DNA from: Selaginella moellendorffii | Lineage: Eukaryota > Plantae > Lycopodiophyta | Reading direction: 5' to 3' | Assembly (NCBI RefSeq): GCF_000143415.4 | Contig: NW_003314303.1 | Span: forward strand, 713,467-777,466 | Length of the DNA: 64,000 nucleotides | Shown: piece by piece, positions 1 to 64,000 of the stretch | How the letters are laid out: every line of letters starts with the position of its first letter | How positions within the stretch are numbered: position 1 is the first letter of the stretch | Notes under the pieces: generated by a model | What the model saw: the letters and a program-made list of their open reading frames with translations, nothing else | Told to the model about the DNA's origin: nothing | Database searches by the model: none | Position numbers and translations under genes: made by a program

Positions 1-626
1 ACTTGTGGAGACGCGGGCACTGCTCCTCGCTGGCATGCTTCAAGCCCATCACTCCCACAACCCCGGGGGCGTAGGGAGCGAGCATCACATCTAAGAAGGA
101 GAAGCTCGCGCCGCCGAAGAAGGGACCCTCTTGTTCACTCCCCAGCTTCGTCAAGGCCCCCTCGAGAAGCACGCAGTTGGCGATGAATTCCTCGTTTGCG
201 GCATCTTTGTCGTTCCCGTGCACGAAACGCATCAAGCAGTCCAGCAGCTGTACAAGCAAAGGCATGAGATCGAGTAGATTTCTCGAGATTTATAGAACAT
301 ACCTTCTTGTCGATGAAATCGGTCCAGAAGCGGTGCTCTGCGCGGAGGAATGCGTCTTTCGGCAAGAGTGGCGATGTTCCAGGCCAAACCTCGTCGATGT
401 AGTGGACGATGATGGCCGACTCTGCGATGGGCTTGCCCTTGTGGATGAGAACCGGGACCTTCTTGTGCACTGGATTGGACTCGAGTAGGATCTTGCTCTT
501 GTTGCCCAAATCCTGGGGGAGATCTTCGTGCTCGATGCCCTTGAGCAACAGTGCAAGCTTGGCTCGCATCGAGAAGGGGCTGGCCCAAAAGCTGAGCAGT
601 GTTACATCTTGATCACTAGAAGCCAT
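1..626 (-). CDS. Tau-class glutathione S-transferase (type a), 3' end beyond window start; exon1 303-626, intron 248-302
   Basis: MASSDQDVTLLSFWASPFSMR, SNPVHKKVPVLIH, ESAII motifs; GT-AG intron at the tau position after DKK; exon 2 matches 54535-54847 copy. Confidence 0.9.
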
Positions 627-998
627 TGGAAATGGAAATCTAGAAGAAAGATCTGGAAATGCGAGAGGCTGGAGAAAGGTTTGTTGGAGTCGCGCTTTAT
701 ATAGTCCGTGTGATCCACGGGGAGCGAGGGGAGTTCCAGAACATAATTTGTACCTTCGTTAGGCCACGATTGACTGGGAAGAGATATTCGAGAAGATATC
801 TTCGTGAATATCGGTAGAACACTTAAGATTTTAACCCGGTTATTCCCAAGCCCGGGCTGTCCCGAGCTTCTTCACTGTTTGATTTAGAAAGATCCTTAGA
901 ATCCCGGCTTCAAGACAGCAGAAGAATTTGATTTTGTCAACTGAGATCTTGCACTGGTAGATCAAAGCGACCACAGTTTGTTAGACCGAAGCCAAAGA

Positions 999-2470
999 TC
1001 ACGATCGAGTGTCGGTAGAACACAAGTCTGTGAATAGCATCAGGTTATTCCGAGAGCCACCACCCGGCGCCGCTGCCTTTCTCGCCGCGTCCCTGAATTC
1101 CCTCGCTCTCGCCTTTCGAGCTTTGTCGCTGAAGATCCTCGCAATGGCCTCAGCAATCTCCTCCCGCTTCACAAACGCGTCGGAGCTCCTCACGTCCGAA
1201 ACTTCCACCCCAATGCGGCAGCTCTCCGCCATGATCTTGCGGTTGAGCCCCTGCTCGTATATCCGAGGCCAGCAGATGATCGGCACGCCGCTGGAGACGC
1301 TCTCCAGGACCGAGTTCCATCCGCAGTGGCTCACGAATCCAGCCACTGCCCTGTGCGCCAGAACTTCTCTCTGCGGCGCCCATGAAACCGCCAGGCCTCG
1401 TCCCTTGGTCCGCTCGACGAAGTTCTTGTAGAAGTCACTGTTCTTCACCAGGACTGTCGTGTCTGCTTCGTCCACGAACTGGGGCGGCCTGACTGTGAGC
1501 AAGAACGGCACCTTGCTCGCCTCCAAACCGAGCGCGAGCTCCTCGAATTCCTCCTGCGACAGCTTCGCTATGCTGCCGAATGCGACATAGAGGACTGAGT
1601 CTGGCTCCTGCGTGTCGAGCCAGTCGAGGCATTCCCTGTCCTCCTTGAGAAAGCTCAGCACGGACTTCAAGTCGCCGTGATCATCCAGCACCGGGAACAA
1701 GGGACCGATTGGCAGAAACTTGTCGTTGAAAAGCTTCTTCATCGCGTCCACCACCTTGGGCTCCAGCTCGTGGAATGTGTTACACAGGATCCAGGAGGAC
1801 GCCTTGAGTCGCTCGGCTCCAGCACGAAAGTACTCAAGGACGGCTTCCGTGTAGTGCCATGGAAGATCAGACTGCTTGATCGAGTCTATCCCCGGAATGT
1901 AAGTGATTTCTCGGTCCTCGCCATCTGATTTTAAACAAGACAAAGATTTAGAGCTATAAGAGTTGACAAAGACAAACCTTTTATCGGAAGATCGCCTTCC
2001 GAAATAAGCAGTGGGGCGTGGTACTCAACAGCAAACCAAGCCGCACTTCCAGGCCAGTAAACAGCGTATGGAATTCCAAATTCGCTGGCAACTGGAGCAC
2101 ACCATGATCCAGCATAGTGATCAGAGATTATGACGGTAACGCGAGGTCCACTGTCATTCAGAGCTTGGATCAAATTCTTGAACTCGCCGCCGAGATCGTA
2201 AACTGCTCTTGAAAAGCGTATTAGATCAGCTTCTGCAGCAGCGAGAACTCCTTTCGACAAATCCACCGCGGGATGAAGAGGCTCCAGCCTGATATCCAAC
2301 TCCGAAGGAAAATCCCATACCTTGATCTGCTCATGAATGGAAACCACGTTGGCGATGGTAACTGCGCATCCGAGTTCTGCCAGCTTCTTGCCGAGGAACA
2401 CAACTGGCGAAAAGTGCCCCTGAGCAGGATACGGGACGAGTACCACATGTGGTTTGCCTGCAAACATCAT
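999..2470 (-). CDS. Family-1 UDP-glycosyltransferase, apparently intact; intron 1925-1977
   Basis: KPHVVLVPYPAQGH N-terminus and PSPG box WAPQREVLAHRAVAGFVSHCGWNSVLESVSSGVPIICWPRIYEQ; 53-nt GT-AG intron joins the two ORFs in frame (K/DGE). Confidence 0.9.
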
Positions 2471-2605
2471 ATTGTCAATGCAATTTCTCTCGAGTTCTAC
2501 GAAGAAGAAAGAACGAACCTGAAGCGCTATATTTTGGTGGAGTAGGCCAGCTGACACACCGAAGCCCGTTCCTCGCCCTTCCACGTTGGCTTTTTCCGGA
2601 AAGAA

Positions 2606-4729
2606 TCATTCTTCCGTCTCGGGGAAAACGAGAGGACACTTGTCGCAGGTTCTTGTCTTCAGTAACTCTTTGGCAGCCTCATCCAGTAGAAAGCTGAAGA
2701 TCTCCTTCGCAATTAGCACTGCTATTCTCTGTAGCTCCTCCTCTGTGCCTGCCCAGTTTGCCTCTTTACTAACATCTCCCTGGTGAAGGCCTTCGACTGA
2801 CTGCTGCTGGAGGCCTGTGTTATGGCATATCTCACTCCAAACGTCTCGCAGAAGTCCCCGGCTCGAAGGCTTACAAGACTTCCGAGCCAAAATCTCGTTG
2901 ACGACGTCGAAGAGAAACCGGCGATGAGATAAATTGTCAGGATTTCCTTGATAGTCTGCTTCCAGCGTCTGAAAAACTTGAGAAATAGCCACAGACCTTC
3001 GACTGCCACACTCATAAAGGGGCGGATTCTTGGACGCCAAAAGTACCTTAGAAACGTAGACAAGATCTGCTAGACGAGTATCAGCCACAGGTTTCTCTGT
3101 GTTTACTCCCCGATTCGGTGCTTTTAACAATCGACGAGTTTCTGCAAGGACGCCACGTTAATTCAGATAAAAGAAACCTTGTTCATAGGTAGCATTACCT
3201 CCCGAGTGTCTTTTGCGAAGTTCCAAAATAGATACTGGACTTGTCTGCTGCAACGTCTCGCTCGCATTTCCAGTGGCCTGAAAAAATTCGTCATCGAGAG
3301 AAAGACGACCTTGGAAACCATACCTCTACGATTTCAACTTGAGGCGCCAGTCGTGTATCATAATCTTCAGAAAAGGTTCTCTGTTCTAGCGTGTCTCCAG
3401 GCCGGTCTTCGTCCACCAGAGCCTGCTTTCTCGAAAGTTTTATTGGCGTCGTTTGGTATGCTGGTGAAGAAGTCGTAAGATTCGCACTTTCCAAACTTTG
3501 GTGGCAACTGATATATCGTCTCAGCGTCGGAGTGGAAGCGTCTTGGATGTCCAGTGGCGTCCGTTCCGGCGAAGGCAAATGCGAGCTGACGTCTCTGAAA
3601 GCACTCTCCCGAGCCTTCCTGGCGATCTCTTGAGCGATTTCTTTCGCATCCTTGGAGCCATCTCTGAGGCGATGTATAACGAACTCCCTGGCAGATTGCT
3701 GCTGCGTTTTGGTTTCGGTGACAGCGTGCAGTACTTTCTCCCTGGCTGGAGAGTCGGGCTCAAACTCCTCCCTGTGAAATCGCGGTTGCGTTTCAAAGAC
3801 TTTGTTGCTGGTTGTTTCCCCCGAAAATCTGGAGAGTGCGGCTTGTTGATCATCACCTTCTCGTGAAATTGTCTAGTTTCTCTTGTGCTAGCATGTACTG
3901 GTGGAGAACAGGACCCTGTTTCTTGTCTTCCCTTTGCCGGACCAGGCTTCAAAACTACAATCCTCGTCGAACCATTGTCAATAGAGACTTTCTTTCGAGT
4001 TTCAGCACGTTGCCCTTCATGTCCGTTCAACAAGAGATGGAGAAGAGTTGGCGTCTTCAAAGGCTCCTCATTCACAGGCTCCACTGGACTTTCAAACTGG
4101 AGAAAGCTGTCCTTACTCGGCTCGAGAGACCGCATCGCTTCCAAAAGCTGCCGGGATCGGTGCGTAACCCTCGGAGAGTAATTCGGTGTTACCCTCCCGG
4201 AAAGTCTCGCCCAGCACTGACTTTGTGGCTCTTGAAAACTGGCCAGTTTCTTGCGACTGTGTCTCGAGAGTTTGCGCGAGACAGCTTCTATCATCTTTAC
4301 CCTTTCCAACGAACAGCCGTTCCTCTTAAGCATGTCACCCATGTCTCCACCGGCATTGTCTCGAGACCCATAAGTCTTGCCACTACACCGGGTGGTTTTA
4401 CTTTTGCGCACGTTGAAAGAACGCTATGCTTCGCAGCTGGAATCTCAAAGCCAAACTGGAAGATCATATGGAGACACACGACTAGGAAGAAAAAATAAAA
4501 GCAAAAAACACTTACGGGGATCCATCGAGAACTCGGGACTGGACAATCCACGCTATTCCTCGGAGCTTCGACTCCTGGAAGAAAAATCTAAGGGGCTCCA
4601 TCGACACGCAAGACAAATCAATGCCGGTTTGGTATACCTTCTCGATTCCTCCTGCAAGATCGATTGGTGCTCCCCGAATATCGGAGTGCTCATGCCTTGT
4701 ACCAAACGATAATCTACCTCAAGATCCAT
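2606..4729 (-). pseudogene. TRM/LONGIFOLIA-like (VARLMGL and DUF4378-type) gene, multi-exon, probably frameshifted
   Basis: KPPGVVARLMGLETMP, RIVVLKPGP, RRFLFDVVNEIL and IAKEIFSFLLDE motifs; 1-nt indels relative to the 43655-45790 copy; start approximate. Confidence 0.7.
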
Positions 4730-5244
4730 CAATCCCTGACATTCTCGCGTGCGCGCTTACTTTGGAATGGAGAATCCCTCGCCCGGCGCCCGCGAAAGAG
4801 CTCCTCGATCGCGAAGAAAATATAACGAGGAAGACCTAGAAAGAAGAAAACGTACCTTTGGAAGAGCGCAAATTGAAAGCTTCTTACCCGCCGCCATTGT
4901 ACACAACGACATTGACCGCTGGTTAATTCTGGAGACTTTTACCAGATGATCTCGTGAACAGTGTGACGGATATTCTATTAGGGTAGGAAAAAAAGATAAC
5001 TTGATTGTAACCAATTTTTAAGAATTTAACTTGGATAATCAACTAAAGGTTAAATTAGATTTAATTTACCACGCTCCTGTTCATTAACGGTTTCATCTGG
5101 AAATAAACTCACGTGGATAAATTTGTAACAACAAATCCATTTTAATTCAAAGATAAATTGATTTTTTACTGCAATGTCCCCTCTCGCAACATCAGGTAAT
5201 AAATTTCAGAGGGCTATATTTTTTTCACAAAATACTTCTTCAGT

Positions 5245-5400
5245 AAACCTGTCCTGACCACTTTTCTAATGGCAGGATTATGAGTTTTGGCAGCCACTCC
5301 AAGATGTTGAAGGAAGCTCGGGTTGGGGCGTCACGCTTCAGTCTCAATGCTGATGCTGAAATACTCCAATTCTAATCAGATCTTTTATGTGCTCGAAGGT
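5245..5400 (+). pseudogene. 11S-globulin-like cupin gene fragment (truncated in this unit)
   Basis: Translates to ...KMLKEARVGASRFSL...KYSNSNQIFYVLEG; longer versions at 46285-46625 and 57196-57535 add KKGDAIAVPHGTVNWWFN. Confidence 0.6.
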
Positions 5401-5469
5401 AGATGAGCAAGTGTTGGCTCATTAGTTTGTGAGCCAGATTAGTGATTGGGAAGTATTGGGAATTTTGAG

Positions 5470-5940
5470 GTTGTGGATAGTTGGATTATACTGTTGAAAA
5501 ATGGGCGAAATGAGCTTGATTCTCAACCGGTGACAGTTTAGTGACCTCTTATGCACTGTAGTGAGCTCCATCCCAACATGTTTATATCCCTCAGAGTAAC
5601 AGTGATGTTGGTAACTCTCAAGATCTAGAGGCCTTTGATCTTCTCAGCAGCAGTCTTGAACTCCTTGTTGCCAACATAAGGAGAAGCTAAAGGGAAACAA
5701 ATGATAGGGATGATTTTCTTCTTGGAAAGATTTACATTCAATTTCTTGTTAGGTGATAGCATATGCCCAAAAAGTTGTCAGTGATGCAGTGCTCTGGCAT
5801 GCTAATGGCTTGGCCTACATGGTAAAATAAACTTGCATAATGATAAAGTTCACAGCTTTTCATTTTCCTCTTAGTTTGTGTGTTATAACTCCTTCACGCC
5901 AACATTCACTTTATCCACTAAAACTCTGGAAAAGACGAAG
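5470..5940 (-). pseudogene. Class-3 lipase (PLA1-like) fragment
   Basis: PIICFPLASPYVGNKEFKTAAEKIKGL*ILRVTN resembles the FASPRVGN...LRV region of lipase-3; contains stops; boundaries approximate. Confidence 0.55.
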
Positions 5941-6429
5941 ACATTGTTTGCTCTCATTGGCTCTAGCTCTGTGTCCACTCTTGAAGAATTACGCTTAAAA
6001 GGGAAATTAAAATTAAAATCAACATATTTAGAAAAGGAAATATTTATTATATTTTAAAGAAAGTTAATAGAACATCCAAGCATATTTTAGGTATATCCAT
6101 TATTGTTTGCTTAACAAATTATCTTAATCATATACTCTACAAGGTTGAGATTAGTGTAGTATTGAGGAAATAGATAGGATACTTTACTATTAGCTGAATA
6201 TCTTGAGGCTCTACAATGAGTTACACAATACTAATACATATTTGTCTTTTAAGACTAATAGATCACACTAGATGATGATGAAAAGCTGAGCATTTAAAAT
6301 TATTGCCATGGTGCAAGATAAGGCTCTAATACAAAACAACTTATGCAATATGGTCAATTGCTAGTCCACCTTAGCAAAAGTCTCCAGGAAAAACCCAATA
6401 TCCTTGAGATGCGATGCAAATACTTCCAC

Positions 6430-6900
6430 CCTTTCCGATTCTTGAAAGCTGGGATGGGGATTCCATTCCTGGGCTGCAAGGAAAAGGAGTAGGGATCACC
6501 ACACGCTTCAAGTTCCAACCCAAGTGTGACAAGTCTTTGATCATCGTTTCCCCTCCTTTGCAAGACACACCGGTACAGGTGGTGAGTGGTCAATTCCTCT
6601 GGGTCAAGCTTGTCCAGAATCTTGTCTGCATAGTACTGCATAGCTGCAGTAACACAACTATCTTGTAGAGCTTTGCCATGTCTCGCATGAACTCGTCCAC
6701 GCCGGGCCGCTTAGCCAAGCGCTCCAGTGGCACAACTTTCCCGCTGAAGAGCCTGAGCGTTGCCCCTGTCGGGCATGGATGAGGGTGTTGTCCATGTCCA
6801 AAACCAACGTTGGCTTGTTTGGATCCAGAGGTAGCGGTAGAATACATGTAGTAAACTCACCCTTCGTTTTGACCTTGGGCTGTGGCCTTCTTGGATCTGA
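6430..6900 (-). pseudogene. NIF/FCP1-type CTD phosphatase fragment, frameshifted
   Basis: KPTLVLDMDNTLIHA, KRPGVDEF and YADKILDKLDP motifs lie in three different frames. Confidence 0.75.
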
Positions 6901-6996
6901 AAATCCCAACCTCCATGCTCGCGCTTCATTTTCGACAGAACTAGAGGTAAACATCATACTAAGGGCTGGCTTTAGCTATCCAAACATGATGATCGC

Positions 6997-7725
6997 TCAC
7001 TTGCTCACTAAGCGAGCCTGGATAAGCTCTTTGAGCTTCTCGATCTGTGGCAGTGCCACTTTGGCCGAGGGAGGCTCGGTCACAGCCCCGAAGAGTTTGT
7101 GGAGACGCGGGCATTGCTCCTGGCTCGCGGGCTTCAAGCCCATCACTTGCTCAAGCGCTGGGATCCACACCGCAGAGGGTGCCAGCATCACATCCAAGAA
7201 CGACATGCTCGCGCCACCAAAGAAGGGGCCCTCTTCCTCATCGCCCAGCTCCGCCAGAGCTCCCTCGAGAAGCAAACAGTCTTGGATGAACTCCTCGTTC
7301 ACGGCAGCGCCGTTGCTGCGGAAGAATCGGTCCAAGGAGTTGGAAATCTGCGTGATCGATAAGCAAGAAGAGTTATAGCAGCAAATTTCTCGAAGAAATA
7401 CCTTCTTCTCGAAGAAATCAGTCCAGAAGCGGTGCTGTGCGCGGAGGAATGCGTCCTGCGGCAAGAGTGGCGATGTTCCAGGCCAAACCTCGTCGATGTA
7501 GTGGACGATGATGGCCGACTCTGCGATGGGCTTGCCCTTGTGGATGAGAACCGGAACCTTCTTGTGAACTGGATTGGACTCGAGTAGGAGCTTACTCTTG
7601 TTACCCAAATCCTGGGGGAGATCTTCGTGCTCGATGCCCTTGAGCAACAGTGCAAGCTTGACTCGCATGGAAAAGGGGCTGGGCCAAAAGCTGAGCAGTG
7701 TTACATCTTGATCGTGACAAGCCAT
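6997..7725 (-). CDS. Tau-class GST (type b), intact; in-frame intron 7348-7401
   Basis: SPF, SNPVHKKVPVLIH, GPFFGGASMSFLDV motifs; 54-nt GT-AG intron read through by the ORF track. Confidence 0.9.
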   Translation of the reverse strand: MACHDQDVTLLSFWPSPFSMRVKLALLLKGIEHEDLPQDLGNKSKLLLESNPVHKKVPVLIHKGKPIAESAIIVHYIDEVWPGTSPLLPQDAFLRAQHRFWTDFFEKKVFLREICCYNSSCLSITQISNSLDRFFRSNGAAVNEEFIQDCLLLEGALAELGDEEEGPFFGGASMSFLDVMLAPSAVWIPALEQVMGLKPASQEQCPRLHKLFGAVTEPPSAKVALPQIEKLKELIQARLVSK

Positions 7726-8554
7726 AGCTAGATGGAAAATTGAGAAGAAAAGTTAGAAATGCAAATGGACTGAGGTTTAATATAATTGGATGAAGGGTCG
7801 CCTTTTATAACATGTCCCACGCGGCTCTAATTGCCAAGAAGGCAGACGAGAAGGCTGAAGGTAGTGTCCAAATAAGAATTAAACTTCCAGCAATCTATCA
7901 TAATAAGGAGGGAGTGCTGAACTTTCTAGACCATTGGATTTAGCCAATTGCAACCATCAGATGGGGGGTAACTGTAAAAAGGTTATTTCTTTAACCATGT
8001 CTTAGTGAATAATCGTGCTGATGTTTGCTCTTGCCAATGGGAGGCAGCCAAGCTGCATGGGGCGGGAGAGGAAGGCTTTGCAACACATGTTGCATGCAAG
8101 GTGTTGATTGACGAGCAAAGAAAGCACTGTGAAGAATGGGTCACCATTGCTGTTCTTGCTAGGTGATTGCTCGCCAGCTATCCAATGATGGAATAGTGTG
8201 GAGAGCAAGCTGACCGTGATTGCGCTTGTTGCATGTTGAGCGAATTGTTTTTGTTTTGTAATGTTTTTCTAGGGTTTATGACCTTGTTGCTGCTGCCAAT
8301 TCACAATCCAAATCTGAGGTACTGTGTCAATGCCACTGGAACAAACCATGTCCTGGTACTGTTTGTGTCCACACTTTCTTTTAATGTCTTCCATTTTACT
8401 TTCTTTTCTTCTTCTCAAATGCCAAGAGTTCATTCTTTTCCTGATTTGGTTTTTCCAATACTTTGTGGTGTCTTTGCTCCCAAGAACCCCATCGCAAGTT
8501 CTCACTGTTTTTCCCTATCACTTGGCTTTTTTTCATTTTGTTCTTCTTTTCCTA

Positions 8555-9742
8555 GATGAATATTTGAACCAAGAAGCAGAGAATGCAAAGACATTGTCTC
8601 TGCAACAGCACATCATGTCCCCACCATGCTTCCAGAACCCTTTTTTTAACACTGATGTGTTTCCTGAGAGAGCTAGGCAAGGTATGTTGTTATTTTTCAT
8701 TTTTCTTTCATAACTTTGGTATTTTCATACAGGATGTGTCTCCACTTTTGGCTCTTCATTGCATTACCGTGAGGAGTTCCATCAAATCAAGGTATTTGTG
8801 GTGTGTAGAATTTGTATGATCTTCATTCTTACTCCACTGTCAGGAAATAGGATGAGGCAATTTTAGCTATGTTTATAAAGTTCTCAAAAGACTTGACAGC
8901 TGCCTTTAAGCTGTAAAACATTCCAATTGGCATCTGCTAAATGAGGGAGATTGGTTTGTCACTATATTCCAAAGACAATGGTATTGATTTGGCAAATTTT
9001 TCTCTTTGCAGGAGGAAAGCATTGAGAGAAGTTTAGGCACTTTTGTGTCTTGGTGAGTTGGCTTTTTTCTTTCAGTATTACCACTAGCTTCCTCAAAACT
9101 TATCCAACTTCCAGGTTGCCATGAAAATGTAGTGTACTACTTCTCTTCATGGTTCGAGAATGACTTTTTATATATCCAAATGGAGCTGTGTGAGATGAAT
9201 CTATGAGATGAGAGCCTTGCATGGACATTCACAGAGAAGAAGCTGATTGAGGCAATGTTTCAAGTAAGCAGCTCAATTCTGTTCTTTTCTTATGACAGCT
9301 CTTAAACACTTTCAAGCATTTACACTTGCATGGCCTCACTCACCTGGACGTGAAGCTTGACAAGATCTACATCTGCAATCGTGTCTACAAGATTGGCAAC
9401 TTAGGCCTTGCCAGTTGAATCAATGGAACCATTTCCATCGAGGATGGCGACTTGAGATATCTCCCGATGGAGTTCATCAACAATGATCACAGCCACCTTG
9501 ACAAAGTTGACATGTTTTCCCTGGGGGCGACATTCTACGAGCTCACAAGATGCTTGCCACCACCAGCATCTGGAAGGCAATATCAAGCCATCCACCAAGG
9601 AAAGCTTGCTCTTCTTCCTGGATTCTCTCTTGCATTCCAGAGCTTCATCAAGTCTCTGATGCATCCAGCAGCAAAAAATCGCCCCTCAACGGCTCAAGCT
9701 CTCAAAAATGCACTCTTCAAGAAGTCTATCAAGAGTTGCTGA
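8555..9742 (+). pseudogene. WEE1-like protein kinase pseudogene (multi-exon remnant)
   Basis: HENVV..SSWFENDFLYIQMELC, HLDVK, IEDGDLRYLP, DKVDMFSLGATFYEL; in-frame stops and degenerate DFG. Confidence 0.75.
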
Positions 9743-10099
9743 ACTTTCTGGGCTGCTGGATCCAGCCAATTGCAGCCATCTGATGGGGGCATAACTGTAA
9801 AGGGGTTATTTTTTTAACCACGTGTTTGCAAATAATCACACTAATGTTTGCTCCTGGGCAATGGGAGGTGGCCAAGCTGCGTGGGGCGGGAGAGGAAGGT
9901 GCAGCGACGCATGTTGCATGCATGTGTTCTGTAGCAGATCTTGCTGGAGTTCCAGCCCTCCTGCTGGAGCTCACGGAAAAGATCCAGCACCAATCAATGC
10001 AATTTGGGATTGTGGGCAATGCTAGTGATCACTGCTGTCCACGAGATTAGATTTGGATCTGGCATGGCGTGGAAGATCATGATTGCAATTGCAGGGCCA

Positions 10100-11510
10100 A
10101 GATGGCTGAATTGGATGTAGCTCGTGAGGATGGTGTTCCAGAACACTGTGCTACTCTCTCGTGCTAGAGAGGAGTCTTGTGCAAATGCCTATTCAAGGCC
10201 AATGCTGCGATCATGGCATTGTAGCTCAATTTGAGAGAAGATCTGCCACACCTCCACGACATCCACAATCCGGGCATACGCATCGATGATCACTCTGATC
10301 GCACTATGGTCCTAACTCTCCGGCTCAAGCGATCAAACAGCACCCTGGCTTCCTTGATCCTCCCGGACTGAGCGTAAGCCTTACCTAGTCCTCGAGCATG
10401 GAGATTTTGGAGTTGGGTGATGCAAATCGATCAAAGAGGAGCTTGGCCTGCTCAATCCTGCCACCAAATGCAAGACCTGTGACCATGGCATTGATTGTCA
10501 GGGCGTTGCGATGGGGCATCAGACCAAAGAGGAGCTGTGCCTCATCAAGATTGCTGCTCCTCATGTAGCCAGAGATGATTGCATTCCATGCCACCACAAC
10601 ACACCGCAGCATGGAATTGAAGAGTGCACATCTGGCCCCATGTGGCGTGGGTGGAGATCATCAATGTCTACAATACTGTGTCTCGATCAGGCATGGAATC
10701 AAACACTTTTCTAGCATTGCCCACTCAATCACTTGTGAGGTAGGCAGCTAGGGAGTGAGTTCCACACGACCGTGTTGTGCAACTCTATGGAATCAAACAA
10801 AATCTTTGTGTCCATGGCCAGTCCCTACTGTGCATAAGCTCTGATCATTGTGCTCCAGGAGACAGGGTTTCTCTGTGGCATCACGGTGAAGAGAGCTTGA
10901 GCCTCACAGATATGGCCGTGAGAACCCATTGCTGTGATCATCAGGTTGTGTCTCTGAAAGGGATTCTCTAAAATATCATGATTGCATTGTTGATCCTCCC
11001 AGACTCTGCAATCGCACCCAGGAGGCTGTTCCACGAGCAGCAGTCCCACTCGGGCATCTCAAAGAAAACAATGGCCATTTGCCCATTCGTGGCATTTGCC
11101 ATATTCATAGAGTTCCAAGAGGCTATAGTTCGTAATGGCATAGAATCAAATAGATCCTTCACATTTTCTAAATCATTTCTTGATGCCAAAACTGATATCA
11201 TTGTTGTATATGACAAAACATCTCACTCTGGCATCTCATTGAAGAGGGCACTAGCTTCCTCCAGATGCCAGTTTTGGGCATAGCACAAAAGCATCATGTT
11301 CCAGCAGATGACGTCTCTATGTGCCAGTGCAAGAAAAACAGTTTTCATTTTATCAACCATTCTGCAATCTGCATAGGCAGTGATCATTGTTATCCATGAC
11401 ACGAGACTATAGAAAAGCATCCCATCAAACAATCACCATGCCTCCAACAGATCCCCAGCCACGGCAATTGCTGCAATAGCAACATTCCAGCTGATAAGAT
11501 TCTTCACTAG
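10100..11510 (-). pseudogene. Pentatricopeptide-repeat gene remnant
   Basis: Repeated FDxMPxRxVVSWNxMIxAYAQ-type units broken by stops and frameshifts; boundaries approximate. Confidence 0.8.
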
Positions 11511-12565
11511 GTTTTTTTGAAACACCTGCCTAGCCTCAAATAATCATGAATAATGATGTTAATGTTTGCTCTTAGCCAATAGGAGGTGGCCAATTGATCA
11601 GCATTAACATTCAACTTTTTGTAGTGGAAATTTGCTGTGTTATTTAAATTTATAATTCTTTCTATTGAATTTGATAATTTTCTATAAAAAAACATATGCA
11701 TATAGTTATTTTTCCAATTCTTCTTTCAAAATGGAATATAATATATGTTATTTTAATACTAATTTAATTTAATTTTTAATGTAATAGAACTATGATAATC
11801 AAAATAATGTTTGCTAACTGGGCAACATATTTATATTTATGAAACCTACGTGACACAACATTTGACCTTTCTGCTGGAGCATTCTTACGTCTGTGAGTTT
11901 TAAGCAATGACTAGTGGGAAATAATACTGTTTTTTTTTTCTTTTTTGGGAAACAAAATTTGGTAGCATGACATTTATCTGATGATCTCACCCAAAAGATT
12001 GATATCCCAATCAACTGTCACCCAATGTCTCGCTTCACCTAAGTGCTTACAACAATGTTTCTACTATTGGTCTCTCTTTTTTTGGCAAACCAAAGTATGT
12101 TCCACAAACCATGAACATTGGAAGCGATTGCAATACTTGTCCTATTGCTCTCATTTGTGTGTGCATTTGAAGGTCTGCCATTTTGTGCTCTTCAGAACAT
12201 CTCTAGAGAGATCACAGATTGGGCGATGACCATTTGCCAAGTTTCAAATCAAAGAAAAACACTAAATAAAAAGTGCACCAAATCTAAGATGTTTGCCTTC
12301 AAGAGATGGCTAACCTTGGTTGTCTCCACACAAGCTGTGGGATAGATCATATCAAGGATTTGGCACTCTGGAGAGAAAGCGTCCCTTCTTGTTGATGAAA
12401 TTGGTCCAAAATGGTGCCATGCACGGAGGAATGCATCCTGTGGCAAGAGTGGGCTTGTTTCGTATGTGAATTACCGAGAAGGCAGACGGACTTAGAGATA
12501 CGTAATGTACTCTACCACATAAAAGAATATTCTAATAAAATTAAGCATATTCTTTTTTCTCTCAA

Positions 12566-13298
12566 TCACTTTCCTCTGTACACCATGGAGCGAGCCACGA
12601 GAAACTCTTTGAGCGCCTCGACTGTGGGCAGCACGAGCTTGGCAGCGGGATGCGCAAGCACGGCCTGGAAGAAGTTGTGGAGACACGGGCACTGCTCCTG
12701 GCTCGCGGGCTTCAAGCCCATCACTCCCACAACCCCGGGGGCATAGGGAGCGAGCATCACATCTAAGAAGGAGAAGCTCGCGCCGCCCAAGAAGGGACCC
12801 TCTTGTGCACTTCCCAGCTTCGTCAAGGCCCCCTCGAGAAGCACGCAGTTGGCGATGAATTCCTCGTTTGCGGCATCTTTGTCGTTCCCGCGCACGAAAC
12901 GCATCAAGCAGTCCAGCAGCTGTACAAGCAAAGGCGTGAGATTGAGTAGATTTCTCGAGATTTATAGAACATACCTTCTTGTCGATGAAATCGGTCCAGA
13001 AGTGGTGCTCTGCGCGGAGGAATGCGTCTTTTGGCAAGAGTGGCGATGTTCCAGGCCAAACCTCATCGATGTAGTGGATGATGATGGCCGACTCTGTGAT
13101 GGGCTTGCCCTTGTGGATGAGAACCGGGACCTTCTTGTGAACTGGATTGGACTCAAGTAGGATCTTGCTCTTGTTGCCCAAATCCTGGGGGAGATCTTCG
13201 TGCTCGATGCCCTTGAGCACCAGTGCAAGCTTGGCTCACATCGAGAAGGGGCTGGGCCAAAAGGTGAGCAGTGTTACATCTTGATCACTAGAAGCCAT
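12566..13298 (-). pseudogene. Chimeric tau GST (type-a 5' part, type-c 3' part) with premature stop
   Basis: ATG 13298 gives MASSDQDVTLLTFWPSPFSM* (TGA at 13236-13238); C-terminus VLAHPAAKLVLPTVEALKEFLVARS matches type c at 53623. Confidence 0.8.
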
Positions 13299-13577
13299 TG
13301 GAATTGGAAATCTAGAAGAAAGATCTGGAAATGCGAGAGGCTGGAGAAAGGTTTGTTGGAGTCGCGCTTTATATAGTCCGTGTGATCCACGGGGAGCGAG
13401 GGGAGTTCCAGAACATAATTTGTACCTTCGTTAGGCCACGATTGACTGGGAAGAGATATTTGAGAAGAGATCTTCATGAATGTCGGTAGAACACTTAAGT
13501 TTTTAACCCGGTTATTCCCAAGCCCACCACCCGGTGCTGCCCCGAGCGACCACAGTTTGTTAGACCGAAGCCAAAGA

Positions 13578-14896
13578 TCACGATCGAGTGTCGGTAGAAC
13601 ACAAGTCTGTGAACAGCATCAGGTTATTCCGAGAGCCACCACCCGGTGCCACTGCCTTTCTCGCCGCGTCCCTGAATTCCCTCGCTCTCGCCTTTCGAGC
13701 TTTTTCGCTGAAGATCCTCGCAATGGCCTCAGCAATCTCCTCCCGCTTCACAAACGCGTCGGAGCTCCTCCCGTCCGAAACTTCCACCCCGATGCGGCAC
13801 CTCTCCGCCATGATCTTGCGGTTGAGCCCCTGCTCGTATATCCGAGGCCAGCAGATGATCGGCATGCCACTGGAGATGCTCTCCAGGACCGAGTGCCATC
13901 CGCAGTGGCTCACGAATCCAGCCACTGCCCTGTGCGCCAGAACTTCTCTCTGAGGCGCCCATGAAACCACCAGGCCTCGTCCCTTGGTCCGCTCGACGAA
14001 GTTCTTGTAGAAGTCACTGTTCTTCACCAGGACTGTCGTGTCGCCCTCGTCCACGAACTGGGGCGGCCTGACTGTGAGCAAGAACGGCACCTTGCTCGCC
14101 TCCAAACCAAGTGCGAGCTCCTCGAATTCCTCCTGCGACAGCTTCGCTATGCTGCCGAATGCGACATAGAGGACTGAGTCTGGCTCCTGCGTGTCGAGCC
14201 AGTCGAGGCATTCCCTATCCTCCTTGAGAAAGCTCAGCACGGACTTCAAGTCGCCGTGATCATCCAGCACCGGGAACAAGGGACCGATTGGCAGAAACTT
14301 GTCGTTGAAAAGCTTCTTCATCGCGTCCACCACCTCGGGCTCCAGCTCGTGGAATGTGTTACACAGGATCCAGGAGGACGCCTTGAGCCGCTCGGCTCCA
14401 GCACGAAAGTACTCAAGCACGGCTTCCGTGTAGTGCCATGGAAGATCAGACTGCTTGATCGAGTCTATCCCCGGAATGTAAGTGATTTCTCGGTCCTCGC
14501 CATCTGATTTTAAACAAGACAAAGATTTAGAGCTATAAGAGTTGACAAAGACAAACCTTTTATCAGAAGATCGCCTTCGAAAATAAGCAGTGGGACGTGG
14601 TACTCAACAGCAAACCAAGCCGCACTTCCAGGCCAGTAAACAGCGTATGGAATTCCAAATTCGCTGGCGACTGGAGCACACCATGATCCAGCATAGTGAT
14701 CGGAGATTATGACGGTAACGCGAGGTCCACTGTCATTCAGAGCTTGGATCAAATTCTTGAACTCGCCGCTGAGATCGTAAACTGCTCTTGAAAAGCACAT
14801 TAGATCAGCTTCTGCAGCAGCGAGAACTCCTTTTGACAAATCCACCGCGGGATGAAGAGGCTCTAACCTGATATCCAACTCCGAAGGAAAATCCCA
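13578..14896 (-). pseudogene. UGT copy 2, 3' portion; interrupted by 28.5-kb insertion
   Basis: Near-identical to 999-2317; homology stops abruptly at AAATCCCA (14896) and resumes at 43373. Confidence 0.9.
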
Positions 14897-17210
14897 GTAC
14901 AGCCTATCACCCACAAACAGGTATTGGTTATTAAGTCAAGTTGGATGGCACTAACACTTCTTGACAAATGGACAAACGGAAAGGGTGAATAGGCAACTGA
15001 AGGATTATTTGCGATGGTATGTCTCCGGAGACCAGACCGATTGGGTAAGTCATTTGGGACTTGCGGAAATGTGTTATAACAACTCACCACATTCGAGTAT
15101 CGGGGTGAGTCTATAGGAAGTCATCAATGGACGAGCTATTGAAGGTCCTGTGGAACTCGGCGTGGCCGAGTATCATGGAGAGTTACCCGTAGTGGAGGCA
15201 TTCAGGGCGGAAAGACTCAACATTTGGAATCTAGTGAGGGATTCCTTGGAACGAACTCAACAAAGGCAAACCAAGTACGCGAACCAGAAGCGCTGGGATA
15301 TAGAGTTCCAAGCTGGGGAGAAGGTGTGGCTGAACACCAAGAACCTCAGGTTGCCAAGTGGGATCAGCTGGAAGTTGACCCAAAAGTAAGATGCATGTAT
15401 TCCTGGAAATGAACTGATCTTGAGTTCTTTAAGTAGATTCGTAGGGCCTTATGAAATTGAGGCACGAATCGGTAAAATGGCTTACCGCCTCTGACTTCCT
15501 TGAGAGATGGGGAAGATGCACCCAGTGTTCTATGTGAACCTACTCAAGCCGTATTTTGAGGATCCACTTTGCAAGGACCAAGTGAGACCTTTACCTGAGG
15601 TTATCCAAGGGGAAGAGGAATACGAAGTGGAGGCCATTCTCAATGCACGCAAGAGCAAGCGACAAGGACATGAGGTGAGAGAGTTCCATGTGAAGTGGAA
15701 AGGATTTCCACACTACGAAGCAACATGGGAACCGAAGGAAAACCTAGCAAACGTGCGAGATCTAGTGGAGGAATTTCTGCAAGGCAGAACTCTATGTACT
15801 TATGCAAAGTTTAATTAAAGTATCAATTTGTGAAGTTGAGCAATGGCATATGTTGGGACCCGAAGGTGTGCCGAAGGTAAGCTAATTAGCATGGGTTAGC
15901 TAGGTCAACCAGGCGTAGGGAACTACGCCTGACTCTCTGCGGGGATATTGAATCCGTAGATGTATTTTACAGGTTGGGTTCGAGTCCCAACCCCCTAGTA
16001 AAGCAAGGCTGGGTTCAAGTCCCGACCCCATACTAGGGCGTGGTGAGGTGAGGGGTATAGGGACACCTATACTCTATTGTCATGGGCTTTTGGCTGGGGA
16101 GGCTAACTTAGGCACACTGCTAAGTGGGGGGATGCCCCCGGAGACATGGTCAACAAGTCATAGGATAAAATGAGACATTTGATGTGGGCATTGAACTTCT
16201 TCTATGGGTGGTGGAGTTGTAAGGAACCAACTTCCTGAGGTGTCATAGGCTAAAGGATCCCCAAAAGCATGACCAAAATGACAAAGAGTTCATTGGATGG
16301 GACTGAGTCTGAGATCGAGTCCAAGACCGACTCTGAGACCGAGTTCGAGATAAAGTCTGGGATCGAGCCCGAGGCCGAATTGGAGACCGAGTTCAAAACC
16401 GAGTTCGAGACCAAGCTTGAGACAGAGTCCGAGATCCAAATCGGGCCCAAGACCGAGTCCGAGGTCAAGTCCAAAGTCGAGTCCAAGATCGGGTCCGAGA
16501 TCGAGTCTGAGACCGAGTCCAAAGTCAGGTCCGAGATCGAGTCCGAGACCGAGTCCGAGTACTAATACAGGTCAAGGGGTGAAAGACCAACATGTGCGTC
16601 TCCCTGGGGGGGGGGGGGCTGCAGGGGGTTCCAAAAGTATAGTAGTGAGGTCTAGGGAACCAGTCTTGAAGGAACTCTCCAATGGTGCTTCTAAACTGAC
16701 TTGAGGTTGAAACTGGGGCTGAAGGGCCTTGGGTGGGAGTGAGCATGGACTTGGGTGGGAGTGAGCATGGACTCGGGTGGTGCCGGAGGGGCCACCCAAG
16801 GAAGTGTTCAAAAGCAGCTCTCACTCCCGAAAGGGAAACCGATTGCAGTGCTCCCGGCTCATGTGGAGTGGTGCCCCACTTGAGTACTTGGTGGCTCATT
16901 GGTCCTCGCCCTTCCTAGGGGCTTGGACCTTCCCTTCGGGATGGAAGTGGGGGGGTAGAGGTACCCATACTGGGCCGTTAGGCCATGGTGTTTTGCCCCG
17001 GTGGGGGATTGGGAGAGATTTGGTAATCTCGGGGTGGATGGCTAACGCTCCGTGGCTCGTGCAGTGAGTAGCTGAAACCAAGTAGGACCAAGTAGGAGCT
17101 GGTACAATAGGCAGGAACCTTGGCGAGGGAAATTAGCAAAAGCCAAGGTAGTGTTGGTTGGATAGACGAAGTAAGTTGGCAAATTGGAAAGGAAAAATTT
17201 GTGGCTTACA
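14897..17210 (+). mobile_element. Ty3/gypsy chromovirus element A, 3' half: integrase C-terminus, chromodomain, PPT, 3' LTR (16218-17210)
   Basis: STAYHPQT..GQTERVN, KFVGPY, YEVEAIL...VKWKGF..YEATWEP; purine-rich tract before TGTAAGG; LTR ends CTTACA followed by TATGG. Confidence 0.9.
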
Positions 17211-20200
17211 TATGGCCATGGAGAAAAGATGTGCAAATGGAAACACCAACGTTGCGACAAACGGTCACGAAAGAAAGAAAGCAATACGGCTTTCTCACAT
17301 GACAATAGGGTCATGGAAACAAGAGAACGAGAATAGAACAAACGGCTCAAATCATATAGCAATATAGCTATAGAACTCAATTCTCCCCTTCCTCAAGAAT
17401 GTCATCCAAGTTATAACCAAAACTCAGAAACACTCTCTTCACGTCATCCTTAGTTTCCCATGTAGCTTCGTCCATGGAATAACCATTCCATTGAACTAAC
17501 AACTCCCTAGTTGTCTTCCAGCGTGTTTTCACCAATCTTTGAGCAAGAATATTGGCCGGACCAGCCTTCTCTGCATCAATCTCTGGAACCTGGATGATGG
17601 ACTGATCCACAATATCACGAAAGTGCAAACACGCTTTAATCTTGCTCACATGGAACGTTGGATGAATCTTCGAACCAATTGGCAAGTCCAAAGTGTATGC
17701 AAGATCCCCCACACGCTGTAAAATTGTCCAAGGCCCACAATAACGTGGAGACAATTTAGCACAGCCACCTCCTTTCAGAGACCATTGTGCATCCAACAGC
17801 TTAAGGAAAACCTTGTCATCAACTTTGTACTCTTGATGACGATGATGCTTATCAGCCAATTTTTTGTCTCATTCTTGAGCTTGCCTTATGTTCAATTTTG
17901 CCAACTCAAGCTTGTCTTGCATATCCTCCAAGAAATCACAAGCATGAGGAACCCGAACCAAAACCACATTCAAACTCACAGGAGACCTAGACTCATAGCT
18001 ATACATTGCCATAAAGGGAGACATGCTAATAGCCGATTGATGAGTGCAATTGTGAGCAAACTGAAGCAAAGGCAAGTACTTCTCCCATACTCCCTGTCGA
18101 GTCAAGTTTCCCACAAAAGACAATAGCATATCTTCTAATAGCTGATTCATGCGCTCTGTTTGCCCATCAGATTGTGGATGCTCACCACTACTCATGCTCA
18201 GCTTAGTCTCTAGTTTCTCAAAGACTGTTTGCCAAAACTTGGATGTGAACTTAGGATCCCGATCACTCACAATGTCACCCAGCAAACCATAAAGACTGAA
18301 TAACCGGTCTACAAACAACTGAGCAAGTTCAGAAGCTTTTATCGTTGTCTTCATAGGGAAGAAGTGAGCCATCTTCATCAAACGATCCACAACAACCCAA
18401 ATAGCATCATTTCCTCGAAAGGTTTTGGGCAAACCAGTGATAAAGTCTATCGAGATGCTATCCCACTTATTCTCGGGTACACGTAAAGGATGATAGAGAC
18501 CAGCAAGCTTCTGATGATCAATTTTGACTACGTGGCAAGTTAAACAACCATGTACGTACTTCTCAACATCTGACTTCATCCCAGGCCAAAAGAAATGCCT
18601 CTTCACCAACATATACGTTCGCAATACCCCCGGATGCCCAGCACTTGGCACATCATGACACTCAACCAAAATCCGTTTGATGAATTTGTCAACACGAGGA
18701 ACCACTACACATCCCTTCTTCACCAGGATTCCATCTCGTATCTCGAATGACGCAAACTTGTCACCCTTTAAATCTGTAGAGGCATCCCTCAACAAAACCT
18801 TCGCGCGAATATCAGTGATAAAGGAGTCAAAGTCAGCAAACTCCTTAAGCTCATCCAAGAGATTGCCAGATAGCTTCACAAACAAGATAGAATTTACCAT
18901 CCTAGATAATGCATCGGCCACCTTATTGTCACCTCCATGCTTGTACTGGATCTCAACAGACATTTCCTGCAAGAACTCTTGCCAACGAGCAAGGTGGCCT
19001 CAAAGATCCTTTTGTCGACTGAAATATTGGAGAGACTGATGGTCTGAATCCACATGGAAGTCCAATCCATATAGATAATGTTGCCATGCCTTCACAACAG
19101 CAATCACAGCATACAACTCTTTGTCTCGAGTAGGCCAATTCCGCTGTGTGGCATCAAACTTATAGCTCATGTATGCAAGAGGATGCCCAACTTGAAGCAA
19201 TACTTCTCCAATAGCAATGTCACTTGCATCTGTCTCGACCACAAGAGGCTTTTCAAAATCAAAAATCTTCAACACTGGAGTAGAGATACAACACTACTTC
19301 AAATGTTGAAATGCCACTTCACACTTCTCATCCCAACCATGAATAGTAGCATGTTTCGACGTATTCTGGAGAAGATTAGTTAAAGGGGCTGACATCCCGG
19401 AAAAGTCCTTCACAAATCGTCGAAAAACTCCAACCATACCAAAGAAACTATGGAGATCATGCACTATCGAAGGTATAGGCCAATCAACCACGGCCTGAAT
19501 CTTTGCAGGATCAGCTCTCACTCCATGTACCGAAATCAAATGCCTGAGATATCCAATCTCATCTAAAAATAACTCGCACTTGGATAACTTCGAGTAGAGC
19601 TTGTTGTCCTTCAAAAGTTGTAAAACACTTCGCACATGCATCTCATGTTCCTCCACGGAAGAGCTGAATACTAGGATATCATCAAAATAATCAATTGCAA
19701 ACTTTCCCAAATAAGGTTGTAGAACTTGATTTATCAATCTTTGAAAAGTTGTAGGAGCATTTGTCAAACCAAACGGCATCACTAAAAACTCGTAGTAACC
19801 TGTCCTTGTCCGAAATGTAGTTTTTGGAACATCCTCTGGCTTGACACAAATCTGATGATATCCTTGCCTCAAATCAATCTTCAAAAAATATTGAGCAAAT
19901 CACCACGAAGACAATCAAGCAAATCATCGATACGAGGGATCAGGAACATATTCTTCACTGTCCTATCATTTAATCCTTTGTAATTCACGCAAAGACGCTA
20001 TGTACCATCTTTCTTTTTGACCATCACCACTGGAGCAGCCCAAGGAGACTTGCTGATCCATAACCACCCTTTCCAAAGGTATTCAGCAAGTTGCCTATTA
20101 ATCTCCTCATCTTTAGCGGGACTAGTACGAGTTGGTTGTCGCTGAAAAGGAGTAGCTCCAGGAACCAAGTCAATCTCATGCTGAATTCCACGTTTGGGAG

Positions 20201-20345
20201 GCAAATCATCAGGTAACTCATCTGGAAATATGTCATGGAACTCCTCCTAAATGGAATCCACTCGAGCCTCATGCCCACGAACATACTCCAAATCAGACAT
20301 GATCATATTAGAAAGAAACGGGTACACCACAAAAGACCTAGCTAT

Positions 20346-22247
20346 TGTGAGACACAAAATCCCTAGGCCCCAAAGTGGAGCCGCAAGGGTGCCATGTGGT
20401 GGTGGCCGAAGCGAAAACCAAACGAGCGTAACACGTTTGGACTAAAAGCTCTAATTTGAAAGGTTGAGAGCGGGAGTGGAAATCCCAACAAAGTGCTCGA
20501 GGAACGAGCACGAAGCGAGCAATAAGCGAGGCTCCAAAAAGGGACCCAAAAGGACCAACACATGACACGTGGAAGAGTCTGAGATGGACCTGAGTTGGAG
20601 TCCGAAGTGGAGTCCGCGAAGGACCCCGAGATGGAGTCCGAAGTGGAGTCCGAGAAGGACCCCAAGATGGAGTCTGAGGTGGACCCTAGATGGAGTCCGA
20701 GATGGATCCAAGATTGAGTCCGAGACGGACTCGAGATGGAGTCCGAGATGGACCCGAGATAGAGTCCGAGATGGAGTCCAAGGTGGAGTTTGAGGTGGAC
20801 CCAAGATGGACCTGAAATGGAGTCCGAGATGGAGTCCGAGATGGACACGAGATGGAGTCTGAGATAGACCCGAGATGGAGTCCGAGATGGACCCGAGATG
20901 GAGTCCGAGATGGACCCGAGATGGAGTCCGAGATGGACCCAAGATGGACACGAGATGGAGTCCAAGATGGAGTCCGAGATGGACCCGAGATGGAGTCCAA
21001 GATGGAGTCCGAGATGGACCCGAGATGGAGTCCGAAGTTGAGACCGAGATTGAGACCTAGACCGGGACCGAGACCGGGACCGAGATCGGGACCGAGACTG
21101 AGACCGAGGCCGAGGCCGAGACCGAGCCCGAGGCCGAGGCCGAGACCGAGCCCGAGTCCGAGTCCGAGTCCGAGTCCGAGTCCGAGTCCGAGTCCGAGTC
21201 TGAGTCCGAGTCCGAGTCCGAGTTCGAGTCCAAGTCCAAGTTCGAATGTGAGAGGGTGAAAGCCCAAAGCATTTGTCCCCCAGACCCTAGGGGGTTTGGT
21301 GAGCTCCAAAAGTATAGTGAGGGGGAGGACTGCAATGGAGCCAGTTTGGCCAGGAAAGGCTAGTTTGGCCCAGGAAGGCCAGACCCAGTGTTGGGTGATG
21401 AGCTGCCCACTGGGAAGTCCAAGACTAGAGTGAACACAAGCCGACAAGCGGGGTAGCTTGGTAAAGTGTTCAAGAGCCGGCTCTAGTTCCCCCAGGAGAT
21501 CGACTGGCCGATGCTCCCAATCCAAGTGTGGGTGGCACTACCTACTTGGATACCTAGTGTGGCTCAACAAAACCTCACTCTAAGCCCATGGCTAGAGCAC
21601 CCAAAGGCAGAAGGCGAGGAGAGTACCCATGAGGCCCGCGTAGGGCCACGGTGTTCCGAAATGTTGTCCCAAAGTCCCAGACTGTGGAAAGGAAAAGGAG
21701 TAGCCCTCTGGTGTGGTGACAAAGGACACGGTCACCTAATGAGGAAGTCCCAGAGGACAGTTGGACTTAGAGGTCGAGTCTGTGGGCCTTGATCTAGTGG
21801 CAGTGTTGGTGAACACGGCCATTGATAGAGAGGGACTTGGTGGGGACCGAAAAAGAGAAATTGGGGAAGGTTATTCCCCAAGTCTGCGAGCATCCTAAGG
21901 ATGCTAAAGAGTGGATCTGGGATGATCACTCATGAATGGATGGCCTAGTCTATGAGAGACAGGATTGCAATGTAGGTGGTGTTGGACCACTGATGTGACC
22001 AAGGTGAATAGGTATGGCCTTAACGTAACGGGCTGATATGTCGGTGGTACCTTAGGGTGTCGATCATGGGATCGAACACGGGGAGCACTTGGACCAAGTG
22101 CTAAGTTGAGTGGCATGGATGCCATTCTCGGGGCTAGCAAGCCCCAAGTCCTGAGTTGGACTTATGGAGGTTGTGAATGAGACTCCTCCAAGTGGTCAGA
22201 GGTGTGGTTAAGTGACTAAAGTAGAATGGAAAAATTAGTCACTTACA
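20346..22247. mobile_element. 1.9-kb solo LTR inserted in element B pol
   Basis: TGTGAG...CTTACA termini, TSD GCTAT/GTTAT; removing it restores the B frame (HEIARSFVVYPF). Confidence 0.8.
20575..21240. repeat. Hexamer-based tandem array (GAGTCC/GAGATG/GACCC variants) inside solo LTR
   Basis: Long run of gagtccgagatg/ggacccgagatg units ending in pure (gagtcc)n; related arrays at 16300-16560 and 38150-38400 in LTRs of element A. Confidence 0.9.
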
Positions 22248-23399
22248 GTTATCTCATGCAAGCATGTCACCAACTCCAAAGCGTTAATCAATGGAGTATC
22301 ACTGTTGTTTGTCCCAACAATCTCTTTTATAGTGCCACCAACTTCAATATGCAGAACATTACGCTCCCAATCGATCCCTGGCTTCCTGTCATAAAACCAT
22401 TCCTTCCCAAGAATAACGTCTGTGCGACCAAGATCCATAACCTGGAATGAAGGATGGTCAAGAATCCCCTGAAACGTCAAAGGAACACTCGGAGCCTATT
22501 CACCATAAACACGAGTGTTATGTCCATCTGCCATAACCACCTCATAGATTACTGAACTTTTTTCCACAAGCAAACCAAGTTTCTTCACCACCTTGGAGCT
22601 TAAAAAGTTGTGTGTAGCACTTGGATCGAAAAGAATACTAACAGCATTACCCTGAATGTCCCCTTTGGCCTTCACAAGTTGATTGCGCATAGAACTATTA
22701 ATCTCTATAGAAGCTCTATTTCGTTAAAGTGGGATTTATTCAGTAAAATGGGACTAGGTACAAATTTTCAAGTATTTGAAAATGACGTGAAATTATATGT
22801 TTTTTGTCCAGGGGCTAGACATATCTGGGGCATGGTGACTAGCGCGGTGACTTTGTGTCCAGACTGAGTCCATCTGGTTGTATAAAAAATCTCATTGTCA
22901 AGGTGAACAAGCCGAATCTGAAGCTAAAGAAGAGCGATGGCATGCGCGCACACACTATTTGTTTGTTCATTGAGCGTGTGGTGAGCTTTCCAAGATGAAC
23001 GTCATTCCTATTAGCCAGACATATAACTTAATGGTGAGAACATTTAGATATTATTCAATGTTATCTTTTTCTAACGAATCTAATTGTGAAGGTGTAGCAA
23101 GAGGCATTGCTAGTCTGGAGAAGTCATTTAACTCATTTGACCCTTAGTGTATTTTCATGAAACTAAATAACATTCATATTATTAAGGAATTTCTCTAGTA
23201 CCTTTTTTTTACGACATAGAGGCTTGCATTTCTTTCAAAGGTGATTTAGTAAAAGGCCTGAGGGCACATGCCATTCTATTTCTCAGACCGGTATTAAGAT
23301 ATACTAGTGCAAAGGGCCACATGCCATCACGCCTCCTCTGATTCAGATTCGGATTGTTCACCTTGAAATAAAATACATTAGAAACTTAGTAAAGGAATA

Positions 23400-26300
23400 T
23401 TAATGAATCTCACCTTGAACCCGGGTTATGAATGCTCTTGCTGCATCTCTTGCATGGTCTGGCAAGGTGATGGTGGCACTCTGCTTCCGCATCCAACCAT
23501 GCACAACATTATCCACCGATATGCTCATGCTGGGATCCCTTGGATTCAGCACCCATCTCTTTTCTAGGCAATCCTTCGTATATCCGGAACTTGGCTTGAA
23601 CCACTCCACAGTTACATTGAAGGAGTTAGTTTCCGCGTCCTCCTCTGCATCAGTGATGCAGCGCCCCACCCATATCATTTGTTTTTTATTACTGGGTCTG
23701 ACAAGCACGACCATTCCTTTGCAGACCTGTACTGGATTGAATGCTGAATCCGGCTTCTTGTTCCTCGGCCCACAATAGTGATCCTCAACATCGTTATCTG
23801 TCATTGCATTTCCAGAGGACATTGTTCCGCTACTATCTGGTGCTCTGGGTTCTGGCCAAAAGGACTCTTCCAATTCTTCATATACAACCGGCCCATTTTG
23901 GATAGCAGATATAATCTTCTCCCAGTATTCGAGCAAAGGCTTGCACCTCTTAAAATAGGATTCTCCACCAAACACCAACCCCCTCTTCCAGAAGGCAATA
24001 TGCTATCTAATCCCGGCCACTATACTTTCCTGGTCTTTGAGTCCATCCGGGTGCATCGGCCGTGGGGAACCCTGAGGAATCATAGGTTCCCCAATTATGG
24101 GATCTCTCTTGAAGAGTTCAATGCCATCCACTGGCAGCCACACTGTGTCCCATTCTCTCATCTTGTACCTCATCACTGGAGCACCGTCACGCATGCTGAA
24201 ATGAAACTGAAGAGGCTTGGAGTGGCCAATCAGCGTTTCGGATCCGTCCCTGATGTAGCCTCTTACAAACCCCTTAAAGTCTGGAACCTCTGTCACAAGT
24301 GCAGCTTCAACAGTGCCTTTGATGCAATTTTGGAATTCATCGTAGAGTTGTGGGAGGGTGAGGACATTGGATCGCCGGAGGGACTCTGCCAGGTGACTGA
24401 ACATGGCATCGACGTCTTCATGAGTGTGCCCAACCATGAGAAAGCCAAGTGTAACCGTTTCAAATATGCCTTTGGCAACAAGCATCGCCAAGTACGCGAA
24501 GACGTACATGTTTTTGTTCTCACTGCCAGCATTGTCTGTTTGGAGCAGAAGATGGGGTGGAAGGCCACATCGGCCGCAAGAACTTCCTTGAGATTCTGCT
24601 TCGTTTGGATGAGGCTGTGCATTCACCGGGTGACCAGCCTCGTCGTAATGGCATGAGGCCTCACGTGATAACCCTACAATCTGACGGCCAACATATTCAC
24701 TAGGATGGCATGGGGCCCCACGCGATACTGCAAGCCTTTGCTCCTCCTCCAGCTGAACCCTGTATGGGGTTCGATCGACAAGGGCCTTATACAAGGGTTG
24801 GCCGTTCAGCTCAGTCTGCGCACTTTGCAGAGACCTTAAGTGTTTTGCTAAGGACGCAATCATCATGTTTGCACCCCCGCCACCCCATAGAGGTACAAAG
24901 AAGTTCCCATAGTTCTGGGCACCATGCCCATGAGCGATTATGCCAAACAGAGACACAGGCAGCTGCATGGATGAAGAGATTGCCTTGGGGGCAGGATTGA
25001 GTCGAGGTAAGCACGTCTTTTTCTGATCCATTTTGTCGTGGATGATGCAGAGGTAAGAGTCAGGTCTCTCCATGGAGAGAATCCTGTTATGATAATATGC
25101 AGTCCTGCAGCTTCTCTGCTCGATGTTGTGGTCGAGCCGCCTTCTAACCAACGTCTCTCGCTCTTGAGCGCTGCAAGAATTCTTCGACAAAGCCATTTTG
25201 ATAGCAGTGCACTCGTCACACTTTGAAAAGCTGGAGTACTTTCCTATACTCACATCCCTGAACCTGTTGCTCCACAATCTACTAAATCTAGACTGGCTCA
25301 GCTTCCTGTAGCCATTACTCTGGAGTTCCCGATTCACATCTTCCAATATGGCCCCCTTGGTATACATGGAAGGGAGAACTCGTTGGGTGTCTCGTGTTCC
25401 ATCTTCCAAGAGGCGGGTTTTATGTGGTTGCTGCTCGCTACATGTCTCGACAAACCTCTTGAAGATTGCCTCTCCATATACAACATGACCCCTGGTTTTG
25501 TGCGTACCGTCGTTCCCATGGACTGCCTGTTGAACCCTTTGTTCCTCGAACTCAGTTTTGATTCTGTAGAATGTGGTTCGAGGGACTCCATAAATGATTC
25601 TCCATGCCTTCATGCAGACCAAACCCCTCTGGAAGACCATGCCCCCCACCTGATGTTCTGAAGCATCAACAGATGACCGTAATGCCTCATACACAAAATT
25701 GCAAGCTGCCTTCCAGGACAATGTCTTGTATCTTGCTCTCTCCTCTTCAATAGCATCCCAATCAGCATGTTGACAGCACCTCCTCTTGCAACAAGCAACT
25801 GTCGAGACCATTCGAACCTCCATCGCCATTTTCTGCCTTTTCAGTTCGTTGCTCAGATCCCTTTGGCTGCGCTGTAGGAAGGTGTACTTTCTTTTCCCAT
25901 GAAGAGATGTTCTGTCATCAGTTGTAGTGGTGTTTGATTGTGAATCCTTCACATTCTCAAACACTAAATGCCTCAATTTCCACCGCACAATGCTTCCAAT
26001 AGTCAGACTGTTTTCTTCTGTGTCAACAACCTCTAAAATTGCAACTCCAATATCATCCCAGCCCAATTCTTGATTAGCAACCGCATCTCTTGGATCGACA
26101 ACTGTGGCTAAGCCCTCAGCTACCACCTCCCCCTCGGGGTTGTTTAGAAACACCTTTGCCTGAATCCATGTAGCACGGTTCTTAAGATCCACGGAGGGAA
26201 CATGCGTCGCACTTGTGCTGTCCCCAACATCTGCTTTCTTTTGAAGATTTTTCAAGGCAACAACAACATTTACCCCGACGACCATCTCTCCTCGTTCAAT

Positions 26301-26468
26301 AGCGACCACATTCCCATCGAAGACAGTCTCTACTGATACAGCAGCATTGCCTTCCCCAAGCCTTTGACAGTGTATAACAAAGTTCCGATCCATAGACACA
26401 AGGGTCCCTTTTGCAACTCTCTTCCCACCATTCAAAATGTAAACCTTTTCCCCAACCCTGAAGGCCAT
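23400..26468 (-). CDS. DDE transposase (Sola1-like), ~1020 codons with one nonsense codon at 24003-24005
   Basis: FSKCDEC, IIHDKMD, LQTDNAGSENKN, GFLMVGHTHEDVDAMFS motifs; ORF 23400-23978 continues in the same frame after TAG; extra small terminal exons likely. Confidence 0.8.
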
Positions 26469-26835
26469 TCTGAAAGTGCAGAAAAGAAGTTAAGACCATA
26501 CAAAAAATGATTGGAGAATGGCCTAAATCATAACATACCAAACAACCTCAATAGCATGAGGCCACATGCCATTATTCAAACATGCTATTGACACCCACAT
26601 GAAATTTCGCATTCACAAAATTGGCATGAGGCCTCATGCCATCTTGATATACACACAGCTGCAGGCAAGTAAAAACATACATGACAATACGCTAGCCATG
26701 AAATTGCAAGGGCCCAAGATGGCATGTGGCCTCATGCCATTTCTAAATGTGGTCCTAAACCATTCCATGGTGAACATACCAGGAAGCACAAGTGCCGAAT
26801 ATCAAGAGGAAGCGGTAGCCACACCAAAGACAGTG

Positions 26836-26960
26836 CCGCTCGCAACACCGCAACTACTCGTAGCGCCGCTCGCAACACCGCAACTGCTCGTAGCGCCGCT
26901 CGCACAAACTGCCACTCGCATAAACTGCCGCTCGCAATGGCGCTCGCAATGCCGCAACCG
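26836..26960. repeat. GC-rich ~30-bp tandem repeat upstream of transposase
   Basis: gccgctcgcaacaccgcaactRctcgtagc twice plus degenerate copies. Confidence 0.8.
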
Positions 26961-27276
26961 CTTGTAGACGCATAAACCACAGCTCACAACGCCGCTTACA
27001 CAAGCAGCGCTCACTGCGCTCAGCGGAACCAAGAACACGGCGCACAAAAATGATAGACCTAGGAATGAGTTCGAGAATTCAAAAATAACACACGCTTGAA
27101 CGTCACATCAAATCCTCTGACAAACCAGATCTTATGATTCCTCTGACAAATTTCAAACTGAGTAGCTTCTAGACTTTGCTGTCGGAGGTTGAACTTTGTC
27201 ACATCATGTCCTTGCCTCGATCCAGCTGTGCCATGTCAGTGATTCGAACTTTGCCATGCCATGTCAGCGATCCGCG

Positions 27277-28664
27277 CCAAGATTATTCGCCGTGTAAAGG
27301 AATAATTATGCTGTGTGTGTACGTCCATTTATGGCAATATAATGCCACATGCCATTCAAAGAATAATGCTAGTCGAGCATCTTTTGGTGCATTTTTGGGT
27401 TCAAAATTGCATGAGCCCACACGCTATAAAGTTTACCTGTACCAAAAATAGAAACAGCTTTATTTACTTGGGAATTTATATGGCTGAGGCATTTTTAAAC
27501 TTACAAACACATGCCCTACTTACATTCCTTTGGTTGCTTAAAATTCAAAAATATTATAAACCTTTCTTTTTGCATTTTCAATGTTTTCAATTATGGTTTT
27601 TGATTTTTGCAGGACCAGCCTAGTAATCTATTTGCATCCCGTCATGTTTATAGCTAGCTTTCGTTTGTCCCCTTCGCTAGCCTGAGATACATCTGCTCGG
27701 CATCTGCCTCTTACAGCATTTGCCCAGAAAGGGCATCTTTCTTCACGCAGCATTTGCCACATGTTTAGGGTTTAGGGTTTAGGGTTTAGGGTTTAGCAAT
27801 TCAGTAGCTTGATAAACATGCAAATACAGAACTTGATGCAAAATCCTTTGATATGTCACAATGCCCCTAGGACCATAAACACATTTCAATAGAGAGGGTC
27901 CTTTCATTTCATAACTCCTTACGTAGATCTTGGTGAAACCAGAGTTAGTGAAGTTGGTTTCTTGTGATCCCGCATCTGATTGTGATGTCCCTTTGCAGTG
28001 TCGATGGAAAGGTCAATGCACACCAAACTGTAGAATCTTGGAGCAAAATAACGGTCGGATCTATGGCAAATGCCCCTGAAACATTGTAAGGCTCGTGTGG
28101 TCTCATGTGGTGTCCGATCGAGATGCTTCTTTGCAGGGTCATCAAGAAGGACATTGTATACCATTCTGTAAAATCTAGTTGCGATCTAACGGTTGGATCT
28201 CCAGGAAACTCAAAACAATCTCGCGCGTGTTAGAATATTCTAGGAATATACTCCTATGTGCTCCAAGATTATTCGCCGTGTAAAGGAATAATTATGCTGT
28301 GTCATTTATGGCAATATAAGGCCACACGCCATTCAAAGAATAATGCTAGTCGAGCATTTTTTGGTGCATTTTTTGGTTCAAAATTGCATGAGCCCACACG
28401 CTATAAAGTTTACCTGTACCAAAAATAGAAACAGCTTTATTTACTTGGGAATTTAAGTGGTTGAGGCATTTTTAAACTTACAAACACATGCCCTACTTAC
28501 ATTCCTTTGGTTGCTTACATTCCTTTGGTTGCTAGCTTTCGTTTGTCCCCTTCACTAGCCTGAGATACATCTGCTCGGCATCTGCCTCTTACAGCATTTG
28601 CCCAGAAAGGGCATCTTTCTTCACGCAGCATTTGCCACATGTTTAGGGTTTAGGGTTTAGGGTT
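27277..28664 (+). repeat. Direct duplication (27277-27796 and 28263-28664), each copy ending in plant telomeric repeat (TTTAGGG)n
   Basis: Both blocks start ccaagattattcgccgtgtaaagg and end catttgccacatg(tttaggg)n; tracts at 27764-27796 and 28642-28664, the latter running into the N gap 28665-29437. Confidence 0.9.
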
Positions 28665-29569
28665 NNNNNNNNNNNNNNNNNNNNNNNNNNNNNNNNNNNN
28701 NNNNNNNNNNNNNNNNNNNNNNNNNNNNNNNNNNNNNNNNNNNNNNNNNNNNNNNNNNNNNNNNNNNNNNNNNNNNNNNNNNNNNNNNNNNNNNNNNNNN
28801 NNNNNNNNNNNNNNNNNNNNNNNNNNNNNNNNNNNNNNNNNNNNNNNNNNNNNNNNNNNNNNNNNNNNNNNNNNNNNNNNNNNNNNNNNNNNNNNNNNNN
28901 NNNNNNNNNNNNNNNNNNNNNNNNNNNNNNNNNNNNNNNNNNNNNNNNNNNNNNNNNNNNNNNNNNNNNNNNNNNNNNNNNNNNNNNNNNNNNNNNNNNN
29001 NNNNNNNNNNNNNNNNNNNNNNNNNNNNNNNNNNNNNNNNNNNNNNNNNNNNNNNNNNNNNNNNNNNNNNNNNNNNNNNNNNNNNNNNNNNNNNNNNNNN
29101 NNNNNNNNNNNNNNNNNNNNNNNNNNNNNNNNNNNNNNNNNNNNNNNNNNNNNNNNNNNNNNNNNNNNNNNNNNNNNNNNNNNNNNNNNNNNNNNNNNNN
29201 NNNNNNNNNNNNNNNNNNNNNNNNNNNNNNNNNNNNNNNNNNNNNNNNNNNNNNNNNNNNNNNNNNNNNNNNNNNNNNNNNNNNNNNNNNNNNNNNNNNN
29301 NNNNNNNNNNNNNNNNNNNNNNNNNNNNNNNNNNNNNNNNNNNNNNNNNNNNNNNNNNNNNNNNNNNNNNNNNNNNNNNNNNNNNNNNNNNNNNNNNNNN
29401 NNNNNNNNNNNNNNNNNNNNNNNNNNNNNNNNNNNNNGGATTCACGCATGCGCGCGCCGATCCAGAAATTAATGGTGGCGCCCAAGTCCGAGAAATGATG
29501 ACGTGGCGGGATTACCAACCGTCGTGACATTTCGCGCGTGTGAGGTTAGGTTTTGCATTTTGCTTCGTA

Positions 29570-29760
29570 CTCGCGCTCGCACACTCGCGCTCGCATCGCG
29601 CTCCCACTCGCGCTCGCATCGCGCTCCCACTCGCGCTCGCATCGCGCTCCCACTCGCGCTCGCATCGCGCTCCCACTCGCGCTCCCACTTCTCTACAGGT
29701 TTCTCGTGTGCATCGGCGTCCACTCGCGCTCGCATCGCGCTCGTGTGCATCGGCGTCCAC
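29570..29760. repeat. GC-rich 22-bp tandem repeat upstream of accessory gene
   Basis: cactcgcgctcgcatcgcgctc unit repeated ~5 times then degenerate. Confidence 0.85.
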
Positions 29761-30183
29761 TTCAAGACACACCCAGTTTGTAACTTCGCCGCCAACTCCG
29801 CCGCCCACTCCGGCACCCACACGCAGCCCACTTGGCGTCCCGGGAGATTTCAGCGCCACTCTCCAACTGTAAGTGGCAGAGTAGCCTTGCTGCTACAATC
29901 CGCTGCACACACAGTGCACATTCGCCAGCGAGTCCGGTTGTCACGCCTCCATTCGGCTTCAAATGGTAAGTCTTTTAGGCCAAGTAGAAAATGGCATGAG
30001 GCCACATGCCATTCAGTAGCAACATTGGCATGCACCGATTGGGCTCTCGAGTGCAGTCCGGTTACAGATGGCGTGTAGCCTCACGCCATCTTAGGATGCA
30101 GCCTCAAGACATCTGATGCAGTGGTGAATGGCGTGTGGCCTCACGTTATTTCCAGCTACTAGCTTTTCATCTGTCAGCTCTAA

Positions 30184-33100
30184 TTGTTGTGCATTTCTGA
30201 ACAGGCGAGGAATTGCGTTCTTCTTCCAGCCACTGTCAATGTGGATGTAGAGAAGGGGGAGGAGCTCACCAGTTGGACTTTCGGGATAGAAGGCGAGGAT
30301 CTGAGGCTGTACAACACAGATGGTGGGAGAAAAGAATGCATGGGGATCCTCATCCAAGTGACAGACACTCCATGCAGTTCCATGCAAGAATATGGACTGG
30401 CACTTGTGGTAGAGACAGCGTCTGCCTTCAAGATCCACCTTGCACATCCTAGCGGCTTCCCGGAGGGGGGCAGCGGCTATGAGGAATTCCTAGAGGGAGC
30501 TAGGGAGAGGTTGTCCAGGAGGCCCACAATTTCAAAGACGCTGCGGGTCTATGAAGATCACATGGAATCCACGGACCTCACCTACGGCGATGTTCAAAAA
30601 CTATATTCCAACATTGAGCCGTTGAGAGTGACTCCAGTTCGCGAAGCAAAGGGGAAGGGGGTCGATCTGGAAACTACCTCAAAGCAGAAAAGGGTGGTCA
30701 AGCTCAAGCCGACGTCCGACTCTCCTGCTCCAAAAAAGAAGCTACTCAGTGATGCCATTGCCTCGGGTTCGAACACTACACCCACCAAAAAGAAGAGCCG
30801 CAAAGAGCAGAAAGAGCAAGAAGAGGCAGCAAAAATCGTCGCAGATAATAGTACTTGTTACTATTCCAACAATGTATATACAATCGACGTGAGCCGTATC
30901 GACATCCAAAGCAAATACAACCACAGGCTAGTATCTGATGAGTGGGTGGAGAAACTGAAGCAGAAGATGCTGGCAAGTCCAGTAACACCCGACATCGCAG
31001 ACGTGATCCCCTACTACCGAACAATGAAGGGCGAGATGAGGTTTCCAGACTTGATCAATAGGAAGGTGTTGGACGATCAGAACATCCGGTTCTATGCCGT
31101 CTCCGGGCAGCATTCTAGCTTGGCGATGCAAGAGATAGTTGTGGATATTATGGTGGGCGAGGAGGTGAAGAAAGTCTTCAAGACAAGAGTTGTCCGCCTG
31201 ATAAAAGGCAACTCGCCCCTCCGATCTATCATATACATCTCCCACGCGCAGAATGTCAAGCAAGAAACGTGCTACAAATCGGGTCTGCACGAGACATTGG
31301 CACGAACACGGAAGCTCTGGGTTCAACTGAAGAAGCCACAAAAACCAGGACAAGGACGTGCACTAGCAACTAGCGCCTGGCAGGTAAGCCTCGTTGCATG
31401 TGGCATAGCATGTGGCCTCACGCCATTTCCATTGCAGGAATTCTCGAGTCTTCTCTCGAAAACACTGGGGGTCAATGACACACTCAGCATCCATAACATT
31501 CTACTCGCGACAAAAGTTGTTTTTGACAAATGGGTAGATGTGCTGAGGAGGTACCATGACGGGGAGTTGCCAAACTCAATGGGTGTGGAGGACGGCCGGA
31601 AGCCCAATGATTTGAAGCTCAACGCCTTGCGTTTCTCGCGGTCTCTAGACGACGACGACCTTCTGACAGTGGCTAATGCTCTTCTACGTGGTGAGGTAAT
31701 CTTCAACAAGACCAAAATGACTCTCGGCCATATTGTGACATACGAGGACTTGTGCACGACTCTGAGAGCTCGTGCGCTATTGAAGGATTGGATCTTTGAG
31801 CAAGTGGCCGTGGAGAGGGTGAGCATCGACACCACGCAAGAGATGATGGAAGCGCTGGAGTTGTCAAATGAAGACATCGACGAGTACGTGAAGGGGGCCC
31901 CCAAGTTCATCGATCTGCTGCGGGATGCCACGAAAAGTAAAGCTGAGAAGTTGGATCAGTATCCAAATTTCATTAAGATTGATGTCGACCGCCGGCTTTA
32001 GAAACAGCTCGACCCCGCAGCAGAGGCCTATCGAGAACCTTACCGGGTATACTTGAATTCGGATGAGGATCAAAGGTGGAGGAGCATCGTTTCCCGCGGA
32101 GATGAGCAGATCAAGAACATCTTTTGTGTGATGGACTTCACAAACAAGGAGATCACTCATGCAGACGAAGTCAGCTCCATCATTGACTTAATGGTGGGAC
32201 TTGCGGAGGTGGAATCTTCAGTCCACTATATGATCTACGACTCCGAATCCTATCACAAGTTCTGGAAGGTCTTGAACGAGGTGAAGGCTCGGTTGAAAGG
32301 CAAGGAGATGCGGGAGATCCATGGGATAATGGCTAAGAAGAAGATACCGACGAATGTCCGCATCTTCACACTCGCCCTTGTTATTGGTCCTGCAGCAGAG
32401 TGGGACTGGAGTGACTTCCCAGCTTCGTTCGACAAGGCCAATCGAATTGATCTGAGGGAGGTCAATTTACCCGTGCCTGAGGAACTGAAGACGGCTATGG
32501 AGCTTTCGAATCCAAAGAAAGCTCCAGGTGCAGCATGGGAAATGCTCAGCTGGGTCTTCAACGCAATAGCGGGTGGGTCATCTGCTTCCGACTCCAAGGG
32601 CAAATGCGTTGTCGAGTACAACTGCGGCGGACTATTCTTTCGAGCCGCACTACTCAAGGGTGTCCCTTGTGTTGCGGTGACAAACTCCATTGAAGAGATG
32701 ACTTCAATGGAGCATATAATTACAGTTGCCAAAGAAAAACAGTATCTTCTCTGCGAACCTGGTGAGTACACACTTTAAGTTTAAATGTTATCTCACAAGC
32801 TCTGTATGCAGGAGCATGGCCACCCCCAGATGCTGAAACGGCGTTAACAGCTACTTTTGAAGATACCCATGTTGGGCCGAGCTCACAACCTGCACAAGGT
32901 AAGGTCACGTGAGGCCTCACGCCATTTTGATTATAGATCGTTGTGAATATTTAGACACGAGGACTGAAAAGCGCACTGGTGGCGCATCGAAGAAGGACAA
33001 ACAGAAAAGCAATAGGAAAAAAGGAGGTACAAATTATATTTGCAATGGCGTGTGGTCTCATGCCATTCCTTGCAGGAGAAACTTCTTCAAAGGCAAAACA

Positions 33101-35585
33101 GGCAAGCACCAGCCAAGCTCAAACTGACAGTGGTCATAAAAAGCGAAAGCACGTTGGACAGTCGTCGAGATCAGAGGCGTTTGATTCGAAAAGGAAGAAG
33201 GGCAACGAAAAGATGATAGGTAATGCCTCGCGGTTATGGCGTGTGTGCTCATGCCATTCATTGCAGATCAAGGGCTGAGTGAAAGCAGGCAGTCACCACC
33301 TCATGACTCAGATTCCTATGGCGGACTCCCCTTCCCCAATCTCAATGGAGAGGTACAATGGATGAGGGAAGCTTTTCAAGGCAGGGCCACGTTTTTCTCA
33401 TCTCGTCGTCTTCGAAGGGTGCAAGAACGTGCAGAAACCATGTTAAGACAGTCGGGTGAGGATACGGTCCTAGGTCACGCACTAAAACAAGCTATGGATG
33501 TCTTGTATTTTGAGATGGAGACTCGGCCAGATGATTTTCCCAAGATGGTCCTGGAAGAACAAGCCATCCAGCCTGAGCAGCCTATGGAAGAAATGCAGGA
33601 GGGGGATGAGGAGCCAGAGAAAGATAATGAGCAAGAAGAGCAGAAGGACGAAGAGGAGGACAAAGAAGAGGAGGACAAAGAAGAGGAGGACGAAGAGGAC
33701 TTGGATGGTCCTCACAATGGTCACGATCACAATAACGACGACGACGATGATGACGACGATGGCCAGCCTGAGGTGGCCAAAGAGCGGCGGAGGAAGGTCA
33801 TACAAGACAAACCATCAGGTAAATAATAATACATCCATTCCTAACCTTTTACCATTTCTAACATTGTCCATGTAGGTCGCAGAGCAAATGGTAAGTAGAG
33901 ATTATTCAGTTGAATTTACAAACTCTAGCCTTTAGTGTCGAGGAAGGATAGTGCCAAGCAAGGGTCGAAACGTATGTCCAATCCTTCAGAATCAGCAGTG
34001 CGCTCAAGTGATATCGGTCCTAGTTCCTCAATAGCAGTTGATGGTAAATACAGTATAGTCGATTCAATGTGCTAATGAGTTTGTTTTTAGTAGCACGGGA
34101 GGATACCATCTCAATCGAAGGGAGATATTTGGACATGCATATGGATCCGCCAGTGGACTCTACTTGGCTGCAAGAGTCATCAGAGCTGGTGGAGGCTACT
34201 ATCCATATCAACGCCAAGCAAACTGACCACGCTCCACTTGATGCTGCCCATACCACTGAGTCAATCTTGTCCACGTATCCAACTGACGGTGACCAGGCGC
34301 CATTGGACCCACATGAGGCCGCCCCAGCCGCCGAGCCGGTCGTATCCTCATTTCCAACGGACTCAACGTGTGCCCAATCGTCTGACTACGCGCCGTTGGA
34401 ACCTCCCTACACCGCCCCTGCTGCTTGTTCGGTCATGTCCACTTTGCCAACGGAGGCACCAGCTGAAATGGCGTGTGATCACACGCCATCGGAACCACCC
34501 CATGCCACTGTTGAGCCAGTTGTACCAGAGTCTACAGCTGAAATGGCATGTGCCCACACGCCATCGGATGCGATTGACCCCACATTGCAGAGGAGAGTAT
34601 TTCCGCCCTTCACGTTTCCTCGACCAAAACCCTCTCAACGACCATCGGGAGCAACATTCGCTAATATTGTAGATGGTAAAATTGACTTGTACCATTTTTT
34701 ATGCTGACGCATTTCATTTCAGAGTCACGGCGAAGGTACTGTATCGTTTTTGATCTGAACGGTGTCCTTTTCTCCCATGAGCGTGGCTCGTCCTCGAATG
34801 TCATTGCACCCTCCAAAGCCTGCGGTCGCAAGTTGGTCAAAAGAGACAGATTCACATTAATCACACGGGAGAAACTGCGGGATCTAATAATGACCATGCG
34901 ACACTTAAAACAGAGGGCCGGGTTCAATTTGCAATTGGGAGTTTGGACATCCATGATGCGCCACAATGCATTAACGTTGCTACAGATGATGCACGATCAG
35001 ACGCGAGTAATATTACCATTTGACTTTCTCCTAACGCAGGAGGATTGCTTGACTATGGTCCATGTGAGGGGTAGCAAGCCCATCTTCGTCAAGCCAGAGG
35101 CTGTAGTGATGAACCGGACTGCTAGCTCAAGTGAAATCCTCATCATCGATGACTCGCCGATTAAAACTGCAGCGAACACGCACACATATGCAGTGCACCC
35201 CATCTCTTGCAGTATGGAAACTAGGGAGAAGAAACCGTATGTTCTGGGGGACCTTGCAAAACGGCTTGGAGCGATGGTGATAGAGAACCGGCCAGTCCAG
35301 GAGGTGGCTGCAGAAATCAACCAAATGGCAGATGGAACGGTATATCAGAAGCCATTTGATCGGACAGACACCAGTCATCATTTATGGCATGTATATTGTC
35401 TAGCCAAGCACTATCCGCATCTCCATAATCTGCTCAACCGGATGGGTTCTTCGACCACTGAACATGAGCGTGGACGTATTAGAGAAGAGATGGCATTACT
35501 ATTGGGTTTAAATCCTGATAGTGTGGAGAGTGATGAAATTCCAAGATTATTGTATAGGCGTTGGAGGCAAAAAATAACAGTCTGA
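30184..35585 (+). CDS. Large multi-exon transposon accessory gene: ParB-like region, degenerate N6/N4-MTase-like region, K-rich/acidic/P-rich linkers, C-terminal HAD (FCP1/NIF-like) domain; one nonsense codon at 31999-32001
   Basis: ORFs 30184-32001 and 32053-32778 share a frame; GT-AG introns (31384-31437, 32899-32954, 33027-33075, 33220-33266 and others) chain the exons; motifs YTIDVSRIDI..YNHRL..FYAVSGQHSSLAM, CVVEYNCGGLFFRAALLKGVPCVAV, IVFDLNGVL/VWTS/FVKP/ILIIDDSPIK; 5' start uncertain. Confidence 0.65.
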
Positions 35586-36940
35586 GATGGCATGTATTTA
35601 TTTAAAAATGTAACTTATTATGGCATGGTGTTCCATGCAATTGTATTAATATTAAAAGACAATTCTTTGAGAGGATTTGCATTATACTAGAAGTGTTACA
35701 GCATGTTATTGGAAGTCTACGAAGTTGTTTTATTAATAATGGGAAAGTAAAGATTGAATGGGGACTTGGGCTCCACCTAGACTCGGAGCAACTGAGCCAA
35801 TATTAAAAGGATGGAAAGAAATTGGACGACGATGACAAGGAGAAGAGAGAGGTGAAGCAGTGGCAGGGGGAGGAGAAGTGATTGAGTAGACATTTCCTTG
35901 TTTAAAATAAAATGGCATGTGCCTCAATGCAGTTGAATTTTGTTATATTTATATACTATATAAAGGTTTGGAAACCTTATTTTACAAGTGGGATAATGAC
36001 AATTCCCACTTTAACGAAATAGAGCTTATAGAGTTGATACGAACTCAAGACTTAGATTCTTGAATTTTTGCCACAGGGTGTGGAAGAGCCATCACAGCAG
36101 ATGCCTGAACTATATCCACAATGGATTCCACAACATGCACCTTAGCATTCTTTGATCCCTTCATAAGAGGACAATCCTTGCCATGATGTTCAGCCTTGTG
36201 ACAACAAAAAAAATTGCCCTCCACCTTGTCTTTCTCTCGTTGGTCTAACCGATGTCTTTTTGCCTTATTACCATCTCCACTCTTCATGCTTTATTACCAT
36301 CTCCACTCTTCAAGCTATGACGAAACAACAGCCGTTTCTTCCCTGAAGATGAAGTATTGGTGGGTTGGTCATCACATGGACTACCCGGGAGACCATCCTT
36401 TTGACCAGAGTTGACCAAGTTGACCAACGGTTTAGGCGAAAAGATTTGAGCCTTAGTGATAGCACCAGTCAATGTTGCTGGAAAATCCTTCTTGACCTTT
36501 TGCTGCACATCCACTAAGCTCAATCCTTTAATGAAACAGTGCACCTTTAACAGCTCATTATAGGTGCCCGTGAGACTAAGGCAAAGATCACGGAACTTGC
36601 GGGCATACCCATCTAAAGACAAAGTCCCTTGCCGGATCTCTAACAGCTGGTTCACGAGATTAACCTCTTCAAACTTCTTGACAAACGAAGTGTGGAAAAC
36701 CTTTGTCAAATCTGTCTAAGAAGTTGGCTTCGGATTATCTTTAATGTAGTTCTTCCATCATGAAGAAGCATGGCCCATAAGCTTCGTTACAAAGAAATCT
36801 ATCTTCACCTTATCCTCACAAAGATTGTGAGACCAACAACTTTCCCACAATTCCAACCAAGAATCAACTTCTTGACTATCACAAACATCTGATGAAGATT
36901 TCCATTCCATGATACCATAATCCTTGGCATGCTTGACATA

Positions 36941-37867
36941 GAGTAAAGATTGCATTGCTACTCAAAGGCATCGAGCACGATGATCTCCCCTAGGACCTGA
37001 AGAACAAGGGCCAGCTCCTGCTCGAATCCAATCCAATCCACTGTAAGCAACCAAAGGGAACGACTTGAGAGACGATCCATGGGGTTCAAATATAGAGGGA
37101 AAGGGCCCATGAATAAGAGTGCACCCCCTTTTCCAATCGGTTAAGGGTCTTGGGATATTTGGGGTTAAGCGTCCTTGGGTTTGAATAGTACTGGGCTAGA
37201 TGACCTCCCAGGAAGTCCAAACTCAGAAGTTTACATTTGGTATCGGAGTGGTTTTGGGTCCAACTCTGTTGGTTAGTTAGGGGAATCACACCACATGTTG
37301 ATTGACATCTGATTGACATCTAGCTGGTCCAGTTTGCTCCCACTGGGCTTGACCCGAGGGGTAGGGTGTCAAGAGAGCGGGGCTCTTGGGAGAGCTGCGG
37401 CTCTCAGCTTCCGTTCACGAGGGCATGAATTTGTAGGGAAGTGTGGTGGATTGTAAGCAACCAAAGGCAACGACTTAAGAGACGATCCATGGGGTTCAAA
37501 TATAGAGGGAAAGGGCCCATGAATAAGAGTGCACCCCCTTTTCCAATCGGTTAAGGGTCTTGGGATATTTGGGGTTAAGCGTTCTTGGGTTTGAATAGTA
37601 CTGGGCTGGGTGACCTCCCAGGAAGTCCAAACTCAGGAGTTTACATCCACAAGAAGGTCTTGGTTCTCATCCACAATGGGAAGCCCATTGTGGAATCAAT
37701 CATTATTGTTTAGTACATCGACAAGGTCTAGTGCGGAGAATCTCCATTGCTGCCTTCAGACGCTCTCCTCCGTGCAGACGCTCTCCTCCGTGCAGAGTGT
37801 CACTTCTGGACGGATTTCATTGACAAGAAGGTATGCGTCTCTAGAGCCATACATCCCTGATGTGATC
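36941..37867 (+). pseudogene. Type-c tau GST fragment in inverted orientation, interrupted by TRIM and abutting element B LTR
   Basis: Reverse-complement match to 54023-54305 (RVKIALLLKGIEHDDLP..ESNPIH/KK..). Confidence 0.85.
37042..37645 (+). mobile_element. Cassandra-type TRIM: LTRs 37042-37235 and 37452-37645 containing 5S rRNA-derived segment
   Basis: TG..CA 194-bp LTRs, PBS TGGTATCGGAG, purine tract before LTR2, TSD TCCAC; LTR segment gttaagcgttcttggg..aatagtactgggctgggtgacctcccaggaagtcc matches 5S box A-C region. Confidence 0.9.
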
Positions 37868-38065
37868 TGAAATGAACAAGAGAGTGAACCCTAGGCCAAC
37901 CTCCCAACCCTTAAGGCGTTATGGCCTTAAATCCCACATGCCATGGAATATTCTTAGAATATTCCTGTGGTTTGTGTCATTCTCCCCTCCCTCATGACCC
38001 AGCCACATATGGTAGCCTCGAGAAGCTAAACGAGCCTCACATAAAGGGAGTCCAAGCCAATATGG
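37868..38065 (-). mobile_element. Other part of element B 3' LTR (host site of element A)
   Basis: Starts TG exactly where GST homology ends; ends in TATGG, the TSD partner of 17211-17215. Confidence 0.7.
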
Positions 38066-41000
38066 TGTAAGGAACCAACTTCCCGAGGTGTCGTAGGCAA
38101 AAGGATCCCCGAAAGCATGACCAAAATGACAAAGAGTTCATCAAATGGGACTGAGTCTGAGATCGAGTCCAGGACCGACTTTGAGATGTAGTTCGAGATA
38201 GAGTTCGGGATCGAGCCCGAGGCCGAATCGGAGACCAAGTTCAAAACCGAGTTTGAGACCGAGTTTGAGACAGAGTCCGAGATCCACATCGGGTCCAAGA
38301 CCGAGTCCGAGGTCGAGTCCAAAGTCGAGTCCGAGATTAGGTCTGAGATCGAGTCCAAGATCGAGTCCGAGACCAAGTCCGAATTCGGGTCCGAAATCGA
38401 GNNNNNNNNNNNNNNNNNNNNNNNNNNNNNNNNNNNNNNNNNNNNNNNNNNNNNNNNNNNNNNNNNNNNNNNNNNNNNNNNNNNNNNNNNNNNNNNNNNN
38501 NTCAAGGGGGGAAAGCCCAAAGCGGGCATCTCCCAGGGGGGGGGGGGGGGGGGGGGGATATAGGGGGTTCCAAAAGTATAGTAGGGATAGTGAGGTCTAG
38601 GAACCAGTCTTGAAGGAACTCTCCAGTGGTGCTTCCAAACTGACTTGAGGTTGAGACTGGGGCCGAAGGGCCTTGGGTGGGAGTGAGTATGGACTCGGGT
38701 GGTGCCAGAAGGGCCACCCAAGGAAGTGCTCAAGAGCAGCTCCTACTCCCGAAAGGGAAACCGACTGCAATGCTCCCGACTCATGTGGAGTGGTGCCCCA
38801 CTTGAGTACTTGGTGGCTCATTGGTCCTCGCCCTTCCTAGGGGCTTGGACTTTCCCTTCGGGATGGAAGTGGGGGGGTAGAGGTACCCATACCAGGCCGT
38901 TAGGCCACGGTGTTTCGCCCCGGCGTCCCGAAGCAAGTGTTGCACCTAAAGCTTGGGATTTAGAGGGTCCTATGATCAAGTCATGTTGTACCAAGGGATG
39001 TTAGGAACCTGGAGGCTTGGTGTGCTTGGCTGCTTGTGCCTGTGGGGAGTGTAGCCAAACCTTAAGTCCAATCTAACCCAGGGAGGGGGATTGGGAGAGA
39101 TTTGGTAATCCGTGGATGGATGACTAACGCTCTGTGGCTCGTGTAGTGAGTAGCTGAAACCAAGTAGGAGCTGGTACAATAGGCGGGAACCTTGGTGAGG
39201 GAACTTAGCAAAAGCTAAGGCAGTGTTGGTTGGATAAACGAGGTAAGTTGGGAAATTGGAAAGGAAAAATTTGTGGCTTACAATTTGGTATTGGAGTGTT
39301 TTCCTCAGTTCTAGCGAAGGATAGAGGCAGATTGCTGGGAGATGGCAAAAGCGGGGCGTAAACGAACCTCCGCCAGAGCTAGAGCCTCCAGTCGAACAAG
39401 AGGCTATGGATGAGGAATCCTTGCATGAGGAGGACTTCAGTGAGGAAACTTCCAAACAGGAGTCCGGTGGTGAGCTTCGGTCGTCCAAGGCTTGATTGGA
39501 CGTTCTAAAAGGACAATTGGCACAAACCAATGCCCTGCTGGAGACTCTTGTACGCAAGCTAAAGCGTGACAAGAAGCAGAAGAAAAAGCGAAAGACTACG
39601 GATGCTGGTAGCACAAAAGGTGCGGACCCTTCGGTAGGGACTAAGGCAGAACCAAACAAGGTCGAATAGACTGAAGTGGAATCAATCCCTCAAGCAGTTC
39701 CCAAGTACAAACCAAAGCCCCCACCGGTCTTCAAGGGAGCGAATGACTATAAGGTGGTGGAGGATTGGTTTTACGATATGGAGGACTACTTCCGAGCATT
39801 GCGGTTACCGAGTTCGGAGAAGGTCCTATGTGCAAAACCATACTTGGCAGATAATGCCAAGTCTTGGTGGAGAACAACAGAGGCCAACGAAGGATCGGTG
39901 GCCACTTGGGAAATGATGAAGGTGAGGATTCGCGCGACGTATGTTCCTCCGAATGCTACTCATCACCTAAGGGATGAGCTGAGTAGGCTGAAGCAGACCG
40001 GAACCATTCAAGAGTATATAAATGGGTTTATGGCAAAGAGGATACTGGTCACGGATATGGGTGATATGGATGTGTTCCATGCCTTCATATCAAGCTTGCA
40101 AACCTCGGCTCGCGGCGAGGTGATGCGTTGGAACTTGACCAATTAGAAGGAAGCATTGGATGCAGCTATCAAGGTGCATTTCAACGATAACCTGCAAAAG
40201 GGGAAGACGACAGGGTCGGGTCCACGTTTAGCAAAGGGGCCAAACCAAGGGGAACATATAGCAAAAAGAAATTCAAGAAGAGTTTCTTTAAAAATGAGTC
40301 CTCGGGGGTTCCAGAAAGGCAAATCCGGTGGTCAGCGAGCAAGTACGTGGGGGAGTTAGGCAAAGAGAAACAAACCCATGGATAAAAAGGTCAAGTTAGT
40401 TAGCAGTGTGGGAAACAAGTATGTTACAACTATGGCGAAGCGGGACACTTTTCGAGGGAATGTCCCTACCTAAAGAAGGCCAAAGCCAATATGGCCATTA
40501 AGTCGGGTGAAATCCAAAATGAGATATATGATCCAATCCCTAGCTCAAAGTTACTCATTACATGAGAAACTTTGGTAGAGAGTTGTTCGCGACATCTACT
40601 AGCCCTTCGAGGGAAGCTTGGAGGTAGCTTTGTTAAGATCCTTATTGACACGGGTGTTTCGAATAATTTTGTGGCTACAGACATAATCCGGCAAGCTGGA
40701 CTAACAATGTAGCGGCTGGGCGAACCAAGGACTATAGAGTTTATTCAAGGTAGCCAAAGCACCGATGAAGTGCTTTGACAAGCGAGAGTCAAAGTAGGGA
40801 CATGGAAAGTAGACATGGATTTCACCGTGTTGGACATAGCGGGATTTGACGTAATCTTTGGGATGGATTGATTCAATCGGTTCATGGTAGCCCTGCATGG
40901 ACAAGGTAGGAACCTTGTGGTACTAGCGAATGCCCAAGGAAGAAGATCTAGAGTGGAGGCCCAGGATCTAAAGGTAGGGCAATGCAAAGCCAAAGACTCC

Positions 41001-43372
41001 TGCCTAAATCTAGTGTCCACGAGAGGACAACTCATTAAAGGAACCAAGGCAGCATTTTTGTGCTTATGTAAGCAACCAAAGGGAACGACTCGAGAGACGA
41101 TCCGTTGGGGTTTAAATATAGAGGGAAAGGGCCCATGAACAAGAGTGCACCCCCTTTTCCAATCGGTTAAGGGTCTTGGGATATTTGGGGTTAAGCGTCT
41201 TTGGGTTTGAATAGTATTGGGCTGGGTGACCTCCTGGGAAGTTCAAATTCAAGAGCTTACAACTTACTCTCGGTGAAGAGTGACAAAAAGGACGGGAAGG
41301 GAAGAAGTACCTTTAGTGATCCGGCGGGTGTTGGACCAATTCCAGGATACCATGCAAGAGGAGTTACCGACGGGGTTGCCCCCCGCACGACCGATGGAAC
41401 ATAAGATTGAGCTGGTTGAGGGTGCTAAGGTGGTGGTTTGTCCCCCCTATTGTTTGAATGAAAAGGAACTCGAGGAGTTCAAGCGCCAACTAAAGGAGTT
41501 GGTGGACAAAGGGTATGTTAGGTTGAGCAAGTCGCCATATGGGGTACCGGTGTTATTTGTGAAAAAGAAAGATGGATCTATGCATATGTGCATAGACTAC
41601 TGGTTGCTTAACAAGTATACAAAGAAGAACAAATACCCTTTGCCAAGGATTGAGGACATATTCGATAGGTTGGGAAAGGCAAAATACTTCTCGAGGATTG
41701 ACCTAAGGTCAGGATACTACCAAATCAGGGTAGCAGAGGAAGATGTTGAGAAGACAGCCTGTCAAACAAGGTATGGAAGCTTTGAGTTTCTGGTGATGCC
41801 CTTCGAGCTATGCAATGCGCCGGCAACATTTTCGGTGTTGATGAACCATATCTTTATACCCTATCTGGATCACTTTGTGGTCGTCTATATTGACGACATC
41901 CTGATCTATAGCAAAATGCTAGAGGAGCATGCTGAACACTTGACGAAGGTGTTTGAGAAACTAAGGGAACATTAGCTGTATGCTAAAGAGAGCAAATGTG
42001 ACTTTGCTCAACAAAAGGTAAAGTTTCTCGGGCATGTGGTGGGCAAGGACGGGCTCAAGGTGGACCCCGAGAAGGTCCAAGCGATTCAGGATTGGGAGCG
42101 ACTATCGAATGTACACCAATTAAGGGCATTCTTGGGGCTATGCAACTACTACCGAAGGTTTATCAAACACTATTTGAGAGTAGCCCTACCTTTAACGGAC
42201 CAAACGGGAAAAGGGAAGATGGTATAGACAGCAGAATGCGAGGCGGCATTTGTCCACCTCAAAGGGAAGTTGAGGAAGGCTCTCGTGTTAGAATTACCAG
42301 ACTTTGGTAAGGACTTTGAGGTAGAAATGGATGCTTCAGACTTTGCGTTGGACACAGTTTGAAGTAAGACAACCATCCAATAGCGTTCTTCTTGAAGAAG
42401 TTGGACAAGGCTCAACGAAAGTGGCCTGCCCACGAGAAGGAATTATTTACGGTAGTCAAGGCACTCAAGGAGTGGCGACACTACCTTGGGAGACACTTTA
42501 AGGTTTACACGGACAATGTGGCAACGAAACACTTCTTGTACAGCCTAACCTGAGAGGGAAATAGGGTCGGTGGGCCAATGCTTTGGCTGAGTTTGATTGC
42601 GAGATTCTGTACAAGCCTGAGAGGAGCAACATCATGGCGGATGCACTAAGTCAGAAAGCGAGCTTGAAGTTGGCAATATCCAGCATGACAGAAACCTTTT
42701 GGGATGATGTGCGGGTAGCATATGAGAACGATGGTCTAGCACAAGAAGTGTTGCTGAGGAATTTGGAGGCGCGGGAAGCTCACCAAAGAGGTGAGCTGCC
42801 AATGGAAGAGAAAACGGGTTATGCAGAACGCAACGGACTCATCTATTACAAGCAAACAAGGGTGTATATTCTAGAAGGGGAACTAAAGAAGGTAACATTA
42901 GAAGAATGTTATGACGGACCTCTTGTGGGACACGGCGGAATGCCCAAAATAATAGGCTTACTCAAGAGGAAGTACCATTAACCAAATATAGCTAAGAACG
43001 TTCAAGACTATGTAAAGATATGTCCAACATGTTAACAGGTCAAAACCGTGACTAAAGTTAATAGGGGCTTGTTACAAAACATCTCAATTCCAGATCGTCT
43101 GTAGAAATGTCTTATGATAGACTTCATCACGGGACTCCCCCCAAATGAGGGGTTTGATGCAATATTCGTGGTGGTGGGCTGATTTTTTAAGATAGCACAT
43201 TTCATACCCACCACAACGGAAGTTGATGCGGAAAATGTGGCAAAGCTATTCTTCGAACAAGTGGTTCGAGTGCGGGGAAGGCCAGAGGAGATCATCTCAA
43301 ATAGAGATAAGATCTTCATCAGTAGGTTCTAGAGAACTCTCCTGAAATAGTATCGCACCAAGTTGAAATTCA
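38066..43372 (+). mobile_element. Element A 5' part: 5' LTR (38066-39282), PBS, gag, protease, RT, RNaseH, integrase N-part (decayed)
   Basis: LTR TGTAAGG..CTTACA matches 16218-17210; PBS-like TGGTATTGGAG; [40 protein letters not shown]; ends ..TKLKF. Confidence 0.9.
41067..41261 (+). mobile_element. Solo LTR of the Cassandra-type TRIM inside element A pol
   Basis: Same 195-bp TG..CA sequence as 37042-37235; TSD GCTTA/ACTTA. Confidence 0.88.
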
Positions 43373-43525
43373 TACCTTAATCTGCTCATGAATGGAAACC
43401 ACGTTGGCAATGGTAACTGCACATCCGAGTTCTACCAGCTTCTTGCCGAGGAATACAACTGGCGAAAAGTGCCCCTGAGCAGGATACGGGACGAGTACCA
43501 CATGTGGTTTGCCTGCAAAAATCAT
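43373..43525 (-). pseudogene. UGT copy 2, 5' portion
   Basis: Matches 2318-2470 (MIFAGKPHVVLVPYPAQGH). Confidence 0.88.
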
Positions 43526-43654
43526 ATTGTCAATGCAGTTTCTCTAGAAGAAGAAGAAAGAACGAACCTGAAGCGCTATATTTTGGTGGAGTAGGCCAGC
43601 TGACACACCGAAGCCCGTTCCTCGCCCTTCCACCTTGGCTTTTTCCGGAAAGAA

Positions 43655-45790
43655 TCATTCTTCCGTCTCGGGGAAAACGAGTGGACACTTGTCGCAGGTT
43701 CCTGACTTCAGTAACTCTCTGGCAGCCTCATCCAGTAGAAAGCTGAAAATCTCCTTCGCAATTTGCACTGCTATTCTCTGTAGCTCCTCCTCTGTGCCTG
43801 CCCAGTTTGCCTCTTTACTAACATCTCCCTGGTGAAGGCCTTCGACTGACTGCTGCTGGAGGCCTGTGTTATGGCATATCTCACTCCAAACGTCTCGCAG
43901 AAGCCCCCGGCTCGAAGGCTTACAAGACTTCCGAGCCAAAATCTCGTTGACGACGTCGAAGAGAAACCGGCGATGAGATAAACTGTCAGGATTTCCTTGA
44001 TAATCGGCTTCCAGCGTCTGAAAAGCTTGAGAAATAGCCACAGGCCTTCGACTGTCACACTCATAAAGGGGCAGATTCTTGGACGCCAAAAGTACCTTAG
44101 AAACGTAGACAAGATCTGCTAGACGAGTGTCAGCCACAGGTTTCCCTGTGTTTACTCCCCGATTCGGTGCTTTTAAAAATCGACGAGTTTCTGCAAGGAC
44201 GCCACGTTAATTCAGAGAAAAGAAACCTTGTTCATAGGTAGCATTACCTCCCGAGTGTCTTTTGCGAAGTTCCAAAATAGATACTGGACTTGTCTAACGT
44301 CTCGCTCGCATTTCCAGTGGCCTGAAAAAATTCGTCATCGAGAGAAAGACCACCTTGGAAACCAGACCTCTACGATTTCAACTTGAGGCGCCAGTCGTGT
44401 ATCATAATCTTCAGAAAAGGTTCTCTGTTCTAGCGTGTCTCCAGGCCGGTCTTCGTCAACGAGAGCCTGCTTTCTCGAAAGTTTTATTGGCGTCGTTTGG
44501 TATGCTGGTGAAGAAGTCGTAAGATTCGCACTTTCCAAACTTTGGTAGCAACTGATATATCGTCTCAGCGTCGGAGTGGAAGCGTCTTGGATGTCCAGTG
44601 GCGTCCGTTCTGGCGAAGGCAAATGCGAGCTGACGTCTCTGAAAGCACTCTCCCGAGCCTTCCTGGTGATCTCTTGAGCGATTTCTTTCGCATCCTTGGA
44701 GCCATCTCTGAGGCGATGTATAACGAACTCCCTGGCAGATTGCTGCTGCGTTTAGGTTTCGGTGACAGCGTGCAGTACTTTCTCCCTGGCTGGAGAGTCG
44801 GGCTCAAACTCCTCCCTGTGAAATCGCGGTTGCGTTTCAAAGACTTTGTTGCTGGTTGTTTCCCGAAAATCTGGAGAGTGCGGCTTGTTGATCATCACCT
44901 TCTCGTGAAATTGTCTAGTTTCTCTTGTGCTAGCATGTACTGGTGGAGAACAGGACCCTGTTTCTTGTCGTCCCTTTGCCGGACCAGGCTTCAAAACTAC
45001 AATCCTCGTCGAACCATTATCAATAGAGACTTTCTTTCGAGTTTCAGCACGTTGCCCTTCATGTCCGTTCAACAAGAGATGGAGAAGAGTTGGCGTCTTC
45101 AAAGGCTCCTCATTCACAGGCTCCACTGGACTTTCAAACTGGAGAAAGCTGTCCTTACTCGGCTCGAGAGACCGCATCGCTTCCAAAAGCTGCCGGGATC
45201 GGTGCGTAACCCTCGGAGAGTAATTCGGTGTTGTACCCTCCCGGAAAGTCTCGCCCAGCACTGACTTTGTGGCTCTTGAAAACTGGCCAGCTTCTTGCGA
45301 CTGTGTCTCGAGAGTTTGCGCGAGACAGCTTCTATCATCTTCGCCCTTTCCAACGAAGAGCCGTTCCTCTTAAGCATGTCACCCATTGTCTCTACCGGCA
45401 TTGTCTCGAGACCCATAAGTCTTGCCACTACACCCGGTGGTTTTGCTTTTGCACACGTTGAAAGAACGCTATGCTTCGCAGCTGGAATCTCAAAGCCAAA
45501 CTGGAAGATCATATGGTGAGACACACGAATAGAAAGAAAAAATAAAAGCAAAGAACACTTACGGGGATCCATCGAGAACTCGGGACTGGACAATCCAGGC
45601 TATTCCTCGGAGCTTCGACTCCTGGAAGAAAAATCTAAGGGGCTCGATCGACACGCAAGAAAATCAATGCCGGTTTGGTATACCTTCTCGATTCCTCCTG
45701 CAAGATCGATTGGTGCTCCCGCTGGAGAAGATCCCGAATATCGGAGTGTTCATGCCTTGTACCAAACGATAATCTACCTCAAGATCCATC
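43655..45790 (-). pseudogene. TRM/LONGIFOLIA-like gene copy 2 (frameshifted)
   Basis: Near-identical to 2606-4729 with different indels. Confidence 0.7.
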
Positions 45791-46284
45791 AATCCCTGAC
45801 ATTCTCGCGTGCGCGCTTACTTTGGAATGGAGAATCCCTCGCCCGGCGCTCGCGAAAGAGCTCCTCGATCGCGAAGAAAGGAATGATATAAAGAGGAAGA
45901 CCTAGAAAGAAGAAAACGTGCCTTTGGAAGAGCGCAAATTCAAAGCTTCTTACCCGCCGCCAAATTTTACACAACGACATTGACCGCTGGTAAATTCTGG
46001 AGACTTTTACCAGATGATCTCGTGAACAGTGTGACGGATATTCTATTAGGGTAGGAAAAAAAGATAACTTGATTGTAACCAATTTGTAAGAATTTAACTT
46101 GGATAATCAACTAAAGGTTAAATTAGATTTAATTTACCACGCTCCTGTTCATTAACGACTTGATCTGGAAATAAACTCATGGATAAATTTGTAACAACAA
46201 ATCCATTTTAATTCAAAGATAAAATTGATTTTTTACTGCAATTTCTTCAGAGGGCTATATTTTTTCCACAAAATACTTCTTCAG

Positions 46285-46625
46285 TAAACCTGTCCTGACC
46301 ACTTTTCTAATGGCGGGATTACGAGTTTTGGCTCGGCAGCCACTCCAAGATGTTGAAGGAAGCTCGGGTTGGGGCGTCACGCTTCAGTCTCAATGCTGAT
46401 GCCGAAATACTCCAATTCTAATCAGATCTTTTATGTGCTCGAAGGTAAGAGATTGATTTTCTAGTATGTAAATTTTTTTCTCATGCATGCTAAAATTCCG
46501 GGATTTTCTCTCTTCGTCCAGGAAATGGTAAAGTAGGACTGACTTTTGCGGAGAGTCCCGGCAAATGTAAAGAAAGGCGATGCTATCGCTGTTCCTCACG
46601 GCACTGTCAACTGGTGGTTTAACTC
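46285..46625 (+). pseudogene. 11S-globulin-like cupin fragment (two exons)
   Basis: GGDYEFWLGSHSKMLKEARVGASRF, QIFYVLEG/intron/NGKVGL, KKGDAIAVPHGTVNWWFN. Confidence 0.65.
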
Positions 46626-46629
46626 ATTT

Positions 46630-47280
46630 CATAATCTACAATTGTAACTCTGCGAACTCTTGGCAGTGGTTGAGAGATGAGGAAGAACTCAAAAAAAATC
46701 AAAGCACAAGCCATCCCAAGCCAGCATTCCAACTCTCAAAATTCCCAATACTTCCCAATCACTAATCTGGCTCACAAACTAATGAGCCAACACTTGCTCA
46801 TCCAATGGTGTTGTGGGTAGTTGGATTATACTGTTGAAAAATGGGCGAAATGAGCTTGATTCTCAACCGGCCACACTTTAGTGACCTCTTATGCACTGTA
46901 GTGAGCTCCATCCCAACATGTTTATATCCCTCAGAGTAACAGTGATGTTGGTAACTCTCAAGATCTAGAGACCTTTGATCTTCTCAGCAGCAGTCTTGAA
47001 CTCCTTGTTGCCAACATAAGGAGAAGCTAAAGGGAAACAAATGATAGGGATGATTTTCTTCTTGGAAAGATTTACATTCAATTTCTTGTTAGGTGATAGC
47101 ATATGCCCAAAAAGTTGTCAGTGATGCAGTGCTCTGGCATGCTAATGGCTTGGCCTACATGGTAAAATAAACTTGCATAATGATAAAGTTCACAGCTTTT
47201 CATTTTCCTCTTAGTTTGTGTGTTATAACTCCTTCACGCCAACATTCACTTTATCCACTAAAACTCTGGAAAAGATGAAG
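46630..47280 (-). pseudogene. Class-3 lipase fragment copy 2
   Basis: Near-identical to 5470-5940 region; boundaries approximate. Confidence 0.5.
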
Positions 47281-47829
47281 ACATTGTTTGCTCTCATTGG
47301 CTCTAGTTCTGTGTCCACTCTTGAAGAATAAAATGCTCGCTAAAAAAGGGAAATTAAAATTAAAATCAACATATTTAGAAAAGGAAATATTTATTATATT
47401 TTAAAGAAAGTTAATAAGTTAGATCATCTAAGAATATTTTCAGTATATCCATTATTGTTTGCTTAACAAATTATCTTAATCATATACTCTACAAGGTTGA
47501 GATTAGTGTAGTATTGAGGAAATAGATAGGATACTTCACTATTAGCTGAATATCTTGAGGCTCTACAATGAGTTACACAATACTAATACATATTTGTCTT
47601 TTAAGACTAATAGATCACACTAGATGATGATGAAAAGCTGAGGTGAATGGCATTTAAAATTATTGCCATGGTGCAAGATAAGGCTCTAATACGACATTAT
47701 GGGGAAGAATTGAACAACTTATGCAATATGGTCAATTGCTAGTCCACCTTAGCAAAAGTCTCCAGGAAAAACCCATTATCCTTGAGATGCGATGCAAATA
47801 CTTCCACCCTTTCTGATTCTTGAAAGCTG

Positions 47830-48290
47830 GGATGGGGATTCCATTCCTGGGCTGCAAGGAAAAGGAACACGCTTCAAGTTGCGACCCAAGTGTGACAAGT
47901 CTTTGATCATCGTTTCCCCTCCTTTACAAGACACACCGGTACAGGCGGTGAGTGATCAATTCATCTGGGTCAAGCTTGTCCAGAATCTTGTCTGCATAGT
48001 ACTGCATAGCCGCAGTAAACACAACTATCTTGTAGAGCTTTGCCATGTCTCGCAGGAACTCGTCCACGCCGGGCCGCTTAGCCAAGCGCTCCAGTGGCAC
48101 AACTTTCCCGCTGAAGAGCCTGAGCGTTGCCCCTGTCGGGCATGGATGAGGGTGTTGTCCATGTCCAAAACCAACGTTGGCTTGTTTGGATCCAGAGGTG
48201 GCGGTAGAATACATGTAGTAATCTCACCCTTCGTTTTGACCTTCTTGGGCTGTGGCCTTCTTGGATCTGAAAATCCCAATCTCCATACTC
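47830..48290 (-). pseudogene. NIF/FCP1-type phosphatase fragment copy 2
   Basis: LVLDMDNTLIH and KRPGVDEFL..VVFTAAMQYYADKILDKLDP in different frames. Confidence 0.75.
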
Positions 48291-48369
48291 GCGCTTCATT
48301 TTCGACAGAACTAGAGGTGAACATCAGCCTTTTTGTACTAAGGGCTGGCTTTCCAAACATGATGATCGC

Positions 48370-49098
48370 TCACTTGCTCACTAAGCGAGCCTGGGTAAAC
48401 TCTTTGAGCTTCTCGATCTGTGGCAGTGCCACTTTGGCCGAGGGATGCTCGGTCACAGCCCCGAAGAGTTTGTGGAGACGCGGGCATTGCTCCTGGCTCG
48501 CGGGCTTCAAGCCCATCACTTGCTCAAGCGCTGGGATCCACACCGCAGAGGGTGCCAGCATCACATCCAAGAACGACATGCTCGCGCCACCAAAGAAGGG
48601 GCCCTCTTCCTCATCGCCCAGCTCCGCCAGAGCTCCCTCGAGAAGCAAACAGTCTTGGATGAACTCCTCGTTCACGGCAGCGCCGTTGCTGCGGATGAAT
48701 CGGTCCAAGTAGTCGGAAATCTGCGTGATCGATAAGCAAGAAGAGTTATAGCAGCAAATTTCTCGAAGAAATACCTTCTTCTCGAAGAAATCAGTCCAGA
48801 AGCGGTGCTGTGCGCGGAGGAATGCGTCCTGCGGCAAGAGTGGCGATGTTCCAGGCCAAACCTCGTCGATGTAGTGGACGATGATGGCCGACTCTGCGAT
48901 GGGCTTGCCCTTGTGGATGAGAACCGGGACCTTCTTGTGAACTGGATTGGACTCAAGTAGGAGCTTACTCTTGTTACCCAAATCCTGGGGGAGATCTTCG
49001 TGCTCGATGCCCTTGAGCAACAGTGCAAGCTTGACTCGCATGGAAAAGGGGCTGGGCCAAAAGCTGAGCAGTGTTACATCTTGATCGTGACAAGCCAT
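48370..49098 (-). CDS. Tau-class GST (type b) copy 2, intact
   Basis: Few substitutions relative to 6997-7725; same 54-nt intron. Confidence 0.9.
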   Translation of the reverse strand: MACHDQDVTLLSFWPSPFSMRVKLALLLKGIEHEDLPQDLGNKSKLLLESNPVHKKVPVLIHKGKPIAESAIIVHYIDEVWPGTSPLLPQDAFLRAQHRFWTDFFEKKVFLREICCYNSSCLSITQISDYLDRFIRSNGAAVNEEFIQDCLLLEGALAELGDEEEGPFFGGASMSFLDVMLAPSAVWIPALEQVMGLKPASQEQCPRLHKLFGAVTEHPSAKVALPQIEKLKEFTQARLVSK

Positions 49099-49859
49099 GG
49101 CTAGATGGAAAATTGAGAAGAAAAGTTAGAAATGCAAATGGACTGAGGTTTAATTTAATTGGATGAAGGGTCGCCTTTTATAACATGTCCCACGCGGCTC
49201 TTCGACCAATTGCCAAGAAGGCAGACGAGAAGGCTGAAGGTAGTGTCCAAATAATATTAAACTTCCAGCAATCTATCATAATAAAGAGGGAGTGCTGAAC
49301 TTTCTGGGGGTAATTGTAAAAAGTTTATTTCTTTAACTATGTCTTAGTGAATAATCGTGTTGATGTTTGCTCCCGGCTAATGGGAGGCAGCCAACCTGCG
49401 TGGGGGGAGAGGAAGGCTTTGCAACACATGTTGCATGCAAGGTGTTGATTGTTAAGCGAAGAAAGCACTGTGAAGAATGGGTCGCCATTGCTGTTCCTGC
49501 TGGGTGATTGCTCTCCAGCTATCCAATGATGGAATAGTGTGGAGAGCAAGCTGACCATGACTGCGCCTGTTGTATGTTGAGTGAATTGTTTTTGTTTTGT
49601 AATGTTTTTCTAGGGTTTATGACCTTGCTGCTATTGCCGATTCGTGATCCAAATCTGAGGCATTGTGTCAATGCCACTAGAATGAACCATGTCTTGGTAC
49701 TGGTTATGTCTACACTTTCTTTTAATGTCTTCCATTTTACTTTCTTTTCTTCTTCTTAAATGCCTTTGTGGTGTCTTTGTTTTTGAGAACCCCATTGCAA
49801 GTTCTCACTTTTTTTCACCATCACTCGGCTTTTTTTTTGTTCTGTTCTTCTTTTCCTAG

Positions 49860-51018
49860 ATGAATATTTGAACCAAGAAGCAGAGAATGCAAAGACATTG
49901 TCTCTGCAACAGCACATCATGTCCCCACCATGCTTCTAGAACCCTTTTTTTAACACTGATGTGTTTCCTGAGAGAGCTAGGCAAGGTATGTTGTTATTTT
50001 TCATTTTTCTTTCATAACTTTGGTATTCTCATACAGGATGTGTCTCCATTTTTGGCTCTTCATTGCATTACTGTGAGGAGTTCCATCAAATCAAGGTATT
50101 TGTGGTGTATAGAATTTATATGATCTTCATTCTTACTTCACTGTCAGGAAATAGGATGAGGCAATTTTAGCTATGTTTATAAAGTTCTTAAAAGACTTGA
50201 CGGTTGCCTTTATGATGTAAAGTATTCCAATTGGCATTTGCTAAATGAGGGAGATCGGTTTGTCACTATATTCGAGAGATGATGGTATTGATTTGGCAAA
50301 TTTTTCTCTTTGCAAAAGGAAAGCACTGAGAGAAGTTCAGGCACTTTTGTGTCTTGGTGAGTTGGCTTTTTTCTTTTAGTATTACCACTAGCTTTCTCAA
50401 AACTTATCCAGCTTCCAGGTTGCCATGAAAACGTAGTGCACTTCTTCTTTTCATGGTTCGAGAATGACTTTTTATATATCCAAATGGAGCTGTGTGAGAT
50501 GAATCTATGAGATGAGAGCCTTGCATGGACATTCAAGGAGAAGAAGCTAACTGAGGCGATGTTTCAAGTAAACAGCTCAATTCTGTTTTTTTCTTATGAC
50601 AACTCTTAAACACTTTCAAGCACTTACACTCGCATACTCACCTGGACGTGAAGCTTGACAAGATCTACATCTGCAATCATGTCTACAAGATTGGCAACTT
50701 ATGCCTTGCCAGTTGAATCGATGGCAACTTGAGATATCTCCCAATGGAGTTCATCAACAATGATCACAGCCACCCTGACAAAGTTGACATGTTTTCCCTG
50801 GGGGTGACATTCTACAAGCTCATGAGATGCTCCACCACCAGCATCTGGAAGGCAGTATCAAGCCATCCACTAGGGAAAGCTCGCTCTTCTTCCTGGATTC
50901 TCTCTTACATTCCAGAGCTTCATCAAGTCTCTGATGCATCCAGCAGCAAAAAATTGCCCCTTGGCTGCTCAAGCTCTCAAGAATGCACTCTTCAAGAAGT
51001 CTATCAGGAGTTGCTAAA
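49860..51018 (+). pseudogene. WEE1-like kinase pseudogene copy 2
   Basis: Homologous to 8555-9742 with further deletions. Confidence 0.7.
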
Positions 51019-51329
51019 CTTTCTGGGCTGCCAAATCCAGCCAATCGCAGCCGGGGGTAACTATAAAGGGGTTATTTTTTTAACCACATATTTGCGAATA
51101 ATCACACTGATGTTTGCTCCTGGCCAATGGGAGGTGGCCAAGCTGCGTGGGGTGGGAGAGGAAGGTGCAGCAATGCATGTCGCATACATGTGTTCTGTAG
51201 CAGATCTAGCTGGAGTTCCAGCCCTCCTGCTGGAGCTCACGGAAAAGATCCAGTGCCGATCAATGCAATCTGGGATTGTGGGTGATGCTAGTGATCACTA
51301 CTGTCCAAGAGACTAGATTTTTGATTTGA

Positions 51330-52610
51330 GAGAAGATCTGCCGCACTTCCGCGACATCCACAATCCAGGCATATGCATCGATGATCACTCTGATCGTGCT
51401 ACAGTCCTAACTCTCCGGGCTCAAGCGATCAAACAGCACCCTAGCTTCCTTGATCCTCCCGGACTGAGCGTATGCCTCGCCTAGTCCTTGAGCATGGAGA
51501 TTGCGGAGTTGGGCGATGCAAATCAATCAAAGAGGAGCTTGGCCTGCTCAATCCTGCCACCAAATGCAAGTACTGTGACCATGGCATTGATCGTCAGGGC
51601 ATTGCGATGGGGCATCAGACCAAAGAGGAGCTGCGCCTCATCGAGATTGTTGCTCCTCATGTAGCCAGAGATGATTGCATTCCATGCCGCCACAACACAC
51701 TGCGGCATGGAATTGAAGAGTGCACATCTGGCCCCATATGGTGTGGGTGGAGATCATCAATGTCTACAATACCGTGTCTCGATCAGGCATGGAATCAAAC
51801 ACTTTTCTAGCATTGCCCACTCAATCACTCGTGAGGTAGGCAGCTAGGGAGTGAGTTCCACACGACCATGTTGTGCAACTCTATGGAATCAAACAAAATC
51901 TTTGTGTCCATGGCCAGTCCCTACTATGCATAAGCTCTGATCATTGTGCTCCAGGAGACAGGGTTTCTCTGTGGCATCACAGCGAAGAGAGCTTGAGCCT
52001 CACGGATATGGCCGCGAGAACCCATTGCTGTGATCATTAGGTTGTGTCTCTGAAAGGGGTTCTCTGAAATATCATGATTGCATCATTGATCCTCCCAGAC
52101 TCTGCAATCGCACCCAGGAGGCTGTTCCATGAGCAGCAGTCCCACTCGAGCATCTCAAAGAAAACAATGGCCATTTGCCCATTCGTGGCATTTTCCATAT
52201 TCATAGAGTTCCAAGAGGCTATAGTTCGTAATGGCATAGAATCAAATAGATCCTTCACATTTTCTAAATCATTTCTTGATGCCAAAACTGATATCATTGT
52301 TGTATATGACGAAACATCTCGCTCTGGCATCTCATTGAAGAGGGCACTGGCTTCCTCCAGATGCCAGTTTTGGGCATAGCACAAAAGCATCATGTTCCAA
52401 CAGATGACGTCTCTATGTGCCAGTGCAAGAAAAAAAATTTTCATTTTATCAACCATTCCGCAATCTGCATAGGCAGTGATCATCGTTATCCATGACATGA
52501 GACTGTAGAAAGGCATCCCATCAAACAATCACCATGCCTCCTCCAGATCCCTAGCCACGGCAATTGCTGCAATAGCAACATTTCAGCTGACAAGATTCTT
52601 CACTGGGTTT
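51330..52610 (-). pseudogene. PPR remnant copy 2
   Basis: ORF 52037-52528 with PPR-like repeats; homologous to 10100-11510. Confidence 0.8.
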
Positions 52611-53622
52611 TTCTGAAACACCTGCCTGGCCTCAAATAATCAAATAATCATGAATAATGATGTTAATGTTTGCTTTTAGCTAATAGGAGGTGGCCAATTG
52701 ATCAGCATTAACATTCAACCTTTTGTAGTGGAGATTTGCTGTGTTATTTAGATCTTATAATTCTCTTTAAGGAATTTGATAATTTTCTATGAAAAAACAT
52801 ATGCATATAGTTATTTTTTCAATTCTTCATATATGTTATTTTAATACTATTTTAATTTAATTTTTAATGTAATAGAACTAAATAATGTTTGCTAACTGGG
52901 CAGCATATGCTGGGCAATGACTAATGGGAAATAATACTGTTTTTTTTTCTTTTTTGGGAAACAAAATTTAGTAGCATGACGTTATATTTTTGAAACCACT
53001 TATGGGGTATGTGCCACAAGAGCATTCTTACGTCTGTGAGTTTTATCTGATGATCTCACCCAAAAGATTGATATCCCAATTAACTATCACCCAATGTCTC
53101 ACTTCACCTGAGTGCTTACAACAATGTTTCTACTATTGGTCTCTTTTTTTTTGGCAAACCAGAGTATGTTCCACAAACCATGAACATTGGCAATACTTGT
53201 CCTATTGCCCTCATTTGTGTGTGCATTTGGAGGTCTGCCATTTTGTGCTCTTCAGAACATCTCTAGAGAGATCACAGGTTGGGCAATGACCATTTGCCAA
53301 GTTTCAAATCAAAGAAAAACACTAAATAAAAAGTGCACCAAATCTAAGATGTTTGCCTTCAAGAGATGGCTAACCTTGGTTGTCTCCACACAAGCTGTGG
53401 GATAGATCATATCAAGGATTTGACACTCTGAAGAGAAAGCGTCCCTTCTTGTTGATGAAATCGGTCCAAAATGGTGCCATGCACGGAGGAATGTGTCCTG
53501 CGGCAAGAGTGGGCTTGTTTCGTATGTGAATTTCCGAGAAGGCAGACGGACTGAGATACGTATGTACTCTACCACGTAAAAGAATATTCTAATAAAATTA
53601 AGCATATTCCTTTTTCTCTCAA

Positions 53623-54354
53623 TCACTTTCCTCTGTACACCGCGGAGCGAGCCACGAGAAACTCTTTGAGCGCCTCGACTGTGGGCAGCGCGAGCTTGGC
53701 AGCGGGATGCGCGAGCACGGCCTGGAAGAAGTTGTGGAGACGCGGGCACTGTTCCTGGCTCGCGGGTTTCAAGCCCACAATCCCTGGGATCCACACCACG
53801 TAGGGGGCAAGCATCACATCCAAGAACGCCATTCTCGCGCCGCCAAAGAATGGGCCTTCTTCCTCATTGCCCAGCTTCGTGAATGCTCCCTCGAGAAGCT
53901 CGTAGTTCTCGCTAAACTCCTCGTTCTTGGCGTCTCCACGCATGGCATCTCGTCCCAGCCCGAATTTCACGAAGGACGAGAACGCCATGAATCGCATCAA
54001 GCAATCCAGAAGCTGTGCGATGGATCACATCAGGGATGTGTGGCTCTAGAGACACATACCTTCTTGTCGATGAAATCCGTCCAGAAGCGATACTCTGCGG
54101 GGAGGGAAGCGTCCGGAGGCAGCAGAGGAGATTCTCCGCGCCAGACCTCGTCGATGTACTGAACAATAACCACAATGGTTGTGGATGAGAACCGGGAACT
54201 TCTTGTGGATTGGATTGGATTCGAGCAGGAGCTGGCCCTTGTTCTTCAGGTCCTGGGGGAGATCATCGTGCTCGATGCCTTTGAGTAGCAATGCAATCTT
54301 TACTCGCAGAGAAAAGTGGCTCACCCGGGAGCTGAGCAGCGTCACACTTTCCAT
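53623..54354 (-). pseudogene. Tau-class GST (type c), frameshifted by small deletions after LIHN
   Basis: MESVTLLSSRVSHFSLRVKIALLLKG..SNPIHKKFPVLIHN then frame lost; intact exon 2 with GPFFGGARMAFLDV. Confidence 0.8.
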
Positions 54355-54534
54355 GGATCCGGAATGGATTGGAAAATGAGGTCTCGAGAGAACAGTAGAA
54401 TTGTAGAATGCGATCAATCCAAACAGTAGTGACATTGTCATTATGTTGTCTGATCAATGTTTTAGCTATCAATTAAAAATGACCATATGCTCAATCAAGA
54501 TATGGCTGGAAAAGTGTTATTCATGCAAAGGTTT

Positions 54535-55246
54535 CTACTTATTTCGGATTAATTCCTTGAGCTTCTCGACCGGGGGCAGTGCGCCCTTGGCAGCGGGATG
54601 CTCGGATACGGCCTCGAAGAACTTGTGGAGACGCGGGCACTGCTCCTCGCTGGCATGCTTCAAGCCCATCACTCCCACAACCCCGGGGGCGTAGGGAGCG
54701 AGCATCACATCTAAGAAGGAGAAGCTCGCGCCGCCCAAGAAGGGACCCTCTTGTTCACTCCCCAGCTTCGTCAAGGCCCCCTCGAGAAGCACGCAGTTGG
54801 CGATGAATTCCTCGTTTGCGGCATCTTTGTCGTTCCCGCGCACGAAACGCATCAAGCAGTCCAGCAGCTGTACAAGCAAAGGCGTGAGATCGAGTAGATT
54901 TCTCGAGATTTATAGAACATACCTTCTTGTCGATGAAATCGCTCCAGAAGCGGTGCTCTGCGCGGAGGAATGCGTCTTTCGGCAAGAGTGGCGATGTTCC
55001 AGGCCAAACCTCGTCGATGTAGTGGACGATGATGGCCGACTCCGCGATGGGCTTGCCCTTGTGGATGAGAACCGGGACCTTCTTGTGAACTGGATTGGAC
55101 TCAAGTAGGATCTTGCTCTTGTTGCCCAAATCCTCGGGGAGATCTTCGTGCTCGATGCCCTTGAGCAACAGTGCAAGCTTGGCTCGCATCGAGAAGGGGC
55201 TGGCCCAAAAGCTGAGCAGTGTTACATCTTGATCACTAGAAGCCAT
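54535..55246 (-). CDS. Tau-class GST (type a), intact two-exon gene
   Basis: Exon 1 almost identical to 303-626; exon 2 ends ..EKLKELIRNK*. Confidence 0.9.
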
Positions 55247-55609
55247 TGGAATTGGAAATCGAGAAGAAAGATCTGGAAATGCGAGAGGCTGGAGTCGCGC
55301 TTTATATAGTCCGTGTGATCCACGGAGCGAGGGGAGTTCCAGAACATAATTTGTACCTTTGTTAGGTCACGATTGACTGGGAAGAGATATTCGAGAAGAG
55401 ATCTTCGTGAATGTCGGTAGAACACTGAAGTTTTTAACCCGGTTATTCCCAAGCCCACCACCCGGGGCTGTCCCGAGCTTGTTCACTGTTTGATTTAGAA
55501 AGATCCTTGGAACCCCGGCTTCAAGACAGCAGAAGAATTTGATTTTGTCAACTGAGATCTTGCACTGGTAGATCAAAGCGACCACAGTTTGTTAGACCGA
55601 AGCCAAAGA

Positions 55610-56690
55610 TCACGATCGAGTGTCGCTAGAACACAAGTCTGTGAATAGCATCAGGTTATTCCGAGAGCCACCACCCGGTGCCGCTGCCTTTCTCGCCGCG
55701 TCCCTGAATTCCCTCGCTCTCGCCTTTCGAGCTTTGTCGCTGAAGATCCTCGCAATGGCCTCAGCAATCTCCTCCCGCTTCACAAACGCGTCGGAGCTCC
55801 TCACGTCCCAAACTTCCACCCCGATGCGGCAGCTCTCCGCCATGATCTTGCGGTTGAGCCCCTGCTCGTATATCCGAGGCCAGCAGATGATCGGCACGCC
55901 GCTGGAGACGCTCTCCAGGACCGAGTTCCATCCGCAGTGGCTCACGAATCCAGCTACTGCCCTGTGCGCCAGAACTTCTCTCTGCGGCGCCCATGAAACC
56001 CCTGAAAGGCTCCTCATTCACAGGCTCCACTGGACTTTCAAACTGGAGAAAGCTGTCCTTACTCGGCTCGAGAGACCGCATCGCTTCCAAAAGCTGCCGG
56101 GATCGGTGCGTAACCCTCGGAGAGTAATTCGGTGTTGTTCCCTCCCGGAAAGTCTCGCCCAGCACTGACTTTGTGGCTCTTGAAAACTGGCCAGCTTGCG
56201 ACTGTGTCTCGAGAGTTTGCGCGAGACAGCTTCTATCATCTTCGCCCTTTCCAACGAAGAGCCGTTCCTCTTAAGCATGTCACCCATTGTCTCTACCGGC
56301 ATTGTCTCGAGACCCATAAGTCTTGCCACTACACCCGGTGGTTTTGCTTTTGCACACGTTGAAAGAACGCTATGCTTCGCAGCTGGAATCTCAAAGCCAA
56401 ACTGGAAGATCATATGGTGAGACACACGAATAGAAAGAAAAAATAAAAGCAAAGAACACTTACGGGGATCCATCGAGAACTCGGGACTGGACAATCCAGG
56501 CTATTCCTCGGAGCTTCGACTCCTGGAAGAAAAATCTGAGGGGCTCGATCGACACGCAAGAAAAATCAATGCCGGTTTCGTATACCTTCTCGATTCCTCC
56601 TGCAAGATCGATTGGTGCTCCCGCTGGAGAAGATCCCGAATTGCTCATGCCTTGTACCAAACGATAATCTACCTCAAGATCCATCAATCC
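55610..56690 (-). pseudogene. TRM(5')-UGT(3') deletion-fusion remnant in unit 3
   Basis: UGT homology 55610-56000 joined via CCTG to TRM homology from ~56005; fusion is out of frame. Confidence 0.85.
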
Positions 56691-57195
56691 CTGACATTCT
56701 CGCGTGCGCGCTTACTTTGGAATGGAGAATCCCTCGCCCGGCGCTCGCGAAAGAGCTCCTCGATCGCGAAGAAAGGAATGATATAAAGAGGAAGACCTAG
56801 AAAGAAGAAAACGTGCCTTTGGAAGAGCGCAAATTCAAAGCTTCTTACCCGCCGCACGACATTGACCGCTGGTAAATTCTGGAGACTTTTACCAGATGAT
56901 CTCGTGAACAGTGTGACGGATATTCTATTAGGGTAGGAAAAAAAGATAACTTGATTGTAACCAATTTGTAAGAATTTAACTTGGATAATCAACTAAAGGT
57001 TAAATTAGATTTAATTTACCACGCTCCTGTTCATTAACGACTTGATCTGGAAATAAACTCCCGTGGATAAATTTGTAACAACAAATCCATTTTAATTCAA
57101 AGATAAATTGATTTTTTACTGCAATTTCCCCTCTCGCAACATCAGGTAATAAATTTCAGAGGGCTATATTTTTTCCACAAAATACTTCTTCAGTA

Positions 57196-59320
57196 AACCT
57201 GTCCTGACCACTTTTCTAATGGCGGGATTATGAGTTTTGGCTCGGCAGCCACTCCAAGATGTTGAAGGAAGCTCGGGTTGGGGCGTCACGCTTCAGTCTC
57301 AATGCTGATGCCGAAATACTCCAATTCTAATCAGATCTTTTATGTGCTCGAAGGTAAGAGATTGATTTTCTAGTATGTGAATTTTTTTCTCATGCATGCT
57401 AAAATTCCGGGATTTCCTCTCTTCGTTCAGGAAATGGTAAAGTAGGACTGACTTTTGCGGAGAGTCCCGGCGAATGTAAAGAAAGGCGATGCTATCGCTG
57501 TTCCTCACGGCACTGTCAACTGGTGGTTTAACTCATTTCATCCTTAAGTTAATCTACAATTGTAACTCTGCGAACTCTTGGCAGTGGTTGAGAGATGAGG
57601 AAGAACTCAAAAAAAATGAAAGCACAAGCCATCCCACCCTTGCCCAGCATTCCAACTCTCAAAATTCCCAATACTTCCCAATCACAAATCTGGCTCACAA
57701 ACTAATGAGCCAACACTTGCTCATCCAGTGGTGTTGTGGGTAGTTGGATTAGTTGGGTAGTTGGACTGTTGAAAAATGGGCGAAATGAGCTTGATTCTCA
57801 ACCGGCGACACTTTAGTGACCTCTTATGCACTGTAGTGAGCTCCATCCCAACATGTTTATATCCCTCAGAGTAACAGTGATGTTGGTAACTCTCAAGATC
57901 TAGAGGCCTTTGATCTTCTCAGCAGCAGTCTTGAACTCCTTCCTACATAAGGAGAAGCTAAAGGGAAACAAATGATAGGGATGATTTTCTTCTTGGAAAG
58001 ATTTACATTCAATTTCTTGTTGGTGATATCATATGCCCAAAAAGTTGTCAGTGATGCAGTGCTCTGGCATGCTAATGGCTTGGCCTACATGGTGAAATAA
58101 ACTTGCATAATGAGAAAGTTCACAACTTTTCATTTTCCTCTTAGTTTGTGTGTTATAACTCTTTCACGCCAACATTCACTTTATCCACTAAAACTCTGGA
58201 AAAGATGAAGACATTGTTTGCTCTCATTGGCTCTAGTTCTGTGTCCACTCTTGAAGAATAAAATGCTCGCTAGAAAAGGGAAATTAAAATTAAAATCAAC
58301 ATATTTAAAAAAGGAAATATTTATTATATTTTAAAGAAAGTTAATAAGTTAGATGATAGAATATTTTAGAACATCCAAGCATATTTTAGGTATATCCATT
58401 ATTGTTTGCTTAACAAAAAATCTTAATCATATACTCTACAAGGTTGAGGCTAGTGTAGTATTGAGGAAATAGATAGGATACTTTACTATTAGCTGAACAT
58501 CTTAAGGCTCTACAATGAGTTACACAATACTAATACATATTTGTCTTTTAAGACTAATAGATCACACTAGATGATGATGAAAAGCTGAGGTGAATGGCAT
58601 TTAAAATTATTACCATGGTGCAAGATAAAGCTCTAATACAACATTATGGGGAAGAATTGAACAACTTATGCAATATGGTCAATTGCTAGTCCACCTTAGC
58701 AAAAGTCTCCAGGAAAAACCCAATATCCTTGAGATGCGATACGAATACTTCCACCCTTTCCAATTATTCCTGGGCTGCAAGGAAAAGGAGTGGGGATCAC
58801 CACACGCTTCAAGTTGTGACCCAAGTGTGACAAGTCTTTGATCATTGTTTCCCCTCCTTTGCAAGACACACCGGTATAGGCAGTAAGTGATCAATTCCTC
58901 AGGGTCAAGCTTGTTGTTAGGATCCTATCCCTTACACCCTAAACCAACTGGCTAAAGGGGTGATCACTTGATTGCAAGGCCCTTTCTTTATCCTATTATC
59001 CTGACCTGGTGCCTAACACTTGTCCAGAATCTTGTTTGCATAGTACTGCATAGCTGCAGTAAACACAACTATCTTGTAGAGCTTTGCCATGTCTCACAGG
59101 AACTCGTCCACACCAGGCCGCATAGCCAAGCACTCCAGTTACACAACTTTCCCGCTGAAGAGCCTAAGCGTTGCCCCTGTCGGGCATGGATGAGGGTGTT
59201 GTCCATATCCAAAACCAACGTTGGCTTGTTTGGATCCAGAGGTGGTGGTAGAATACATGTAGTAATCTCACCCTTCGTTTTGACCTTCTTGGGCTGCTTG
59301 GATCTGAAAATCCCAATCTC
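57196..59320. pseudogene. Unit 3 copies of cupin (+), lipase (-) and NIF phosphatase (-) fragments
   Basis: Colinear homology with 46285-48290. Confidence 0.65.
58915..59018. mobile_element. 104-bp solo LTR-like insertion
   Basis: TGTTAGG...CCTAACA termini, perfect TSD CTTGT, absent from orthologous sites at ~6610 and ~47975. Confidence 0.85.
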
Positions 59321-59369
59321 CATGCTCGCGCTTCATTTTCGACAGAACTAGAGGTTCAGCCTTTTTGTA

Positions 59370-60128
59370 CTAAGGGCTGGCTTTAGCTATCCAAACATGA
59401 TGATCGCTCACTAAGCGAGCCTGGGTAAACTCTTTGAGCTTCTCGATCTGTGGCAGTGCCACTTTTGCCGAAGGATGCTCGGTCACAGCCCCGAAGAGTT
59501 TGTGGAGACGCGGGCATTGCTCCTGGCTCGTGGGCTTCAAGCCCATCACTTGCTCAAGCGCTGGGATCCACACCGCAGAGGGTGCCAGCATCACATCCAA
59601 GAACGACATGCTCGCGCCACCAAAGAAGGGGCCCTCTTCCTCATCGCCCAGCTCCGCCAGAGCTCCCTCGAGAAGCAAACAGTCTTGGATGAACTCCTCG
59701 TTCACGGCAGCGCCGTTGCTGCGGATGAATCGGTCCAAGGAGTCGGAAATCTGCGTGATCGATAAGCAAGAAGAGTTATAGCAGCAAATTTCTCGAAGAA
59801 ATACCTTCTTCTCGAAGAAATCAGTCCAGAAGCGGTGCTGTGCGCGGAGGAATGCGTCCTGCGGCAAGAGTGGCGATGTTCCAGGCCAAACCTCGTCGAT
59901 GTAGTGGACGATGATGGCCGACTCTGCGATGGGCTTGCCCTTGTGGATGAGAACCGGGACCTTCTTGTGAACTGGATTGGACTCGAGTAGGAGCTTACTC
60001 TTGTTACCCAAATCCTGGGGGAGATCTTCGTGCTCGATGCCCTTGAGCAACAGTGCAAGCTTGACTCGCATGGAAAAGGGGCTGGGCCAAAAGCTGAGCA
60101 GTGTTACATCTTGATCGTGACAAGCCAT
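59370..60128 (-). CDS. Tau-class GST (type b) copy 3 with extended C-terminus
   Basis: Homologous to 6997-7725; 7-nt deletion at the stop gives ..LVSDHHVWIAKASP*. Confidence 0.85.
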   Translation of the reverse strand: MACHDQDVTLLSFWPSPFSMRVKLALLLKGIEHEDLPQDLGNKSKLLLESNPVHKKVPVLIHKGKPIAESAIIVHYIDEVWPGTSPLLPQDAFLRAQHRFWTDFFEKKVFLREICCYNSSCLSITQISDSLDRFIRSNGAAVNEEFIQDCLLLEGALAELGDEEEGPFFGGASMSFLDVMLAPSAVWIPALEQVMGLKPTSQEQCPRLHKLFGAVTEHPSAKVALPQIEKLKEFTQARLVSDHHVWIAKASP

Positions 60129-60879
60129 GGCCATGAGAAGAGAAGTTAGAAATGCAAATGGACTGAGGTTTAATTGGATGAAGGGTCCCCTTTTATAGCA
60201 TGTCCCACGCGGCTCTTCGACCAATTGCCAAGAAGGCAGACGAGAAAGCTAGTGTCCAAATAAGAATTAAACTTCCAGCAATCTATCATAATAAGGAGGG
60301 ATTTTTGGACCACCAATTTAGCCAATTCAATGTGAACTGTAAAAGGGTTATTTTTTTAACTAGTGAATAATCATGCTGATGTTTGCTCCTGGCCAATGGA
60401 AGGCTTTGTAACATGTGTCGCATGCAAAGTGTTAACAAGCAAAGAAAGCACTGTGAAAAATGAGTCGCCATTGTTGTTCCTGTTGGGTGATTGCTTGCCA
60501 ACTATCCAATGATAGAACAGTGTGGAGAGCAGGCTAACCATGATTGCGCCTGTTGCATATTGAGCAAATTATTTTTGTTTTGTAATGTTTTTCTAGGGTT
60601 TATGACCCTGCTGCTGCTGCTGATTCGCGATCCAAATCTGAGGCGCTGTGTCAATGCCACTGAAATGAACCATGTCCTAGTACTGTTTATGTTTGCACTT
60701 TCTTCTAATGTCTTCTAGTTTACTTTCTTTTCTTCTTCTGAAATGCCAAGAGTTCATTCTTTTCCTGATTTGGTTTTTCCAATACTTTGTGGTGTCTTTG
60801 CTCCCAAGAACCCCATCGCAAGTTCTCACTGTTTTTCCCCATCACTCGGCTTTTTTTCATTCTGTTCTTCTTTTCCTAG

Positions 60880-63350
60880 ATGAATATTTGAACCAAGAAG
60901 CAGAGAATGCAAAGACATTGTCTCTGCAACAGCCCATCATGTCCCCACCATGCTTCCAGAACCTTTTTTTAACACTGATGTGTTTCTTGAGAGGGCTAGG
61001 TAGGGTATGTTGTTATTTTTCATTTTTCTTTCATAACTTTGGTATTTTCATACAGGATGTGTCTCCACTTTTGGCTCTTCATTGCATTACCATGAGGAGT
61101 TCCATCAAATCAAGGTATTTGTGGTGCGTAGAATTTGTATGATCTTCATTCTTACTCCACTATCAGGAAATAGGATGAGGCAATTTTAGCTATGTTTATA
61201 AAGTTCTTAAAAGACTTGACGACTGCCTTTATGATGTAAAGTATTCCANNNNNNNNNNNNNNNNNNNNNNNNNNNNNNNNNNNNNNNNNNNNNNNNNNNN
61301 NNNNNNNNNNNNNNNNNNNNNNNNNNNNNNNNNNNNNNNNNNNNNNNNNNNNNNNNNNNNNNNNNNNNNNNNNNNNNNNNNNNNNNNNNNNNNNNNNNNN
61401 NNNNNNNNNNNNNNNNNNNNNNNNNNNNNNNNNNNNNNNNNNNNNNNNNNNNNNNNNNNNNNNNNNNNNNNNNNNNNNNNNNNNNNNNNNNNNNNNNNNN
61501 NNNNNNNNNNNNNNNNNNNNNNNNNNNNNNNNNNNNNNNNNNNNNNNNNNNNNNNNNNNNNNNNNNNNNNNNNNNNNNNNNNNNNNNNNNNNNNNNNNNN
61601 NNNNNNNNNNNNNNNNNNNNNNNNNNNNNNNNNNNNNNNNNNNNNNNNNNNNNNNNNNNNNNNNNNNNNNNNNNNNNNNNNNNNNNNNNNNNNNNNNNNN
61701 NNNNNNNNNNNNNNNNNNNNNNNNNNNNNNNNNNNNNNNNNNNNNNNNNNNNNNNNNNNNNNNNNNNNNNNNNNNNNNNNNNNNNNNNNNNNNNNNNNNN
61801 NNNNNNNNNNNNNNNNNNNNNNNNNNNNNNNNNNNNNNNNNNNNNNNNNNNNNNNNNNNNNNNNNNNNNNNNNNNNNNNNNNNNNNNNNNNNNNNNNNNN
61901 NNNNNNNNNNNNNNNNNNNNNNNNNNNNNNNNNNNNNNNNNNNNNNNNNNNNNNNNNNNNNNNNNNNNNNNNNNNNNNNNNNNNNNNNNNNNNNNNNNNN
62001 NNNNNNNNNNNNNNNNNNNNNNNNNNNNNNNNNNNNNNNNNNNNNNNNNNNNNNNNNNNNNNNNNNNNNNNNNNNNNNNNNNNNNNNNNNNNNNNNNNNN
62101 NNNNNNNNNNNNNNNNNNNNNNNNNNNNNNNNNNNNNNNNNNNNNNNNNNNNNNNNNNNNNNNNNNNNNNNNNNNNNNNNCAGCACCCTGGCTTCCTTGA
62201 TCCTCCTAGACTGAGCGTATGCCTCACCCAGTCCTCGAGTATGGAGATTGCGGAGTTGGGCGATGTGAATCGATCAAAGAGGAGCTTGGCCTGCTCAATC
62301 CTGCCACCAAATGCGAGTGCTGTGACCATGGCATTGATCGTCAGGGCGTTGTGATGGGGCATCAGACCAAAGAGGAGCTGCGCCTCATCAAGATTGCTGC
62401 TCCTCATGTAGCTAGAGATGATCGCATTCCATGCCGCCGCAACACACCACGGCATGGAATTGAAGAGTGCACATCTGGCCCCGTATGGCATGGGTGGAGA
62501 TCATCGATGTCTACAATACTGCATCTTGATCAGGCATGGAATCAAACACTTTTCTAGCATTGCCCACTCAATCACTCACGAGGTAGGCAGCCAGGGAGTG
62601 AGTTCCATGTGACTGTGTTGTGTGACTCTATGGAATCAAACATGATCTTTGCATCCATGGCCAATACCTGCTGTGCATAAGCTCTGATCATTGTGCTCCA
62701 GAAGACAGGGTTTCTCTGTGGCATCATGGCGAAGAGAGCTTGAGCCTCACGGATATGGCCGCGAGAACCAATTGCTGTGATCATTAGGTTGTGTCTTTGA
62801 AAGGGATTCTCTGAAATATCATGATTGCATCGTTGATCCTCCCAGATTCTGCAATCGCACCCAAGAGGCTGTTCCACGAGCAGCAGTCCCACTCGGGCAT
62901 CTCAAAGAAAACAATGGCCATTTGCCCATTCGTGGCATTTTCCATATTCATAGAGTTCCAAGAGGCTATAGTTCGTAATGGCATAGAATCAAACAGATCC
63001 TTCACATTTTCTAAATCATTTCTTGATGCCAAAACTGATATCATTGTTGTATATGACGTAACATCTCGCTCTGGCATCTCATTGAAAAGGGCACTGGCTT
63101 CCTCCAGATGCCAGTTTTGGGCATAGCACAAAAGCATCATGTTCCAGCAGATGATGTCTCTATGTGCTAGTGCAAGAAAACAATTTTTCATTTTATCAAC
63201 CATTCTGCAATCTGCATAGGCAGTGATCATCATTATCCATGACACGAGACTGTAGAAAGCCATCCCATCAAACAATCACCATGCCTCCTCCAGATCCCCA
63301 GCCGCGGCAATTGCTGCAATAGCAACATTCCAGCCGACAAGATTCTTCAC
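60880..63350. pseudogene. Unit 3 WEE1-like (+, mostly in N gap 61249-62180) and PPR (-, 62181-63350) remnants
   Basis: Colinear homology with units 1 and 2. Confidence 0.7.
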
Positions 63351-64000
63351 TGGGTTTTTCTGAAGCACCCGCCTGGCCTCAAATAACCATGAGTAATGAT
63401 GTTAATGTTTGCTTTTAGCCAATAGGAGGTGGCCAATTGATCAGCATTAACATTTAACCTTTTGTAGTGGAGATTTGTTGTGTTATTTAGATCTTATAAT
63501 TCCCTCTAAGGAATTTGATAATTTTCTATGAAAAAGCATATGCATATAGTTATTTTTTCAATTCTTCTTTCAAAGTGGAATATAATATATGTTATTTTAA
63601 CACTATTTTAATTTAATTTATAATGTAATAAAACTATGATAATCAAAATAATGTTTGCTAACTGGGTAGTATATGTTGGCCAATGACTAGTGGGAAATAA
63701 TACTGTTTTTTTTCCTTTTTGGGAAACAAAATGTGGTAACATGACGTTATATTTATGAAACCACTTATGGGGTACGTGCCACAACATTTTACATTTCTGC
63801 TGGAGCATTCTTATGTCTGTGAGTTTTATCTGATAATCTGACCCAAAAGATTGATATCCCAATCAACTGTCACCCAATGTCTCGCTTCACCTGAGTGCTT
63901 TATCTCTGAAACAACAATGTTTCTACTATTGGTCTCTTTTTTTTTTGCAAACCAGAATATGTTCCACGGACCATGAACATTGCAAGTGATTGCAATACTT

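Follow-up and report, generated by a model that had tools for sequence, protein, structure and literature searches.

How does a segment of 28.5 kb come to lie inside a UGT gene with its own order rotated and both its ends placed within another gene? The question is raised by a 64,000-nucleotide stretch of the Selaginella moellendorffii genome (scaffold GL377607.1:713467-777466, hereafter the window), which lies within a tandem array of UGT and GST genes longer than 180 kb. The UGT copy of array unit 2, a sugar-transferase gene, is split here by an insert that spans positions 14897-43372. Sequence comparison within the array confirms this permuted insertion as real, and it is probably best read as a circle of chromosomal DNA that re-integrated through one precise crossover.

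The interrupted UGT gene

The gene and its intact counterpart in unit 1 are arranged as follows.

2310-2325, minus strand: uninterrupted site in the paralogous unit 1, reading AAATCCCA^TACCTT
13581-14896, minus strand: UGT of unit 2, 3' part of the gene, encoding the C-terminal two thirds, up to the left junction (Pfam UDPGT; 97.4% to unit 1)
14897-43372: insert, 28.5 kb
43373-43660, minus strand: UGT of unit 2, N-terminal part of about 50 codons, which continues the intact sequence without a skipped base (95.5% to unit 1)

The two units align on either side of the insert, with 97.4% identity between 966-2320 (unit 1) and 13545-14900 (unit 2) and 95.5% between 2316-5401 (unit 1) and 43371-46447 (unit 2). 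The part at 13581-14896 is annotated as the partial protein SELMODRAFT_111636, and the N-terminal open reading frame of the unit 1 UGT matches solved plant UGT structures. Exact-protein look-ups of the junction reading frames gave no matches. Six further UGT copies run through the site uninterrupted; the same scaffold carries four of them and a syntenic scaffold two.

The left junction reads CCCA|GTACAGCC and the right junction AAATTCA|TACCTT. As the original prediction had stated, the gene breaks without loss or duplication: against the intact site of unit 1, zero bases are lost and zero are duplicated, and a target-site duplication is absent. The only homology at the crossover is the dinucleotide CA, which is common to both partners.

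Element A is split and rotated

Both ends of the insert fall inside the integrase of a single Ty3/gypsy element, element A.

14897-16217, plus strand: element A, 3' part, with the integrase from a split Ser codon (S-TAYHPQT), chromodomain and polypurine tract (Chromo domain; colinear with the integrase of element B)
16218-17210, plus strand: element A 3' LTR, TG..CA (self-comparison with 38066-39282; sequence)
17211-17215, unstranded: target-site duplication of A, TATGG, right copy (sequence)
38061-38065, unstranded: target-site duplication of A, TATGG, left copy (sequence)
38066-39282, plus strand: element A 5' LTR, TG..CA, holding the N gap 38402-38501 (comparison with the 3' LTR; sequence)
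39283-43372, plus strand: element A, 5' part, with primer-binding site (PBS), gag, reverse transcriptase, RNase H and integrase up to ...TKLKF plus one base (Pfam; tblastx; sequence)
41068-41262: solo LTR of a TRIM (miniature LTR retrotransposon) within A, the third copy of this LTR (sequence)

Translation of the insert's right end gives ...TKLKF and one further base, while the left end supplies two bases followed by TAYHPQT. When rejoined, the integrase of A is colinear with that of element B (TKLSMSSGEHPQSDGQTE) and has the same spacing, with no base or codon lost or gained. With the B integrase as a ruler, the predicted joining of the two ends into an intact integrase at the shared CA thus holds. 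The LTRs lie in reversed order, the 3' LTR to the left of the 5' LTR, and the TATGG copies face inward, both as predicted; the PBS directly follows position 39282. The rejoined integrase, the reversed LTRs and the inward duplication together constitute a circular permutation of the source order.

Elements A and B are chromoviruses of the Ty3/gypsy type, each with gag, reverse transcriptase, integrase and a C-terminal chromodomain (Pfam; tblastx colinearity). The two LTRs of A are about 88% identical (K2P 0.099), whereas the UGT flanks diverge from unit 1 by 0.022-0.026, about fourfold less. Because its LTR divergence is four times that of the flanks, A was old on arrival and cannot have retrotransposed here.

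Several simple mechanisms are rejected on the boundaries of the insert. Insertions of LTR retrotransposons are recognized by TG..CA termini and a target-site duplication of 4-6 bp. Ordinary retrotransposition of A into the UGT gene fails on these points, as the boundaries lie inside the integrase reading frame, LTR ends and duplication are missing, and the LTRs are of much greater age than the flanks. Helitrons insert between A and T and carry a 5'-TC, a 3'-CTRR and a 3' hairpin. The target A^T fits, but the termini do not (GTACAG... / ...AAATTCA, or TGAATTT... / ...CTGTAC on the other strand). Neither one inversion nor one unequal crossover yields more than one of the two junction types.

Nested elements and the GST fragment

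Between the two halves of A, the insert is composed of the following parts.

17216-17379, minus strand: element B, probable inner part of the 3' LTR, ending in CA (sequence)
17380-17394, minus strand: polypurine tract of B, after the inner LTR part (sequence)
17380-22710, minus strand: element B (Ty3/gypsy) pol, with chromodomain, SH3, integrase, reverse transcriptase and protease (Pfam; tblastx against A; protease reading frame 22499-22723)
about 20343-22251: LTR-like insertion of 1.9 kb with tandem repeats in B pol, with relatives in the same-scaffold stretches L005 and L006
22711-36027, unstranded: Sola1-like DNA transposon nested in B, 13.3 kb, holding the N gap 28665-29437 (inverted repeats; ATAG; DUF7869 and NIF-like reading frames)
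36028-36940, minus strand: element B gag with zinc knuckle and capsid, truncated close to the N-terminus by the closure junction (Pfam Retrotrans_gag / Ty3_capsid; reading frames)
36941-37043, plus strand: GST-c-type fragment (GST'), beginning at about codon 15 of exon 1 and opposite in orientation to the GST genes of the array (GST-c alignment)
37044-37646, plus strand: TRIM in GST exon 1 (sequence; LTR pair)
37647-37867, plus strand: GST', remainder of exon 1 and first bases of a short intron (GST-c alignment; tree)
37868-38060, minus strand: element B, probable outer part of the 3' LTR, its TG starting exactly where GST-c homology ends (sequence; GST-c alignment)

The inverted repeats of the Sola1-like transposon (22705-22737 and 36001-36033) are 91% complementary and are accompanied by a 4-bp duplication, ATAG. 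The real 3' LTR of B probably consists of 37868-38060 and 17216-17379 with A inserted in between; the 5' LTR of B is absent from the insert.

TRIMs have LTRs of about 100-250 bp, a PBS and a polypurine tract, are non-coding and generate a 5-bp duplication. The element at 37044-37646 belongs to this class: its LTRs (37044-37236 and 37452-37646, 193-195 bp) are 96.9% identical (K2P 0.032), a PBS (TGGTATCGGAG) is followed by a 215-bp interior, and TCCAC is duplicated on both sides. The original prediction had placed a "B LTR" at 37042-37646; its 195-bp repeats are the LTRs of this TRIM, which sits within a GST exon.

The GST piece is correspondingly larger than the 101 bp proposed, as the GST-c alignment continues past the TRIM. 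It spans 36941-37867 in total, with about 320 bp of exon 1 and the start of the intron. Over positions 36941-37043, the six GST-c copies that can be aligned are 95-99% identical to the fragment, and the GST-c copies read through the TRIM insertion site uninterrupted. Downstream, where the GST-c copies are shorter, the lower identity stems largely from gap columns. Alignment and tree assign the fragment to the array's own GST-c type, as had been proposed. An origin as templated filler or by recent gene conversion is rejected, since the exon continues across the TRIM and the same pattern is found in all GST-c copies.

The closure junction

At 36940/36941 the minus-strand gag of B abuts GST exon 1 at about codon 15, and GST homology begins exactly at 36941. 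In a linear source, the 5' LTR of B and the rest of the intron would be expected in place of this join. The insert thus contains an internal closure junction that connects the two ends of the source segment, B gag and GST exon 1. The donor order proposed originally (GST fragment, B LTR, A, B LTR, B internal region) stands in its permuted topology and was mis-annotated in its parts: the supposed B LTR repeats are TRIM LTRs, A lies in the true 3' LTR of B, and B lies in the short GST intron.

Proposed formation of the insert

The proposed pathway would start with a chromosomal stretch of about 28.5 kb that runs from codon 15 or so of a GST-c-type gene through the GST intron to the gag of B, which had inserted in the intron. 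Before circularization, B would already have held A in its LTR as well as the 13-kb Sola1-like transposon. The stretch would then have closed into a circle by joining B gag to GST exon 1 at 36940/36941 and inserted in one UGT of the array. Circle and UGT would have recombined once, in the integrase gene of A and at about codon 50 of the UGT, at the shared CA. The exchange would be lossless, with neither partner short of a base, and would leave a rotated donor copy that disables the UGT of unit 2.

Directly seen are the two reciprocal junctions, the inward-facing TATGG copies and the nesting of the elements. A free circle, the route of its closure and the means of the exchange, whether precise end joining or a reciprocal exchange of topoisomerase type, are the presumed parts of the pathway. 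The eccDNA-mediated transposition of the original prediction keeps its permuted topology, its precise reciprocal junctions and its inward duplication, but the same product could arise from a tandem donor or from inversions.

Such routes dispense with a free circle and are considered unlikely. A donor duplicated in tandem (B gag joined to GST exon 1) may have served to repair a break in the UGT by copying from mid-A to the next mid-A, through template switching, either synthesis-dependent or microhomology-mediated; as variants, the segment may have been moved and inverted by two overlapping inversions or by a same-chromosome cut-and-paste event. Tandem duplication makes the closure junction in one step, and an intrachromosomal event would allow a GST-c fragment of the array's type that is inverted relative to the array. 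A replicative interaction with a circularized donor has likewise been invoked for published human cases (PMC7450558). On a linear tandem donor, however, copying must end at the exact base at which it started, which is a coincidence there and expected for a circle. The inversion model demands a fourth junction, with the 5' LTR and gag start of B beside the rest of the GST gene, which is absent from the array sequence fetched around the window (-105 to -84 kb and -30 to +86 kb) and on the second scaffold.

A reversed polarity, with A as the recipient and a ring of array units integrating within its integrase, is highly improbable. The symmetrical junctions would fit it, and tandem arrays shed circles easily. 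Against it, the array extends for tens of kilobases to either side of the insert, its right end lies in unique genes (stretch L002), and the A/B/GST segment closes on itself within the insert.

A circular intermediate is the most economical explanation and the one chosen here. A donor locus, a deletion scar or a circle was not found in the approximately 170 kb of array sequence that were fetched (L002, L005, L006, and L007 on GL377607.1; L003 and L004 on GL377632.1). B, the GST' with its TRIM and the reciprocal junction are absent from these six stretches (L002-L007), and the predicted donor with linear order or reciprocal deletion was thus not encountered in a search limited to this sequence. 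The scaffold interval 629.6k-683.4k is without any called gene.

Read support and assembly

Among the junctions of the insert, read support is found for the left one only. In one public run, X4, a contig of 1113 bases on 13944-15056 bridges the left junction and retains the private alleles of unit 2 at 14834, 14864, and 14866. Its depth is shallow (2.6), and farther from the junction it carries majority-type alleles; X4 and the reference may share one source clone. Sample S1 (three runs) holds only uninterrupted-type sequence at the left junction, and the right junction was not found in any of the listed public sequencing runs. The reads that had been called for across the junctions are therefore at hand on the left side, but no listed run holds the right one.

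These findings bear on a partial assembly artefact, in which the UGT/A junctions are real and the interior is mis-built. A permuted A alone, as an integrated 1-LTR retrotransposon circle, might have received B, Sola, and GST sequence from another copy of A, or the scaffold might have been misjoined over the gap in the A LTR. The assembly is a Sanger draft (PMC5750206), and its read support at this locus is confined to the left junction. The family of A is very abundant, with a read depth about 1000 times that of the UGT, so a collapse in such a draft is possible, and gap 38402-38501 lies within the LTR of this high-copy family.

This artefact is nevertheless quite improbable. An unbroken left contig leads from the UGT across the 3' LTR of A and TATGG into B, the middle contig holds TATGG and the start of the 5' LTR, and the two are linked by the Sola ends, the Sola duplication and the reading frame of B. 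The sides of the first gap (28665-29437) are tied by the Sola inverted repeats, ATAG and the continuity of B from zinc knuckle to protease. The second gap (38402-38501) lies in the tandem-repeat part of the 5' LTR; both its sides are colinear with the 3' LTR and fit a single LTR with about 30 bases missing. Continuity over both gaps is inferred, because neither is read through. A mis-build would require two independent chimeric joins and, in addition, a real tandem duplication elsewhere.

Comparison with known DNA circles

1-LTR and 2-LTR circles are by-products of cDNA that hold the element alone. The proposed Selaginella circle resembles them in being circular DNA that contains a retrotransposon. 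Unlike them, the insert derives from chromosomal DNA, because it carries the target-site duplication of A and 21 kb of host flank.

Plants contain abundant circles of chromosomal DNA, whose return to the germline genome is largely undocumented. In epigenetic mutants of Arabidopsis, chimeric TE-gene eccDNA circles occur (PMC10462705) that likewise combine a partial LTR retrotransposon with flanking host DNA. The chimeric circle described there is about 1.4 kb and its re-insertion is not demonstrated; re-integration of eccDNA is poorly described outside cancer cells (PMC10462705). Against this background, the locus may, as a tentative reading, record how a large non-replicative eccDNA returned naturally and heritably to the genome of a land plant, by one reciprocal, lossless exchange at 2 bp of homology. 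A strand exchange of recombinase or topoisomerase type, and not ordinary error-prone end joining, would then be indicated, and gene-array remodelling by DNA circles would have its first plant example resolved to the base. If confirmed by long reads, the case would mean that 28 kb of pseudogene and transposon debris can move as a ring, that such a ring can inactivate one gene of a detoxification array, and that its exchange can be exact to the base.

Segments of the cattle KIT locus have been described as translocating serially by way of circular intermediates (Durkin et al. 2012, as cited in PMC12235870 and PMC10462705). As far as these citing accounts go, the two systems share a segment inserted elsewhere in rotated order, a closure junction inside it, and a germline, heritable change. 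The cattle segments, according to the same accounts, measure hundreds of kilobases, carry a functional gene, cause a phenotype and have known donor loci, whereas the Selaginella insert is 28.5 kb of pseudogene and transposon debris with base-exact junctions.

In human segmental duplications, a reversal from A-B/C-D to B-A/D-C together with microhomology or short indels marks a circularized donor (Chicote et al. 2020, PMC7450558). The Selaginella insert shows the same reversal of order, with microhomology alone at its breakpoints. The human cases were found by comparing donor and acceptor, whereas here the permutation is read from the split retrotransposon, a built-in ruler whose own LTRs and duplication resolve the permutation, the closure and both junctions to the base without a known donor. 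Transposon halves that flank an insert in the wrong order are a simple pattern by which further events can be searched for.

Insertion site and junctions

The insert at 14897-43372 interrupts the UGT of the second array unit at about codon 50. The neighboring unit 1 carries an uninterrupted paralog, in which window 966-2320 corresponds to 13545-14900 and 2316-5401 to 43371-46447, and the N-terminal ORF of this paralog aligns with residues 7-175 of solved plant UGTs. At the base level, the intact site reads AAATCCCA^TACCTT, the left junction CCCA^GTACAGCC, and the right junction AAATTCA^TACCTT (carets mark the breakpoint). The comparison with unit 1 bears out the original observation that the UGT was broken with no base lost and none duplicated. 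Five further UGT copies are uninterrupted at this site: one each at L005, L007, and the last unit of L002 (loci elsewhere on the scaffold, GL377607.1) and two on GL377632.1. A reverse polarity of the event is considered highly improbable.

Both insert ends fall in a single integrase, that of the Ty3/gypsy element A. At the right end stands ...TKLKF with one further base, and the left end begins with two bases completing a Ser codon, followed by TAYHPQT, a 47-base insertion, and DGQTERVN. The integrase of a second Ty3/gypsy element, B (TKLSMSSGEHPQSDGQTE), has a spacing equal to that of A's rejoined ends, so that no codon of the A integrase is missing or repeated and the ends rejoin to an intact integrase as proposed. 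The 47-base insertion lies directly after HPQT (window 14921-15436) between near-repeats (ACAAACAGG and ACAAACGG) and could be a small duplication as easily as an intron. At the crossover, homology is confined to the CA already recognized as common to both sides; a TAC sits one base out of register. Neither a chimeric read nor an error of a k-mer assembler would be expected to give two exactly reciprocal junctions, and the junctions are therefore taken as biological.

Support from sequencing runs

Four runs of the species were listed in a run search at the left junction; at the right junction there were none. All four (X1-X3 from sample S1, 2024; X4 from another sample, 2020) were aligned to window 13000-18999. 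An X4 contig of 1113 bases on 13944-15056 bridges 14896/14897, 953 of its bases falling in the UGT and 160 in A. Beside the junction it has three unit-2-private alleles; farther away its alleles are of unit 1 type, as would be expected when a multi-copy gene is assembled from a shallow graph. X4 is independent support for the left junction, though its clone may equal that of the reference. X1-X3 show unit-1-type alleles only, at all positions in 13000-14896 that distinguish unit 2, and their contigs run past 14896 into unlike sequence, i.e. they represent uninterrupted copies. The insertion was unseen in the X1-X3 contigs over 13000-18999, which cannot prove absence; the S1 array may be without unit 2 or homogenized.

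Anatomy of the insert

Features of the insert (window positions)
16218-17210 and 38066-39282: LTRs of element A, TG..CA termini; PBS after 39282
17211-17215 and 38061-38065: 5-bp duplication TATGG of element A, inward-facing
37044-37646: miniature LTR element (TRIM) within GST gene exon 1; two 195-bp LTRs, PBS TGGTATCGGAG, duplication TCCAC
41068-41262: TRIM-family solo LTR inside element A, flanks GCTTA/ACTTA
36941 (about codon 15) to 37867, plus strand: GST piece ending a few bases into its short intron; inverted relative to the array GSTs
37868 (TG start, where GST-c homology ends) and, across A, 17379 (CA end): putative B 3′ LTR, beside a polypurine tract and the B chromodomain
Minus strand: element B interior, with chromodomain, integrase, reverse transcriptase, and protease in order
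20343-22251: 1.9-kb LTR-like piece in B between protease and reverse transcriptase; tandem repeats of about 23 bp
22711-36027: 13.3-kb Sola1-like DNA transposon in B; inverted repeats, 4-bp duplication ATAG
36940/36941: closure junction; B ends at 36940 without a 5′ LTR, abutting GST

The reversed order of the A LTRs, with TATGG facing inward, and the closure of B gag onto GST are as first described. The GST fragment, claimed to be of the array's own type, falls inside the GST-c clade of the tree on its own long branch, with 92-94% identity to each of the seven copies available. The 195-bp repeats had been taken for B LTRs and are instead the two LTRs of the TRIM. With such annotation corrections the original observation stands, and its interpretation as a DNA circle is supported in part only. 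We infer that the two pieces flanking A are the B 3′ LTR with A inserted. Beyond the Sola1-like element, B resumes with a zinc knuckle and a capsid domain.

The TRIM family has LTRs of 193-195 bp and a tRNA-Met-type PBS, and comprises one full element and several solo LTRs; other LTR sites lie at L002 18686-18899 and L007 20931-21124 (window orientation). Copies of the 1.9-kb LTR-like piece occur at 80-84% left of the window (L005, L006), some apparently paired, and its repeats are similar to those in the A LTR.

The source assembly is a Sanger-era draft (PMC5750206), and two gaps fall in the insert. Gap 1 (28665-29437) lies within the Sola1-like element, and its contigs probably belong together, since the Sola ends, the duplication, and the flanking B sequence (zinc knuckle, and protease about 80 codons on) agree. 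Gap 2 (38402-38501) lies in the tandem-repeat part of the A 5′ LTR, where the flanking contigs remain colinear with the A 3′ LTR except for about 30 missing bases. Continuity over both gaps is thus probable from structural arguments rather than from reads, and an assembly artefact in the interior appears improbable. Ahead of gap 1, the Sola element contains direct repeats (27274-27540 = 28260-28517, 94%; 27653-27786 = 28531-28664, 99%) that could reflect either local duplication or a stutter of the assembly at the edge of the gap.

The UGT/GST array

The window, GL377607.1:713467-777466 of assembly GCA_000143415.2, sits within a tandem array with a unit length of about 11 kb; S. moellendorffii proteins match its UGT ORF at 97% identity. 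Each unit has, on the minus strand throughout, GST-a, a UGT, a DUF4378 gene, GST-b, and a decayed GST-c. Further loci on the scaffold extend the array at least from 608 kb to 790 kb of the record. The second, syntenic scaffold, GL377632.1, has the PTS_2-RNA gene of the flank as well, and represents either a segmental duplicate or the other haplotype. Identity between the two is 95-98%, below expectation for alleles. The two differ greatly: in GL377607.1 608k-790k, more than 180 kb contain six or more UGT copies, and in GL377632.1 904k-944k about 35 kb contain two; in the right flank, a 1.9-kb stretch is inverted between them.

Compared with unit 1, a later unit carries a 2.7-kb deletion in its UGT/DUF4378 region at window 56000/56005, corresponding to 1390-4058. 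At 12495-13235, a hybrid GST joins GST-c to GST-a; it is without the segment equivalent to 53925-54551 and is what unequal crossover between adjacent GSTs would be expected to produce. A lone 546-bp piece of array UGT on another scaffold (L001 10130-10675, GL377567.1; 98% identity), annotated as a 282-aa glucosyltransferase among unrelated genes, may be transduplicated or captured. RefSeq model XP_002979810.2 (498 aa; L002 10001-30607) covers 20.6 kb of array units and N gaps and looks like a model stitched together from UGT halves of separate units.

Route of insertion

The K2P divergence of the A LTR pair (0.099) exceeds that of the UGT flanks from unit 1 (0.022-0.026), so A was an old element by the time units 1 and 2 diverged; the TRIM LTR pair stands at 0.032. 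A arrived in the unit 2 UGT as DNA, flanks included.

Rotating the source order, GST - B LTR - A - B LTR - B interior, gives the observed one: UGT, A 3′ half, LTR, TATGG, B through B gag, GST, B LTR, TATGG, LTR, A 5′ half, UGT. A ring opened within A would have been joined to the UGT break, and a single exchange of such a ring accounts for both junctions. With moderate confidence, we favor a circular intermediate as the origin of the insert. An identical topology could arise by copying from a linear tandem duplicate, which must stop at the exact starting base, or by two overlapping inversions, which yield the same product but predict a fourth junction that was not found in any array sequence retrieved; these routes are judged unlikely. 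Such exact joins on both sides are unusual for end joining in plants and suggest either a reciprocal exchange of strands or the ligation of clean ends.

The event type is already known, and the insert is a candidate new example of it. Plant work describes eccDNA re-integration as poorly documented (PMC10462705). The signature found here agrees with that of circular-intermediate events already published (PMC7450558; Durkin 2012, as cited in PMC12235870).

Follow-up and report, generated by a model that had tools for sequence, protein, structure and literature searches.

A slightly decayed Sola1 transposon in Selaginella moellendorffii, probably of a two-gene family with a ParB-fold/HAD accessory gene

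We analysed a 64-kb stretch of the Selaginella moellendorffii genome (the window), in which a 13.3-kb unit carries two divergent genes: a transposase gene on the minus strand and a long spliced gene, here called the accessory gene, on the plus strand, with a repeat-rich spacer between them (Table 1). The unit is bounded by terminal inverted repeats (TIRs) with AAGCT termini. The TIR, AAGCTCTATTTCGTTAAAGTGGGA, has exactly two matches in the window, none being expected by chance, and the two are identical. Both flanks carry the target site duplication (TSD) ATAG. Removal of the element leaves the empty target site CTCTATAGAG, and the joined flanks give an unbroken minus-strand gypsy frame, ...KS*VRINSIEINSSMRNQLVKAKG..., that reads across the junction from gag (zinc knuckle) into protease (FDPSATHNF). 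An earlier reading made from the sequence alone had described a Sola1-like DNA transposon whose 24-bp TIRs are perfect, which is flanked by a 4-bp duplication and whose removal restores the host frame; the ends, the TSD and the homologous transposase bear this out. The 13.3-kb unit is a genuine cut-and-paste Sola1 TIR transposon in a lycophyte genome. Its target was the gag-protease region of a Ty3/gypsy element, where insertion duplicated ATAG.

Table 1. Features of the element and its flanks (window positions).
Feature	Position	Strand	Evidence or remark
Left TSD ATAG	22707-22710	.	same 4 bp at 36028-36031
Left 24-bp TIR	22711-22734	+	0 mismatches to right TIR
Nineteen 22-bp palindromes, consensus ATGGCRTGDGGCCHCAYGCCAT	23253-35641	.	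both element halves
Sola1/DUF7869 transposase gene, ~1,022 codons, apparently intronless	23400-26468	-	ORF, PF25273, homologues
Repeat-rich spacer between the divergent genes	26469-30183	.	repeats, gap
Spacer minisatellites	26835-26955		
Tandem duplication of ~0.9-1.0 kb, each copy ending in (TTTAGGG)n	27274-27796 and 28260-28664		
TTTAGGG tracts	27763-27796 and 28641-28664		
Assembly gap (N, length estimated)	28665-29437	.	in tandemly repeated spacer
23-bp x 4.9 repeat in spacer	29571-29684		
Accessory-gene short introns or 5' UTR with palindromes	29966-30183		
Accessory gene, at least 1,625 codons	30184-35585	+	frame-consistent GT-AG path, single stop
Accessory-gene exons 1-5	30184-31383, 31438-32761, 32812-32898, 33076-33219, 33267-33818	+	predicted model, splice sites read directly
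Accessory-gene exons 6-9	33876-33890, 33936-34043, 34091-34675, 34723-35585	+	predicted model, splice sites read directly
ParB/Srx-fold domain, motif AVSGQHS	30853-31272	+	AF2 model, Foldseek, VIA
Candidate decayed N6/N4 DNA-methyltransferase remnant	32002-32761	+	language-model lead only
FCP1/NIF-type HAD phosphatase-like C-terminal domain	34723-35585	+	PF03031
Right 24-bp TIR	36004-36027	-	0 mismatches to left TIR
Right TSD ATAG	36028-36031	.	matches left TSD

The transposase gene begins with an open reading frame of 821 amino acids (24003-26468). Past a single TAG (24003-24005) the frame runs on to 23400, and homologues are colinear through the position of this stop. The catalytic motifs IIHDKMDQ, QTDNAGSENKN and GHTHEDVD are intact, with DNAGSENKN and FLMVGHTHEDVD both found. 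Pfam DUF7869 (PF25273) is matched with 146.2 bits against a gathering cut-off of 26 (E 1.1e-42). The relatives, of 900-1,074 amino acids and 34-37% identity, are colinear with the protein along its entire length, and six of them share its candidate catalytic D, D and D/E motifs. Compared by eye, the block LQTDNAGSENKN...FLMVGHTHEDVDAMFS is identical at 28 of 56 positions to the curated Sola1-1_Ec32 transposase, whose own best blastp match is Repbase Sola1-1_PPa and whose element also makes 4-bp TSDs (PMC12477816). The PF25273 match, the colinear relatives and the shared core together support assignment of the protein, as judged from its sequence, to the DDD transposases of the Sola1/DUF7869 type, and it would excise and reinsert the element via the 24-bp TIRs.

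The accessory gene follows a path of nine exons and eight canonical GT-AG introns (47-177 nt) with a reading frame of 4,878 nt, and its true start is probably further upstream of 30184. No contig showed a splice joint in the gene, and about 13 probable same-species transcriptome assemblies contained next to none of the words of the long exon. The sole internal stop is a TAG at 31999-32001; position 31999 is C, giving CAG, in all three other runs that cover the site (X19, X1 and X3), in keeping with the origin from CAG that had been proposed for this stop.

An AF2 model of the N-terminal ParB/Srx domain (mean pLDDT 81.8) has Noc, ParB, KorB, PadC and sulfiredoxin as its best Foldseek matches (E 5e-4, probability 1.0), and VIA gave Z scores for model residues 25-164 of 9.7 with PadC, 9.1 with KorB, 8.9 with pNOB8 ParB-N and 7.5 with sulfiredoxin. 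Canonical chromosomal ParB proteins carry an arginine-rich CTP-binding motif, GxxRxxA; the conserved motif of the family described here is F.AISGQHS and lacks these arginines. The helical region that follows, to about 31998, gave no clear match. For the next region the one lead is language-model similarity to PF01555 clusters (0.86-0.88). It has no Pfam or NCBIfam match, PF01555 included, even at E 10, its AF2 model is unusable (pLDDT 48), and it holds no DPPY-type tetrapeptide, (D/N/S)PP(Y/F/W). A motif-I-like VVEYNCGG is present, MDFT stands in the DPPY place, and relatives read LESG or LELG there; the region is possibly what remains of a dead N6/N4 methylase.

An acidic, low-complexity linker precedes the C-terminal HAD domain, which matches PF03031 with 27.0 bits against a gathering cut-off of 21.8 (E 4.2e-6) and FCP1-homology clusters with a score of 0.96 and 209 shared features. 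Its motif FDLNGVL is of the form DxNxV, not DxDxT/V, the second Asp being replaced by Asn. The only relative of the HAD part, P0071, reads FDMNGVL, so the substitution is not a lesion private to the window copy. Any phosphatase activity of the domain is putative. Of the three domain labels proposed by the sequence-only reading, ParB-like (fold Z 9.7) and HAD (PF03031) therefore stand, and methyltransferase-like is left with neither profile nor fold support.

All nineteen palindromes lie inside the element, with none in the other 50.7 kb of the window and none in 20 shuffles. They are placed mostly in introns, UTR and spacer, typically 7-10 nt 5' of a 3' splice site. Palindromes are the typical binding sites of ParB family proteins. 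The Selaginella element has in common with the bacterial ParB/Noc/KorB-parS systems the ParB/Srx fold (Z 8.9-9.7) and short palindromes on the encoding replicon or element. It differs in SGQHS, in the absence of GxxRxxA and the CTP-binding arginines, and in that no ParA partner was seen; its protein is eukaryotic, spliced and multi-domain, and its palindromes are putative sites.

The sequence-only reading had taken this architecture to be undescribed, which does not hold. The annotated Sola1-1_Ec32 of Ectocarpus sp. 7, published in 2025 (PMC12477816, Genome Biol), already has this two-gene organisation; its opposite-strand gene is a ParB+methylase gene, and its authors propose that the accessory protein binds to the transposon encoding it and modifies it. 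In the red alga Bostrychia moritziana, Plavaka (KDZ) elements carry a ParB-like accessory gene, PAG3, beside inverted-repeat arrays; the protein is proposed to bind its own transposon, with the inverted repeats as the proposed sites (bioRxiv 10.1101/2025.02.11.637652). Sola1-1_Ec32 and the Selaginella element are both giant (>10 kb) Sola1 TIR elements with 4-bp TSDs, they share the transposase core (the DN..ENKN...MVGHTH block), and both have a large opposite-strand gene with an N-terminal ParB-like domain, the accessory proteins being likened by domain description. The Ectocarpus element measures 21.5 kb and has 282-bp imperfect TIRs with AACCG termini, whereas the Selaginella TIRs are 24 bp long and end in AAGCT. 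Its accessory protein has 1,104 amino acids and a predicted functional N4C/N6A methyltransferase; the Selaginella protein, of at least 1,625 amino acids, has no profile-recognisable methylase, lacks DPPY and bears an FCP1/NIF HAD domain at its C-terminus. The hosts differ too, a vascular plant as against Ectocarpus. The Plavaka elements with PAG3 are likewise giant DNA transposons whose accessory protein joins a ParB-like N-terminus to an effector domain, but they belong to the KDZ superfamily and not to Sola1, their effector is a 2OG-dependent oxygenase, and their repeats form tandem arrays adjoining the gene, in contrast to the single palindromes dispersed over introns, UTRs and spacer in Selaginella. 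A land-plant Sola1, Sola1-1_PPa of Physcomitrella, is held in Repbase and was reportedly described by Bao and colleagues in 2009; it is the best match of the Ectocarpus transposase, whose core block the Selaginella transposase shares.

The two-gene Sola1 layout is therefore already known and the Selaginella element is no new class of element. What is new is that the host is a land plant, that the methylase part has apparently decayed, that a phosphatase-like domain is fused on, and that palindromes extend over the whole element. Transposon-encoded ParB-like proteins, maybe binding and modifying their own element, have been described only recently, in brown and red algae. The Selaginella family would carry this idea into a vascular plant. 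Its effector part differs as well: a methylase cannot be recognised, and an FCP1-type phosphatase-like domain is present.

Taken together, the locus is probably a slightly decayed copy of a lycophyte two-gene Sola1 family with a ParB-fold/HAD accessory gene, sitting in a Ty3/gypsy gag-protease region. As to how the accessory protein works, our proposal is tentative: the ParB-like protein would recognise the 22-bp palindromes in introns, UTRs and spacer, in the manner of ParB and parS, and once bound would place the C-terminal effector at the chromatin or transcription machinery of the element itself. Alternatively, in the same element, the palindromes could be transposase-binding sites or a hitch-hiking micro-repeat, with the ParB-like protein acting elsewhere or having no sequence-specific role there. 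CACTA/En-Spm elements have subterminal TnpA motifs that serve as transposase-binding sites, and the outermost palindromes (23253, 23306 and 35620) are no further than about 550 bp from the left end and 390 bp from the right one. The N-terminal tandem domain of the transposase, which shows a weak TNP1/En-Spm similarity (PF03017, E 0.028), could bind DNA, and the ParB-like domain lacks the canonical ParB motifs. However, the palindromes run across all 13 kb and are not clustered at the ends, binding to palindromes is typical of ParB family proteins, and in red-algal Plavaka ParB-like accessory genes occur together with arrays of inverted repeats; we regard the alternative as somewhat less likely than our proposal. 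Recognition of the palindromes by the ParB-like domain is directly testable, because the putative sites stand out with unusual clarity, extend over the whole element and are mostly intronic. A more specific version, which we consider unlikely, is that the land-plant Sola1 rebuilt its ParB-type accessory protein, the DNA-methylase module known from algal relatives decaying and an FCP1/CTD-phosphatase-like module being added; the product would be a sequence-targeted factor on about 20 palindromes in the element's introns and spacer that acts on the RNA polymerase II CTD or another phosphoprotein, not on DNA, and controls the element's own transcription or silencing.

Another reading is that the accessory gene is Pack-type cargo, a host gene captured once or only recently, and contributes nothing to the life cycle of the element. 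The closest relative of the ParB part, P0049 (25-29% identity), has ordinary host genes as its neighbours in a Selaginella assembly and no transposase nearby, and on two metagenomic contigs with distant Sola1-like loci (L002 and L003) no accessory gene was detectable within 10 kb. Against capture, neither the ParB nor the HAD part has a close homologue among 15 billion proteins, the element-specific palindromes occur both in the accessory-gene introns and in the transposase half, and the Ectocarpus Sola1 family has the same opposite-strand ParB-type gene. The accessory half is also highly repeated in other samples at about 99% identity; more than 26,000 short contigs of one DNA run fall over it, and each listed variable site has 17-71 variant contigs. 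We therefore consider capture highly improbable. With 1,625 codons interrupted by one stop, CAG at that stop elsewhere, palindromes shared with the transposase half and no close host homologue, the accessory gene is real and long-resident in the element. The sequence-only reading had likewise proposed a second gene, a binding-site array and telomeric tracts; the gene, an element-specific array of palindromes and the telomere-repeat tracts are present.

The assembly gap lies directly 3' of the second copy of the tandem duplication, hides part of the spacer and is crossed by no reading frame. It is hardly credible that misassembly made the 13.3-kb unit by joining halves of two copies or elements across the gap: a gap right after a tandem duplication (97-99%) and a telomere-like tract is a typical spot for assembly error, yet the outer ends share one insertion site (TSD, perfect TIRs and restored host frame) and both halves carry the same palindrome, so that at most the spacer content is misrepresented.

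A second copy at another site is represented by the Logan contig L001, a deletion derivative 97.6% identical to the window element, with the same terminus and another flank; its terminal 134 bp are 100% identical. Both genes are probably kept across the whole family. The window copy itself is dead: it is slightly decayed and non-autonomous by mutation, with one premature TAG in each gene. At 26 of the 40 listed differences the window has A/T where the other copies have G/C (10 in CG, 9 in CHG and 7 in CHH contexts), and this pattern, mostly G>A and C>T in the window copy with many CG/CHG sites, is the one that a methylated, silenced copy should show. Other copies also vary in how many units of the 23-bp spacer repeat they have.

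Both the 13.3-kb element at 22711-36027 and its second, plus-strand gene are real. The terminal inverted repeat (TIR) AAGCTCTATTTCGTTAAAGTGGGA occurs in the 64-kb window as two exact copies, 22711-22734 on the plus strand and 36004-36027 on the minus strand, with 0 mismatches and 0 copies expected by chance. ATAG is duplicated at the two ends and the reconstructed empty site is a palindrome, CTCTATAGAG. When the element and one ATAG are removed, a minus-strand gypsy gag with its CCHC knuckle runs unbroken into the retropepsin motif FDPSATHNF, reading ...KS*VRINSIEINSSMRNQLVKAKG... over the restored junction, indicating that the insertion was clean and hit a Ty3/gypsy element that had already degenerated. 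The in-frame stops of this host gag-protease indicate that the retroelement was dead when the Sola1 copy inserted. Hence, the perfect 24-bp TIRs, the ATAG duplication, the palindromic target and the restored gypsy frame described in the sequence-only reading are all borne out. The flanking gypsy sequence shows an 81% nucleotide match to a locus of GCA_000143415.2, which we take to be a Selaginella moellendorffii assembly; this locus bears a relative of the ParB-like part of the accessory protein. Like these matches, the TTTAGGG repeats and short introns of the element suggest a lycophyte genome, probably that of a Selaginella.

Features of the element and its insertion site (window coordinates; a slash marks an exon-intron boundary)
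Feature	Position	Strand	Remark
Target site duplication (TSD) ATAG	22707-22710 and 36028-36031		both element ends
Host Ty3/gypsy gag-protease	21800-22710 and 36032-37200	-	several in-frame stops
Transposase ORF, 821 aa	24003-26468	-	in frame past single TAG (24003-24005) to 23400; ~1,022 codons total
Tandem duplication, unit ~0.9-1.0 kb	27274-27796 and 28260-28664		copies 97-99% identical
Short (TTTAGGG)n tracts	27763-27796, 28641-28664		terminate both duplicated spacer copies
Assembly gap (Ns)	28665-29437		between the two divergent genes
23-bp minisatellite, 4.9 copies	29571-29684		upstream of accessory gene
Accessory exons 1-3	30184-31383, 31438-32761, 32812-32898	+	frame-keeping search
Accessory exons 4-6	33076-33219, 33267-33818, 33876-33890	+	frame-keeping search
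Accessory exons 7-9	33936-34043, 34091-34675, 34723-35585	+	frame-keeping search
Intron	32762-32811	+	G/GTGAGT...TGCAG/G, read directly in DNA
Intron	32899-33075	+	AG/GTAAGG...TTGCAG/G, read directly in DNA
Intron	33220-33266	+	AG/GTAATG...TTGCAG/A, read directly in DNA
Internal stop TAG	31999-32001	+	accessory gene
ParB/Srx-fold stretch	30853-31272	+	model residues 25-164
Palindrome-bearing introns and 5' region	31384-31437, 32899-33075, 33220-33266, 29966-30183		near-constant 7-10 nt to 3' splice site
Palindromes in coding sequence (variable or low-complexity)	24648, 24705, 34468, 34543

The transposase matches Pfam DUF7869 (E 1.1e-42), a family of which we found no mention in the literature searched; a PDB sequence search with the transposase gave nothing informative. 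Six relatives of 902-1,074 aa (35-38% identity) are colinear across the TAG position, where the residue is variable, demonstrating that the TAG interrupts a single ORF prematurely. Intact copies of the motifs IIHDKMDQ, QTDNAGSENKN and GHTHEDVD are present, and all three are near-invariant across the relatives. We compared by eye a single 56-residue block, at VDNTVAENKN...MMVGHTH...D, with the expert-curated transposase of the Ectocarpus element Sola1-1_Ec32, whose best blastp hit according to its authors is Repbase Sola1-1_PPa and whose family likewise makes 4-bp TSDs (PMC12477816). The block identity of 28/56 and the 4-bp TSDs common to both support the Sola1 membership that had been suggested. 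The transposase N-terminus matches TNP1/En-Spm weakly (PF03017, E 0.028). Residues 1-180 (26200-26468, minus strand), to which this weak similarity belongs, form paired small tandem domains, one unit of which is missing from L001, a contig of another sample. This tandem region may serve to bind DNA or chromatin. A transposase intron at 24640-24730, around two palindromes, was rejected, because no GT-AG intron would keep the reading frame and the homologues have a variable linker there.

The accessory gene follows a nine-exon path of 4,878 nt (1,625 codons), running from 30184 to a stop at 35585 and interrupted by a single internal stop, as expected for the spliced plus-strand gene of more than 5 kb with one TAG that had been claimed. 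Introns of the element are mostly short (47-60 nt), and the true start of the gene probably lies in a short exon further upstream. Base 31999 is C in contigs of three other sequencing runs (X19, X1 and X3), showing that CAG is the family state and substantiating the proposed CAG>TAG change for this gene. Contigs from four runs aligned to the accessory half contained no splice joints, all being colinear with the DNA; many rare non-canonical skips were seen in X1 contigs. A run search for accessory sequence aimed at RNA returned no matching run recorded as RNA, and long-exon words were nearly absent from ~13 probable transcriptome assemblies of the species. This near-absence and the colinear contigs fit silencing of the accessory gene but do not prove it.

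The ParB-like part of the accessory protein (residues encoded by 30781-31998) was modelled with AF2 using 19 distant relatives, reaching a mean pLDDT of 81.8. Foldseek gave Noc, ParB, KorB, PadC and sulfiredoxin as the best matches of the model (E 5e-4, prob 1.0), and an independent all-against-all structure alignment over model residues 25-164 gave Z scores of 9.7 to PadC, 9.1 to KorB and 8.9 to pNOB8 ParB-N. The ParB label is thus confirmed at the level of the predicted fold. The conserved family motif is F.AISGQHS, in place of the arginine-rich CTP motif of chromosomal ParB. Searched exhaustively with HMMER, the 605-aa ParB exon yielded only 22 weak matches (best E 2.3e-9), a PDB sequence search with this exon gave nothing informative, and its Atlas similarity to DUF3723 was 0.94, with recognition below threshold.

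The methyltransferase (MTase) label given to the following region, 32002-32761, was not confirmed. The region has no Pfam match even at E 10 and none in NCBIfam, its AF2 model is unusable (pLDDT 48), and its resemblance to PF01555 clusters, 0.86-0.88, comes from a language model only. VVEYNCGG...VAVTNSIEE resembles methylase motifs I and II, and MDFT stands at the position expected for DPPY; if homologous, the region would be catalytically dead. The last exon scores 27.0 bits against Pfam NIF/FCP1 (threshold 21.8), confirming the HAD label. As a lead only, the language model places this domain (34725-35582) at 0.95-0.96 to FCP1-homology clusters, mostly of giant viruses (Nucleocytoviricota). 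A PDB sequence search with the HAD exon was uninformative. The HAD motif reads DLNGV, not DxDxT/V. The sole HAD relative found, a weak match (31% identity) in a word-index search with the HAD exon, has DMNGV (P0071), indicating that the Asn is not a lesion private to this copy; phosphatase activity of the domain is uncertain. We also observed a 451-aa gene model, P0049 (L004:10001-11425, GCA_000143415.2 GL377575.1), with 25-29% identity to the helical and MTase-like parts. It is surrounded by host genes of ordinary kinds (ArfGap, VQ, SCAR), no transposase lies within 10 kb of it, and the gene may be a stranded or domesticated derivative.

The architecture had been thought undescribed, a claim that does not stand. 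Sola1-1_Ec32, of 21.5 kb, carries an opposite-strand gene for a 1,104-aa ParB-like and N4C/N6A-methyltransferase protein, which its authors propose to bind and modify the transposon that encodes it (PMC12477816, 2025). In a Bostrychia preprint, the Plavaka accessory gene PAG3 (ParB-like plus 2OG oxygenase) adjoins inverted-repeat arrays, and its ParB-like protein is proposed to bind its own transposon (bioRxiv 10.1101/2025.02.11.637652). The two-gene layout and the idea of a ParB protein with its own binding sites are therefore already published. Iyer and Aravind describe ParB-HTH-fused adenine methylases in chlorophytes. The present element differs from the published algal ParB-gene transposons in its vascular plant host, its short (24 bp) TIRs and the telomere-repeat tracts in its spacer; its accessory protein has lost a recognisable methylase, which Sola1-1_Ec32 has, and has gained an FCP1-type domain. 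Its palindromes are dispersed and mostly intronic, whereas PAG3 adjoins arrays.

Searching the window with the 22-bp palindrome consensus ATGGCRTGDGGCCHCAYGCCAT, allowing up to 4 mismatches, detected 19 sites, all within 23253-35641 and in both element halves; there were 0 sites in the remaining 50.7 kb and 0 in 20 shuffles. The majority fall in the spacer or in the introns and 5' region of the accessory gene, usually with a ...TTGCAG 3' splice site following 7-10 nt downstream, and the 177-nt intron has a palindrome close to either end. Either the intronic palindromes were inserted at positions free of coding constraint, or intron and palindrome originated together. Sites within the introns argue that the accessory gene has long resided in the element rather than having been captured recently. 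No accessory homologue was found within 10 kb of the transposase relatives L002 and L003 (32-33% identity), nor a transposase within 10 kb of L004 and L005, relatives of the ParB-like part.

L001:1-3577, a Logan contig, is a 97.6% identical copy with two internal deletions, lacking 26216-26459 (the N-terminal 81 transposase codons) and 22845-24335 (a C-terminal part). Its terminal 134 bp match the left end at 100% identity, beyond which a different flank follows (...GAGCTT/AAAGAC...), indicating that non-autonomous, internally deleted copies exist. The transposase has a 98% identical counterpart of 764 aa in UniParc (P0048). In one DNA run, the 5.95-kb accessory half is covered at an identity of at least 90% by more than 26,000 short contigs, with 17-71 variant contigs per listed variable site in this same run, and contigs of 2.0-2.8 kb, ~99% identical, come from a different sample. 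L001, P0048 and these abundant contigs are evidence for a mobile family. Among the 40 best-supported differences from other copies, the window has A or T in place of G or C at 26 (10 CG, 9 CHG and 7 CHH contexts) and shows the opposite direction at only 2. In the transposase half, L001 is more C>T-mutated than the window copy. Both copies are decaying, matching the expectation for methylated plant transposons.

Of the 13,317 bp of the element an estimated 773 are N. No reading frame spans this gap, as the transposase ORF starts at 26468 going left and the first long plus-strand frame at 30184. The second (TTTAGGG)n tract abuts the Ns directly, and the simplest reading of the gap is a spacer repeat that was collapsed or left unresolved. 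That the two sides form one insertion is supported indirectly, by the common insertion site, the perfect TIRs and the palindrome on either side. In some X1 contigs, an inverted telomere-like insert, GGTTTAGGG...CCCTAAAC, lies between 30338 and 30425; such tracts and inserts are possibly telobox-type promoter elements or repair scars. In addition, the copy number of the 23-bp minisatellite varies among copies: X19 has 17 nt inserted, and X1 and X3 show loose ends at 29721-29735.
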